This document shows, one piece after another, positions 1 through 64,000 of a stretch of 64,000 nucleotides of DNA. Under the pieces are notes generated by a model. It made no database searches. It was not told where the DNA came from and worked only from the letters and a program-made list of their open reading frames with translations. Location: the NCBI GenBank assembly GCA_038087875.1, contig CM075981.1:744001-808000 (forward strand), in the 5' to 3' direction. This DNA is from Malacoraja senta. Its lineage: Eukaryota. The translations under genes and the position numbers were made by a program. Each line of letters opens with the position of its first letter. Position 1 is the stretch's first letter.

Positions 1-950
1 ATGAACCAGTTGTGGCAGTTCAAAGCTCTGCCTAATGGGTTAATATCTGCACCCAGAATATTCACAAAATTGTTAAAACCAATTCTGGGCTTGCTGAGTA
101 GCCAGGGGCATGTACTAATGGCATATTTGGATGATGTCTTATTTATAGGAAAGACAAAACAGTCAACAGAAGTATCTGTTGCAGTTGTGAAATCAACTTT
201 TGAAAATTTGGGGTTTCTAATTCATCCACAGAAATCTAGGTTAACACCATGTACCTCTATTAATTATTTGGGGTTCACAATTGATTCAGTCCAAATGAAT
301 ATTACTTTGCCCAGGGAAAAGGGTGGATTTGATTAAAGATTGCAGTAATCTCCTAAACGAGCAAAAACCTTCAATTAGACAGGTGGCTCGTGTACTGGGA
401 AAATTAGTAGCAGCATTCCCAGCAGTCCAATTCGGACCATTACATTATCAACAGCTGCAGAGACTTAAAGAACAGGCACCGAGAATGCATGTTGGTCATT
501 TTGATAGAACCATGCAACTAACAACAAATGCTGTTTCTGATCTGCAGTGGTGGATTCTACATGTCTCAAGCAGTTCCAGCAAAGTGCTGATTGAACAACC
601 TTCCATGATATTACAAACTGATGCCAGTGCACCAGGATGGGGTGCAACTGACTTAACATCTAGCTGAGAAGGCAGATGGAATCAGGAAGAGTCATTGTTA
701 CTGCAGACATGGGGAATTAACTATTTGGAGCTTCTAGGATGTTTCTATGGGCTCCAAGCTTATTGTTCTAACACAACTAATAAGCATGTTCAAGTTCAAC
801 AACAGTAGTTGTTTATATTAATGATATGGAATTAAGTCGGTGTCTTGTGACAAAATGGTTAATCAACTTTGGGCTTGGTGTATTGAAAAGAACATTTGGA
901 TTTCAGCTATCTATCTACCAGGTAGAATGAACGCTAGCAGACACCAGGTC
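1..950 (+). pseudogene. DIRS reverse transcriptase-RNase H, frameshifted
   Basis: LPNGLISAPRIFTKLLKP, AYLDDVL and LQTDASAPGWG motifs split over frames, with stops. Confidence 0.88.
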
Positions 951-979
951 ACGAAAAGTTCCATGATAATAAAGAATGG

Positions 980-1360
980 ATGTTGAATCAAGGGGTATTC
1001 AATGATATAGTCATCAGATTTGGAATGACCGACATCGACTTGAATCATCAGCTATCGAGATATGTCTCATGGAAACCAGATCCAGGAGCAGTGGCGATTG
1101 ATGCTTTCTCGCTACATTGGGGTGGTATGTTTTCATATATATTTCCACCTTTCTGCTTCATAAGCCAATGTTTGCTTAAAATCAGGCAAGATGCTGCTTC
1201 AAGGGTATTGGTAGTACCAGATTGGCCTACACAGCCATGGTATCCGTTGATATTAGAATTTACAACACAAATGTTGATGAAAGTCCCAAAAAAGAGTAAT
1301 TTATTGCTGTACCCTGTACAGGGGAACAACATCCATTATATGATCGTTTGGATTTGTTGA
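980..1360 (+). pseudogene. DIRS-associated DNA adenine-methyltransferase-like domain
   Basis: IDAFSLHW..YIFPPF..VVPDWPTQPWYP, typical of the MT domain downstream of RNase H in DIRS1 elements. Confidence 0.75.
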
Positions 1361-1379
1361 TTTGCAGGTTTTAAGAATG

Positions 1380-2339
1380 CCTTTTCTGGGACGAGGACTG
1401 TCTGAGCATACTGTGGACATGCTTACGGCAGCCTGGAGGAAGAGCACTCAAAAACAGTACCTTTCTTATATTAAGAAATGGGAAGAGTTCTGGGTACAAA
1501 AGAATGTGCAATAAAGTACTGCAGATATTTCAAATGTTTAGAATTTCTGTCAAAACTTTATTATGATGAAGGTCTGAGTTGTAGTGCAATTAATTCAGCC
1601 AGAAGTGCATTGTCCTCATATTTGGTTCTGGATTCAGAAAGAAACTCAATTGGGTCACACCCAATTGTTTCCAGACTAATGAAAGGAATCTTTAATTCCA
1701 AACCACCGAAACCTAGGTACGTGACAATCTGGGATGTAAGTGTGGTACTGAAACTACTTCGTGATGGTCATCAAGTGTGTCTTTACCTTTGGTCAAGCTC
1801 AGTATGAAAGTATTCATGTTTATGGCATGAGTGACAGCACAACGAGTGCAAACACTTGGAAAATTACAAATAGACAGTATGGAAGTAACTAAAGACAAGG
1901 TTACATTCTATATCTATGACCTACTAAAGCAAATTAGGCCAGGTGTGACAGGATTTAAAATTATGCTAGCAGCATATCCAAATGATCCATGTCTCTGTAT
2001 TAAGACATATTTATTACAATACATTGAGGTCACAAAGAATTTGAGAATACGGAAACTGGGTTTTTGATCACACACAAGAAACCACACAAGAGAGTTTCAA
2101 TACAGACTATTTCCAGATGGATAAAAGAAGTCTTAACAGCTGCTGGTATTAACACTTATGATTTTACGTCTCACTCGACTAGGGCAGCAGAAATGTCGGC
2201 GGCCAGGGCAAAAGACGGCCCCGTCGACCATATCCTCGCAGCCGCCGGGTGGTCCAATGAGTTGATGTTTCAACATTTTTACCATCGGCCTATTGTTAAT
2301 GCGGGGTTGTTTGCAGAAACTATTTTAAGTTCTGTGTAA
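1380..2339 (+). pseudogene. DIRS tyrosine recombinase, frameshifted
   Basis: ORF pieces 1478..1807, 1831..2067 and 2064..2339 carry SARSALS, HSTRAA (HxxR), AGWS and FQHFY catalytic motifs. Confidence 0.88.
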
Positions 2340-2543
2340 ATTCCTCTGGTTTAAAGGGGATCTGATTCATTTCATTCTTGAAATGAATTACTGCATTTGT
2401 GGTACAAATGTTATTATGAATGCATGATTGATTATTCTCGTTCCGAGTCAATCTATGCAGTGAGAAGCCAGGATTGATCCACGGCATGAAATCACAAAGC
2501 TTTAAAATCTTCACGTAGTCACTCACGTGACTCCGAAGTAAAA

Positions 2544-2851
2544 TAGTAAGATTAAACAAGAACTTACCTAAGTTTGAAGTTTGATCTTTATTTTATGAGG
2601 AGTTACGTAGGTGATTACGTGCCCACCACGACCCTACCCTCTATCATAAAGGTCAGATGGAAGTTCTTGTCTTACTCGTTTTAGTATGAGACTATATTAC
2701 TTCGGTTGTTGTTTTTTGTGATTTCACACTGCTGCTTTGAAGATTGACGCGCAGGCGCACTGGCGGGGTTCTTCACGTAATCACCTACGTAACTCCTCAT
2801 AAAATAAAGATCAAACTTCAAACTTAGGTAAGTTCTCGTTTAATCTTACTA
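2544..2851. repeat. 78-bp inverted repeat (DIRS internal complementary region versus right terminus)
   Basis: 2544-2621 is the reverse complement of 2774-2851 with one mismatch. Confidence 0.9.
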
Positions 2852-2916
2852 TCCTTTTCCCTAACCTCCGTCCCTATCCACATATATATATTGTTTCTCC
2901 CAGCTTCACATTTCAT

Positions 2917-4964
2917 AGAAACATAGAAACATAGAAAATAGGTGCAGGAGGAGGTCATTCGGACCTTCGAGCCTGCACCGCCATTCAATATGATCATGGC
3001 TGATCATCCAACTCAGTATACTGTACCTGCCTTCTCTCCATACCCCCTGATCCCTTTAGCCACAAGGGCCACATCTAACTCCCTCTTAAATATAGCCAAT
3101 GAACTGGCCTCAACGACCTTCTGTGGCAGAGAATTCCAGAGATTCACCACTCTCTGTGTGAAAAATGTATTTCTCATCTCGGTCCTAAAGGATTTCCCCC
3201 TAATCCTTAAACTGTGACCCCTTGTTCTGGACTTCCCCAACATCGGGAACAATCTTCCTGCATCTAGCCTGTCCAACCCCTTAAGAATTTTGTAAGTTTC
3301 TATAAGATCCCCCCTCAATCTTCTAAATTCTAGCGAGTACAAGCCGAGTCTATCCAGTCTTTCTTCATATGAAAGTCCTGACATCCCAGGAATCAGTCTG
3401 GTGAACCTTCTCTGTAATCCTTCTATGGCAAGAATGTCTTTCTTCAGATTTGGAGACCAAAACTGTACGCAATACTCCAGGTGTAGTCTCACCAAGACCA
3501 TGTACAACTGCAGTAGAACCTCCCTGCTCCTATACTCAAATCCTTTTGCTATGAATGCTAACATACCATTCGTTTTCTTCACTGCCTGCTGCACCTGCAT
3601 GCCTACTTTCATTGACTGGTGTACCATGACACCCAGGTCTCGTTGCATCTCCCCTTTTCCTAATCGGCCACCATTCAGATAATAGTCTACTTTCCTGTTT
3701 TTGCCACCAAAATGGATAACCTCACATTTATCCACATTATACTGCATCTACCATGCATTTGCCCACTCACCCAGCCTATCCAAGTCACCTTGCAGCCTCC
3801 TAGCATCCTCCTCACAGCTAACACTGCCTCCCAGCTTCGTGTCATACCCAAATTTGGAGATGTTGCATTCAATTCCCTCGTCCAAATCATTAATATAAAT
3901 TGTAAATAACTGGGGTCCCAGCACTGAGCCTTGCGGTACCCCACTAGTCACTGCCTGCCATTCTGAAAAGGACCCGTTTACTCCTGCTCTTTGCTTCCTG
4001 TCTTCCAGCCAGTTCTCTATCCAAAATCAATACTGAACCCCCAATACCAAGTGCTTTAAGTTTGTATACTAATCTCTTATGTGGGACCTTGTCATAAGCC
4101 TTCTGAAAGTCCAGATATAACACATCCACTGGTTCTCCCTTATCCACTCTACTAGTTACATCCTCGAAAAATTCTATAAGATTCGTCAGACATGATTTAC
4201 CTTTCATAAATCCATGCTGACTTTGTCCAATGATTTCACCACTTTGCAAATGTGCTGCTATCCCATCTTTAATAACTGACTCTAGCAGTTTCCCCACTAC
4301 CGATGTTAGACTAACTGGTCTGTAATTCCCTGATTTCTCTCTCCCTCCCTTTTTAAAAAGTGGGGTTACATTAGCTACCCTCCAATCCTCAGGAACTACT
4401 CCAGAATCTAAAGAGTTTTGAAAAATTATCACTAATGCATCCACTATTTCTGGGGCTACTTCCTTAAGTACTCTGGGATGCAGCCTATCTGGCCCTGGGG
4501 ATTTATCGGCCTTTAATCCATTCAATTTACCTGACACCACTTCCCGGCTAACCTGGAATTCACTCAGTTCCTCCATCTCATTTGATCCCCGGTCCCCTGC
4601 TATTTCCTGCAGATTATTTATGTCTTCATTAGTGAAGACAGAACCAAAGTAGTTATTCAATTGGTCTGCCATGTCCTTGTTCCCCATGATCAATTCACCT
4701 GTTTCTGACTACAAGGGACCTACATTTGTTTTAACTAATCTTTTTCTCTTCACATACCTATAAAAACATTTGCAGTCAGTTTTTATGTTCCCTGACAGTT
4801 TTCTTTCATAATCTATTTTCCCTTTCCTAATTAAGCCCTTTTTCCTCCTCTGCTGGACTTTGAATTTCTCCCAGTCCTCTGGTAGGCTGGTAGGCTGCTT
4901 TTTCTGGCTAATTTGTACGCTTCATCTTTTGTTTTGATACTATCCCTGATTTCCCTTGTTATTG
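2917..4964 (-). mobile_element. CR1-clade LINE, 5'-truncated, with TTTCAT target-site duplication
   Basis: RT ORF pieces 3013..3747, 3748..3951 and 3944..4693; (CATAGAAA)n tail at 2914-2938; TTTCAT at 2911-2916 and 4965-4970; empty site in the paralog near 9793. Confidence 0.92.
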
Positions 4965-5589
4965 TTTCATGCCTCTTCTCTCCATCTCACAGCCTTTTAT
5001 CTTCTTTACATCTCTGGCCTTCATCCACCCATCAACCAATAACCCTCTCTCCCTCACCTGTATCCACCTATCACTTGCCAGGTTTCATCCTTCCCTCACC
5101 TCTCTCCCAGCTTTCTCCGCCCTATTACAATCAGGCTGAAGTAGGGTCCCAACCCAAAACGTCACGTATCCATGTTCTCTGGAGATGCTGCCTGGCCCAT
5201 TTACTCCAGCATTAAATGTCTGTTTTGGTGAAATAGGAAGTTGTGAACTTGATAAGAAGATTTGAAAACCAGTGTAAATATTTTGAAACCAGGTCAATGA
5301 TTCCACGGGTTAGTGTTGTTATGACAGTATGCAGGGTGGGTTATCAGATCTGTGAGGTATGGAGAACCATGGTCAAGTCCAAATCCACCCACATGTCACA
5401 GTGCCAGGGTGAATGGTGAGTGGGGCAGAGCAGGGCGGGGCACTGGCACCAGTTATATTCATAGTCATATAGCACAGAAACAGGCCCTTCTTCCCAACTT
5501 GACCATGCTGACCAAACTGCCCACCTGCACTAGTAGTAGTGTAGTTACTATATGTAGTGTACCCCAGCGGTATGAACATTGACTTACGC

Positions 5590-5830
5590 AATTTCAGGGA
5601 GTCCTTGCTTTCTCCCTCATTCCCCTCCCCTTCCCAGCTCTCTCACAGCCTACAGTCTCCGCCTCTCCCTTGCTCCTTCCCGCCCTCCCCACCTCCACAT
5701 CAGTCTGAAGAATGGTCTCGACCCGAAACATCACCTATTCCTTCACTCCATAGATGCTGCCTCACACGCTGAGTTTCTCAAGCATTTTTGTCTACCTTCG
5801 ATTATTCCAGCATCTGCAGTTCTTTCTTAA
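5590..5830 (+). mobile_element. Penelope-derived non-autonomous repeat with hammerhead-like core
   Basis: CTGAAGA-atggtctcgaccc-GAAA-catc at 5705-5732 followed by the gatgctgcc..gagtttctc..agca arm shared by this family. Confidence 0.55.
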
Positions 5831-5837
5831 TCCTACA

Positions 5838-6149
5838 CTAGTTTAGTTTAGTTTAGAGATACAGCGTGGAAACTGGCACTTCAGCCCACCGAGTCCGCAC
5901 CGAACAGCGATCCCCACGCATTCACACTATCCTCCACCCACTGGGGACTGTTTACACTTATACCAAGCCAACTAACCTACTAACCTATACATTTTTGGAG
6001 TGTGGGAGGAAACTGAAGATCTCAGAGACAACCCAGGCGGTCACGGGGATAACGTACAAACTCCATAAAGACAGCAACCCTAGTCAGGATCGAACCCGAC
6101 TGTAAACGCTGTAAGGCAGCAGTTCTACCACTGCTCTACCATGCCGCCC
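5838..6149 (-). mobile_element. tRNA-derived SINE (HE1/V-SINE-like)
   Basis: tRNA-like head with A and B boxes on the minus strand, central core and (AAACT)n tail. Confidence 0.8.
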
Positions 6150-6429
6150 TAGTCCACTAGTCCCACTTGCCCGCGTTTGACCTGGTGTTGTGAGGCAGCA
6201 ACTCTACCGCTGCGCTACTATGCTATCCTAATGTCAGTGTTGTAAACAGATAAATGCCTCACATTAGTGTACTGTGACGCTACTGGAGTAGAAGGGGTAA
6301 CTCTCTGCACTAAACAAGAGTGAGGGTTAACTTCCCGATTCACCCTCAGACACAGACCCATGACCTTGGTTTACCAGTAGAAATCCCTTCAAATGCTTTA
6401 ATGAAGTTATTTTCCAAAATAATTGCCAT

Positions 6430-6955
6430 ACACATAGTGATAGAGTGACACAGTGTGGAAACAGGCCCTTCAGCCCAACTTGCCCACACCAGCCAACTTG
6501 TCCCAGGCTAGCTACTCTAGTTCCACCTGCCCGCGTTTGCCCCATATCCCTCCAAAACTATCCTATCCAAGTACCCTATCTAACTGTTTCTTAAACGTTG
6601 GGATAGTCCCTGCCTCACTACCTTCTCTGGCAGTTTGTTCCATACACCCACCACCTTTGTGTGAAAAAGTTACCCCTCAGATTCCGATTTAATCTTTTCC
6701 CCTTCACATTACACCTATGTCCTCTGGTCCTCGATTCACCTGCGCTGGGCAAGAGACACTGTGCATCTACCCGATCTATTACTCTCATAATTTTATACAT
6801 CTCTATAAGATCACCCCTCATCCTCCTGCGCTCCAAGGAATAGAATCCCAGCCTACTCAACCTCTCTCTATAGCTCAGACCATGTAATCCTGGCAACATC
6901 CTCGTAAATCTTCTCTGTACCCTTTCCAGCTAGACAACATCTTTCCTATAACACG
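6430..6955 (-). mobile_element. CR1/L2-type LINE 3' fragment
   Basis: ORF 6618..6899 LSYRERLSRLGFYSLERRRMRGDLIE..RGNFFTQR. Confidence 0.75.
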
Positions 6956-8319
6956 ATGCTTTTGAAAGACCCATCTGGTTATTACATCAATTGATCACTA
7001 ATTACTGTTCTCACCTCTAATGACAAGAGCAGCTTAGGTTAACGAATAAAATATGTTTGTTAATAAACAGCCTTTTAAATGAAACCAGTTCCGCTGTTTG
7101 GCATAATTCTTTCCTAAAAGTTATACAATACATACAATACTTGGGGTGCTGTATCAGGTAATATGGTGAATGTAGCTACTTATTGCAGATCAGTGCTAGT
7201 TTTGATGTAGGAACAGGCCAGGATAACATGTAGGCTATGAAAAAGATTAGTTTGGTTTAGAGATACCGCATGGAAACAGGCCCATTGGCCCACTGAGTCC
7301 ATGCCGACCATTGATCACCTGTACACACTAGTTCTGTTATCCCACTCTTCTCATCCATTCCCCACACATTTGCGACAATCTTGCAGAGGTATTTAACCTA
7401 CACTCGCATGGATTAGGGATGTGGGAGGATGCCGGAACACCTGGAGGAAACCCACGATGTCACAGGGAGAACGTTCAAATTCCACACAGACAGCACCCGT
7501 AGTGAGGATCGAACCCGGGTCTCTGGCACTGTGAGGCAGCAGCTAACCGCAGCACCTCCGTGCTGCACTGAAGAGAGAGAACAGGCTTGCGAGAGCAGAC
7601 AGCAGAGCAGCAGGCCAGCCAAATGCCTCATCAGAGTGACAGCATCTGGAGTGGGAGTTGAACCCACAACACTCTGACTCCGTTTTTTTTTAAATTTCAA
7701 AATATAATTTATTTGAAGAAGAAATATATACAATACATGATCCTTACAAAACTCCATCCGACATTCTCGGAGGCGAAACATACATTCAATACTGTTTACA
7801 CAAATTACTCAAATTTACCCCACACCCTTGCCACTCATGTGGCCCACTGGCCTGGTATATCGTCCCAGCGTCCCTTATTTTGAGGGGCATCTCCACCACC
7901 CCCTGCCACAGACTGACCTTTCGCTGGATGTCTACGCTGGCCCTTGGTGTGGCTCAGTTAACCTGGGAAAGTCATCCAAGACAACCTCTAGAGACAGGGT
8001 GATGAATCTGTGCCCTAGCCTCAGAATAAAAGGACATACTTTGAGAAAGGAGATGAGAAGGAATTTCTTTAGTCAGAGGGTGGTGAAGCTGTGGAAATCA
8101 TTGCGACAGAAGGATGTGGAGGCCAAGTCAAAGGACATTTTTAAGGCGGAGATTGATAGATTCTTGATTAGTACTGGTGTCAGAGGATATGGGGAGAAGG
8201 CAGGAGAATGGGGTCGAGAGGGAAAGATAGATCAGCCATGATTGATTGAATGGCGGAGTGGACTTGATGGGCCGAATGTCCTAATTCTGATCTTATAACT
8301 TATGAACATGACCTAGATT

Positions 8320-8700
8320 GATCTGATCATCTATCTCCACACAGAGGCTCCTTGATCTTCAGTGGGGAGGGTGTGCTGCCTGTCCTATACCACTGTAGGA
8401 CATAGTGGCAGGATGAGGGGTGACCTCTGGAACTCAGCTCCAAACTTTTTATTTATCGTAGTCGCTGTCTCAAAAAGGCACCAATGTTTGCAGATACTTC
8501 TGTACATCCTGACATTCACCCAAAAGCAGCAGTACGTAGACTAGAACTCAAAGCTGGCTCTCCAGAATGTGAATTTTTAACTTTATTACAAATTGAATTG
8601 CCGTGTAAAACCCTGCACATTGAATTATGATTAAAATAATCCAATGCATATGAAGATGCTGAATTTTGTCATAAGGTCATAGATGACAGCGGTAGAATTA
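8320..8700 (+). other. Locus-specific conserved block (partial copy 37750-37950, inverted copy 62720-63100); possible terminal exon or 3' UTR
   Basis: Three similar non-repeat-like copies; acceptor-like ctccacacag| at 8344/8345; ATTAAA kept in all copies (8630-8635). Confidence 0.4.
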
Positions 8701-10944
8701 GGCCATTCAGCCCATCAAGTCTACACCATTCAATCATGGCTGATCTATCTCTCCCTCCAAACCCCATCCTCCTGCCTTCTCCCCATAACCTCTGACACCT
8801 GAACTAATTAAGAACCTATCTTTCTCTGCCTTAAAAATATACACTGACATTCTCTGGATACTTTCAAGAGAGAGCTAGATAGGGCTCTTAAAGATAGCAG
8901 AGCCAGGGGATCTGGGGAGAAGGCAGGAACGGGGTACTGATTGGGGATGATCAGCCATGATAACATAGAATGGCAGTGCTGGCTCGAGGGGCCGAATTGC
9001 CTACCTCCTGCACCTATTGTCTATTGTCTATTGTCTATTGTCTATTGAATTCCACCGATTCATCACCCTCTGACTAAAGGTTTATTGAGTAATTCTTTGC
9101 AATAATGCATCAGCAACTTGCATTTCAACAGTGCCTTAAAGGTGATGGAAAAGTCGCAAGGTTCTTCACAGCACCATTGTCAGTTAGAATTTGGCATCGA
9201 ATCACATGCTGGTTATAGATACAGCATGGAAACAGACCCTTCGGCCCACCGAGTCCACGCTGACCATCGATCACCCGTTCACACTAGTCCCAAGTTACAC
9301 TGCTTTTGCATGCACTCCCTACACATTGAGTGCAATTCGACAAGAGGGCCAATTAACCTACAAAGCCATATGTCTTTGGGATGTGGGAGGAAACTGGAGC
9401 ACCCAGAGGAGACCCATGCTGTCACAGGGAGAACGTGCATACTCCACACTGATAGCGCCGGAGGTCAGAATCAAACCTGGGTCTCTGGGGGTGGTTGCAG
9501 TTCTGCCTACAGCAACCCCAACCCCACAAATATCACCCAGAACAAGCCTCTCCATCACCAGTGTAGCAGTGTTACAACACAATGCGAGCAACTCATGTCA
9601 AAATAGGTTGAGAAACAGGAAGACACAAGGAAGTACAGTTGCAGTAATATCTGATAGTCCGCTTGGGTAGACTGCAACCCAGTGGTGGGAACATTGAATT
9701 TTCTAGTTTTAAGTAACTAACCCACAACAATCCTTTCCCCTAACCTCCATCCCTTTCCACATATATATATATATCCTTTCTTCCAGCTTCACATTTCATG
9801 CCTGCTCTCCATCTCACAGCCTTTTATCTTCTTTCCATCTCTGGCCTTCGTCCACCCATCAGCCAATAACCCTCTCTCCCTCACCTGTATCCACCTATCA
9901 CTTGCCAGGCTTCATCCTTCCCCCACCTCTCTCCCAGCTTTCTCCCCCCTACTACAATCAGCCTGAAGAAGGGTCCAAACCCAAAACGTCACCTATCCAT
10001 GTTCTCTGGAGATGCTGCCTGGCCCATTTACTCCAGCATTATATGATTGTTTTTGAGAAATATGAAGTTGTGAGGTTGGTAAGAAGATTTGAACACCAGT
10101 GTAAATATTTTGAAACCAAATCATTGACTCTACAGGTTAGGGTTGTTATGACTATGCAGGGTGGGTTATCAGATATGTGAGGTGTGGAGAACCATGGGCA
10201 AGTCCAAATCCACCCACATGTCACAGTGCCAGGGTGAAGGGTGAGTGGGGCAGAGCAGGGCGGGGCACTGGCACCAGAGTTAAATTCATAGAGTCATATA
10301 GCACAGAAACAGGCCCTTCTTCCCAACTTGACCATGCTGACCAAACTGTTTACCTACACTAGTTTAGTTTAGAGATACAGCGTGGAAACTGGCCCTTCAG
10401 CCCACCGAGTCCACACCAAACAGCAATCCCCACGCATTAACACTATCCTACACGCACTAGGGACTATTTACACCTATTCCAAGCCAACCAACCAACTAGC
10501 CTACACGTGTTTGGAGTTTTGGAGGAAACTGAAGATCACGGAGAAAACCCAGGCGGTCACGGGGAGAACATACAAACTCCATACAGATAGCACCCGTAGT
10601 CGGGATCAAACCCGACTGTAAGCGCTGTAAGGCAGCAGCTCTACCACTGCGCCACCGAGCCGCCCTAGTCCACTAGTCCCACTTGTCCGCGTTTGACCCA
10701 TCTCCTCTTATATTGAGTTTTTCAGGTGTTCTGCCTATTGTTCCAGATTCTAGTACATGCAATCTCCTTTGTCTTCTCCCTCACACAACCCTAATCCTAC
10801 CTGAACAATGTTATCTCACAGAAGGAGCAGCCAGAAGAAGTAGTGGAGACAGGTACTATTAACAACATTTAAAAGCATTAGGACATGGTACGTGGATACG
10901 AAAGGTTTGTAGGGACAGGGGTCAAATGCAGGCCTGGTTTTTAC

Positions 10945-11245
10945 GGTGGCACAGTCGTAGAGTTGCTGCCTTACATTGTATTACAGTGCCAGATACCCAG
11001 GTTCGATCCTGGCTACAGGTGCTTGTCTGTACATAGTCTGTACTTTCTCCCAGTGACCTGCGTGGGTTTTCTCCGAGAACTTCAGTTTCCACCCACACTC
11101 CAAAATGGTACAGGTTTGTAGGTTAATTGGGTTGATGTAAATGTAAACATTTGTGTTAAAGTGCGGGGATCACTGGATGGTGCGGATACGGTGGCCCAGA
11201 GGGCCTGTTTCCGCACTGTATCTCTAAACTAAACTAAACTAAAAA
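10945..11245 (+). mobile_element. tRNA-derived SINE (HE1-like)
   Basis: ggtggcacagtcgtagag head, ggttcgatcc B box, core and ctaaactaaa tail. Confidence 0.8.
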
Positions 11246-12089
11246 GGGACTAGCGCACATGGGACATATTGATTGGCATAGGGCAAGTTGTTTCCGTGCT
11301 GTATCACTCTATGATTTTATGAATCACATCCTCAAACTAAACTTTACCCGGTCTCCGATGCTCAAGTATTTGAATTGTCCTTCAAGTAGTTTGTCTGGTG
11401 ACATGAATTGACTTATCTGATTGCGTTTGGCAATAGAGTATAGACAATAGGTGCAGGAGTAGGCCATTCGGCCCTTCGAGTCAGCACCACCAATCAATGT
11501 GATCATGGCTGATCATCCACAATCAGTACCCCGTTCCTGCCTTCTCCCCATATCCCCTGACTCCGCTATCTTTAAGAGCACTATCTAGCTCTCTCTTGAA
11601 AGTATCCAGAGAACCGGCCTCCACCGCTCTCTGAGGCAGAGAATTCCACAGACTCACACCTCTCTGTGAGAAAAAGTTTTTCCTCATTTCCGTTCCATTG
11701 GTGTCTTATTTCTCCTGGGTAACGTTTCAACACATGAGAAGCTGAGGAAGGCTGGACAAATTAGTGACGCGCATTTTGAGGTGGGTAAACAGATCACAAG
11801 TTCACACGTTCCAGGAGTAGAATTTGGCCATTCAGCCCATCGAACATGGCTGATATCTGCCTCCTAATCCCATACAAGTTCAGACACAGTGTACCTGCAT
11901 TTGGGGGAGGGGGTTGAGGGGGTGGGCAAGGGAATGTTTGCGTTGGTGGACAGAGCGCCAGTCAAGTGGGCAAACGTCACCAGGATGAAGCAGAGCTTCG
12001 AGGCGATGCTCCAATCCAGGCAACTGGAGAGCGTTGCAGCGCACTCTTGATAGGTGCATTGTCCGTGGTGAGGAGGCTGGGGGAGGTGG

Positions 12090-12234
12090 CAAGTGAGTCA
12101 CCAAGTTAGTCTCGAACCACTGCAAAGTCGTTTCCTGAGTAAACGGAAATTGACTGTTTGACTTCTGTTGTGAATGAGGAAGAGGACAACTCAAACGCAG
12201 TGCAGGGACCAAACCGATCCAACGTAGCCGAGAC
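12090..12234 (+). promoter_or_regulatory. Putative TATA-less leukocyte-type promoter of receptor gene A
   Basis: AP-1 TGAGTCA at 12094-12100, Ets-like CGGAAA, and PU.1-like GAGGAA at 12176-12181 just upstream of the leader ATG; the proximal part is conserved at 40260-40321. Motif match only. Confidence 0.35.
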
Positions 12235-12331
12235 ATGGCGGTGGGACAGGGAGAATTCACCCACCAGAAACGGCCCAGATCCAGGGGAACAGTCGCTCTG
12301 TTGGTTCTTGTCGCTGTTGGTCTCACACCAG
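12235..12331 (+). CDS. Leader exon, CD300/pIgR-like receptor gene A (MAVGQGEFTHQKRPRSRGTVALLVLVAVGLTP-G)
   Basis: ATG, hydrophobic core and phase-1 donor CAG|GTAAAT matching the phase-1 V exons; near-identical paralog at 40322-40418. Confidence 0.8.
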
Positions 12332-15096
12332 GTAAATCATTGTTTTACAAAATGCTCTGTTCTTTAGAATTATTTACTAGCGCCTTGAATTATTTGTAAC
12401 CAAGAACCTCTCTGTATTGTGTGGGGAGCTGATGATAAATTGCTCAACACTCGTTAGTTCCTGTAGAGACTTCCATCAGCGGTTGTTGTCATGTTGTGTG
12501 CAGCCAAATCGCACCCAGCTAGCTCCCTGTGCAGAAGGGAGATAACTACCTACAGCTTGCCTGGCCTTGTGGACCTCATTGAAACTTACCAAATAGTGAA
12601 AGGCCTGGACAGAGTGGATGGGGTGAGGATGTTTCCACTAGGCACTCCCTCCACGCACTGCAATAGGAAATGTTGAACCTAAACCTAAGCATATTCAAAG
12701 AAAAAACCTGTGAAATCCAGCCATTGGGAACAGGCGGACATCTCAAATGAAGTAGCACCAGAGTGACTGTCCAATTTAGCATTTGGAGAAGTTGTGGTAA
12801 TCTCTCCCTTCTGATAAAAAACTGCTGCCTAACAACAGGCTCTGCTGCTCGAGCTGTTGTTCACACCGTGCTTTCCCCAGCCTCTGAGTTCTCCTCCAAG
12901 GTATTTGTCTTGTGGCCTGTGAGCAGACCTGCACTGATCTGATGATGTGTCTCCACCCCAGCTCCTGAATCTGCAGAGTTTCACATGTGTTAGAGACATA
13001 GAGTGATACAGTGGAAACAGGCCCTTAGGCCCAACTTGCCCACACCGGCCAACATGTCTCAGCAACACTCCATACACCCACCAGCCTTTGTGTGAAAAAG
13101 ACACCTCATGATTGTTCCAGGTGGACGTGGAGTTTGAAACATCAGTGGCAGATCCAGCTTCCTCCACATGCCGGGAAGTTTAGTTCAATGGGGCACAAAG
13201 TGCTGGCGTAACTCAGTAGGTCAGGCAGTATCTCATGATCTTGACTTGAAACGTCACCTATCCATGTTCTCCACAGATGCTGCCTGACCTGCTGAGTCAC
13301 CACAGGGAACTGGATATTCAGCTTTAGTAAAACACAAAGTGCTGGAGTAACACTGCAGGTCAAGTTGCATCTCATGGTGACTTTCCTTTAGTGACTTTAG
13401 AGATACAGCACAGAAACAGACCCATTGGTCCATCAAGTCCACACCAACCAGCGATCACACGGCACAGTAACACTATCCAACACACGAGGAACAAATTACA
13501 ATTTAAAACATTTTTTTTTTTTTTTTTTTTTTAATATTTTAATTTTATTAGAAGTAAGTACAATTGTATACAATCATATTTTCATAATACCTTTTATGTA
13601 CAGCTTCTTATTTAAAAAAAAAATTGTAATAAAGAAGAAAAAGAAAAAAGTTAGATAATGAAAAATAGAAAAATGTGAGATATATAGTGTGTGAAAAAGA
13701 AAAATAAAGATTGAAAAAAGAAAGTTGAGACATAGAAAATAGAAGAAAGAGAATAAAAGAAGAGAAGAGAAGAAAAGAAAATAGAAGTAAGGAGATCATT
13801 TATAATCTTGACCATCCGCAGTCACGGATTAGCTTTTACACCTGTTTTGCACCATATGTTTCCAAAAAGACAACAAATGGAGACCAACGTTATGAATTTG
13901 TTCAAATTTATCTATTAGGAGGAATCGCATTTCCTCAAGATGTGCGGTATCCAACATACTTGCAATCCACATTTTGAGCGTTGGTATTGGTGTATTTTTC
14001 CAAAATTTCAATATTATTTTTTTTGCTATTATTAAACCATAATTAAAAATTGACTTTTGAGATGAGCTCAATTTGTTCCCGTCTTCCATTACCCCAAATA
14101 TAATCAATTCATTATTGGGTTCCATTTTTGTCTTAAATAGTTTTGTAAATATTTTGAAAATATCACTCCAAAATCCATGAAGTTTTATACAAGAAACAAA
14201 AGAGTGTGTTATAGTTGCGTCTTGGGTTAAACATTTATCGCAAGTGGGCGATATATTTGGATAAAATTTATTTAATCTTGTTTTTGAGTAATATAATCTA
14301 TGTAAAATTTTAAATTGGATTAGATTATGTCTTGCGTTAATCGAACACTTGTGAATGTATGTCAAATACTTTTCCCATGTAGCCTTCGTAATTTTTATCA
14401 ATAATTCCCATTCCCACTCTTCTCTAATTACCTCGGTCACAGGTAAATCTATATTTAAGATACTATTATATAAATATGATATTAATTTTTGTGTATCAGC
14501 TTTTATATTCATTACTTCTTCTAGTAAATCAGGAGTTATTTTTTGATATCCCTGTATTACAAATCTGAAAATATTTAAAATAATGAGTGTTTTTCAGTTT
14601 AAATTTTAATTGTAATTGTTGAAATGATAATAAATCTCCCATTTCATACATGTCCCCGATCCTTTTAATTCTTAAACTTTCCCATTGATTATATATTTTA
14701 TCCATCATAGATGGTTTAAATAAAGGATTATTCGCTATCGGTGTTAACAATGATAGGTTTCTTAATTTTAAGGATAATTTTATTTGTTTCCATATTCTTA
14801 TTGTATCTTGTATAATTGGGTTTTTCTTATATATTGTATTGTTCATTTTTTTCGGGGAGAAGAGGATTGTTCCTATATTACAAGGATAACAATCCTCTTT
14901 CTCCATTTTTATCCATTCTGTCTGTTGAGTTGAACTATCCAACCAGTAAATTATATTCTTAATATGTATTGCCCAATAAATAGTAATACAAAAAATTTGG
15001 GAGTGAAAGTCCCCCGACATCTTTTGGTTTACATAAGTGTTCTTTTTTAATTCTATGTGAATTATAATCCCAAACAAAATTAGTAATATTAGCGTT

Positions 15097-15257
15097 AAAG
15101 AAGGAACTGCAGATGCTGGAAAATCGAAGGTACACAAAAATGCTGGAGAAACTCAGCGGGTGCAGCAGCATCTATGGAGCGAAGGAAATAGGTAACGTTT
15201 CCTTCGCTCCATAGATGCTGCTGCACCCGCTGAGTTTCTCCAGCATTTTTGTGTACC
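15097..15257. mobile_element. Penelope-derived foldback element: perfect 60-bp hairpin with 17-bp target-site duplication
   Basis: Arms 15129-15188 and 15198-15257 are exact reverse complements; TTAGTAATATTAGCGTT at 15080-15096 and 15258-15274. Confidence 0.85.
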
Positions 15258-15334
15258 TTAGTAATATTAGCGTTCAGTTTAGAAAAAAAATATTTTGGTA
15301 CATATACTGGTATAGATTGAAATAGGTATAATAA

Positions 15335-16750
15335 ACCCAATTATAAATAGCACAATTAGAACATGGAAACAAATAAAACAGAATCTAAAATTAAGAAACC
15401 TATCTCTCTCAATACCAATAGTTAATAACCCATCGTTTAAACCTTCAACCATAGACAAATCATTTATACAATGGGAAAGAATGGGAATCAAAACGCTCGA
15501 AGATCTGCATGAATTGGGAAAATTACTATCATTTCAACAACCACAACTGAAATATAATTTGAAAAATAATCAATATTTTAAATATCTACAAATTCGTGAT
15601 TACCTGAAAAAATACACAAAAGACATACATAATATGCCTTCCGACTTACTAGATGAAGCAATGAAGACAAAGGCGGAATCAGCTAATCTAATATCGTACT
15701 TATATAATATAATTTTAAACATAGAAATACCCACAACAGATGGAATTAGAAGAGACTGGGAACAAGAATTAGCTATAAAAATTTCAAAAGAGAGCTGGGA
15801 TAACCATTTACTACAGGTGCATAAATGTTCGATCAACGTACGACATACGCTCATCCAATTCAAAACATTACATAGACTATATTATTCAAAAACTAAATTA
15901 AATAAAATCTTTCCTAATGTTTCACCAATCTGTGATAAATGTCTATGTCAAGAAGCTACCATAGCGCATTCTTTTGTTTTTTGTACAAAAATCCAAAAAT
16001 TCTGGTATGAAATATTTGATATTTTCTCAAAATTAATTAAAATAAAACTGGTACCAAAACCAGAATGGATCATTTTTGGAATATCGGAAGGTATCCCTGA
16101 ATTAAACGTGTATCAGAAGAACTTATTCAATTACGGGCTAATAATGGGAAAAAAGCTCATACTTAAATTCTGGAAAAAAGCGCCCACACCAACAATATAA
16201 ATGTGGACATCAAATATGTTGGAAACATTACATCTGGAAGAGATGAGATTCCTCTTAGCAGGTAAAGCAGACCAATTCCAAAAGACGTGGTCTACGTTTC
16301 TGGACCTATTACAAGCATGAGGTGCAATAGTAATTTAAAAATTAAATAAATAAAGAAATGGTATCAGGACCTGGTAATGGGAGGTAAAACAATAAAAACA
16401 GACTTGGTTGGTGGTTCCCTTTCTGCGATTGTTCCTACTCTCTTTTTCTTTCTTTACTAGGATCTACTTTCTTACTTTACTTCCTTCTCTAACTTCTTTT
16501 CTAAGGGGCTTTCTTTTCACAACACTCTCTTGCACTTCACGACTCTTGCGCACTTTCTTTACTTTTCTTACTTCTATCTTTCTCTTAAAGCTCAAAAAAA
16601 TGAAGCGGTATAAAAAATGTATTAAGATATAAGTGTTGTGTATTACTGTAATTTACCGTACTTCTAATAAAAATAATTTAAAAATAAATTTAAAAAAAAA
16701 AAAAAATTTTAATTAAAAAAATAAAAAAAAAAATTAAAAAAAAAAAAATT
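15335..16750 (+). mobile_element. 5'-truncated L1 inserted antisense inside the host L1
   Basis: ORF2 C-terminus 15481..16200, 3' UTR and poly(A) at ~16690-16748; GGTATAATAA duplicated at 15325-15334 and 16751-16760. Confidence 0.9.
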
Positions 16751-19700
16751 GGTATAATAACTGTGGTAGGAAGCTCATTTTAATAGCATTTATTCTGCCT
16801 ATTAATGATAAAGGGAGTGTTTTCCAAAATTTTATCATTATATTAAGTTTATTTATTAAGGGTATAAAATTGGCATTGAATAAAGCTTTATGTTTTCTAG
16901 TAATCTGAATACCCAAATATTTGAATTTTTCTGTTGCTATTTTAAAGGGGAATTTCAATAAGTGTGTAGATTCTTGAGGGTTTAGCGTCATGATTTCACT
17001 TTTGTTCCAGTTTATTCTATATCCAGAAAAGGACCCAAATTCCTCTATTAAATTTAATAAATTTGGTATGCTCGTTTGTGAATTTGTTATATATAACAAA
17101 ATATCGTCTGCATACAATGAAATTTTATTATTTGAGTCCCTAGTATTATAACCCTGAATATTCGGATGGCTTCTTATACTTTCAGCCAGAGGTTCTATCA
17201 TAAGGGCAAATAGCAGGGGTGATAAAGCACATCCCTGCCTATTACCCCTTGATAATTGAAATTTTTGAGATAACATGCTGTTAGTTAATATTCTTGCCAT
17301 CGGTTTATCATATAATAATTTCACCCATGCAATAAAATTCTCTCCCATATTAAATTTTTGTAATACTTTGTATAAATACTGCCATTCTACCTGATCAAAT
17401 GCTTTCTCTGCGTCCAAAGAAATAATTGCTAAGTCTTTTTCCTCCACTTTATGTGAGTACATTATATTAAACAGGCGTCTCAAATTATTAAATGAATATC
17501 TTTTGGGTATAAACCCCGTTTGATCAGGGTTTATCAATTTACTAATATATTTGCTTAGTCTTCTAGCTAAAGTCTTTGCTAGAATTTTCTGGTCTGTATT
17601 TAAAAGTGATATAGCTCTATATGAGCCTGGTTCCTCTAGATCTTTATCTTTCTTTGGAATAAGCGTAATACTTGATTCTGCTAATGTTTCAGGTAGTTTA
17701 TTTTCTTTAAAAACGTAAGTATATAAATTAAATAGATAGGGGGTTGTTATCTCATGAAACTTTTAATAAAATTCATTACTAAAACCATCTGGTCCCGGTG
17801 TCTTACCATTTTTCAGCGATTTTATTGTTTCACCTATTTCTTCGATTGTAATTTGCGCTCCTAGTTCTTCTTGTTCCAAAAGGTCAAGTTTTGGTAGATT
17901 ACATTTATCTAAAAAGTTTGTAATTTTACTATCTTCTGTTTTGGTTTTTGATGTGTATAAATTTTGATAAAATTGAGCAAATCTTTTATTTATATCTTTA
18001 GGTAGTGTTAGTAATTCACCATTCTCGGATTTAATTTTATTTATAGTATTTTCCTTTCCCTGTTTTTTCAATTGACGCGCCAACAGCTTATGTGGTTTGT
18101 CACCAAACTCAAAATGTTCCTGTTTTGTAATTTGGAATAATCTTATTACTCTTGCCGAGTGAATTCGGTTAAGTTTAAATTTCAGTAGTATTATCTTATT
18201 ATGTTTATCTATAGTGGGATCTTTAGCATTATCTAACTCTAACTGTCTTATTTCTTGTTCTAACAGCATCTGTTCTGTTTTATTCTTCTTATTTTGAAAA
18301 ATTTCATATGAAATTATAATTCCTCCAATAAATGCTTTAAATGTTTCCCATATTAAAGAAGGTGAGGTACCTGGTGTATCATTTATCTCAAAAAATGATA
18401 TCATTTGTTGTTTCAAATATTGATAACCCTGTAAGTCATTTAATATATATATGTATTAAACCTCCAAAAAAAATTCTTTCCCGGCATTCCTTCAAATTTT
18501 ACTAAAAAAGTCAATGGAGAGTGATCAGAAATACTACTAATATGGTAAGTTGGGTTAATTATATATGGCATTAATTTCCTATCCACTAAAAAATAATCAA
18601 TTCTTGAGTATGTTTTATGTACCGAAGAGTAAAACGAGTATTCCCTTCCTGCTGGGTTAGCGGATCTCCATACATCTGTTATGTTAGTATTTTTTATATA
18701 TGTATTTAGAAATTCACTAGTCTTAGATTTTATATTACTCCTTCTTTGTTTTGCTGATTTGTCTAAGTATGGATCTAAAACACAGTTGAAATCCCCTCCT
18801 ATTATGACATTTTGATAATTAAACTCCAGTATTATATCTATAATTTTCTCAAAGAATTGAGGGTTATCAAAATTCGGAGCGTAAATATTTACCATAGTTA
18901 TTGGGGTAGCATAAATTTCTCCCGAAACTATGATATACCTTCCCTCTTTATCTGATATAGTATTCTTTAATTTGAACGGTATACCTTTTCGAATAAGAAT
19001 AGCCGTACCTCTAGATTTAGAAGTAAATGACGAATAATATGTTTGGCCTATCCACTTCGCCTTTAATCTCATTTGTGTTTCCTGTTTCATGTGAGTTTCT
19101 TGCAAGTAAATGATGTCGCTTTTCAAAGATTTTAGGTGAGCAAAAATTTTACCCCTCTTTATTGGTTCATTGGCACCCCTTATATTCCAACTACAGAATG
19201 TGATTCCTCCATTCTTTATTTGCCTATCGTCTTGCATTGTATATCAAAGTAATATTCTTGAAATATATGGTGCAAACAAATACCTCCGTGTTCTGGACGT
19301 TGGTTGGTCATTCCAAATTTTTAAGTTTACCAAAGTTCTCCAAAAGTGCCTTAGATAAAGCAAGAAAAGTTGTGATTTACAATTAATTAAACACAAACTA
19401 AGTAAATACAAATTTGTATAGTGATTTAAAAAAAAAAGTGAAATTAAGGTATCTAAAAGCAGGTACCTTAAAGACAAATAGCCACCTAAGGTGGCGTAAG
19501 AATTATAGACTTCCGTTGATGTTATTTTACAGTGAGCCCCAATCGCTTATTAACACCTCGTAAAAAAACTACAAACCGTCTCATATCTTGTTTATTCTTG
19601 TATAACTTTAACAAACTAGCGTTAGTAAAAAGCCCCCCCAAAAAAAAAATAATAATAATAATAATAATAACAAAAATACGCAAAGATAAAATATTAAAAA

Positions 19701-20187
19701 GTTAAAAAAAATAATGTAATTAAACCCCAAATCCAAATATAAACCACAACGTATTCTCATTTCTATAAGTATTTGTACCGTACCAATTTATCTAACCAGC
19801 TACCCTACAAGCAGGTACCGAGGGGTTAACATCATTCCTGGATTTTTGCCAAGTTTATGTTGCGTTCCCACTCAAAAAGAAAGAAAAAAAATGTTAGAAA
19901 TGTTATAGACATTTTGGTTAAGCCAATGGTTTATTCATGATTATTCATATTTACTACACACACTCACAAGTCATTAGTTTTGTTAAAGTTAGTTAGTTAA
20001 TTGTAATTAGCATATAATAGTTAGATATTAATGTTATCTCGTCCCTGTTCTTTGTACAAGAGCTTTTCATTCAAGGTTAAACAATGTTCTCAAATACACA
20101 TTCCAGACAGATAAGCTCAGTAACTGTCTGAAAAATCCACCAGTTCCAGCTCCATCTTAAAAATTAAAAAGTTCCTTGTTCTTTCCT

Positions 20188-21214
20188 TTAGTCGTCTTCT
20201 TCCGATGTTTCCGATGCTTTCCTCATGATATCTTCTGCATATTTAAATGCTTTTTCTGGGTCCGTAAATGAGCGCTCAATTCCCTTACAAGTAATTTTCA
20301 TTTTTGCTGGGAAAACAACTCCATATCTGACTTTAGAAATACCCCTCAATATGTTTCTTGTCGGTGTAAACAAGTTCATTCTCTGGACAATCTCTGGAGG
20401 ATAATCACGGAAAAATCTGATCTTTTCCTCACGATATATCAAATTTTCACCATGAACAATCTTCTTCAGTATAGATTCCACTGAAGAAATATCAAGAAAT
20501 TTCACAATTTTCTGTCTTGGAGCAGCATTTATGCCTCTTGAGACACGTCCAACTCGTTGAACAGTATCTATTCTTAGTTCTTCCGGCAGTTTAAAAACCT
20601 CTTTGAGTAATTCAGTAACGAAAGTACGTGTTTGAGATACATGTTCTTCTCGTCCTTCTCTTGCTCCAACGATTCTCAAATTCTGCCTTCTCGCTCTCGC
20701 TTCCAAGTCCAAACATTTGTCAGTCATTCTTGCCAGCTTTTCTGCTTCATCTTTCTTTGATTTTTTCAGACTGTTTACTTCCATGATCATCTCTTTCATA
20801 TCACTTTCCATCTCTTCCATTCTCTCGTCAATGTTGTCCATCTTAGCATTTACACCAACAAATTTCTTATTATAGTCCTTTTCAATTCTAACAATTTCTG
20901 AGTTAAGTTTTTTTATCAAACTCATTATGTTGCTTCTTCAGCTCCTTTAACTCATCACAGGCACCATCAATTTTATGAGAGAATATTTCCATATTATTCT
21001 CCATACTCTTAATTGTAGTAGTAATTTCTACAAACATTTCCTTTACCTCCAGTTCTTTCTTTCCTCCTTTTGTAGCCATTTCCAGCACAACTCCTTGGCT
21101 ATCGGACTCCTCCTCGGAGCCTTCTTCAGTTGTTTGCAGAGTATCCAAAACACTTTTCAGCTGGAGGCTTATAGTGGCTTTTTTTGGTGCGTGTGAACAA
21201 GTCCCCTTGCTCAT
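20188..21214 (-). pseudogene. L1 ORF1 (coiled coil, RRM, CTD), frameshifted
   Basis: ORFs 20903..21214 and 20188..20925 with DLEARARRQNLRIVG and FRDYPPE motifs. Confidence 0.88.
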
Positions 21215-21764
21215 TTAAAAGTCCCGATTTTTACCGCGATTTTGCCGCGATTTAACGTCGTTATCTGATGATGTTTTCCTTATGCAAACCAAGCAGCTCC
21301 GTTGAGTTATTTTTAACTTTAAAACGGCTTTTTGATCATTTTTACGGGAGTAGAGCTCACTGCAGCGCCCTTTTTTTAAACAATTTTAACGAAAGCCAAT
21401 TAACCTACAAACCTGCACATCTTTGGACTGTGGGAGGAAACTGGAGCACCTGGAGAAAGCCCACGCTGTCACGGGGAGAACGTGCAAACTCCTTACAGAC
21501 AGCACCCGAGGTCAGGATGAAACATGGGTCTCTGGCCCTGTAAGGCAGCAACTCTACCACTGTGCCACCATGTCTCTACCTGTAACATTACCTATCCAAG
21601 TTCTCCAGCGATGTTGCCTGACCTGCTGAGCCATCGCAGGCTATTCAGCTTTAGTAAAGCACAAAGTGCTGGAGTAAATCAGCAGATCAGGCAGCATCTC
21701 TGGAGAACATGGATAGGTGACATTTATGGTTGAGACCTGAATAAGGGCTGGCCATTTAGATACA

Positions 21765-24700
21765 TATATACATAGAAAATAGGTGCAGGAGTAGGCCATT
21801 CGGCCCTTCGAGCCTGCACCGCCATTCAATATGATCATGGCTGATCATCCAACTCAGTATCCCCTACCTGCCTTCTCTCCATACCCCCTGATCCCCTTAG
21901 CCACAAGGGCCACATCTAACTCCCTCTTAAATATAGCCAATGAACTGGCCTCAACTACCCTCTGTGGCAGAGAGTTCCAGAGATTCACCACTCTCTGTGT
22001 GAAAAAGTTTTTCCTCATCTCGGTCTTAAAGGATTCCCCCCTTATCCTTAAGCTGTGACCCCTTGTCCTGGACTTCCCCAACATCGGGAACAATCTTCCT
22101 GCATCTAGCCTGTCCAACCCCATAAGAATTTTGTACATTTCTATAAGATCCCCTCTCAATCTCCTAAATTCTAGCGAGTATAAGCCAAGTCTATCCAGTC
22201 TTTCTTCATATGAAAGTCCTGACATCCCAGGAATCAGTCTGGTGAACCTTCTCTGCACTCCCTCTATGGCTATAATGTCCTTCCTCAGATTTGGAGACCA
22301 AAACTGTACGCAATACTCCAGGTGTGGTCTCACCAAGACCCTGTACAACTGCAGTAGAACCTCCCTGCTCCTATACTCAAATACTCTTGCTATGAAGGCC
22401 AACATACCATTCGCTTTCTTCACTGCCTGCTGCACCTGCATGCCTACTTTCAATGACTGGTGTACCATGACACCCAGGTCTCGCTGCATCTCCCCATTTC
22501 CTAATCGGCCACCATTTAGATAATAGTCTGCCTTCCCGTTTTTGCCACCAAAGTGGATAACCTCACATTTATCCACATTATACTGCATCTGCCAAACATT
22601 TGACCACTCACCCAGCCTATCCAAGTCACCTTGCAGTCTCCTAGCATCCTCCTCACAGCTAACACTGCCCTCCAGCTTAGTGTCATCCGCAAACTTGGAG
22701 ATGTTGCTTTCAATTCCCTCATCCAGATCATTAATATAAATTGTAAATAGCTGGGGTCCCAGCACTGAGCCTTGCGGTACCCCACTAGTCACTGCCTGCC
22801 ATTGTGAAAAGGACCCGTTTACTCCTACTCTTTGCTTCCTGTTTGTCAGCCAGTTCTCTATCCACATCAATACTGAACCCCCAATACCGTGTGATTTAAG
22901 TTTGTATCCTAATCTCTTATGTGGTACCTTGTCGAAAGCCTTCTGAAAGTCCAGATACAACACATCCACTGGTTCTCCCCTATCCACTCTACTAGTTACA
23001 TCCTCGAAAAATTCTATGAGATTCGTCAGACACGATTTATCTTTCGTAAATCCATGCTGACTTTGTACAATGATTTCACCACTTTCCAAATGTGCTGCTA
23101 TCCCATCTTTAATAACTAGCAGTTTCCCCACTACCGATGTTAGACTAACTGGTTTGTAATACCCCATTTTCTCTCTCCGTCCCTTCTTAAAAAGTGGGGT
23201 TACGTTTGCTACCCTCCAATCCTCAGGAACTACTCCAGAATCTAAAGAGTTTTGAAAAATTATCACTAATGCATCCACTATTTCTGGAGCTACTTCCTTA
23301 ACTACTCTGGGATGCAGCCTATCTGGCCCTGGTGATTTATCGGCCTTTAATCCATTCAATTTACCCAACACCACTTTCCGACTAACCTGGATTTCACTCA
23401 GTTCCTCCCTCGTTTGACCCGCGGCCCCCTGCTATTTCCGGCAGATTATTTATGTCTTCCTTAGTGAAGACGGAACCAAAGTAGTTATTCAATTGGTCCG
23501 CCATATCCTTGTTCCCCATGATCAATTCACCTGTTTCTGACTGCAAGGGACCTACATTTGTTTTAACTAATCTCTTTCTCTTCACATATCTATAAAAACT
23601 TTTGCAGTCAGTTTTTATGTTCCCTGCCAGTTTCCTTTCATAATCTACTTTCCCTTTCCTAATTAAGCCCTTTGTCCTCCTCTGCTGGTCTCTGAATTTC
23701 TCCCAGTCCTCTGGTATGCTGCTTTTTCTGGCTAATTTGTACGCATCATCTTTTGCTTTGATACTATCCCTGATTTCCCTTGTTATCCACGGATGCACTA
23801 CCTTCCCTGATTTATTCTTTTGCCAAACTGGGATGAACAATTTTTGTAGTTCATCCATGCAGTCTTTAAATGCCTTCCATTGCATATCCACCGTCAACCC
23901 TTTTAGAACTAATTGCCAGTCAATCTTGGCCAATTCACGTCTCATACCCTCAAAGTTACCTTTCTTTAAGTTCAGAACCGTTGTTTCTGAATTAACAATG
24001 TCACTCTCCATCCTAATGAAGAACTCAACCATATTATGGTCACTCTTGCCCAAGGGGGCACGCACAACAAGACTGCTAACTAACCCTTCCTCATTACTCA
24101 ATAGCCAGTCTAGAATAGCCTCCTCTCTCGTTGGTTCCTCTACATGTTGGTTTAGATAACTATCCCTTATACATTCCAAGAAATCCTCTTCCTCAGCACC
24201 CCTGCCAATTTGATTCACCCAATCTATATGTAGATTGAAGTCACCCATTATAACTGTTTTGCCTTTGTTGCACGCATTTCTAATTTCCTGTTTGATGCCA
24301 TCCCCAACTTCACTACTACTGCTAGGTGGCCTGTACACAACACCCACCAGCGTTTTCTGCCCCTTAGTGTTTCGCAGCTCTACCCATACCGATTCCACAT
24401 CCTCCAAGCTAATGTCCTTCCTTTCCACTGCGTTAATCTCCTCTCTAACCAGCAACGCTACCCCACCTCCTTTTCCTTTCTCTCTATCCCTCCTGAATAT
24501 TGAATATCCCTGGATGTTCAGCTCCCAGCCTTGGTCACCCTGGAGCCATGTCTCCGTGATCCCAACTATATCATAATCATTAATTGCTATCTGCACGTTC
24601 AACATCCACCTTATTACGAATGCTCCTTGCATTGAGACACAAAGCCTTCAGGCTTGTTTTTACAACGCTCTTACCCCTCATACAATTATGTTGAAAAGTG

Positions 24701-25230
24701 GCCCTTTTTGATTTGTCGGCCTACCACTTTTACTTTTCACCTTGATACCTATTGCTTCCGCCCGCATTTTACACCCCTCTGTTTCTCTGCTCACCCATTT
24801 AAGAACCCCACCACCTCTTATTCTCTGTTTATTATTGTTTTCTTCTTTCCCCCCTACATGTTGGGTCTGAGTGCTTTCCTTCTCTGCCTCCTGCCTCACA
24901 CACTGTCTAATAACATTCTCTATTTGACTCCCTCCCCCCAACCATTCTAGTTTAAAGTCTCCCCAGTAGCCTTTGGAGATCTCCCCGCCAGGATATCGGT
25001 CCCCCTCAGGTTCAAGTGCAACCCATCCTTTTTGTACAGGTCGAACCTTCCACAAAAGAGGTCCCAATGATCCAGAAATTTGAATCCCTGCCTTCTGCAC
25101 CAGTCCTTCAGCCACGCATTTATCCTCCACCTCGCTCCATTCCTACTCTCACTGTCGCGTGGCACAGGCAGTAATCCCGAGATTGTTACCTTTGCTGTCC
25201 TTCTCTTTAACTCCCCTCATAACTCCCTAA
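21765..25230 (-). mobile_element. Near-complete CR1-clade LINE (ORF1 esterase remnant, endonuclease, RT)
   Basis: RT ORF 21854..23374 (FADD), endonuclease ORF 23394..24632 (ITETW, GDFN, SDH), SGNH-esterase-like DGLHLN at 24947..25165; one frameshift near 23390. Confidence 0.92.
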
Positions 25231-25905
25231 ATTTAGGACTCAGATGAGGAAAAACCTTTTCACCCACAGAGTTCCACTTTCTCCAGAGATGGTTCCTGAC
25301 CCGTTGAGTTACTTTGTGTCCTTTTGTGTATTAACCAGCATCTGCAGTTCCTTGTTTCTACTAGTTCAATGGAGAAGTGAGTTGTAGTGAGATTGAACAC
25401 AGGGTGGGTCAGCGTGAGAGACAGGTTGGCTTCCTGTCACATGACCACCACTCAGGTCAAGCCACACCCACAGGGAAGGAGGATCTGGGCGCCAGGGAGA
25501 TTCAGAAGCACTTCTGCTTTCACTGGAATTTGGGGAACAATCCCGATGAAATGGGAATTAACACCAGCGGGAAAAGCATGAAAGTGCAACAGGATCTATG
25601 CAAAAGAAGAGAGAGAATCAAAATGCTGGAGTAACTCAGCGGGACGGGCAGCATTTCTGGAGAGAAGGAATGGGTGAGGAAACATCAATCATCAGTTTCT
25701 CCACAGATGCTGCCTGTCCCGCTGAGTTACTCCAGCTCTTTGTGTCTATCTTTGGTGTAAACCAGCACCTGCAGTTCCTTGCTACACATGATCTATGCGA
25801 AACCATGAACCTGTCTGAACAGCACAAATGACATGTTTTTTATTGTTGAACCTCAGCTTGTGTTGCTGCAGTGTGAGTGATCTTTCATCATTAATGTGCC
25901 AACAG

Positions 25906-26229
25906 GGTCAAGGGGAGTAACTGGACCCAAGGAGGTGAGGGGAGAGTTGGGGCAGTCGGTCACTTTGGAATGTCCGTATGGTCGGGAAGACAGTGACAAC
26001 AGGAAACGATGGCTTAAAGGTTATAATTTATGGTCACCTGAGACCGTGGCTTCTACTGATCGCCCACGACAAGGGAGAACATCGATGACTGATAACAAAA
26101 TACCACGAATAGTTTCAGTAACCATCGACAACCTGAAGAAGAGTGACGAAGGACTCTACTGGTGTCAGATAGAAAAGGGAAAACATTTACCCATTGAATC
26201 GACCCCCATCTTATTGAAGGTTTCTGAAG
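25906..26229 (+). CDS. Ig V-set exon V1, CD300/pIgR-like
   Basis: 324 bp, AG|..|GT phase 1/1, open; GQSVTLEC..W..VTIDNLKKSDEGLYWC V-set pattern. Confidence 0.9.
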
Positions 26230-26599
26230 GTACGTTGACGATCTCTCCTCACCCTCCCAGATGTGAAAATTCCAAACTGGAAATGTCCGGCCTCGGTGCT
26301 GACGGTGACTCGGTGCCACGTCCCCAGGGGTCGGGGGGAGGGGGGCGGGGACCTCATTTACTGGGGTCCCAGCCCGTGGCTGTCAGACACCAGCCCCACG
26401 GAAGGTCGCTGCTACCGGCGGTACTGCTGCTGACGGCTTATTTCCCCAAGGACAATCGCTCCGGGACCAGAACCTCTGCCGCCCCCTCACTGGGGCAGGT
26501 GGGGGGAAACCGGCCCCTCACCCACCAGGGTGGAGAAAGGAGTCAAGGGGGCAGGGGAGTGGGTAGGTTAGTAGAAGATACTTAAAACTAGAGAATTCA

Positions 26600-27140
26600 A
26601 AGTTTAAACTGCGTACAGTTTTGGTCTCCAAATCTGAGGAAAGACATTCTTGCCATAGACGGAGTACAGAGAAGGTTCACCAGACTGATTCCTGGGATGT
26701 CAGGACTTTCATCTGAAGAAAGACTGGATAGACTCGGCTTGTACTCGCTAGAATTTAGAAGATTGAGGGGGGATCTTATAGAAACTTACACAATTATTAA
26801 GGGGTTGGACAGGTTAGATGCAGGAAGATTGTTCCCGATGTTGGGGAAGTCTAGGACAAGGGGTCACAGTTTAAGGATAAGGGGGAAATCTTTTAGGACC
26901 GAGATGAGAAAAACATTTTTCACACAGAGAGTGGTGAATCTCTGGAATTCTCTGCCACAGAAGGTAGTTGAGGCCAGTTCATTGGCTATATTTAAGAGGG
27001 AGTTAGATGTGGCCTTGTGGCTAAAGGGATCAGGTGGTATGGAGAGAAGGCAGGTACAGGATACTGAGTTGGATGATCAGCCATGATCATATTGAATGGC
27101 GGTGCAGGCTCGAAGGGCCGAATGGCCGACTCCTGCACCG
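26600..27140 (+). mobile_element. CR1 3' fragment, present only in the V1 copy of the tandem unit
   Basis: ORF 26697..27086 is the CR1 RT C-terminus; absent at the equivalent site near 30010. Confidence 0.85.
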
Positions 27141-28335
27141 TTGGGTTGTAAACTACCTGAGCGTCATATGAGGTGCATTTCCTCCAATTTGCGTGTGGCT
27201 TCACTCTGGCAATGGAGGAGGCCCAGGACAGAAAGGACTGTGAGGGAATGGGAAGGGACGTGGACAGGGTTGGCATCCGGGAGATCAAGAATGGTCCCGA
27301 CCCGAAAAGGACACCTATCCATTTTCTCCAGCGATTCTGCCTGACCCGCTGAGTTACTCCAGGACTTTGTGTCTGTCCATGTTCTCCAGAGATGCTGCCT
27401 GACCCTTTGAGTTACTCCAGCACATTGTGCCCATCTTTGTTTCTACAATTGAGTTATCATAACTGTCTTCTTCTTTCTTGATATAAATGCACCATCGTCA
27501 TTCTCTGGAGGACCCGCGCCTATCTTAGCCGTTTTCTTCCCATTTATATATCCAAAGAACATCCCACTCTTTCCTTAGACGTGACACTCAATTTTTCTCT
27601 CAAAACCAATCGTCCCCTTTATGGGGTTTTTAATCTTTCGCTGCTAGATCCTCAATACTTGCCAGTGGTGTAATTCTCGTCACTTTACGTGCCCTATTCT
27701 TCAATTTAACCTTCTCCTACATCTCCTGCATTGACGAGGTTGTCCCAGGAATAGGAATCCATGTATATCACGAGATGCTTTGAGCAGTGCTTGACCTCTC
27801 TGCTTCTATGTACTTTTTAGCAATTTGCACACGGCTCAGGTAACAATCTGGCGATTCTCATTCTTGTGGTTCTGCCTTGCCCGAGCTCCTCACAATCCTC
27901 CAGCAAAATGTCCTTCCCTGTCCGACCTGTGTGGTTGGAACTGATGTGGACCATGGGAGATCACCCTCCTACTCTAGGTTCTTCTGCAGCCCAGAAGGGA
28001 CATACTTAATTCTGGCATCAGGCAAGCAACACAACCTGTGGGACTCTGAACGGCATTAAAGAAACCAAGAAGTGCTAGCGACCATCTGGCGGCATCTCAA
28101 TGGGCGAGCCTCATGTTTAGATCAAGGGGATTGGTACATCTATGGTGACCCCCCCCCCCCCCCCCCCCGGAAAGATCCTTGCTCAAATCTCTGGATTGGG
28201 ATTCGAACCAAGAATCTCCCCACACAGAACAAGAGCGCTCCCAACTGAAGCATCTCCCACATATCACTAAAGTGGCACAGAACGTGCTTTTAAACATTTA
28301 ATGTTCAAAGACTTCATTCACTTTATCTTCACAAG

Positions 28336-28682
28336 GGTCTCAAACATGCCGCCCAGATATCCTCACCTCTTTGACGGGGCGGGGGGCGTCCACGGTGCTG
28401 CAGTGGTAAAGTTGTTGCCTTACAGTGCTAGTAGCGCCGGAGATCAGGGTTCGGTCCCGACTACCGGTGCTGTACGTTATCCCCGTGACCGCGTGGGTTT
28501 TCTATGAAATCTTTGGTTTCCTCACACACTCCAAAGATGTACAGGTACGTAAAGGGCCTGTCCCACTTGGGTGTCATTTGCGCGTCACGTGTGTGTCAAT
28601 ATCTCAAAACTAAACTAAAGTAAAGTAAAATATGATCACCACCACCTCAGGAACAATAAGAACAAGGGATTCCACCACAACC
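28336..28682 (+). pseudogene. Stalk exon after V1, interrupted by a SINE and truncated by CR1
   Basis: Acceptor ttcacaag|GG homologous to 44977; SINE at ~28360-28633; ITTTSGTIRTRDSTTT at 28634-28682, then CR1 sequence to 28813. Confidence 0.75.
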
Positions 28683-29249
28683 GAACAGCAATGGCAGGAA
28701 TTTCTGGGCATAATCCGGAAGACTCAGGATCATTTCATTCCAAAAAGGAAGAAAGATTCTAAGGGGAGAAGGAGGCAACCGTGGCTGACAAGAGAAGTTA
28801 GGGATAGAATAAACGAGACATGGCGGTGGGACATGGAGCCACGCCTACAGGGTAGGAGGATCTGGGCGCCAGGCAGATTCAGAAGCAGTTCTGCTTTCAC
28901 TGGAACTTGGGCAACAATCCCGGTGAAATGGGAATTAACACCAGCGGGAAAAGCATTAAAGTGCAACAGGATCTATGCAAATGAAGAGAGACACAAAATG
29001 CTGGAGTAACTCAGCGGGACGGGCAGCATCTCTGGAGAGAAGGAATGGGTGAGGGACATCACCCGATGGTTTCTCCAGGAATGCTGCCTGTCTTTGGTGT
29101 AAACCAGCACCTGCAGTTCCTTGCTGCACATGATCTATGCGAAACCATGAACCTGTCTGAACAGCACAAATGACATGTTTTTTTTATTGTTAAAACTGAG
29201 CTTCTGTTGCTGCAGTGTGAGTGATCTTTCATCATTAATGTGCCCACAG

Positions 29250-29573
29250 GGTCATGGGGAATAACTGGAGCCGAGGAGGTGAGGGGAGAGTTGGGGCAGT
29301 CGGTCACTGTGGAATGTCGGTATGGTCGGGAATACAGTGGCTACAGGAAACGTTGGAGTAAAGGTTATGATTACTCGACATCTTATACTGTGGTTTCTAC
29401 TGATCTCCCACGACAAGGGAGAACATCGATAACTGATAACAAAACACAACGGATAGTTTCAGTAACCATCGACAACCTGGAGAAGAGTGATGAAGGACGC
29501 TACTGGTGTTTGATAGAAACGGAAACATATTCACCCATTGAATCGGCCCCCATCTCATTGAAGGTTGCTGAAG
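29250..29573 (+). CDS. Ig V-set exon V2, CD300/pIgR-like
   Basis: 324 bp, phase 1/1, open; GQSVTVECRY..KRW..DEGRYWC. Confidence 0.9.
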
Positions 29574-31002
29574 GTACGTTGACGATCTCTCCTCACTCTC
29601 CCAGATGTGAACATTCCAGCCTGGGAATTCCGGCCTCGGGCCTGACGTGGAATCGGTGCCACATCCCCGGGGTCGGGGTGTTGGGGGGGGGGGCAACCTC
29701 CTTCACTGGGGTCCAGGCCCGTGGGGACCACACCAAGAGCCCACTGTCCCAGGAGCAGTATGGGGGGGGGGGGGGACTGTCAGACACCAGCCCCACGGAA
29801 GGTCCCAGCTACCGGCGGTTCTGCTGCTGAGGCTCATTTCCAGAAAGACGATCGCCCCGTGACTAGAACCTCTGCCGCCCCCTCACTGGGGCAGATGGGA
29901 GGGGGGTAAACCGGCCCCTCACCCACCAGGGCGGAGAAAGGGGCCTAGGGGGGCAGTGGAGGGGGCAGGTTAGTAGAAGATACTTAAAATGAGAGAATTC
30001 AAAGTTTAAAACGTTGGGTTGCAAACTACCTGAGCGTAATATGAGGTGCAGTTCCTCCAATTTGCGTGTGGCCTCGCTCTGACAATGGAGGAGGCCCAGG
30101 ACAGAAAGGTCAGTGTGGGAATGGGAAGGGACGTGGACAGGGTTGGCAACCGAGAGACCGAGAAGGGTCCCGATCCGAAAAGTTCACCTATCCATTTTCT
30201 CCAGCGATTCTGCCTGGTCCGCTGAGTTACTCCAGGACTTTGTGTCTGTCCATGTTCTCCAGAGATGCTGCCTGACCCTTTGAGTTACTCCAGCACTTTG
30301 TACCCATCTTTGTTTCTACAATTGAGTTAACATATCTGTCTTCTCCTTCTGTCTTGATATAAATGCATCAGCATCATTCTCTGGAGGACCCACGTATATC
30401 TTAGCCGACTTCTTCCCATTTATATATCCAAAGAACATCCCACTCTCTCCTTAGATGTGACACTCAATTTTTCTCGTAAAACCAATCGTCCCCTTTATGG
30501 GCTTTTTAATCTTTCGCTGCTGGATCCTCAATACTTGCCAGTTGTGTAATCCTCGTCACTTTGTGTGCCCTATTCTTCAATTTAACCTTCTCCTACATCT
30601 CCTGCATTGACGTGTGTTGTCCCAGGAATTGGAATTCATGTATTTCACGTGATGCTTTGAGCACTGCTTGACCTCTCTGCTTCTATTTATTTTTTAGTAA
30701 TTTGCACAAGGCTCAGGTAATAATCTGGCGATTCACATTCTTGTGGTTCTGCCTTGCCCCGAGCTCCTCATAATCCTCCAGCAAAATGTCCTTCCCTGTC
30801 CGACCTGTGTGGTTGGAACTGATGTGGACCATGGAAGATCACCCTCCTACTCCAGCTTCTGCAGCCCGGAAGGGACATACTTAATTCTGGCATCAGGCAA
30901 GCAACACAACCTGTGGGTCTCTGAACGGCACGAAAGAAACCTAGAAATGCTTGCGACCATCTGGCCCCGGGGATTTATCATCATTCACTTTATCTTCACA
31001 AG

Positions 31003-31355
31003 GGTCTCAAACATGCCGCCCAGATATCCTCACTACTTTGACGGGGGGGGGGGGGGGGGGGGGGGCGTCCACGTCGGTGCAGCGGTAAAGTTGCTGCCTT
31101 ACAGCGCTAGTAGCGCCGGAGATACGGGTTCGATCCCGATTACGGGTGCTGTACGTTATCCTCTGACCGCGTGGGTTTTCTCTGAAATCTATCCTCACAC
31201 ACTCCAAAGATGTACAGGTACGTAAAGGGCCTGTCCCACTTGGGTGTCATTTGCGCGTCACGTGTGTGTCAATATCTCAAAACTAAACTATAGTAAATTA
31301 AAATATGATCACCACCACCTCAGGAACAATAAGAACAAGGGATTCCACCACAACC
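31003..31355 (+). pseudogene. 5' part of the stalk exon after V2, with the same SINE insertion
   Basis: Acceptor at 31002/31003; SINE at ~31027-31306; Thr-rich coding remnant at 31307-31355. Confidence 0.75.
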
Positions 31356-33503
31356 GAACAGCAATAGCAGGAATTTCTAAGCATAATCCGGAAGACTCAT
31401 GATCATTTCATTCCAAAAAGGAAGAAAGATTCTAAGGGGAGTAGGAGGCAACCATGGCTGACAAGAGAAGTTAGGTATAGAATAAAACTAAAAGAAAAGA
31501 TGTGTAACGCAGCAAAGAGTAGCTGGAAGCTAGAGGATTGGGAAACAAGTTTCATACGACAATAGAAGGAAACAAAACGGGCAATACGGGCTGAAAAGAT
31601 GTACTACGAAGGGAAGCTGGCCAGGAATATAAAGAAGGACAGTAAAAGCTTCTCGAGATAGGTTAAGGGAAAAAATAATAGCAAAGTCAAATGTGGGTCC
31701 CGTGAAGGCAGACACGGGAGAAATTATTATGGGGAACAAGGAAATGGCAGAAGAGTTGAACAGGTATTTCGGATCTGCCTTCACTAAGGAAGACACAAAC
31801 AATCTCCCAGAATACTGGATGACAGAGGATGTAATGGGGTTCGAGGAACTGAGAGAAGTTTTCATTCGGCGAGAAATATTATTCAGTAGGTTAGTGGGAC
31901 TGAAGGATGATAAATCCCCTGGGCCTGATGGACTGCATCCCAGGGTCCTCAGGGAGGTGGCTCTAGAAATAGTGGACGCATTGGTGATCATTTTCCAATG
32001 TTCAATAGATTCAGGATCTGTTCCTGTGGATTGGAGGATAGCTAATGTTATCCCACTTTCAAGAAAGGAGCGAGAGAGAGAAAGCGGGTAATTACAGACC
32101 AGTTAGCCTGACTTCGGTGGTGGGAAAGATGCTGGAGTCAATTATTAAAGAGGTAATAATGGGGCATTTGGATAGCAGTAAAAGGATTAGTCCAAGTCAA
32201 CATGGATTTATGAAAGGGAAATCATGCTTGACTAATCTTCTGGAATTTTTTGAGGATGTGACAAGTAAAATGGATGAAGGGGTGCCAGTGGATGTAGTGT
32301 ATCTAAACTTTCAGAAAGACTTTGATAAGGTCCCGCATGGGAGACTGGTGACTAAAATTAGAGCACATGGTATTGGGGGTAGGGTGTTGACATGGATAGA
32401 AAATTGGTTGGCAGACCAGAAGCAAAGAGTAGGAGTGAACGGGTCCTTTTCAGAATGGCAGGCAGTGGTGAGTGGAGTGCCACAAGGTTCGGTGTTGGGG
32501 CCGCAACGGTTTACCATATATATTAATGATTTGGAAGAGGGAATTAGGAGCAACACTAGCAAGTTTGTGGATGACACAAAGCTGGGTGGCAGTGTGAACT
32601 GTGAAGAGGATGTTAGGAGGTTGTAGTGTGACCTGGACAGGTTGAGTGAGTGGGCAGATGCATGGCAGATGCAGTATAATATAGATAAATGTGAGGTTAT
32701 CCACTTTAGCGGCAAAAACAAGGGGACAGATTATTATCTCAATGGGGTTAGGGTAGGTAAAGGGGAGGTGCAGCGAGACCTGGGCGTCCTTGTACACCGG
32801 TCACTGAAAGTTGGCTTACAGGTACAGCAGGCAGTGAAGAAAGCTAATGGAATGTTGGCCTTCATAACAAGAGGATTTCAGTATAGGAGTAAAGAGGTTC
32901 TTCTGCAGTTGTATAGTGCTCTGGTGAGACTACATCTGGAGTATTGTGTACAGTTTTGGTCTCCTAATTTGAGGAAGGACATCCTTGTGATTGAGGCAGT
33001 GCAGCGTAGGTTCACGAGATTGATCCCTGGGATGGCGGGACTGTCATATGAGGAAAGATTGAAAAGACTAGGCTTGTATTCACTGGAGTTTAGAAGGGTG
33101 AGGGGGGATCTTATAAAAACATATAAAATTATAAAAGGACTGGACAAGCTAGATGAAGGAAAAATGTTCCCAATGTTGGGTGAGTCCAGAACCAGGGGCC
33201 ATAGTCTTAGAATAAAGGGGAGGCCATTTAAGACTGTGAGAAAAAACTTTTTCACCCAGAGAGTTGTGAATTTGTGGAATTCCCTGCCACAGAGGGCAGT
33301 GGAGGCCAATTACTGGATGGATTTAAGAGAGTTAGATAGAGTTCTAGGGGCTAGTGGAATCCAGGGATATGGGGAGAAGGCAGGCACGGATTATTGATTG
33401 GGGACGATCAGCCATGATCACAATGAATAGCAGTGCTGGGTCAAATGGCCAAATGGCCTCCTCCTGCACCAATTTTCCATGTTTCTATGTTTCTATGTTT
33501 CTA
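31356..33503 (+). mobile_element. 5'-truncated CR1 LINE inserted within the stalk exon
   Basis: RT pieces 31693..32091, 32045..32626 and 32642..33397; (TGTTTCTA)n tail ending at 33503; stalk coding sequence resumes immediately afterwards. Confidence 0.9.
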
Positions 33504-33580
33504 AACACTCTGCCTCCGGAAGCATCGACCACCAGGGAAGCAACATCCACTGAGATTCCGGGCTCATCGCCTCGATACAG
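33504..33580 (+). CDS. 3' part of the gene A stalk exon (NTLPPEASTTREATSTEIPGSSPRY-R) with intact phase-2 donor
   Basis: Homologous to TTLPQDAPTTKEASSTESHGSILPS-R of gene B; donor CAG|GTCAGT. Confidence 0.7.
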
Positions 33581-34589
33581 GTCAGTGACTCAAAATACCA
33601 ACACAGCCTTGCACAGCTTCACCACAGTGTTAACGGCTGAAGCAAGCAGCCCATGATTAACAAGAAGGATAAATACAATCAGCGAGTTTACTGGCGATCG
33701 CCGTGGGTTATTGTTACTTACTATATCACAGCAGATATTCCCTCCCTCACACATTGGTCAAAAATCATCTTTGTTCCAATCTCCACAGCCTGATCTTCCT
33801 CTCCTGGTGCTGTCCTGGAAGAGTACAGACCAGGTGGCCTTTGCTACATCGGGACAAGGCAGCATTCCTGCTGCCGGACCCGCTGAGTTACTCTAGCATT
33901 TTGTGACTATCTACAACCTTTCTCAGTTGTGAAAGTTTCAGTAGAGGGGAAACGTATCCTGTTGTCGGTAAAATCAGTCCCATTACTTTGAGAAAGCATG
34001 GCTGATCACATTCCAGTCCATTGATAATACTCCTTGGCCCCTGACTAAAGTCACTCTGTCCTTAGTACACCCAGTGGCCCTACCATTGTGAATGCCTACC
34101 CTTATTTGATACCAAAAAGAAATAACTTCACACTTATCACGGTTCAATACCTGCTAGCATTGCTCTGCCCAACATACCAGTTGCTTCTTATCCCTCTGTG
34201 GTCTATGATTATCGTACTTTCCAAAATGATAAAATTTTGGTGTAATCTGTAAACCCGTTAATCATACTTCCAACATTAACATCTAAGGCCGGCAGATGGG
34301 ACTAGTGTAGATAAAGGCATCTTGGTCGGCGTGGTGAAATTGGGTCAAAGGACATGTTTTCGTGCTCTATGTCTGACCACCAACATGAACATCTATGTTG
34401 TTAAAGTATGTAGTCATGGAACACCTCCAAGGAATGGGTGCATGTTGCGATATAAACATCTCACCAATGTCTACGCCACAACCTTGGATCACACTGAATG
34501 ATTCCGTGTGCAATATGATGAAAAAAAATTCCCAGCGTTGATCTGAGATAACTCTGTGTGGAAGTAATAATATTTCCTTGGATTTCCAG

Positions 34590-34701
34590 GGACATCATGT
34601 TGAATGTTCGCCGTGTTTGGGGTGTGTTACGCTGGGTACTCTTTGGAGTTCTGCTTCTCTTCCCGGTTTCCATCAGCTGTGTGACAACTTTTAAAAGGTA
34701 A
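34590..34701 (+). CDS. Activating-type transmembrane exon (DIMLNVRRVWGVLRWVLFGVLLLFPVSISCVTTFKR*)
   Basis: Acceptor gatttccag|G in phase 2, matching the stalk donor; Arg in the N-terminal third of the TM; stop TAA at 34699-34701 if the overlapping GT is not used as a donor. Confidence 0.8.
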
Positions 34702-34795
34702 ATGTTTGCAATCTCTTCACTCTGGTGTTCACATTAAATTCAATTGGAAATGATGGGAATTTACTTTAGAATTATGGAGATAAAGTGTGGACATA

Positions 34796-36359
34796 CAGTG
34801 CCCTCCATAATGTTTGGGACAAAGACCCTTCATTTATTTATTTGCCTCTGTATTCCACAATTTGAGATTTGTAATAGAAAAAAAATCACATGTGGTTAAA
34901 GTGCACATTGTCAGATTTTATTAAAGGGTATTTTTATACATCTTGGTTTCACCATGTAGAAATTACAGCTGTGTTTATACATAGACCCCCCATTTCAGGG
35001 CACCATAATGTTTGGGACACATGGCTTCACAGGTGTTTGTACTTGCTCAGGTGTGTTTAATTGCCTCCTTAATGCAGGTATAAGAACGCTCTCCGCACCT
35101 AGTCTTTCCTCCAGTCTTTCGATCACCTTTGGAAACTTTTATTGCTGTTTATCAACATGAGGTCCAAAGTTGTGCCAATGAAAGTCAAAGAAGCCATTAT
35201 GAGACTGAGAAACAAGAATAAAACTGTTAGAAACATCAGCCAAACATTAGGCTTACCAAAATCAACTGTTTGGAACATCATTATGAAGAAAGAGAGTACT
35301 GGTGAGCTTACTAATCGCAAAGGGACTGGCAGGCCAAGGAAGACCTCCACAGCTGATGACAGAAGAATTCTCTCTATAATAGAGAAAAAAAACACTCTTC
35401 AGGTGTCAGGTGTGGATTTGTCAATGACCACTGTCCGCAGAAGACTTCATGAACAGAAATACAGAGGCTCCACTGCAAGATGCAAACCACTGGTTAGCCA
35501 CAAAAATAGGATGGCCGGGTTACAGTTTGCCACAAAGTACTTAATAGAGCAACCACTGATCTGGAAAACGATCTTGTGGACAGATGAGACGAAGATTAAC
35601 TTTTTTCAGATTAATGGCATGAGCAAAGTATGGAGAAGAGGAGGAACTGCCCAAGATCCAAAGCATACCACCTCATCTGTGAAACACGGTGGTGGGGGTG
35701 TTATGGCCTGGGCATGTATGGCTGCTGAAGGTACTGACTAACTTATCTTCATTGATAAGTGAGTCAGTACCTTCAAATGCTTCAAAACCCATAGGCTGAC
35801 AGTTCATTCTGCAGCAAGACAATGATTCCAAACATATTGCAAAAGCAACAAAGGAATTTGTCAAAGCTAAAAAATGGTAAATTCTTGAGTGGCCAAGTCA
35901 TTCTGAACCCAATTGAGCATGCCGTTAAGATGCTGAAGAGAAAACTGAAGGTGACTCTCCCCCAAAACAAACATAATCTAACGATGGCTGCAATACAAGC
36001 CTGGCAGAGCATCACCAGAGAAGACACCCAACAACTGATGATGTCCATGAATCGCAGACTTCAAGCAGTCATTGCATGCAAAGGATATGCAACAAAATAC
36101 TAAACATGACTACTTTCATTTACATGACATTGCTGTGTCCCAAACATTATGGTGCCCTGAAATGGGGGGACTATGTATAAACACTGCTATAATTTCTACA
36201 TGGTGAAACCAAAATATATAAACATGGCCTTTCCTAAAATCTGACAATGTGCTCATTAACCACATGTGATTTTTTTCTATTACAAATCTCAAATTGTGGA
36301 GTACAGGGGCAAATAAAATAAATGATGGGTCTTTGTCCCAAACATTATGGAGGGCAATG
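34796..36359 (+). mobile_element. Tc1-like DNA transposon, degenerate transposase, long IR/DR-type TIRs
   Basis: TA|CAGTGCCCTCCATAATGTTTGGGAC...GGAGGGCAATG|TA; WTDETK, QQDND and NPIEH motifs in ORFs 35142..35741 and 35822..36103. Confidence 0.93.
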
Positions 36360-36659
36360 TAGGCCCCACAGCCAACCAAGTCCACGCCGAAGAATGATCA
36401 CCCCGTACACTCACACTATCCTACACACGAGGGACAATTTACAATTATACAGAGGCCAATTAACCTAGAAAACTACACGTCTTTAGATTGTGGGGGAAAC
36501 CGAAGCACCCAGAGAAAACCCACGCTGTCACAGACAGAACATACAAACTCCGTACAGACAGCACCCGTAGTCATGATCAAACCCTGGTCTCTGGCGCTGT
36601 AAGGCAGCAACTCTACCGCTGCGCCACTGTGCCGCCCTGGGTCATTTCCTGGGATAAAA

Positions 36660-37054
36660 TTTGATGGGAGAGATTATAAATTGTGTTTTAATTGTTATTC
36701 AAGGAAAAAAACAGCCGAGACCTTGGAGATGGGGTCGGCAGCGGTGGAGGGAGGAGAGGAACAGCGCCGGTGAGCTGGCTGGGTGGGGCCTCACCTCGCA
36801 TGGAGACGGCCGTGGGAGGCGAGGTGTGGTTGGTCGAGGTGTGTGCGGAGTGCGAGTGGGCTGCTGGAGGCCCTGTAGCAGCTGATGGATCGGGTTCCGC
36901 TGGAGGCCCCACAGAGGTCGGGGACGAGCGCGCGGATCGGACACGTCCTGTAGCGGCACAGAGCGGCGGTGGAGGCACCAACAACATCGCCAGGCCAGGC
37001 CGAACCCTGCAACTCCCACCCAGTGCCGTCTCCACGACAGCGGGCCTTTAAGCC
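36660..37054. repeat. Unclassified GC-rich block, duplicated at 61900-62301
   Basis: Close sequence match between the two copies; no coherent protein in any frame. Confidence 0.5.
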
Positions 37055-40000
37055 CAAAATAAGACTACTTTTTTACCAATTTGATCTTTTAGAATATAAG
37101 ATACTGCCAGAAATCTGGCAACTCTTGTGCACTGTATCATATAATCTGCTATTAATACTCTTGTTCTTAGATTCGGCTGTGCTTATATAAAGTAAGATTT
37201 TTACTGAATTGTATGCAAAGGAAATTTCACTGTACCCATGTACATGAGACAATAAAGTACCATTGAACCATTGAGCAATGGGGATATAAAAACGGTTAAA
37301 TGATTACAAGTATTGAACTGTGGACACGCGGTAGAAGGATAAGATAAAAAATTAAGAGTAATCTTTATATCAATATTGTTATTCTGATGGAATGACGCTC
37401 AATAATCATTTTTTAGCTTTTCAGGGCCAGAGAGTGTGTTCACCAGTTGGAGATGTACAAATCTCATCACCTTGACCCTACAGCATCACCACACCCCACC
37501 AATGTCCTTTCTAACTTGACCGCTTGAGGAGGAATTTCTTTAGTCAGAGGGTGATGAATCTGTGGACTTCATTGCCACAGACGGCTGTGGAGGCCAAGTC
37601 AATGGATATTTTTAAATTGGAGATTGACAGGTTTACTCAGGGTGTCAAACGTTGTGGGAAGAAGGCAGGAGAATGGGATGGAGTGGAGTGGGAAAGATAG
37701 ATCATCCATGATTGAATGGCGGAGTAGACTCGATGGAGCAAATGGCCGAATTCTGTACCTATGTTTGCAGACACGTCTGACATCCTGACATTCACCCAAA
37801 AGACAGCAGTACGTAGACTAGAACTCAAAGCTGGCTCTCCAGAATGTGAACTTTTAACTTTACTACCAATTGAATTGTTGTGTAAAACCCTGCACATTGA
37901 ATAATGATTAAAATAATCCAATGTAATAAAAGATGGCTGAATTTTTGTCATAAGGCCATTAGTGATAAGAGTAGAATTAGGCTGACCATTGATCACCTGT
38001 ACACACTATGTTTAAGAAGGAACTCCAGATGCTGGAAAAGCGAATGTGGACAAAAACACTGAGTTTCTCCAGCATTTTTGTCTACCTGTACACACTAGTT
38101 CTGTTATCCCACTTTCTCATCCATTCCCTACACATTTGCGACAATCTTGCAGAGGTATTTAACCTACAAACTCGCATGGATTAGGGATGTGGGAGGAAAC
38201 CGGAGCACCTGGAGGAAACCCACGAGGTCACAGGGAGAACGTTCAAATTCCACACAGACAGCACCCGTAGTGAGGATCGAACCCGGGTCTCTGGCGCTGT
38301 GAGGCAGCAGCTAACCGCTGCACCACCGTGCCACACTGAAGAGAGAAGGAGCAGGCTTGCGAGAGCAGAGAGCAGAGCAGCAGGTCGGCTAAATGCCTCA
38401 TCAGAGTGACAGCACCTCCAGCAAATTTAGACACAGCGCTGAGGACAAACGGAATCAAGGGATATGGGGATAAAGCAGGAACTGGGTACTGATTTAGGTT
38501 GATCAGCCATGATCATATTGAATGGCGATGCTGGTTCGAAGGGCCGAATGGCCTACTCCTGCGCCTAGTTTCTATGCTTCTATGTTTCCTATGCGGAGCT
38601 CCCTCAGTACAGCTCTCCCTCCGTGCTTGGCATTCTGGAGTGGGAACTGAACCAACATCTCTCTGACTCACTCAATAGTTTTCACCCACTGAGCTTACAC
38701 TGCAGAACCCAACACTGGTCCTTGGTGTGGCTCGGTTAGTGTGGCAAAGTCACACAGGACTCCTGCTAGAAACAGTGTGGGAAATGTTGAACCTAGACCA
38801 CAGATCAAACATAGAAAAAACATGTGAAACCCAACCGCTTCTGAAATGAGGAAGCACCACGATGACTTTTCATTTTTGCATTCAAGGAATCTGTGGCAAC
38901 CTCTTTAGTTTAGCCTATTATAGTTACTTGTACCGAGGTGGAGTGAAAAGCTTTTCTATTGAATGCTATCCAGTCAGCGAAAACACTATACACGATTACA
39001 ATCAAGCCATCCACAGGGTCCAGGTACAGGATAAAGGGAATAATATTCAGTGCAAGATAGAGTCTAGTAAAATCTGATTAAAGATAGTCCCAAGGTCTCG
39101 AATGGGGTAGTTGGGAGGTATGGACCACTCTGAAGGGTCCCATCCCGAAATGGTACCCATCCTTTTTCTCCAGAGAAGCTGCTTGACCCGCTGAGATGCT
39201 CCAGCACTTTGTGCCGATCTTTGATCTAAACCAGTATCTGCAGTTCCTTGTTTCTTCATTTCCACCCTTGCTGTCTTGTGTGCATCTAATATGGACACAA
39301 CAAGCTCCCTTTAATAAACAACAACTATCCTACAGATTACTTTGGTGTCCTTGGTTGATGGGATACCTCTTGCCCCAGAACAAGGAGATCCTCCACTATC
39401 CTGCTGTGAACCATTATAGAATTATATTTAGCCACGGGCCTCACTGTACTGGGTGAGGTGCTAATGATAAATTGCTCAACACTCGATAGTTTCAGTAGAG
39501 ACTTCCATCAACGATTGTTGTCGTGTTGTGTGCAGCCAAATTGCACACAGCTAGCTCCCTGTAGAGAAGGGAGATAACTACCTACAGCTTGCCTTGTTGA
39601 TCTTGGTTTGCACGGATAACTCTTGCCCCCAGAACAAGGAGTCTCTCCACTATTCTGGTGCAAACTATCTCCAGGTAACCTTTCTCAGTGACTTGAGTCA
39701 AAGCAGACAGCAGATCAGCTAAATGCCTCGTCAAAGTGACTTCACCTCCAGCAGTGGCATGCTCCATCAGTACTGCACTCCCTCAGTCCTCGAGCTTCAG
39801 GAGTGGGAGTTGTACCAACAACTCTCTGACATTTAAAAAAAAAAAATTCAATATATACTTTATTCGAGAAATAAATATATACAATACATGATCCTTACAA
39901 AACTCCATCCGACATTCTCGGAGGTTATACATACGTTCAATACTGTTTGCACAAATTACACAAATTTACCCCACACATCGCCACTCATGTGGACCACTGG

Positions 40001-40059
40001 TGTGGAATACCTTCCCTTATTTTGAACGGCATCTCCACCACACCCTGCCACAAGCTGAA

Positions 40060-40259
40060 NNNNNNNNNNNNNNNNNNNNNNNNNNNNNNNNNNNNNNNNN
40101 NNNNNNNNNNNNNNNNNNNNNNNNNNNNNNNNNNNNNNNNNNNNNNNNNNNNNNNNNNNNNNNNNNNNNNNNNNNNNNNNNNNNNNNNNNNNNNNNNNNN
40201 NNNNNNNNNNNNNNNNNNNNNNNNNNNNNNNNNNNNNNNNNNNNNNNNNNNNNNNNNNN
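40060..40259. other. Assembly gap (200 N)
   Basis: N run. Confidence 1.
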
Positions 40260-40321
40260 AATGAGGAAGAGGACAACTCAAACGCAGTGCAGGGACCAAA
40301 CCGATCCAACGTAGCCGAGAC

Positions 40322-40418
40322 ATGGCGGTGGGACAGGGAGAATTCACCCACCAGAAACGTCCCAGATCCAGGGGAACAGTCGTTCTGTTGGTTCTTGTCG
40401 CCGTTGGTCTCACATCAG
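40322..40418 (+). CDS. Gene B exon 1, leader (MAVGQGEFTHQKRPRSRGTVVLLVLVAVGLTS-G)
   Basis: ATG, hydrophobic core and phase-1 donor CAG|GTAAAT. Confidence 0.82.
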
Positions 40419-41380
40419 GTAAATTGTTGTTTTACAAAATGCCCTGTTCTTTAAAATTATTTACCAGCGCCTTGAATTATTTGTAACCACGGACCTCTCA
40501 GTACTGTGTGGGGAGCTGATGATAAATTGCTCAACACTCGTTAGTTCCTGTAAAGACTTCCATCAGCGGATGTTGTCGTGTTGTATGCAGCCAAATTGCA
40601 CACAGCTAGCTCCCTGTGGAGAAGGGAGATAACTACCTACAGCTTGCCTGGCCTTGTGGACCTCATTGAAACTTACCATATAGTGCAATGCCTGGATGGA
40701 GTGGATGGGGTGAGGAAGTTTCCACGGGTGGGAGAGTCTAGGACCAGAGGTCGCAGCCTCATAATTATAGGACATTCCTTTAGGAAGGAGATGAGGAGGA
40801 ATTTCTTTAGTCAGAAGGTGGTGAAACTGTGGAATTCATTGCCGCAGAATGTTGTGGAGGACGTCAGGATGGATAGATTCTTGATCAGGACTGGTGTCAG
40901 GAGACCTGGGAAAAAGACAGGAGGTTTGAGTTGACAGGGAAAGGTAGATCAGCTATGATTGAATGGAGGAGTAGACTTGATGGGCCAAGTGGCCTAATTC
41001 TGCTCCTAGTACTAATGAACTTATGATCTGTTCTTCAGAATTATTTACCAGCACCTTGAATTATTTTGAGCCACAGAGCAGACTACTGGGCTACGAGCTG
41101 CTAAAGATAAAGTGCTTGCAGACTTGTTCTTTCCTGCACTAATGACTTGTGATGCTGTACACAGCCAAATGGCACACCGCTAACTCCCTGTAGAAAATGA
41201 CCCGACAACTGGCCTTGTTGATTATGGGTGTAGGGGTAACTCTTGCCTTTAGAACCGAGCGTTTGCTCCATTATTCTGGTGCAAACTATCTCCAGGTGAA
41301 CTTTCTCAGTGACTTGACAGCAGATCAGCTAAATGCTTTACCCCTTATATATCTCTTGACTTCCTCCCTCCCTGACTGTT

Positions 41381-41414
41381 GGTCTGAAGAAGGGTGTCGA
41401 CCCGAAACGTCACC
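41381..41414 (+). ncRNA. Minimal type-I hammerhead ribozyme motif (Penelope-type)
   Basis: GGT-CTGAAGA-A-GGGT-gtcg-ACCC-GAAA-CGTC-ACC: intact core, 4-bp stem II, palindromic ACGT stem III, GTC cleavage triplet, GGT/ACC stem I. Confidence 0.6.
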
Positions 41415-43316
41415 CATTCCTTCTCTCCAGAGATGCCGCCTGACCCGCTGAGTTACTCCAGCATTTAGTGTCTATCAAAGACACACGGCACTCCCTCCAC
41501 GCATTGCAATGGGAAATGTTGAACCTGAACCTTAGCACATTCAAAGAAAAAACCTGTGAAAGCCAGCCATTGGGAATATGCGGGCATCTCAAATGAGGAA
41601 GCACCAGAGAGACTGTCCAATTTAGCATGTGGAGAAGTTGTGGTAATCTCTCCCTTCTGAGAAAAAACAGCTGCCTTACAACAGACTCTGCTGCTCCAGC
41701 TGTTCTTCACACCGTGCTTTCCCCAGCCTCTGAGTTCTCCTTCAAGGCATTTGTCTTGTGGCTTGTGAACGGACCTGGAGTGATCTGATGATGTGTCTCC
41801 ACCCCAGCAACTGAATCTGCAGAGTTTCACATGTGTTCGAGGCATAGAGTGATACAGTGTGGAAACACTCCCTTCAGCCCAACTTGCCCACACCGGCTAA
41901 CATGTATCAGCAACACTAGTCCCACCTGTCCATGTTTGGTCCATGTCCCTTCAAACCTATCCTATTCCATGTACCTGTCTAACTGTTTCTTTAACGATAG
42001 GAAAATCCCAGCCTCAACTACCTCCTCTGGCAGCTTGATCCATACACCCACCAGCCTTTGTGTGAAAAAGACACCTCATGATTATTCCAGGTGGACGTGG
42101 AGTTTGAAACATCAGTGGCAGATCCAGCTTCCACCACAGGCCGGGAAGTTTAGTTCAATGGGGCACAAAGTGCTGGCGTAACTCAGTAGGTCAGACAGTA
42201 TATCATGGTCTTGACTTAAAACGTCACATATCCATGTTCTCCAGAGATGCTGCCTGACCTGATGAGTCACCACTGGCACCACAGGCAACTGGATATTCAG
42301 CTTTAGTAAAGCACAAAGTGCCAGATTAAGTCAGCAGGTCAGGCAGCATCTCTGGAGAACATCGATAGGTGACGTTTTGGGATGAGACCTGAATAAATGG
42401 TAGGCCAGATGAGGAAAATCCTTTTCAACCCGAGATGTGAATCTGTAGAATTCTCTGCCACCGAGGGCAGTGGAGGCCAATTCACTGGATGTATTCAAGA
42501 GTGAGTTAGATATAGCTCTTAGGGCTAATGGCATCATGGGATATGGGGAGCAAGCAGAATGGTACTGATTTTGGATGATCAGCCATGATCATATTGAATG
42601 GCAGTGCTGGCTCGAAGGACCGAATCGCCTACTCCTGCTCCTATTTTCTATGTTTATATGTTTCTATGAATCGTCACCTTTCCACTTTCTCCAGGGATAG
42701 TTCCTGACCCATTGAGTTACTCCAGCACTTTGTGTCCTTTTGTGTATTAACCAGCATCTGCAGTTCCTAGTTTCTACTAGTTCAATGGGGAAGTGGGTTG
42801 TAGTGAGATTGAACACAGGGTGGGTCAGAGTGAGAGACAGGTTGGCTTCCTGTCACATGACCACCACTCAGGTCAAGCCACGCCCACAGGGAAGGAGGAT
42901 CTGGGCGCCAGATAGATTCAGAAGCAGTTCTGCTTTCACTGGAACTTGGGGAACAATCCCAGTGAAATGGGAATTAACACCTGCGGGAAAAGCATTAAAG
43001 TGCAACAGAATCTATGCAAAAGAAGAAACACAAAATGCTGGAGTAACTCAGCGGGACGGGCAGCATCTCTGGAGAGAAGGAATGGGTGAGGAAACATCAC
43101 CCGTCGGTTTCTCCAGACATGCTGCCTGTCCCGCTGAGTTACACCCACTCATTGTATCTATCTTTGGTGTAAACCAGCACCTGCAGTTCCTTGCTACACA
43201 TGATCTATGCGAAACCATGAACCTGTCTGAACAGCACAAATGACATGTTTTTTATTGTTAAACCTCAGCTTGTGTTGCTGCAGTGTGAGTGTTTTTCATC
43301 ATTAATGTGCCCACAG

Positions 43317-43640
43317 GGTCAAGGGGAATAACTGGACCCAAGGAGATGAGGGGAGAGTTGGGGCAGTCGGTCACTGTGGTATGTCCGTATGATCGGGAAT
43401 ACAGTGACTACAGGAAGCGATGGAGTAAAGGTGATTATTACCTGTCATCTTCTACCGTGGTTACTACTGATCACCCACGACAAGCGAGAACATCGATAAA
43501 TGATAACAAAACACAACTGATCGTTTCAGTAACCATCGACAACCTGGTGAAGAGTGATGAAGGACGCTACTGGTGTGTGATAGTAAAGGGAATATTGTCA
43601 ATCAATGAAAAGACCTCCATCTCATTGAAGGTTTATGAAG
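43317..43640 (+). CDS. Gene B exon 2, Ig V-set domain V3, CD300/pIgR-like
   Basis: 324 bp, phase 1/1, open; GQSVTVVCPY..KRW..DEGRYWC. Confidence 0.92.
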
Positions 43641-44976
43641 GTACGTTGACGATCTCTCCTCACTCTCCCAGAAGTGAAAATTACAGCCTGGGAATTCCCG
43701 GACTCGGTCCTGATAGGGACTCGACGCCACTTCCCCGGTTATCCGTGGTTGGGGGGGGGGGGGTGAGGAGGTTTGGGGCAGGTTAGAGGGGGGTAGGGGG
43801 GATCCGCTACATTGGGCCACACCAAGAGCCCACTGTCCCAGGAGCAGTGTGTGTGTGTGTGGGAGGGGGGGGAGCTCATCAACGGGGACTGGCGGTTCTG
43901 CTGCTGACGGCTCATTTCCCCAAAGTCGATCTCTCCGGGACCAGAACCTCTGGTGGCCCCCTCACTGGGGCAGGGGTGGGACTGCCCCCTCACCCTCTCC
44001 CCCTGCCCGTCACTGTCACACCGACCACACACACAACATCTGAAGAAGGTTCCCAACCCAATACATCGTCTATTCATTCCTTCCACAGATGCTGCCTAAC
44101 GTGCTGAGTTACTCCAGCACTTTGTGTTTTGCTCAAGATTCCAGCACCTGCAGTTCATTGTGACTCACAAACTTTGGTGATTCATGAGCTCAGTTTATTG
44201 TTGCCGTCTGTACCGACGTACAGGGAAAAACTTTTACCATGTTTCCAATGAGGGCCAAATCATTGGGTATTTTTAAGGTAGAGATTGACAGGTTCTCAAT
44301 TAGTATGGGTGTCAAGCTATATGGGGAGAAGGCAGGAGAATGGGGTTGAGAGGGAGAGATAGATCGGCCATGATTGAATGGCGGAGTAGACTCAATGGGC
44401 CAAATGTCCTAATTCTGTCCCTATCACATGAACATGATCTAAGAATCATCATGAGATGTGTGATATAGACTTTACACTGTTACACAAACTGTACAAGATG
44501 AAATATATAACGGGTCTGGCAGTATCTGTGGAGAGAGAATGAGAGTTAATGTTTCAGGTAGATACCGCCAACAAAATTGCATTATTTCCAATTCAGTCCG
44601 CGTAATGAAAATAGTCTATGCATGCCCCTGCTCCCAAGTTCTTCTCCAACATAGAAGACATGTGCCTAACTCTAACAGCAGGCAGATAACACAGCCTGCG
44701 GGACTCTGAAGGGCATGAAAGAAGTCTTTGAATGCTTGCGACCATCTGGTGGCATCTTAATGGGTGAGCCTCCTGTCTAGATCAAGAGGCTTGGTCCATC
44801 TATGGTGGCCTCAGAAGGATCTTTGCCCAAATGTCTGGAGTGTGATTCAAACCAAGAATCTCACCGCACAGAGCCAGAGCGCTCCCAACAAGCATCTCCC
44901 ACACCTCACTAAAGTGGCACAGAACGTGCTTTCAGACATTTAATGTTCAAAACTTCATTCTCTTCATCTCCACAAG

Positions 44977-45133
44977 GGACTCGAACAAGCCGCCCAGGCA
45001 TTGTCAACACCACCTCTACAATAATAACCACGAGGACTTCCACCACAACCACTCTGACCACCCTGCCTCAAGATGCACCAACCACCAAGGAAGCAAGTTC
45101 CACTGAGTCTCATGGTTCAATACTTCCAAGCAG
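44977..45133 (+). CDS. Gene B exon 3, Ser/Thr-rich mucin-like stalk
   Basis: Acceptor ttcatctccacaag|, 157 bp, phase 1/2, donor CAG|GTTAGT; TRTSRPGIVNTTSTIITTRTSTTTTLTTLPQDAPTTKEASSTESHGSILPS. Confidence 0.85.
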
Positions 45134-45736
45134 GTTAGTAACTCGAAGAGCCAACTCAGCCTCACCTGAGAACAAATTAGTTAAGTTCAGTTCAGCTCAG
45201 TTAAAAGATGCAGCGTGGAAATAGACCCTTTGGCCCACCGAATCCGCTCTGAGCAGCGATCACCCCATACACCAGTTCTGTTCTACACACTAGGGGCAAT
45301 TTATAGAAGCCAATTATCCTACAAACCCGCACGTCTTTGGAATGTGGGAGGAAACCGGAGAACCTGGAAAAAACTCTTGTGATCACAGGGAGAACGTACA
45401 AACTCTGTACAGACAGCACCGGTAGTCAGGATCAAAGCCAGGTCTCCTGCGCTGTGAGGCAGCAACTCTGCCACTGCGCCACCATGCCGTCCCTAAATGG
45501 TATGGTCTCAATGGGCGAAAGGGCCTGTTCCCATGTCATATCTCTAAACTCTAAACTACTTTATAGTTCCTTAAATACCAATGGAATTATTCATAATGTT
45601 CCAGAATTTAACCTGCACTGCATTCAAGTATAGTTCCACATTTTTACTTTCCGGATCAAAACGCATGGTTCGTTACTGGGGGGGGAATCAGTCCTATTAC
45701 CATGAGCTCGTCATTGTTTTTTCTTGTATTTTGCAG

Positions 45737-45852
45737 GGAGGCAGGTACATTTCCACAGCATGTTGTTCTGTCGATTGCCTTGACAATTGTCTTTCTTCTG
45801 TTCATCACTGCCATTATCCTATGTGTAAAAATGAGGCAGAAAAAGAAAACTG
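45737..45852 (+). CDS. Gene B exon 4, uncharged transmembrane segment and basic stop-transfer
   Basis: Strong acceptor ttttttcttgtattttgcag|, phase 2/1, donor CTG|GTAAGT; EAGTFPQHVVLSIALTIVFLLFITAIILCVKMRQKKKT. Confidence 0.88.
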
Positions 45853-46589
45853 GTAAGTTCCGTTGAAGGTACGTAAATATCAAGGGGCACTCTTGTTGAT
45901 TAAAAAAGATTTGGCACTTCTCTCTGAGGTGCCTTTCACAAACTCAGACCATTCACCTAGCGTATAACAGCAGGGAAAGATACCAAGTGCTGGAGTAACT
46001 CAGCGGGTCAGGCAGCATCTCTGGAGAACATGGACAGGTGACATTTCAGGGCGGCACAGTGGCAAAGTGGAGAGGTGCTGCCTTACAACGCCAGAAACCC
46101 GGGTTCGATCCTGACTATGGGTGCTGTCTGTATGGAGTTTGTACGTTCTCCCTGTGAGCGCGTGGATTTACACCAGAGAGACAGGCCCTTTGGCCCAATT
46201 CGTCCTTACTGACACCCAAGGTGCTTCCCTATGCTAGTCCCACTTACCTGTGCTTGTCCCACATCACTCTTAAAGCTTTCTTCTCCATGTATCTCTCCAA
46301 ATGTCTTTTAAACGATGGAATTGGACTTGCCTTTACTACGTCCTCTGTCGGTTTGATCCGTGTGATGAGAGTGGTCAAATCTGGGGTGAATTGATAGGAA
46401 GATGGGGCGAATAAAATGGGATCGTGGAGATGAATGGAAATGGATGCTTGATGGGCCAGCATGAGCTCAAAGGGCCAAAGGGCCTGCTTCCATACTGATG
46501 GTTCTGTGAAAACCATCTGGTTGGAAGCTGCAATATTAGTCAGAAGTGCGTCAGTCTTATCCAGATTGAACAAGAATGTTTTTATCTGC

Positions 46590-47190
46590 AAATTATCTGA
46601 TTGGTGGTCGATTAGGAAAAGGGGAGATGCAACGAGACCTGAGTGTCATGGTACACCAGTCATTGAAAGTAGGCATGCAGGTGCAGCAGGCAGTGAAGAA
46701 AGCGAATGGTATGTTAGCATTCATAGCAAAAGGATTTGAGTATAAGAGCAATGAGGTTCTACTGCATTTGTACAGGGTCTTGGTGAGACCACACCTGGAG
46801 TATTGCGTACAGTTTTGGTCTCCTAATCTGAGGAAAGGCATTCTTGCCATAGAGGGAGTACAGAGAAGGTTCACCAGACTGATTCCTGGGATGCCAGGAC
46901 TTTCATATGAAGAAAGACTGGATAGACTCGGCTTGTACTCGCTAGAATTTAGAAGATTGAGGGGGGATCTTATAGAAACTTCCAAAATCTTAAGGGGTTG
47001 GACAGGCTAGATGCAGGAAGTTTGTTCCCGATGTTGGGGAAGTCCAGAACAAGGGGTCACAGTTTAAGGATAAGGGGGAAGTCTTTTAGGACTGAGATGA
47101 GAAAATCATTTTTCACACAGAGAGTGGTGAATCTGTGGAATTCTCTACCACAGAAGGTAGTTGAGGCCAGTTCATTTGCTATATTTATGA
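46590..47190 (+). mobile_element. CR1 3' RT fragment
   Basis: ORFs 46576..47010 and 46998..47276. Confidence 0.85.
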
Positions 47191-47225
47191 GGCAGCAACT
47201 CTACCGCTGCGCCACTGTGCCGCCA

Positions 47226-47600
47226 TTAATAATAATAATAATAATAATAAAAATAATAATAACGTTATTTGTATAGCACATTTAAAAACAACTCACGTTG
47301 ACCAAAGTGCTTCACATCAGTGCAGGTACTAATTTGATACATACAACGGTAGACAGACCCAACAATACATAAATAAACTTTACAGCGCCCCCTGAGAGGG
47401 GCTCAAAAACGCTAGCGAGTAGAAATAGGTTTTGAGTCGTCACTTAAAGCAGTCGATGGTGGGGGCAGTTCTGATGAGCAGCGGGATGCTATTCCACAGT
47501 CAGGGGTGCTGCAACCGCAAAAGCGCGGTCACCCCTGAGCTTAAACCTGGACCGCGGGAAATTTACTAGCCCCAAGTCGGCCGACTTGAGGGACGGAGGC
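47226..47600 (-). mobile_element. L2-clade LINE 3' end with (TAT)n tail
   Basis: Minus strand reads gtgaagcactttggtcaac..aaatgtgctatacaaataacg followed by (TAT)n, as in fish L2 tails. Confidence 0.55.
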
Positions 47601-48019
47601 ATTCCCCTGCTACTTTTCCTCCATGCAATACATTATATTAGATAGACACATCCTTCTCTCCAGAGATGTTGCTTGTCCCGTTGAGTTACTCCAGCATTTT
47701 GTGTCTACCTTCGGTGTAAACCAGCATCTGCAGTTCCTTCCTACACAGATTATATTAGAATTGCGGGAAGTAACTTCATGAAAACATATTTGTCCTGCAT
47801 CCAATCCTCCTCCGCAAAGAGTGAACCGCACAACTGTGCCTTACAGCGCCAGAGACCAGGGTTCGATCCTGACTATGGGTCCGGTCTTTATGGCGTTTGT
47901 ATGTTCTCCCCATGACCGCATGGTTTTTCACCGAGAACTTTGGTATCCTCCCACACTCCAAAGATGTACAGGTTTGTAGATTAATTGGCTTGGTAGATAT
48001 GTAAATTGTATACAGACCA

Positions 48020-48860
48020 CCAAACAGCAGTAGGGAGATTCGGGATAGCTTCATGCAGGAAATTAGGGATGCATGTAGCAAAGGTACAGCGGTTATCATG
48101 GATAAATTTAGACTGGGCCAACCAAATTGGTAACAACACTGAGAAGGAGGATTTCCTGGAATGTATACGGGATGGGTTTTTAAACCAATATGTAGAGGGC
48201 AGGCCATCCTAGACTGGACATTGTGTAATGAGGAAGGTTTAGCGATCTTGTTGCGCAAGGCAACAGGGACCATAATATAGTGGAATCCTGCATTAGGATG
48301 GAGGGTGACATGGTTAATTCAGAGACTAGGGTCCTAAATTTGATTAAAGGAGACTTTGAAGGTATGAGACGGGAATTGGCTAGGATAGACTGGCAAACTA
48401 TACTTGACAGTGGAGATGCAATGGCAAAGATTTAAAGACCGCAAGGATGAACTCCAGAAATTGTTCATCCCTGTCTGGCGAATAAATAAAACTGGGAAGG
48501 CGGCTGACGAGGAAGTCAAGGATAGTGTTAAATCCATGGAAGAGGCATATATATTGGCCAGAAGAAGTGGCAAACCAGAGGCCTGGGAGAAATTTAGAAC
48601 AGAGAAGGACAAAGGGGTAAATTAAGAGGGGAGGAAATGAGCATGAAAGAAAGCTTGCGGGGAATATAAAAACTGACTGTAAAAGTTTCTTTAGGTATGT
48701 AAAAAGGAAAAGATTAGTGAAGACGAATGTAGGTCCCTTACAGTCAGAGACAGGTGGATTTATAATGGGAAACAAGGGCCTGAAAGAACAGTTAAACAGG
48801 TACTTTGGTTGTGTCTTCACGAAGGAAGACGCAAACAATCTCCCGGAAATACTGTATGAC
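48020..48860 (+). mobile_element. Internally deleted CR1 fragment (endonuclease-linker region)
   Basis: Similar to 23400-24400; ORFs 48006..48212 and 48404..48625. Confidence 0.75.
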
Positions 48861-49165
48861 CCAATCCCACAGACGTGCAGGTTAGTAGGTTAATTTGCCT
48901 CCATAAATTGCCCCACTGCTAACAGTGGCAGAAAATTCCACAGATTCACAACTCTCTGGGTGAAAAGTGTGTCTCTGGGAGAACTAATGTGAACGGGTGA
49001 TCAGTGGTCGGTGGGCCGAAGGGCCTATTTACATATTGTATTTCTAAACTAAGTTTCATGAAAGGGAATCAAGTATGACATCAATGGATAAAATGCAACA
49101 TTATCCTTTGCGTGTTTGACTTCAATGAAGTCCATATAAGAATTAATTATCATTATATTTTTCAG

Positions 49166-49218
49166 GCTCAAATGGCAATAGAATTATAAGTCAGGAAAAT
49201 CCAGCAGGAAGTTTCAAG
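49166..49218 (+). CDS. Gene B exon 5, short cytoplasmic exon (G-SNGNRIISQENPAGSFK)
   Basis: Acceptor atatttttcag|, donor AAG|GTAAGG; phase 1/0 exactly bridges exons 4 and 6. Confidence 0.72.
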
Positions 49219-50159
49219 GTAAGGCAATGCCGCAGCATGTTGTAGCCCCAGGGAAATAAAACAACCTTACTGGAGGTCTCCCTTGAAGGGTCGCACATCA
49301 CATGACATATCGATCACTTGATCGCCCATAACATGGCACCTCAATGATCGAGTGCCCATCCTTGGCCTTCTCCACTGCCTTGGTGAGGCCAGGCACAAAC
49401 TCAAAGCACAACATCTGGGTTAGATTCTGACCACGGGTGCTGTCTGTGTGGAGTTTGCAGGTTCATGCTGTGACCACCTGGGTTTCGTCTGGATGCTCCG
49501 GTTTCCTCCCCCATCCAAAAGACGGGCGGATTTGTAAGTGAATTGCGCTCCATAAATTCCCCCCAGTGGGTAGGGAGTGGATGAGAAAGTGGGATAACAT
49601 AGATCTAAGGTGGACAGGTGATCGATGGTCGCTGTGAGGCAGTAGGTCTACCAGCTGTGTCACTCTGCCCATCCTTTCACTTCCTTTGTTGCCATTAATG
49701 GTCTCTACTGAGTTCACTCCTGTTGTCAGTCGGCAGCACAGTGGCGCAGCGGTAGAGTTACTGCCTCACAGCGCCAGAGACCCGAGTTCGATCCTGACCT
49801 CGGATGTTGTCTGTGCAGTGTTTGTGCGTTCTCCCTGTGACCGCCCGGGTTTTCTCCGGGTGATCCGGTTCGCTCCCACATTCCAATGATGTGCAGGTTT
49901 GTAGGTTAATTGGCTTTTGGAAATTGCCCCCAGTGTGTAGGATGCGAAAGTGGGACAACATGGAACAACTGTTAATGGGTGATCGATGGTCAGAGTGGGC
50001 TTGGTGGGTCAAGGGGTCTGTTTCCATTCAGCATCTCTAAACTAAACTAAACTAAGTAATTATGTTTAGGTCTGAAGAAGGGTCTCGACCCAAAATGCCA
50101 CCTATTCCTTTTCTCCAGAGATGTTGCATGACTCGCTGGTTACTCCAGCATTTTGTGTA

Positions 50160-50305
50160 TGCAGTCCTCAAAAAGGCAGCCAGCATCATCACAGACCCAC
50201 ACCACCCTGGCCGCGCTCTTATTTCACCTCTGCCATCGGGAAGAAGGTACAGGAGACCAAAAACTGTAACATCCAGGTTCAGGAATAGCTTCATCCCTAC
50301 AACCA
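50160..50305 (+). mobile_element. Rex1/Babar-like LINE 3' fragment
   Basis: KKAASIITDPHHPGRALISPLPSGRRYR..SRFRNSFIP. Confidence 0.6.
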
Positions 50306-50456
50306 NNNNNNNNNNNNNNNNNNNNNNNNNNNNNNNNNNNNNNNNNNNNNNNNNNNNNNNNNNNNNNNNNNNNNNNNNNNNNNNNNNNNNNNNNNNNNNN
50401 NNNNNNNNNNNNNNNNNNNNNNNNNNNNNNNNNNNNNNNNNNNNNNNNNNNNNNNN
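50306..50456. other. Assembly gap (151 N)
   Basis: N run. Confidence 1.
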
Positions 50457-50773
50457 AGATGCTGGAAAAATCGAAGGTAGACAAAAATGCTGGAGAAACT
50501 CAGTGGGTGAGGCATCATCTATGGACTGAAGGAAATAGGTGACGTTTCGTGTTGGAAATGTCAAAGCAGCCCTTGCTTTCCCTCTCTCTCCATCCCTTCC
50601 CCCTTCCCAGTTCTCCCACCAGTCTTACTGTCTCCGACTACATTTTATCTCTGTACCGCCCACTCCCCTGACATCAGTCTGAAGAAGGGTCTCGACACGA
50701 AACGTCACCTACTCCTTCGCTCCATAGATGCTGCCTCACACGCTGAGTTTCTCCAGCATTTTTGTCCACCTTC
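50457..50773 (+). mobile_element. Penelope-derived foldback element with hammerhead core, just upstream of the ITIM exon
   Basis: Imperfect inverted arms ~50475-50552 and ~50698-50773; CTGAAGA..GAAACGTC at 50679-50706. Confidence 0.65.
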
Positions 50774-50817
50774 TGACACTATCTTTAAGTAATTATGTTT
50801 CTCACTTGATTCCAAAG

Positions 50818-50973
50818 GAAACCCCTGTCATTTATACCACCGTGACAACCCGTTCTCCAGCTAGCATGGAGAATACTTACATGAACCTTCAGGATATGAA
50901 CACACAAGGACAAGCCAAGAGGCAAGGTGCTGCAGAGATTGTGTACGCAACAATTCTCACTGATAATAATTAA
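50818..50973 (+). CDS. Gene B exon 6, ITIM-bearing tail
   Basis: Phase-0 acceptor ttccaaag|; ETPVIYTTV..ENTYMNL..AEIVYATILTDNN*; two ITIM-consensus motifs and YxN. Confidence 0.85.
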   Translation, partial: ETPVIYTTVTTRSPASMENTYMNLQDMNTQGQAKRQGAAEIVYATILTDNN

Positions 50974-52443
50974 TTCAAGCACCGGAGAACACCAAAAAAA
51001 CATTGGAAACGGACAGTCTGGTAAAATTGTCTTTGCTTACCCACAAATCCAGACATTTGTGTTCAGATCTCACCAAGAACAGTGCATGGTCATCAAGATA
51101 ACTGCAGATTTTGGTAATCTGATAAAGAGAGAACATAGGAAAGTACAACAGGCCCTTCGGCCCACAATATCCGTGCCGAAAAAGAAAAATGCGAAAACAT
51201 TCGGCAGGTCAGGCAGCAACTGTGGAGATAGAAACAGAGATAACACGATAGTTCGATGACCTTAAGGTGAGAGGGGAAAGATTTAGTAGGAACCCGAGGT
51301 TCAACTTTTTCAATCAGAGGGTGGTGGGTGTAAGGAACAAGCTGCTAAAGGAGTTAGTTGAGGCAGGTACTTTAACAACATTTAAAAGACTTTTGGACAG
51401 GTACATGGATAGGACAGGTTTAGAGGGATATGGGCCAAAAGCGGGTAGGTGAGACTATCATAGATGGGTTGGCAAGGACAAATTGTGCCAAATGGCCTGG
51501 TTCGAGCTGTTTGTCTCTCAGACTATATTTTGTATTCAACGTAAGAAAATAAGAGCAGAAATAGGCCATTCAGCCCTTCAAGCCAATTCTGCCATTCAAC
51601 ACAATCATGGCTGATCTGCCTCCAACCTCATCTCCTCTCCTGTGCCAGTTCCTCAATGCCCTCGATTCCCTGCCCCTTCAAACTCCTCTTTAAATACCCC
51701 TAATGATCCAGCCTCAATAACCCCCCAGTAGCAGGCTATTCCAGGGATTCATCACTCCGTTCCGCTTTCCTCAAATGCCGCCGAACATGTTGAGATTTTC
51801 CACCATTTTTCTTTTGCCTTAATTAGAACAGCTGTGGAATTTGAACTGCTATTAATTTGTGATTTAAAAATAAATATGCATATGTACTGTTGAACACAAA
51901 ACTGCCGGCTTGTTGTTAAAACTCACTGGTTGACTTTCCACCATCCAGTTTACCAAGAAAAACAGTACTGTTACTAAGTCATAGTAACAGTAACTTGCCC
52001 ACATCAACCAACATGCCCCATCTACACTAGTCCCACCTGACTATGTTTGGCCAATATCCCTCTAAACCTGTCCTACCCAGGTACCTGTCTAATTGTTTCT
52101 TAAACGTTGCAATAGTCCCTGCCTCAACTACCTCCTCTGGCACCTTGTTCCATACACCCACCACACTGTGCTTGATTGTCAGACCTATATAGAATATGGA
52201 ATATAGAAAGGAACAGCACAGGAGCAGGCCCTTCGGCCCACAATGCAGGTGCTGAGCATAGTGTCACGATGAACTAAACTCATCTTCCTGCACATGATCC
52301 ATAACTCCCCCCCCCCCCCATTTCCACATATCCACGTGCCAATCTAAAAGCCTCTAAAGAATGCTACTATCTCATTTGCTGCCATCACCATCCCTGACAG
52401 CACGTTCCAGGCAACTCACACATGCTTGGATTAAGCACCATGA

Positions 52444-52765
52444 GGGCAGCACGGTAGCGCAGTGGTAGAGTTGCTGCCTTACAGCGCTTGCAATGCCAGA
52501 GACACGGGTTCGAACCCGACTACGGGTGCCGTCTGTACGGAGTTTGTACGTTCTCCCCGTGACCTGCATGGGTTTTCTCCGAGACCTTCAGTATCCTTCA
52601 ACACTCCAAAGACGTACAGGTTTGTAGGTTAATTGGCTTGGTATAAATGTAAATTGTCACCAGTGTGTGTAGGAATAGATAGTGTTAATGTGCGGGGATC
52701 GCTGGTCGGCATGGACTCGTTGGGCCGAAGGGCCTGTTTCTGCGCTGCATCTCTAAACTAAAAAA
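52444..52765 (+). mobile_element. tRNA-derived SINE (HE1-like); representative of roughly 20 copies or fragments in the window
   Basis: A box TAGCGCAGTGG, B box GGTTCGAACCC, core and ctaaacta tail. Confidence 0.85.
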
Positions 52766-54429
52766 CGAAACTAACCATCTACCATATCTATGTCCATTTT
52801 TGTAGACCATCTCCGATGTTTTTTTTATTCTCATGTGTACCAAGGACACGGTCATGTGTACCAAGGGTATCATGCGTTCTCCCCATGACCTGCGTGGGTT
52901 TTGTCCAGGTGCTCAGGTTTCCTCCCACACTCCACAGACTTACAGGTTTACAAGACAATTGGCAGGGTGTAAATTGCCCCCAGTGTGTGTAGATTAGTGT
53001 GCGGGGATAGCTGGGCAGCACAGACCCGGTGGGCCGAAGGGCCTGTTTCCGCGCTGTACCTCGAAACTAAAAGTCCCCTCAACTCCTCCCAAGATCCCAG
53101 ACTAGATCAACAGTTGTTTGAGAAGTCAGCTGCAGGGTTGTGGAACTATTCTTGCACTGCTCCTGGGAAGGTTTTCACGTGCTTTCCAGACTATTGCTTT
53201 AATTTCCCTGTTTTTAATTTTGTGAATGTTTCCGTGAAGTGCAGTGGCTTGCAAATATGTGTATGAGGTACAAGAATCGCAAGTGAGAGATTATGTAAAT
53301 ATGTACAAATGTTTTGTAATGAAACATCTACAGATGACATGGGAGATGTTGTAAGCATACAATAAAGTACACTAGTCTTCTGAATACCTGGTGAGCCCAA
53401 GATCTTTACGACTTTGTCGAAGGTGGTTTTGCGGATGGACGTAGCACACAGAACAGCACAGGAACAGGCCCTTCGGTCCACTTTGTCCATGCCAAACATT
53501 AGGCAAAGTTAAACTGATCTCATCTGCCTGCACATAGTCCACTATCCCTCCACCCCCTGCATATCTATGTGCCTATCTTATACTTGTACTGAGATGTATA
53601 CAAAAATGAATTTCACTGTACCTCGGTACATGACAAATAAAGTACCATACCATACTATCTAAAAGCCTCAGTGGGCCGAAGGGCCTCCATCTCCAAACTC
53701 TAAAGCAAAGAGTGCCACAGCAGTAGATTTGCTGCCTCATGGCGCAGGAGACCCAGGTTCGATCCTGACCATGGGTGCTGTCTCTCTGGAGTTTGTACGT
53801 TTTCCCTGTGATCTCGTGGGTTTTCTCTCGCTTCCTCCCGCATTCCAAAGACGTGCAGGTTAATTGGCTACTGTAAATTGCCCCTAGTGTGTAGGATAGA
53901 ACTAGTGTATGGGTGATCGCTGGTCGATGTGGACTCAGCGGGCCGAAGGACCTGTTTCCACACTGTATTTCTAAACTAAACTCAACTACAGCATTACATA
54001 TCAGATGGGGAATGGGATAAATCAATAGCTGAAGGAGTCAGCTGCATCAGAAGACCATCGGTGTACAATCGAGCTTCACAAAGCATGTGGTAAGAGAAGT
54101 TGTTTCAATTGCAATGTCCTCCAAACAGCAACCCTACCGCTGCGCCACCATGCTGCCCCGTGAAAAAGCCTCTGGTTATTAAACTGGAAGAGACATGGGG
54201 GCGGCACAAAATGTGGTGAGTGATAGGTGGATACAGGTGAGGAGAGGGGGGGGGGGGGTTGATTTAATGCAATTATTGATTACTGACCATCCAAACAACA
54301 TTAAATATTTAAACACATCACAGATTTCCGCTGGCAATTCTCATTGCTCTTGTTCGTCTAACAAAAGGAGAACAGACACATTTAGTTGCATTTAACAGTT
54401 TTTCATGTTTACAAGAAATTTAAAAAACG

Positions 54430-55640
54430 CCTCACTGACCTAAATCCAACTCTCTTGAATACATTCAGTGAATTGGCCTCCACTGCCTTCTATGGTGGAG
54501 AATTCCACAGATTCACAACTCTCTGGGTGAAAATGTTTTCCCTCATCTCAGTCCTAAATGGCCTACCACTTATTTTTAAACTATGACCCCTGGTTCTGGA
54601 ATCCCACAACATCGAGAACATTTTTCCTGCATCTAACCTGTCCAATCCTCTAAAAATTTTATATGTTTCTATAAGATCCCCTCTCTTCCTTCTAACTTCC
54701 AGCGAATACAAGCCCAGTCGACACATTCTTTCATGATATGTCAGTCCCGTCATCCTGGGAATTAACCTGGTGAACCAAAACTGGACATAATACTCCAGGT
54801 GTGGTCTCATCAGGGCCATGTACAACTGCAGTAGGACTTCCTTGCTCCCAAACTCAAATCCTCTCGCAATGAAGGCCAACATGCCATTGGCTTTCTTCAC
54901 TGCCTGCTGTACCAGCATGCATACTTTCAGTGACTGATGTACAAGCACACCCAGGTCTCGTTGCACCTCCCCTTCTCCTAATCTGACACCATTCAGATAA
55001 TAATCTGTTCTTGCCACCAAAGTGGATAACCTCACATTTATCCACATTATACTGCATCTGCCATGCTTCTGCCCACTCACTCAACCTGTCCAAGTCACCC
55101 TGCAGCCTCATAGCATCCTCCTTGCAGCTCGCACTGCCACCCAGCTTTGTGTCATCCGCAAACCTAGTGTTGTTACATTTAATTCCCTCGTCTGAATCGT
55201 TAATATATATTGTAAATAACTGGGATCCCAGCACCGAGCCTTGCATCGCCCCACTAGTCACTGCCTGCCATTCTGAAAAGGACCCGTTAATTCCTACCCT
55301 TTGCTTCCTGTCTGCCAACCAGTTCTCTATCCATGTCAATGCCCCACCTCCAATATCATGTGCTCTAATTTTGCACACTAATCTCTTGTGTGGGACCTTG
55401 TCAAAGGCTTTTTGAAAGTCCAGATACTCCACATCCACTGGCTCTCCCTTATCCATTCTACTTGTTACATCCTCAACAAATTCCAAAAGATTAATCAAGC
55501 ATGATTTCATAAATCCATGCTGACTTTGACCGATCCTGTCACTGCGTTCCAAATGCACTGGTATAACATCCGTAATAATCGATTCCAGCATCTTCCCCAC
55601 TACCAATGTAAGACTAACTGGTCTTTTATTCCTCGTTTTC
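54430..55640 (-). mobile_element. CR1 LINE fragment (RT to near the 3' end)
   Basis: ORFs 54854..55642 (FADD) and 54490..55080. Confidence 0.88.
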
Positions 55641-58600
55641 ACATTCTTGAGTGGTCCCCGTAACCTTTGACTCTCTTACCCTGAGTCAATCATGCTTACA
55701 ATCTTCGCAATGTAAAGTTCTGCAATTGGAGCTCTCGTTCCTGGTCACACTACACTTGACACTCTCCCAGCACCGCTGACATGCAGTAAATGATTGCATT
55801 CATTGCACAACCACCATTTTTACTCATACCAATAAAAAATTGCTCAAAACTGCAAACCAAACCAAAATTGTCCCATTGAAATTCAAGGCACAGTACTCTC
55901 CTTATTACTGAAAGACCACTCAGCTGACACTGGCATTTCTAAGTTTACTTTAGAGGAACAGTGGGGGTGGAGGCCGGTTCTCTGGATACTTTCATGAGAG
56001 AGCTAGATAGGGCTCTTAAATATAGCGGAGTCAGGGGATATGGGGAGAAGGGAGGAATGGGGTACTGATTGGGGATGATCAGCCATGATCACATTGAATG
56101 GTGGTGCTGGCTCGAAGGGTCGAATGGCCTACTCCTGCACTTATTGTCTATTGTCTATTGTCTATTGAAACAAGCCCCTCGTACCACCACGTCCCACACA
56201 CTAACACCATCCTACACATCAGGAACAATTTACAATTATACCAAGCCCATTAACCTACAAACCTGCACATCTTTGGAGTGTGGGAGGAAACTGGAGATCC
56301 CGAAGAAAACCCACGCAGGTTACAGGGAGGACGTACAAACTCCATACAGACAAGCATCCGTAGTTAGGATCGAACCTGGGTCTCTGGTGCTGTAAGGCAG
56401 CAACTCCACCACTGCGCCCCAAGATATTATGATACCTCATGATATTCCAAGTCTGTCTACAGTGAGATACAAGAGGACCCTCATACCTGGTCTACTCCAT
56501 CCATGGAGGTCAAGATCACATTGACTCTCATCTTCCTAGTCATAGGATCTGACCATCGTGCAGCATGTCTCCGCAGCATCAGAGAGGTTATCATGGTACT
56601 GAATTAGAATCCTAGACTCATAGTTATATAGCATGGAAATAGACCTTTCACTCATCCATGCTGCCCAAAATGCCCCACATGAGTAGTCCCATTTGGCCGC
56701 ATTTGATCCATACCCCTCTAAACCATTCCTATCCATGTACCTGTCCAATTGTCTTTTAAATGTTGTTACAGTAGGTGCCTTAGCTACCTCCTTTGACAGC
56801 TCGTTCCATATACCCACCACATTCTGAGTGAAAAGTTTGCCCCTCAGGTTCCTATTAAATCCCTCCCCCCTCAATTTAAACGTCCTCTGGATTTTGATTC
56901 CCCTTTTACTCTGGGTAAAAGGCTCTGTGAACTCACCCTATAAATTCCTCCTCATGATTGTATACACCTCTATAAGATCACCCCTTAGCCTCCTGTGCTC
57001 CAAGGAATAAAGTCCTAGTTTATCCAAATTTAGTTTAGTTTATCATTGTCACATGTACCAAGGAACAATTATTATTTTTTGTTGCATGCTATCCAGCAAA
57101 GGGACTGTACATGATTGCAATCAAGCCAGCCAGTGTACAGATACGGGATACAGGGAAATACTGTAGGTTTAGTGAAAGTTAAAGTCCAGTAAAGTCCAAT
57201 TAAAGATGGTTCAATGGTCTCCAATGAGGTGGATGGTAGATCAGGATCACTCTCTAGTTAGTAATCAGAAGGTTCCGTTTCATGCTAACATGAAGGAAGG
57301 AAGAAACTCCTTGAATCTGCAAGTGTGCGTTTTCAAACTTCTGTAACTCTTGCCTGATGAGAGAGGGGAGAAGAGGGAGTGGCCAGGGTGAGACACATCC
57401 TCCTTGAAGCTCAGACCTTCGAGTCCTGGCAAAATCCTGATTAATCTTCTCAGCTCTCTTCCCAGCCATAAAGGAATAATTTCAACTGTTTAGGAAGGAA
57501 CTGCAGATGCCGGTTTAAACCGAAGGTAGACACAAAAAGCCGGAGTAACTCAGCGGGTCAGACAGCATCTCTGGAGACAACCCCGTACGCTTGGACTATC
57601 CGACACACTAGGGACAATCTACAACTTAGCGAAGCCAGATAACCTACAAATCCACACGTCTTTGGATGGTGCGAGGAAACCGGAACACACGGAGAAAATC
57701 AAGCGGTCATGGGGGGAACGTACAAACCCCGTACAGACAGCACCCACAGTCACAATTGAACCCAGGTCTCTGGCGCTGTAAATTCAGCAAGTTGTGAAAC
57801 AGGATTTTTGTCAATGTTCCTTATTCTACGTTGGATTACAAAGTATAATTTTTTTTTAAAGTGCATCTCCCAACGCTGATCTTTAAGGAGGACAGGATTG
57901 GGATATGACCACGCAAGCTGTGGATACCCTCACTGGAAACCTGCTTCAGTTCAGCTTGTCTTGTGCCCAAACCTCTGCCAACCACAGTTAATGCCCCAAA
58001 GTGGAACCGTTGACAATGTGCACGCAACAGATTGCAAAACAGGATATGGGTCAATGTTCCTTACTCCATGTCACATTGCAAAGCATTTGTTCATTCGTGA
58101 GGAAGTTTGCACACAGAACAGGTGGTTATAAATCAAACAAATTGGAGACCGCTTCATCGGAAAACAAGGACCTCTCTCTCTCTGGAACCACGATGTTTTA
58201 CATTCTGCTGTTTCTGACTGTGACTTCAAGTAAGTTTTACCACTTAAAGCTGAGATGGACAGATTATTGATTAGTACGGGTGCCAGGGGTTATGGGGAGA
58301 AGGCGGGAGAATGGGGTTAGGAGTGAGAGATAGATCAGCCATGATTGAATGGCGGAGTAGCCATGATGGGCCAAACAACCTAATTCTGCCACATTAACTA
58401 ATGGTCATGGAACCATAGCGCAGTTATATGTTAACACGAAGATTAACTCTTGTTATTTAAATAAGTGATGATACACTGCTGTTCAGCCAAAGGACCAGGA
58501 GCCTAGAAAGGAACCAATTAACTTTACATTTTAGCAAGAGTTAAAATGAACTGTGACAAGAGCATGGGATTTAGCAGAGGATTTAAGAGACTTTCGGACT

Positions 58601-59286
58601 GCCACGTGCATGTAAGAGAAAAAAGACACAAAGTGCTGGAGTAACTCAGCGGGTCAGGCAGCATCCTGTTGACGGTAAAATCAGTGTCAGTACTTTGAGA
58701 AAGCGTGGTTGATCACATTCCAGTCCATTGATAAATACTCCTTGGCCCTGACTAAAGTCCCTCTGTCCTTAGTACACCCAGTGGCCCGACCATTGTGAAT
58801 GTCTACCCTTATTTGATACCAAAAACAAATAACTTCACACTTGTCACGGTTCAATACCTGCTGGCATTGCTCTGCCGAACATACCTGTTGCTTCTTATCC
58901 CTCCGTGGTCTATGATTATGGTACTATCCAAAATGATACAATTTTGGTGTAATCTGTAAACTCGTTAATCATACTTCCAACATTAACATCTAAGGCCGGC
59001 AGATGGGACTAGGCATCTTGGTCGGCGTGGGGAAATTGGGTCGAAGGACATGTTTTCGCGCTGTATGTCTGACCACCAACATGAACATCTAAGTTGTTAA
59101 TGTATGTAGTCATGGAACACCTCCAAGGTATAGGTGCATGTTGCGATATAAACATCTCACCAATGTTGAGACGCCACAACCTTGGATCACACTGAATGAT
59201 TCCGTGTGCAATATGATGAAAATAAATTGTCCAGCGTTGATCTTTGATAACTGTGTGGAAGTAATAATATTTCCTTGGATTTCCAG

Positions 59287-59398
59287 GGACATCGTGCTGA
59301 ATGTTCGCCGTGTTTGGGGTGTGTTACGCTGGGTACTCTTTGGAGTTCTGCATCTCTTCCCGGTTTCCATCTGCTGTATGACAACTTTTAAAAGGTAA
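59287..59398 (+). CDS. Orphan activating-type TM exon (DIVLNVRRVWGVLRWVLFGVLHLFPVSICCMTTFKR*)
   Basis: Intact phase-2 acceptor and open frame; no leader, V or stalk exon of its own between 51 and 59 kb. Confidence 0.65.
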
Positions 59399-59492
59399 AT
59401 GTTTGCAATCTCTTCACTCTGGTGTTCACATTAAATTCAATTGGAAATGATGGGAATTTACTTTAGAAATATAGATATAAAGTGTGGACATA

Positions 59493-61594
59493 CAGTGCCC
59501 TCCATAATGTTTGGGACAAAGACCCTTCATTTATTTATTTGCCTCTGTATTCCACAAGTCGAGGTTTGTAATAGAAAAAATCACATGTGGTTAAATGTGC
59601 ACATTGTCAGATTTTATTAAAGGGAATTTTTATACATTTTTGTTACACCATGTAGAAATTACAGCTGTGTTTATACATAGTCCCCCCCATTTCAGGGCAC
59701 CATAATGTTTGGGTCACATGGCTTCACAGGTGTTTGTAATTGCTCAGGTGTGTTTAATTGCCTCCTTAATGCAGGTATAAGAAAGCTCTCAGCACCTAGT
59801 CTTTCCTCCAGTCTTTCCATCACCTTTGGAAACTTTTATTGCTGTTTATCAACTTGAGGACCAAAGTTGTGCCAATGAAAGTCAAACAATCCATTATGAT
59901 ACTGAGAAACAAGAATAAAACTGTCAGAGACATCAGCCAAACCTTAAGCTTTCCAAAATCAACTGTTTGGAACATCATTAAAAAGAAAGAGAGCACTGGT
60001 GAGCAGGCACGGAAATCGCTATCAAAATATGGAGGGGACCGGGGGTGAGGGGGGACACAATTTCTCGGCGGCCGCGAGCGCCTGCGCACACTCACACAAA
60101 GGAGTGAGGCTTCGGATGCTCAATCCAGCGCTTAATGCAGCTCAACTCTGCCGGTCTTGCCGGGTTAACCTGCAGCCCTGCCTGGACTGACAACCCACCA
60201 GCACTGCTTCTCCGCGCTGGCTGTAAACCCTGGCCATATTTCGCGCAAGTCCAGGCAGGGCTGTAGGTTAACCTGGCGGAACAGGAAATGTTGAGCTGGG
60301 TTTAGCGCTGCTTCTCTGCGCTGGCTGTGGGCCTGGGGGCACAGCTCCCGTCTGACTCCCGACGTCTCTGGCCACCCGTGGGGGGGGGAGGGCACTTGGG
60401 TGTTGGTGGGACAGCGCCGGAGACCGGGATTGATCCTGGCTGCGGATGAGGAGCAGGCCTGTGCCGAGAGTGATTTGGCACGTATCCCTCCTCCAATCAC
60501 CGAGCTCTATCCTCAGTCCCACCCACCCCCCACTCCTCCCTCCTCCAATGATCGCGCTGAATCATCATGTCCCGCCCCCATTGCCTGCTGACCGACGTCT
60601 CTCTCGTCCAATCGGCGCCCTCGATCAGCAGTCCCACCCCCATTGTCTAGCGGAAAGCGGAGATTTCACCGGGTTTTAAAATCCGGATTACAAAAACTGG
60701 GGGGGGGGGGGGTCATCCCACATCTCTCAAAACCGAGGGCGACGTCCCCCCTGGCCCCCCCAGATGAGATGAGGATTAACTTATATCAGAGTAATGGCAA
60801 GAGCAAAGTATGAAGAAGAGAAGTAACTGCCCAAGATCCAAAGCATACCACCTCATCTGTGAAACACGGTGGTGGGGGTGTTATGGCCTGGGCATGTATG
60901 GCTGCTGAAGGTACTGACTCACTTATCTTCATTGATGATACAACTGCTGATGGTAGTAGCATAATGAATTCTGAAATGTATGGACATATCCTATCTGCTC
61001 AAGTTCAAACAAATGCCTCAAACCCCATAGGCCTGCAGTTCATTCTACTGCAAGACAATGATTCCAAAAATATTGCAAAGGAATTTTTCAAAGCTAAAAA
61101 ATGGTCAATTCTTGAGTGGCCAAGTCAATCACCCGATCTGAACCCAATTGAGCATGCTTTTTATATGCCGAAGAGAAAACTGATGGGGACTCGCTCCCAA
61201 AACAAGCATGAGCTGAAGATGGCTGCAATACAGGCCTGGCAGAGCATCACCAGAGAAGACATCCAGCAACTGGTGATGTCCATGAATCGCAGACTTCAGG
61301 CAGTCATTGCATGCAAAGGATATGCAACAAAATACTAAACATAACTACTTTCATTTACATTACATTGCTGTGTGCCAAACATTATGGTGCCCTGAAATGG
61401 GGGGACTATGTATAAACACTGCTGTAATTTCTACATGGAGAAACCAAAATGTATAAAAATGGCATTTATTAATATTTTACAATGTGCACTTTAACCACAT
61501 GTGATTTTTTTCCAATACAATTCTCAAATTGTGGAGTACAGAGGCAAATAAAATAAATGATGGATCTTTGTCCCAAACATTATGGAGGGCACTG
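59493..61594 (+). mobile_element. Tc1-like transposon copy with a GC-rich ~760-bp insert (60003-60765) replacing the middle of the transposase
   Basis: Same TIRs as 34796-36359; transposase N-terminus 59839.. and C-terminus 60859..61338. Confidence 0.88.
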
Positions 61595-62373
61595 TGGGCC
61601 CTACATCCAACCAAGTCCGCGCCGACCAATGATCACCCCGTACACTCACACTATCCTACACACGAGGGACAATTTACAATTATACAGAGGCCAATTAACC
61701 TATAAAACGACACGTCTTTGGTTTATGGGAGGAAATCGGAGCACCCGGATAAAACCCACGCTGTCACAGACAGAACATACAAACTCCGTACAGACAGCAC
61801 ACGTAGTCATGATCAAACTCGGGTCTCTGGTGCTGGAAGGCAGCAACTCTACCGCTGCGCCACTGTGGCGCTCTGGGTCATTTCCTCGGGTAAAACTTGA
61901 TGGTAGAGATTATTAACTGCATTTTAATGATTATTCAAGGAAAAAAACAGCCGAGACCTTGGAGATGGGGTCGGCAGCGGTGGAGGGAAGAGAGGAACAA
62001 CGCCGGTGAGCTGGCTGGGTGGGGCCTCACCTCGCATGGAGACGGCCATGGGAGGCGAGGGGAAAAGGGTGTGTTGGTGGGTCGAGGTGTGGGCGGAGTG
62101 CGAGTGGGCTGCTGGAGGCCCTGCAGCAGTCGGTGGATCGGGTGCCGTTGGAGGCTCCACAGAGGTCGGGGACGAGCGTGCGGATCGGACACGTCCTGCA
62201 GCGGCACGGAGCGGTGGTGGAGGCACCAACATCATCGCCAGGTCAGGCCGAACCCTGCAACTCCCACCCAGTGCCGTCCCCACGACAGGGGGCCTTCAAG
62301 CATACGAGGAATTTCATTGGCCTGGTCAGTCATACAAATAGAAAGCAACAGATCACTCAAAAACACATTTTAA

Positions 62374-64000
62374 CATGCGATTCGATGCCAAATTCCACCT
62401 GGCAATAGTGCTGTGAAGAACCTTGAGACTTTTCCATCACCTTTAAGGCACTGTTGAAATGCAAGTTGTTGTTGCATTATTGCAAAGAATTGCTCAATAA
62501 ACCTTTAGTCAGAGGGTGATGAATCTGCGGAATTCTTTGCCACAGTGGCTGTCGGTGATTATTTTTAAGGCAGAGATAGATTCTCATTTAGTACAGGTGT
62601 CAGAGGTTATGGGGAGAAGGTAGGAGAATGGTGTTAGTAGGGAGAGATGGATCAGCAATGATTGAATGGCGGAGTAGACTTGATGGGCCGAATGGACTCA
62701 TTCTACTCCTATCACTTATGACCTAATGACAAAAATTCAGCATCTTTTATTACATTGGATTACTTTAATTATTATTCAATGTGCAGGGTTTTACACAGCA
62801 ATTCAATTGGTAATAAAGTTAAAAGTTCACATTCTGGAGAGCCAGCTTTGAGTTCTAGTCTACCTACTGCTGTTTTTTGGGTGAATGTCAGGATGTACAG
62901 AAGTGTCTGCAAACATTGGTGCCTTTTTGAGGTAGCGACTACGATAAATAGTAAGTTTGGAGCTGAGTTGCAGAGGTCACCCCTCACCCTGCCACTATGT
63001 CCTACAGTGGTATAGGACAGGCAGCACACCCTCCCCACTGACGATCTAGGAACCTCTGTGTGGAGAAAGATGATCAGATCAATCCAGGTCAGGTTCATAA
63101 GTTATAAGAGCAGAATTAGGACATTCGGCCCTTCAAGTCCACTCCGCCATTCAATCAATCATGGCTGACCTATCTTTCCCTCTCTACACCATTCTCCTGC
63201 CTGCTCCCCATAACCCCTGACACCCATACTAATCAAGAATCTATCAAGCTCTGCCTTAAAAAATATCCATTGACTTGGCCTCCACATCCTTCGATTGCAA
63301 TGATTTCCACTTGATTCACCACCCTCTGACTAAAGAAATTCCTTCTCATCTCCTTTCTAAAACAATATTGAATGTATATTTCTCCTCCGAGAATGTCGGA
63401 TGGAGTTTTGTAAGGATCATGTTTTTTATATATTTATTTTTCAAATAAAGTATATTTTGAAATTTAAAAAAAAATTGAGTCAGAGAGTTGTTTGTTCAAC
63501 TCCCACTCCTGAAGCTCGAGGACTGAGGGAGTGCAGTACTGAAGGAGTTTGCCACTGCTGGAGGTGAAGTCACTTTGCCGAGGCATTTAGCTGATCTGCT
63601 GTCTGCTCTGTCTCAAGTCACTGAAAAAGGTCACCTGGAGATAGTTCTTGCCAGAATAGTGGAGAGACTCCTTGTTCTGGGGGAAGAGTTATCTGTAAAA
63701 ACCAAGATCAACAAGGCAAGCTGTAGGTAGTTATCTCCCTTCTCTACAGGGAGCTTGCTGTGTGCAATTTGGCTGCAAACAACATGACGACAATCGTTGA
63801 TGGAAGTCTCTACTGAAACTATCGAGTGTTGATCAATTTATCATTAGCACCTCACCCAGTACAGTGAGGCCCGTGGCTAAATATAATTCTATAATGGTTC
63901 ACAGCAGGATAGTGGAGGATCTCCTTGTTCTGGGGCAAGAGGTATCCCATCAACCAAGGACACCAAAGTCATCTGTAGGATAGTTGTTGTTTATTAAAGG
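62374..64000 (-). repeat. Inverted duplicate of 7681-9208 joined to an inverted copy of 39305-39830
   Basis: Reverse-complement matches such as 62374-62500 versus 9075-9208 and 63480-64000 versus 39305-39830. Confidence 0.85.

Follow-up and report, generated by a model that had tools for sequence, protein, structure and literature searches.

Does this part of the Malacoraja senta genome encode a paired receptor family, with related ectodomains attached to either inhibitory or activating signaling modules, and are its genes intact? Both were asked of a 64,000-nt stretch (the window), in which a sequence-only reading had proposed a rapidly evolving CD300/pIgR-like cluster from a probable elasmobranch. 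The elasmobranch origin holds: the animal is a skate, and its DNA is nearest to chromosome CM021389.1 of Amblyraja radiata (88–95% identity). All receptor exons lie on the + strand, and a search of the window for further V exons or other receptor exons left the count of V exons at three; no flanking non-receptor gene was found within the window. The region is also rich in transposable elements (TE). The window is quite likely part of a large skate cluster of CD300/pIgR-like type I membrane receptors.

Leader and V domains

The exons encoding leaders and V domains belong to two genes, A and B:

12235-12331, + strand, gene A leader exon (ATG, phase-1 donor CAG/gtaaat)
25906-26229, + strand, gene A V exon 1 (AG/GT, phase 1/1; Pfam V-set 4e-14)
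29250-29573, + strand, gene A V exon 2 (V-set, AG/GT sites)
40322-40418, + strand, gene B leader exon (phase-1 donor)
43317-43640, + strand, gene B V exon, V3 (V-set, AG/GT sites)

Both leader exons encode the 32-residue leader MAVGQGEFTHQKRPRSRGTV(A/V)LLVLVAVGLT(P/S) and end at the same CAG/gtaaat donor, with exactly the two-residue difference noticed earlier from the letters; that of gene A is 100% identical to the leader of Amblyraja models P0001 and P0003. The three V exons, likewise of one type, are each 324 nt long and of phase 1/1 between AG and GT sites, and their domains share 69–74% protein identity (introns within the window are 94–96% identical to each other).

The assignment of these domains to the CD300/pIgR type is sustained by Pfam V-set matches (E = 4e-14 to 1.4e-12) and by solved structures, among which pIgR (6e-26) and CLM-1/CD300f (7e-17) are the best relatives, followed by CD300a (1.8e-11) and CD300c (1.4e-10), and more weakly by NKp44 (1e-5) and TREM2 (8e-3). 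The extra C-C' disulfide (Cx6-7C / Cx7C) is absent from 3/3 window domains, which read RW(S/L)KG...(S/P) without Cys. Almost every human CD300, TREM and PIGR is reported to have this Cx6-7C motif (bioRxiv 10.1101/2022.04.21.489081), which is retained in the elasmobranch models Chiloscyllium P0004, Mobula P0012 and Hemitrygon P0015.

With pIgR first among solved structures, bird pIgRs the best non-elasmobranch full-length matches (1e-39 to 1e-34) and many relatives named “polymeric immunoglobulin receptor-like” in RefSeq, these genes might be read as the cartilaginous-fish pIgR, moving J-chain-bearing IgM across epithelia, rather than as leukocyte regulators. However, CD300f outscores any pIgR domain when single domains are compared (64.8 vs. 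31 bits), and the multi-V models that were checked on their loci (P0002, P0005) merge several tandem units. A pIgR chain carries several tandem V-like domains; two V exons are present in gene A and one in gene B. The pIgR sorting tail (long, non-ITIM, behind an uncharged TM) is not matched by the ITIM-YMNL-ITIM tail or the Arg-TM with a 27-aa tyrosine-free tail described below, as ITIM tails and a TM Arg are signaling features. We thus regard an epithelial transport function as highly improbable, and treat the genes as candidate signaling receptors.

Gene B, a predicted inhibitory receptor

Behind its V exon, gene B continues as follows, with two assembly gaps in or next to it:

40060-40259, no strand, assembly gap (62 nt separate its end from the downstream gene B ATG)
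44977-45133, + strand, gene B stalk exon, Thr/Ser-rich (phase 1 to 2)
45737-45852, + strand, gene B uncharged TM exon, VVLSIALTIVFLLFITAIILCV (phase 2 to 1)
49166-49218, + strand, gene B cytoplasmic exon 1 (cyt1), SNGNRIISQENPAGSFK (phase 1 to 0)
50306-50456, no strand, assembly gap (within the cyt1/ITIM intron, where a TE insertion of ~750 bp ends)
50818-50973, + strand, gene B last exon: VIYTTV (ITIM), YMNL, IVYATI (ITIM), stop

The six exons are intact and yield a 300-aa ORF without stops, with GT-AG sites throughout and fitting phases. An uncharged TM with an ITIM tail had been proposed at 45737-50973, and this is what is found: the TM reaches a Kyte-Doolittle peak of 3.0 (residues 195-228), and the tail has the order ITIM-YMNL-ITIM. 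Over 40260-58665, gene B aligns colinearly with the Amblyraja gene behind model P0001, and its exon junctions match those of Leucoraja P0006 (identical at cyt1), with 73% identity through the TM, cyt1 and ITIM exons. The last exon of Amblyraja P0001, a model which omits the conserved ITIM exon, corresponds to 51050-51094; this was rejected as the true end of gene B, since the ITIM exon is both conserved and in phase and also appears in Leucoraja and Rhinoraja models.

Both gaps lie outside the coding exons of gene B, and zero reading frames cross either one. The first hides only promoter or 5'UTR of gene B, and homology to copy A restarts after it (40260 = 12173 in the window self-comparison). 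Sequence on either side of the second aligns colinearly with an Amblyraja intron free of gaps (L002 19737/19745), which has no exon at that point. Gene B is thus predicted to be an intact inhibitory receptor gene.

Gene A and the Arg-TM module

The 3' part of gene A, of activating type (12235-36773 overall), is composed of:

28336-28682, + strand, broken stalk exon copy behind V exon 1 (acceptor and 5' part, SINE, middle part)
31003-31355, + strand, gene A stalk exon, 5' and middle pieces with a SINE between
31605-33497, + strand, LINE with reverse-transcriptase ORFs, inserted in the gene A stalk exon
33501-33580, + strand, gene A stalk exon 3' piece, LNTLPPEASTTREATSTEIPGSSPRY (phase-2 donor CAG/gtcagt)
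34590-34697, + strand, Arg-TM exon A (phase 2/2)
36704-36773, + strand, tail exon A, KKTAETLEMGSAAVEGGEEQRR, stop (used in Amblyraja P0003 and Leucoraja P0007)

Arg-TM exons occur twice in the window (34590-34697 and 59287-59394), encoding ...NVRRVWGVLRWVLFGVL(L/H)LFPVSI(S/C)C(V/M)TTFK. Within a hydrophobic span of ~23 residues, the Arg takes position 6, which agrees with its earlier placement in the N-terminal third of the TM. The accompanying claim of a tail of a few residues is true only of the unspliced exon (AG/GTAA gives R, then stop). Phase-matched tail exons (36704-36773 and 61940-62009) follow the Arg-TM exons and encode KKTAETLEMGSAAVEG(G/R)EEQRR, then stop; given the further exon at 36704, the gene A tail is therefore ~27 residues long, and it is tyrosine-free. 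The junction between Arg-TM and tail matches the RefSeq models Amblyraja P0003 and Leucoraja P0007.

The stalk of gene A is less well preserved. Its 5' and middle pieces (30996-31037 and 31302-31355 by tblastn) are separated by an old SINE insertion common to Amblyraja (counterpart L001 19537-20276), and the LINE (ORFs 31693-33397, matching other LINE copies by self-blast) is absent at the corresponding Amblyraja point. The second broken stalk copy (28336-28682) belongs to a tandem duplication (25460-28813 = 28837-31486). Because its stalk exon is broken by both SINE and LINE, the function of gene A is doubtful, and Amblyraja activating units carry the intact stalk exon that gene A lacks. A direct splice from V exon 2 to the Arg-TM exon was considered and rejected (phase 1 onto phase 2, reading GTSC then stop). 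Cryptic acceptors at 33523 or 33541 could define a short stalk exon, which gives a hypothetical model in frame, and gene A would work only if such an exon were used. Gene A may otherwise be a pseudogene, in which case the window would hold no working pair. Relics of the uncharged TM, cyt1 or ITIM exons were sought near gene A, and none were found.

Module C, an orphan copy behind gene B

Downstream of gene B lie the first exon of a further gene and a second copy of the Arg-TM module (module C):

58193-58229, + strand, leader exon of gene D, a further V-set receptor gene, MFYILLFLTVTS (phase-1 donor)
59287-59394, + strand, Arg-TM exon C, orphan duplicate with His in the hydrophobic core
61940-62009, + strand, tail exon C, duplicate of tail exon A

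In the window self-comparison, one duplicated segment covers Arg-TM exon C (33956-35307 = 58663-60004, 93%) and another covers tail exon C (35581-37053 = 60761-62301), and a Tc1-like insertion is common to module C and the gene A 3' end. Arg-TM exon C differs from copy A by four nonsynonymous and one synonymous changes, and lacks leader, V and stalk exons of its own. Module C starts exactly where Amblyraja colinearity stops, 430 bp past the gene D leader exon, itself the ortholog of exon 1 in a gene for 354 aa (L002 29103). Splicing of the gene D leader to Arg-TM exon C was likewise rejected, as the phases clash in the way seen in gene A (phase 1 onto phase 2). Module C is a segmental duplicate of the gene A 3' end, most likely either dead or not yet used.

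A more elaborate reading is that the gene B stalk exon (phase-2 donor at 45133) joins either the TM exon at 45737 or both exons of module C (Arg-TM at 59287, then tail), 14 kb further downstream, so that gene B would be changing polarity or already using both modules. The copy lies 8 kb behind the ITIM exon, and phase allows an in-frame join, which gives a 251-aa ORF with 80% full-length identity to the activating Amblyraja P0002. In Rhinoraja, moreover, the uncharged TM exon sits between stalk and Arg-TM exon in at least four units, and the four-V model P0020, considered here as a protein, carries an Arg-TM (WAVLRWILF). If this were true, the 3' exons chosen would decide whether one ectodomain is expressed in inhibitory or in activating form, and the Rhinoraja units, with a crippled uncharged TM exon followed by an Arg-TM, would resemble the end state of such a take-over. 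Yet module C lies past the gene B stop codon and past the leader exon of another gene, is missing from the orthologous Amblyraja site (within the 790 bp available), and has a His in its TM core, with 4/5 of its differences from copy A nonsynonymous; and whereas the skipped Rhinoraja TM exon has no donor, that of gene B is intact. Both a splice switch and a change of polarity in gene B therefore appear unlikely, and we retain a dead or as yet unused duplicate as the preferred reading of module C.

Selection on V domains and signaling exons

Evolutionarily, V exons and signaling exons behave differently. The ratio dN/dS is 2.2–2.6 among V exons inside the window and above 1 in 35/36 pairs with Amblyraja V exons, whereas leader, Arg-TM A and ITIM exons range from 0.16 to 0.37 (0.16 for Arg-TM exon A, 97% identical to Amblyraja L003, and 0.29 for the gene B ITIM exon, 94% identical), all values being based on few synonymous changes (3–12 per pair) and on non-independent pairs. 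The rapid evolution anticipated from the sequence is thus seen, and is located in the V exons.

Relaxed constraint could partly explain a high dN/dS, and alongside the broken gene A stalk, the orphan module C and the TE-rich surroundings it might suggest that all receptor copies in the stretch are decaying pseudogenes and that none of them works. This we consider very unlikely: stops or frameshifts were found in 0/9 V exons compared, the V ratios are well over 1 rather than near it, and gene B retains six intact exons with consensus splice sites as well as a conserved ITIM exon. A predicted functional gene B next to a doubtful gene A remains the preferred reading.

Relatives in other elasmobranchs

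The same two signaling modules are found in skate, ray and shark RefSeq proteins named “CMRF35-like molecule” or “pIgR-like”, although these are computed models, some of them plainly wrong. V type, stalk and both 3' modules are as in the window in Amblyraja radiata “CMRF35-like molecule 3” (P0001-P0003), Leucoraja erinacea “pIgR-like” (P0006, P0007) and Rhinoraja longicauda (P0005, P0020), for the first two also with the same junctions. Leaders other than those of P0001 and P0003, which equal leader A, differ by a few residues, and V exons number 1–4 in the RefSeq models vs. 1–2 in the window. What sets the window apart is the lack of an intact stalk in gene A, and the extra Arg-TM module behind the gene D leader. 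The W-x-x-x-R-W-x-x-F motif is retained in skates, Narcine, Hemitrygon and the shark Chiloscyllium, and the ITIM-YxN-ITIM tail in skates, rays, sawfish and sharks.

In a tree of V domains, activating and inhibitory forms are mixed without clustering (16 label changes in 40 rows), and in Narcine some activating and inhibitory forms have V domains without a single difference. The Narcine proteins P0009 (Arg-TM) and P0011 (ITIM-tailed) were considered as isoforms of one gene, which would have favored a splice switch; since their leaders differ at four residues and their stalks at one, they are probably neighboring paralogues. In Rhinoraja tandem units, an uncharged TM exon without donor is followed 2.1 kb later by an Arg-TM exon, so that this locus, judged from its exons, shows replacement of the 3' module. 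Together, the recurrence of both modules and the interleaved tree uphold the earlier proposal of a paired family, and support a putative activating/inhibitory family that is elasmobranch-wide.

The earlier expectation that such short exons are easily missed by annotation stands in part. Sister-species models do contain errors, with ITIM exons skipped and units fused into multi-V “pIgR-like” proteins (P0002 merges exons of two Amblyraja tandem units, and the four V exons of Rhinoraja P0005 are drawn from four), but the sister species are annotated. As the family is already annotated in related species, the window is a good but ordinary example of it.

Comparison with known systems

The organization resembles that of mammalian CD300, where clustered genes show the same two-way split (CD300a/CD300f with ITIMs vs. 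CD300b/c/e with a charged TM), seen here as VIYTTV and IVYATI in gene B and as the Arg in exons A and C. There, too, a mucin-like stalk supports a V-type ectodomain (in the window encoded by a single V exon for gene B and by two for gene A). The combination of ITIMs and a YxN motif in one tail is also reminiscent of CD300f. The differences are a charged TM residue that is Lys or Glu in mammalian CD300 and Arg near the outer leaflet here, the Cx7C disulfide missing from all three V domains, and a gene with two V exons. More generally, paired receptors combine related ectodomains (here at 69–74% V identity) with both signaling types in clustered genes.

A search of the literature for CD300, CMRF35 or pIgR in sharks and skates found nothing specific to them. 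A related description is that of clearnose skate MDIR (Cannon et al. 2006, Immunogenetics 58:362, as cited in PMC3031540), IgSF receptors similar to CD300, TREM/TLT and pIgR that form a multigene family with activating and inhibitory members; at that level the genes described here are alike. Protein searches that recovered skate relatives from Leucoraja and Rhinoraja at 65–77% identity returned none from Raja eglanteria and none named MDIR. MDIR domains are reportedly I- or C2-set; those of the window are V-set only. Teleost PIGRL, CD300-like, NILT and NITR families are likewise clustered, lineage-specific and fast-evolving, with ITIM or charged-TM versions, but represent independent expansions with other TM and tail exons; a cyprinid CMRF35-like protein (P0019) is a weak match (34% identity) that carries LIYTTV.

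Proposed organization and meaning

Quite likely, these receptors are built from a common leader, at least one CD300/pIgR-type V domain, a Thr/Ser-rich stalk and either of two interchangeable 3' modules. The first, an uncharged TM with a tail of ITIM, YxN and ITIM, would become phosphorylated on its tyrosines when ligand is bound, then attract phosphatases of the SHP-1/2 type and perhaps Grb2, and so dampen the cell. The second, whose TM has a conserved Arg close to the outer end and whose tail is short and free of tyrosine, would signal only via an Asp-bearing ITAM adaptor, FcR-gamma being a candidate named earlier from the sequence. Tandem duplication, swapping of 3' modules and diversifying selection acting on V domains probably drive the evolution of the family, module C having come to lie past the first exon of gene D.

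The window thus offers a clean exon-level example of how paired immune receptors may be built and rebuilt in cartilaginous fish, with a common leader/V/stalk unit and two swappable cassettes, where selection is positive on the binding domain but purifying on the cassettes. A 2014 survey reported no PIGR or FcR-gamma homologues in sharks (PMC4016189), with which these findings sit uneasily, and the question raised is which adaptor pairs with the conserved TM Arg. As both cassettes are conserved from skates to sharks, a CD300/pIgR-type paired system would therefore have existed at or before the origin of elasmobranchs.

Genomic setting and exon structure

Unique parts of the window align in conserved order, with 88-95% nucleotide identity, to 34.49-34.67 Mb of Amblyraja radiata chromosome CM021389.1, which bears out the probable elasmobranch origin proposed in the sequence-only reading. 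No stretch of the window is near-identical to Amblyraja, and the encoded proteins are distinct from the models of Amblyraja, Leucoraja and Rhinoraja, so that the DNA must stem from a different skate or from a divergent paralogous block. The window is transposable-element-rich vertebrate DNA, including several LINEs with reverse-transcriptase (RT) ORFs, SINE-like repeats and Tc1-like transposase ORFs, and is interrupted by two runs of N, neither of which touches a reading frame. All exons lie on the forward strand.

Features of the activating-type gene A, inhibitory gene B, module C (a second Arg-TM module) and gene D (a further V-set gene)
12235-12331, +, leader exon, gene A
25906-26229, +, V1 exon, gene A, 324 nt, phase 1/1
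29250-29573, +, V2 exon, gene A, 324 nt, phase 1/1
31003-31037, 31305-31355, 33501-33580, +, stalk pieces, gene A
34590-34697, +, Arg-TM exon, gene A, phase 2/2
36704-36773, +, tail exon, gene A
40060-40259, N run (gap 1)
40322-40418, +, leader exon, gene B, phase to 1
43317-43640, +, V3 exon, gene B, 324 nt, phase 1/1
44977-45133, +, stalk exon, gene B, phase 1 to 2
45737-45852, +, uncharged TM exon, gene B, phase 2 to 1
49166-49218, +, cyt1 exon, gene B, phase 1 to 0
50306-50456, N run (gap 2)
50818-50973, +, last exon, gene B, phase 0, then stop
58193-58229, +, leader exon, gene D, MFYILLFLTVTS, phase-1 donor
59287-59394, +, Arg-TM exon C
61940-62009, +, tail exon C

A receptor family across elasmobranchs

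Protein searches recovered the same leader/V/stalk unit in Amblyraja, Leucoraja, Rhinoraja, Narcine, Hemitrygon, Hypanus, Mobula and Pristis, and in the sharks Chiloscyllium, Heptranchias, Pristiophorus, Stegostoma and Rhincodon, under the names "CMRF35-like molecule N" or "polymeric immunoglobulin receptor-like". Both the Arg-TM motif (W..[LIT]RW[VLI][LI]F) and the ITIM-YxN-ITIM tail recur across these skates, rays and sharks. The family is already in the RefSeq annotation of sister species, and the window genes are added members. A 2006 publication, as cited in PMC3031540, described the skate MDIRs, multigene families of receptors of both signalling types that resemble CD300 and pIgR.

A tree of 40 V domains mixes the activating and inhibitory labels throughout, and some Narcine forms of opposite type share identical V domains. 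Tandem units of Rhinoraja longicauda comprise leader, V, stalk and a donor-less uncharged TM exon, followed by an Arg-TM exon; the last unit retains the whole inhibitory cassette. This pattern shows the footprint of 3' module replacement. The relic TM exons of the activating units (Rhinoraja locus L004, 18964-19071, 29869-29979, 44896-44979 and 2980-3063) have an intact acceptor and no donor, and read ...IIGFVKKKTGK and a stop, with the Arg-TM exon 2.1 kb downstream. Two RefSeq models span several units: Rhinoraja P0005 (L004 10001-73957) draws V exons from four tandem units over 64 kb, and Amblyraja P0002 (locus L001, 10001-36910) combines, across 27 kb, one unit's leader with the V, stalk and TM exons of the following unit. 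Both models omit the leader, stalk and TM exons in between and are therefore likely chimeric.

Conserved leaders and diversified V domains

The gene A and gene B leaders differ by A21V and P32S, the two residue differences already counted from sequence alone. The three V exons share 69-74% protein identity and match Pfam V-set (4e-14 to 1.4e-12). Among solved structures pIgR is the best match (6e-26, domains summed; teleost pIgR 5.5e-20); mouse CLM-1/CD300f (7e-17) gives the top single domain (64.8 bits), CD300a and CD300c rank after it, and NKp44, TIM and TREM are much weaker. Comparing the window V exons with P0003, P0004, P0012, P0015 and P0016, sharks and stingrays/mantas retain the extra Cx7C disulfide known from V domains of the CD300/pIgR type, skates and sawfish have lost it (Cys to Ser), and Narcine and a single Amblyraja gene have lost half of it.

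Within the window, dN/dS of the V exons is 2.2-2.6, and among nine V exons from the window and Amblyraja 35 of the 36 pairs have a ratio above 1 (median 1.9), with small counts and non-independent pairs, so that we describe a consistent pattern rather than a formal test. Changes concentrate in the B-C, C'-C'' and F-G regions, and the flanking introns are 94-96% identical. By the same measure the ITIM exon (0.29), Arg-TM exon A (0.16) and the leader (0.37 or identical) are conserved.

The inhibitory gene

All gene B junctions are GT-AG and recur in Leucoraja P0006 and Rhinoraja P0005; the joined, stop-free ORF encodes 300 aa, and the last exon carries VIYTTV, YMNL, IVYATI and the stop codon, confirming the uncharged TM and ITIM tail first proposed for 45737-50973. 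Colinearity with the Amblyraja gene encoding P0001 extends over window 40260-58665, and the locus of that gene holds a conserved ITIM exon (L002 20111-20263) 94% identical to that of gene B. RefSeq P0001 ("CMRF35-like molecule 3") omits this exon and terminates in the equivalent of window 51050-51094, which probably reflects mis-annotation or an isoform lacking the ITIM. Gap 1 stops 62 nt short of the start codon of gene B and hides a conserved upstream region still visible at copy A (11853-12234). Gap 2 falls within the cyt1/ITIM intron, where a ~750-bp TE insertion ends; Amblyraja is unbroken there (L002 19737|19745) and has no exon.

Read-through of the stalk donor stays open for 25-30 codons (SVTQNTNTALHSFTTVL...; 33581-33656 and 45134-45224) and resembles the extra segment of Pristis isoform P0017 (SVTQRDNSALRSSTTAL), which suggests that the stalk exon has an alternative donor that is conserved.

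The activating-type gene

In gene A a 13.6-kb intron filled with TEs separates the leader from V1, and V2 comes next. Between 13800 and 25200 this intron is packed with at least two kinds of LINE: the first forms an AT-rich block at 14-20 kb that has endonuclease and RT ORFs, and the second is a CR1/L2-like element at 21.8-24.6 kb. The predicted Arg-TM was recovered, and the tail of a few residues was not: since the tail exon is used in Amblyraja P0003 and Leucoraja P0007, the predicted cytoplasmic tail is TTFKRKKTAETLEMGSAAVEGGEEQRR, not five residues.

In Amblyraja, the activating units carry one intact stalk exon and, further on but before the Arg-TM exon, a second, SINE-disrupted stalk copy. 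Gene A has the disrupted copy only, split further by a LINE (31605-33497), and a partial duplicate of the broken exon sits behind V1. Direct splicing of V2 to the Arg-TM exon breaks the frame and was ruled out. A hypothetical short stalk exon that begins at one of two AG sites past the pyrimidine-rich tail of the LINE, 33523 or 33541, would restore the frame and give a 326-aa protein. That gene A yields a membrane Arg-TM receptor is possible, if somewhat doubtful.

A duplicated Arg-TM module

Module C is part of a duplicated gene A 3' end (33956-37053 corresponds to 58663-62301, 87-93% identity), and its exons are preceded by no leader, V or stalk exons of their own. A Tc1-like insertion lies inside both copies and is absent from the Amblyraja copies examined. 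This Tc1/mariner-like element (34931-36368 and 59624-61602; transposase ORFs at 35142-36103) occupies the intron between the Arg-TM and tail exons. Exon C has a His in its hydrophobic core, and four of its five differences from exon A are nonsynonymous. Splicing of the gene B stalk exon to exon C, an in-frame join, is possible and unsupported; module C is most likely an unused duplicate.

Amblyraja colinearity stops at 58665, the exact start of this duplicate. The gene D leader exon, 430 bp upstream, is orthologous to exon 1 of an Amblyraja V-set gene annotated as a 354-aa product, whose upstream ATG is AAG in the window. The remaining gene D exons must lie beyond the duplicated module or past the window end.

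Signalling

Architecture and motifs are conserved, and knowledge of paired receptors suggests that the ITIM tail would recruit SHP-type phosphatases, that YMNL may bind Grb2, and that the Arg-TM form would require an Asp-bearing ITAM adaptor. An Arg near the outer TM end is the FcR-gamma pattern of NKp46, Fc-alpha-RI, GPVI and LILRA. According to a 2014 survey (PMC4016189), sharks have no FcR-gamma, and CD3-zeta or DAP12 are therefore open alternatives as adaptors for the Arg-TM form.

Follow-up and report, generated by a model that had tools for sequence, protein, structure and literature searches.

The closest described systems for the locus reported here are pIgR, the skate MDIR family and mammalian CD300 receptors. 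pIgR, a transporter of polymeric Ig, contains 2–5 V domains in tandem, and its sorting tail has no ITIMs. Grb2 SH2 domains, for their part, prefer the pY-x-N sequence. Some MDIR members reportedly carry ITIMs and others a charged transmembrane (TM) segment, and the MDIR domains are said to be of the I- or C2-set. The MDIR accessions (MDIR1–5) are given in PMC3031540, citing Cannon et al. 2006 (Immunogenetics 58:362). For mammalian CD300f, a tail with both ITIMs and sites for Grb2 and p85 has been reported (PMC4415817, PMC7247439). In the window analysed here, a 64,000-nt stretch of Malacoraja senta contig CM075981.1, six exons form, with a probability of roughly three in four, an intact type I receptor gene of the elasmobranch CD300-like (MDIR-type) family, which would be paired locally with an activating receptor and act as the inhibitory partner. 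The gene is a local member of an annotated elasmobranch family and not a novelty of the M. senta genome.

Rebuilding the model from the window gave exons of 97, 324, 157, 116, 53 and 156 nt on the forward strand, a total of 903 nt encoding a 300-aa product, with the ATG at 40322 and the TAA stop codon at 50971–50973. All internal boundaries follow the AG/GT rule, the phases are 1, 1, 2, 1 and 0, and the number of internal stops is zero. Exon 1 (40322–40418) carries the ATG and the signal peptide (MAVGQGEFTHQKRPRSRGTVVLLVLVAVGLTSG), whose hydrophobic core spans residues 19–31 in a hydropathy scan, and ends at a GT donor in phase 1. Exon 2 (43317–43640) encodes the only Ig domain of the receptor, a V-set domain of the CD300/pIgR type, assigned by Pfam, PDB and fold matches, while exon 3 (44977–45133) encodes a mucin-like stalk that is rich in Ser/Thr (48%) and has a single N-glycosylation sequon. 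The TM helix (HVVLSIALTIVFLLFITAIILCV), which is without a charged residue, and the stop-transfer sequence KMRQKKK are located in exon 4 (45737–45852), followed by a membrane-proximal cytoplasmic segment (GSNGNRIISQENPAGSFK) in exon 5 (49166–49218), ending in phase 0, and by the tyrosine-containing tail and stop codon in exon 6 (50818–50973). The resulting topology is that of a type I receptor, with a signal peptide, one V-set Ig domain, the stalk, an uncharged TM segment and a 75-aa tail.

The rebuilding reproduced the six exons, canonical AG/GT sites, matching phases and 300-aa type I protein proposed in the first-pass annotation, and all three tail motifs listed there, VIYTTV and IVYATI flanking TYMNL, are present. 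The description of the gene as complete holds for the coding sequence but not for the 5' end, where an assembly gap (an N run at 40060–40259), 62 nt upstream of the ATG, hides the promoter and leaves the 5' end of the gene unassembled. The flanks of this gap map to positions 3021 and 9939 of the Amblyraja radiata locus L003, approximately 6.9 kb apart. Sequence searches were run exon by exon and with related database proteins as queries, and later local comparisons covered window pieces 40260–45328 and 45369–64000. Sawfish, stingray, skate and shark proteins in RefSeq are collinear with the receptor model, which has no missing or extra residues relative to them. The leader of exon 1 is 94–97% identical to the A. 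radiata leaders P0153 and P0155, the stalk of exon 3 is 63–67% identical to those of skate relatives, and exon 4 is 81–85% identical to P0154, P0156 and P0152. In two sequencing runs (X1 and X6), which have no bearing on expression, about half of the sampled exon 2 and exon 6 words were present.

A second gap (50306–50456) lies in intron 5, at the end of a lineage-specific repeat insertion (49555–50456) classed as non-coding by flank comparison. These 902 bases consist of interspersed repeats and the gap, and the inserted sequence has matches to numerous dispersed copies. The window flanks 49100–49554 and 50457–50998 match 19283–19737 and 19745–20291 of A. radiata L003 and 57465–57890 and 57898–58444 of Leucoraja erinacea L002, leaving the two flanks 7 bases apart in both species. 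Because the two related skates are without the 902-bp insertion and their flanks are nearly contiguous, the gap, as judged from this comparison, is intronic and hides no exon. The further exon for which the first-pass annotation had left room at 50306–50456 is excluded on this basis.

Exon 2 matched the V-set Pfam family PF07686 (E 1.4e-12) and, in phmmer, the PDB entry of CLM-1/CD300f (E 7e-17). The best PDB sequence matches of the V domain were pIgR and CLM-1/CD300f, and the strong pIgR matches arise because the pIgR chain has several matching domains. The AlphaFold model of the domain reached a pLDDT of 95, and Foldseek placed it next to mouse CD300lf (TM-score 0.93, 34–35% identity) and human IREM-1 (TM-score 0.91); all of the top 10 Swiss-Prot matches were CMRF35-like molecules, with TM-scores of 0.90–0.94. 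The canonical Cys55–Cys119 pair is retained. The second (C-C') Cys pair of CD300/pIgR domains was not found in the V exon, which has Ser instead (alignment A3): the window domain reads KRWSKG...SSS, whereas relatives in horn shark, white shark, Mobula and stingray have W-C...C. None of the window's three V exons contains this pair, and most V domains of skate relatives lack it too.

To either side of the gene, the window is collinear with the orthologous loci of A. radiata and L. erinacea, at approximately 88–93% nucleotide identity, and the exon order is the same in both species. The A. radiata ortholog is represented by XP_032898105.1 (P0152), named 'CMRF35-like molecule 3', a model that skips its own intact ITIM exon, and the L. 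erinacea ortholog by XP_055510917.1 (isoform X2) and XP_055510916.1 (isoform X1), both named 'pIgR-like'. The TM exon is 81–85% identical to those of the L. erinacea, A. radiata and Rhinoraja longicauda (XP_078276598.1) models. These models contain 3 (or 4), 2 and 4 V domains, respectively, compared with one here, and their V domains are 65–74% identical to that of the window. P0155, which has the closest V domain, was considered as an ortholog and rejected, as its A. radiata locus belongs to another stretch of the array that is activating-only; the RefSeq model at that locus covers two units.

Upstream of the inhibitory gene, the window contains a paralog organised as a two-V activating-type unit, with a leader at 12235, V exons at 25.9k and 29.2k that are 63–71% identical to the V exon of the inhibitory gene, and a TM exon carrying Arg (VLRWVLFG). 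The array in the window comprises this unit and the one-V inhibitory unit, with an assembly gap between them. Within the 64-kb window, of which only the receptor array was examined, no conserved flanking genes were found. Downstream, a splice switch of the inhibitory gene to an activating TM exon at 59287–59394 was considered, for which phases are compatible and exons intact, yet the block containing it is displaced. The block from 58666 onward is missing from both orthologous loci, is a copy of window 33956–37053 and sits within intron 1 of the gene that follows, and for these three reasons it was judged a displaced duplicate outside the inhibitory gene.

The arrangement of the array bears on how far the transcription unit extends. 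The six exons might be just one of several products: transcripts starting at the upstream leader (12235) might splice the upstream V exon or exons (25.9k, 29.2k) onto 43317 and yield a multi-V inhibitory receptor, a larger unit that we consider unlikely. All V exons are in phase 1-1 and hence interchangeable, and the orthologous gene has one, two or three V exons across the three skates. L. erinacea isoform X1 (P0161) takes the leader and first V exon of the upstream activating unit and then skips 36 kb into the inhibitory unit, continuing with three V exons, the stalk, the TM segment and the ITIM tail; a multi-V product would also suit the name 'modular domain' receptor. However, this cross-unit model may itself be an artefact of gene prediction; the L. 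erinacea annotation also includes the single-unit isoform X2, and in the window the two units are separated by the assembly gap. The inhibitory gene also possesses a leader exon of its own, which supplies an ATG and a signal peptide and lies 2.9 kb upstream of the V exon. A separate one-V inhibitory receptor is the preferred reading.

The signalling tail of this receptor contains the ITIM VIYTTV (Y255, 50827–50844), the YxN motif TYMNL (Y270, 50875–50889) and the ITIM IVYATI (Y292, 50938–50955). VIYTTV and IVYATI both fit (I/V/L/S)xYxx(L/V/I), at least one copy of which in the cytoplasmic tail defines the ITIM class. The middle motif reads NTYMNL here and STYMNL in sawfish and stingray; with Asn at that place, the window motif falls outside the ITIM consensus, unlike STYMNL. 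The order ITIM, YxN, ITIM appeared in 6 of 100,000 shuffles of the 75-aa tail, and the columns V-x-Y-x-x-V, Y-x-N and E-V-x-Y are invariant in all seven shark and batoid proteins aligned (alignment A1). The triad was also present in 12 of the 160 family members fetched, including bird, lizard and caecilian proteins. Furthermore, an hhalign comparison of the elasmobranch stalk-TM-tail profile with caecilian CMRF35-like molecule 8 gave 91% probability, with the three tyrosines all in register, while no significant sequence match to the solved mammalian CD300f chains emerged from searches with the tail exon alone or with its profile. Taken at the level of motifs, ITIM-YxN-ITIM is the standard, predicted inhibitory tail of the annotated elasmobranch family.

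Exon 6 is 90% identical to L. erinacea XP_055510917.1, 78% identical to the tail of Rhinoraja longicauda XP_078276598.1 and 94% identical to an intact, unannotated exon in A. radiata locus L003, which lies 85 nt upstream of the alternative site used by P0152. The tail-exon dN/dS among the three skates is based on only 3–7 substitutions and is uninformative. A main product without ITIMs, which we regard as quite improbable, would arise if exon 5 were spliced to a candidate alternative acceptor (AG at 51051–51052, with the following segment extending over 51051–51103 on the forward strand), 80 nt past the stop codon; the short, tyrosine-free tail would then belong to a non-signalling or decoy receptor. 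The A. radiata ortholog has a single RefSeq protein, P0152, whose end maps to this site: this end reads SFK followed by AFAFRSHQEQCMVI, encoded at the position equivalent to 51051–51103, and both the AG and a pyrimidine-rich tract are conserved in the three skates. The reading frame beyond this acceptor nevertheless varies in length and stop position among skates, whereas the ITIM exon acceptor and all motifs are kept in all three, and the ITIM exon is included in the RefSeq models of L. erinacea and Rhinoraja.

The displaced copy of activating exons in the window could also suggest an unexpressed relic of a birth-and-death array, its open frame surviving only through recent duplication. This is very unlikely for a gene whose six exons, ten splice signals and motifs are all intact and which has intact positional orthologs in both other skates, at approximately 8–9% non-coding divergence. 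Additionally, the V exon shows a dN/dS of 1.8–3.4 against every orthologous or paralogous V exon compared, and this excess of replacement changes indicates selection on a used protein. Finally, YTTV, YMNL and YATI all fit YxxPhi, relatives are named 'pIgR-like' in RefSeq and pIgR domains are among the best sequence matches, but a receptor whose tyrosines serve mainly as sorting or endocytosis signals, as in pIgR, and which would internalise or transport ligand without inhibition, is highly improbable given that V or I at -2 and Asn at +2, needed by ITIM and Grb2 sites and not by YxxPhi, are invariant in sharks and rays, that there is one V domain here against at least two in pIgR, that the best fold match is CD300f and not pIgR, and that a charged-TM partner gene adjoins in the style of paired receptors.

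For the inhibitory CD300-like receptor, the motifs suggest a mechanism in which the V domain would bind ligand next to an activating receptor and Src-family kinases would phosphorylate Y255 and Y292. SHP-1/SHP-2, and possibly SHIP, may be recruited to the phosphorylated ITIMs and so dampen ITAM signalling, and phospho-Y270 (Y-M-N-L), which matches the Grb2 SH2 preference, might provide a further output through an adaptor or of PI3K type, of the kind reported for mammalian CD300f. The tyrosine motifs are fixed, and the ligand-binding exon evolves rapidly. A broader proposal, which we regard as speculative and rather doubtful, is that the ITIM-YxN-ITIM tail is an ancestral CD300a/f-type module predating the shark-ray-tetrapod split and that, in skates, one locus tunes ligand reach and signalling strength by varying its fast-evolving V exons (one, two or three in the three species, with an upstream leader and V exon that can be borrowed) and by dropping all tyrosines through the conserved post-stop acceptor.

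The coding model is clean and fully resolved, and describes a probable inhibitory CD300-like receptor of a cartilaginous fish adjoining an activating-type partner. Positional orthologs in two other skates make the evolution of the family readable: three tyrosine motifs unchanged since the shark-ray split are joined to a V exon under strong diversifying selection, and the copy number of this ligand-binding exon varies between species. The value of the locus is comparative, in dating the ITIM and Grb2-site tail of CD300a/f-type receptors, and no new mechanism is involved.

Compared with known systems, the gene belongs to a known kind, the skate MDIR/CD300-like paired-receptor family, where the likeness to MDIR is at the level of family description. 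Skate MDIR comes from the same animal group and is a multigene family with CD300/pIgR/TREM-like Ig domains in variable number; the array here, taking window and orthologs together, likewise has one to four V exons and both ITIM and charged-TM members. The window Ig domain scores best as V-set, in contrast to the I- or C2-set description given for MDIR. With pIgR, the gene shares the V-domain superfamily, and human pIgR D5 and D1 are strong sequence matches, but a single V exon lies between leader and stalk and the tail carries ITIMs, where pIgR shows two or more V domains in tandem and sorting signals in its tail. In RefSeq, the label 'pIgR-like' denotes similarity, not function. The CD300f likeness noted in the first-pass annotation was borne out for the ectodomain, which both in sequence and in fold comes closest to CD300f of mouse and human, and for the tail at the motif level, through the reported CD300f ITIMs and Grb2 and p85 sites. 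The skate receptor differs from mammalian CD300f and CD300a in having three tail tyrosines with no YxxM (p85) site and no ITSM, and its V domain is without the second (C-C') disulfide of CD300/pIgR domains; only a profile alignment, with a caecilian CD300A-like protein, revealed tail likeness to tetrapods. The CD300 family topology is present, with an uncharged TM segment and ITIM tail here and an Arg-containing TM segment in the neighbouring paralog. Mammalian CD300f (CLM-1/IREM-1/CD300LF) and CD300a have the same single V-set fold, stalk and uncharged TM segment, and a long tail with ITIMs and a Grb2-type site (PMC4415817, PMC7247439), and both the mammalian CD300 genes and the skate receptor are clustered with short-tailed, charged-TM activating relatives.

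Rebuilding the gene model from the window yielded a six-exon receptor gene on the forward strand (40322-50973), comprising exons at 40322-40418 (97 nt), 43317-43640 (324 nt, a V-set domain), 44977-45133 (157 nt), 45737-45852 (116 nt), 49166-49218 (53 nt) and 50818-50973 (156 nt including the TAA stop). AG and GT flank all internal boundaries, the phases are 1, 1, 2, 1 and 0, and the 903-nt spliced coding sequence is free of internal stops and encodes 300 residues, all as described in the first-pass annotation. Hydropathy analysis of the product revealed two hydrophobic segments, namely a signal-peptide core (residues 19–31) and a transmembrane helix (approximately 201–224) that contains no charged residue and is followed by KMRQKKK, reproducing the type I topology proposed earlier. 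Ser and Thr account for 48% of the stalk. Exactly three tyrosines are present in the 75-residue tail, each within one of the motifs previously reported there: the ITIMs VIYTTV (Y255) and IVYATI (Y292) and, between them, the YxN motif TYMNL (Y270). The order ITIM, YxN, ITIM arose in 6 of 100,000 shuffles of this tail. The initial description was correct, and the gene it proposed is both real and intact.

Two runs of N are found in the window. The run at 50306-50456 lies within intron 5, and frame continuity across it is therefore not an issue. The first-pass annotation had called for another exon at this position to be excluded. Window segments 49100-49554 and 50457-50998 match the orthologous intron in two other skates, where these flanks stand 7 bases apart; the 902 bases separating them in the window consist of dispersed repeats and the gap. 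Aligned with ray relatives, the protein lacks no residues at the junction of exons 5 and 6, and the gap thus conceals no exon. The other run, at 40060-40259, starts 62 nt before the ATG, and its flanks correspond to points approximately 6.9 kb apart in Amblyraja radiata; the assembly consequently lacks the receptor promoter, and a scaffold join separates the receptor gene from the unit upstream of it.

An exhaustive HMMER search identified 1,542 relatives, among which the 300-residue product of the window itself was absent. The closest are ray and shark RefSeq predictions, labelled either "CMRF35-like molecule" or "polymeric immunoglobulin receptor-like". The receptor is an added member of the skate modular domain immune-type receptor (MDIR)/CD300-like family, with relatives already annotated in other rays. 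Exon 2 encodes a V-set domain (Pfam E 1.4e-12). Among solved structures, pIgR domains and mouse CLM-1/CD300f resemble it most closely in sequence (single-domain chains at E 7e-17). An AlphaFold model of this exon, built on 23 family sequences, was confident (pLDDT 95). Its top structural matches were mouse CD300lf (TM 0.93, 34–35% identity) and human IREM-1/CD300f, with pIgR D1, FCAMR and TREM2 ranking below CD300f. None of the window's three V exons carries the second Cys pair of the family, and most V domains of skate relatives are without it too.

Collinearity of window 40260-58665 was observed with the A. radiata locus of XP_032898105.1 (L003; approximately 88–93% nucleotide identity) and with the Leucoraja erinacea locus of XP_055510916/7 (L002; approximately 84–92%), and the flanks of both loci agree with the window on either side of the receptor gene. 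All three skates share the exon order leader, V, stalk, TM, cyt1 (exon 5) and tail (exon 6). The number of V exons varies, with one in the window (43317-43640), two in A. radiata (L003 13968/15106) and three in L. erinacea (L002 51118/52256/53400); the Rhinoraja longicauda protein XP_078276598.1 contains four V domains. Against every orthologous or paralogous V exon, the V exon exhibited dN of 0.15–0.21 and dS of 0.05–0.08, a ratio of 1.8–3.4, while the introns flanking the V exons are approximately 86–91% identical.

The tail exon of A. radiata is intact and shares 94% identity with that of the window, but the RefSeq protein of this species leaves it out and instead ends in sequence encoded just past the stop codon (equivalent to window 51053 onward). 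An AG acceptor at this position (51051-51103; L003 20346), 80 nt past the stop, is kept in all three skates, and conservation over the initial 130 nt of the 3' UTR (approximately 96%) matches that of the coding part. For L. erinacea, isoform X2 (XP_055510917.1) represents the inhibitory unit only. Isoform X1 (XP_055510916.1; L002 10001-58419) takes its leader and first V exon from the activating unit that lies upstream and joins them to the inhibitory unit across a 36-kb intron in which there is an assembly gap; it reflects either cross-unit splicing or a prediction artefact. Of the by-products of the analysis, the most useful are the V-exon series (one, two and three copies at a single orthologous locus) and the conserved AG acceptor, with its potential to delete the ITIMs.

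Upstream, a paralogous unit of activating type occupies window 12235-36773. It includes a leader (12235-12331), two V exons 63–71% identical to exon 2 (approximately 25908-26231 and 29252-29575), a shortened stalk remnant (approximately 33498-33580) adjoining a LINE reverse-transcriptase ORF (32642-33397), a TM exon (34590-34697) encoding VLRWVLFG with the Arg within the helix, and a short end exon starting at approximately 36704. This unit is predicted to supply the activating-type partner that a paired-receptor cluster would be expected to contain.

Downstream of the receptor gene, the activating TM exon recurs as an intact second copy (59287-59394), and so does its end exon (61940-62009). 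Collinearity with both orthologous skate loci ends at 58665, and the block at 58666-64000 is missing from both. It is a 93%/87% copy of window 33956-37053, Tc1/mariner-like transposase ORF included, and is read as a displaced duplicate rather than an alternative back-end of the receptor gene. The transposase ORFs (35142-35741 and 60859-61338) are situated between the activating TM and end exons in the duplicated block. The duplicate sits in intron 1 of the gene that follows, which encodes a different Ig receptor; it comes after the leader exon of that gene (58166-58229), which reads MDLSLSGTTMFYILLFLTVTS in A. radiata and L. erinacea. The ATG of these orthologs is AAG in the window, leaving an in-frame ATG at 58193, and the V exon of this gene falls outside the window.

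The best reading of the six-exon gene is an inhibitory receptor. Its gene structure, its topology and its motifs, together with their conservation, were demonstrated here; expression, a ligand and each step of signalling are inferred. Both ITIMs would become phosphorylated when ligand is bound beside an activating receptor and would then recruit SHP-1/SHP-2, and the conserved pY-x-N site may provide an extra Grb2-linked output. Identity of the tail exon reaches 90% with the L. erinacea protein and 78% with that of Rhinoraja; among the three skates it differs by only 3–7 substitutions, none in the motifs. In a stalk-TM-tail alignment of little skate, Rhinoraja, sawfish, stingray, horn shark, white shark and sevengill shark, the tail columns V-x-Y-x-x-V, Y-x-N and A-x-E-V-x-Y were invariant; sharks and rays have thus retained both ITIMs, and the Asn at +2 of the middle tyrosine, since their divergence.

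The ITIM-YxN-ITIM triad is also present in bird, lizard and caecilian family members. Profile alignment of the elasmobranch stalk-TM-tail segment with caecilian CMRF35-like molecule 8 gave a probability of 91% (pairwise E 1e-6) and brought the three tyrosines of both into register. Human CD300f offers a lead in the similar order and spacing of ISYASL, TYCNM and TEYSTI. Direct searches of the tail against solved mammalian CD300f chains returned no significant match. Mouse and human CD300f are reported to carry Grb2 and p85 binding sites alongside ITIMs (PMC4415817, PMC7247439), and the likeness to CD300f suggested in the first-pass annotation therefore holds as far as design is concerned.
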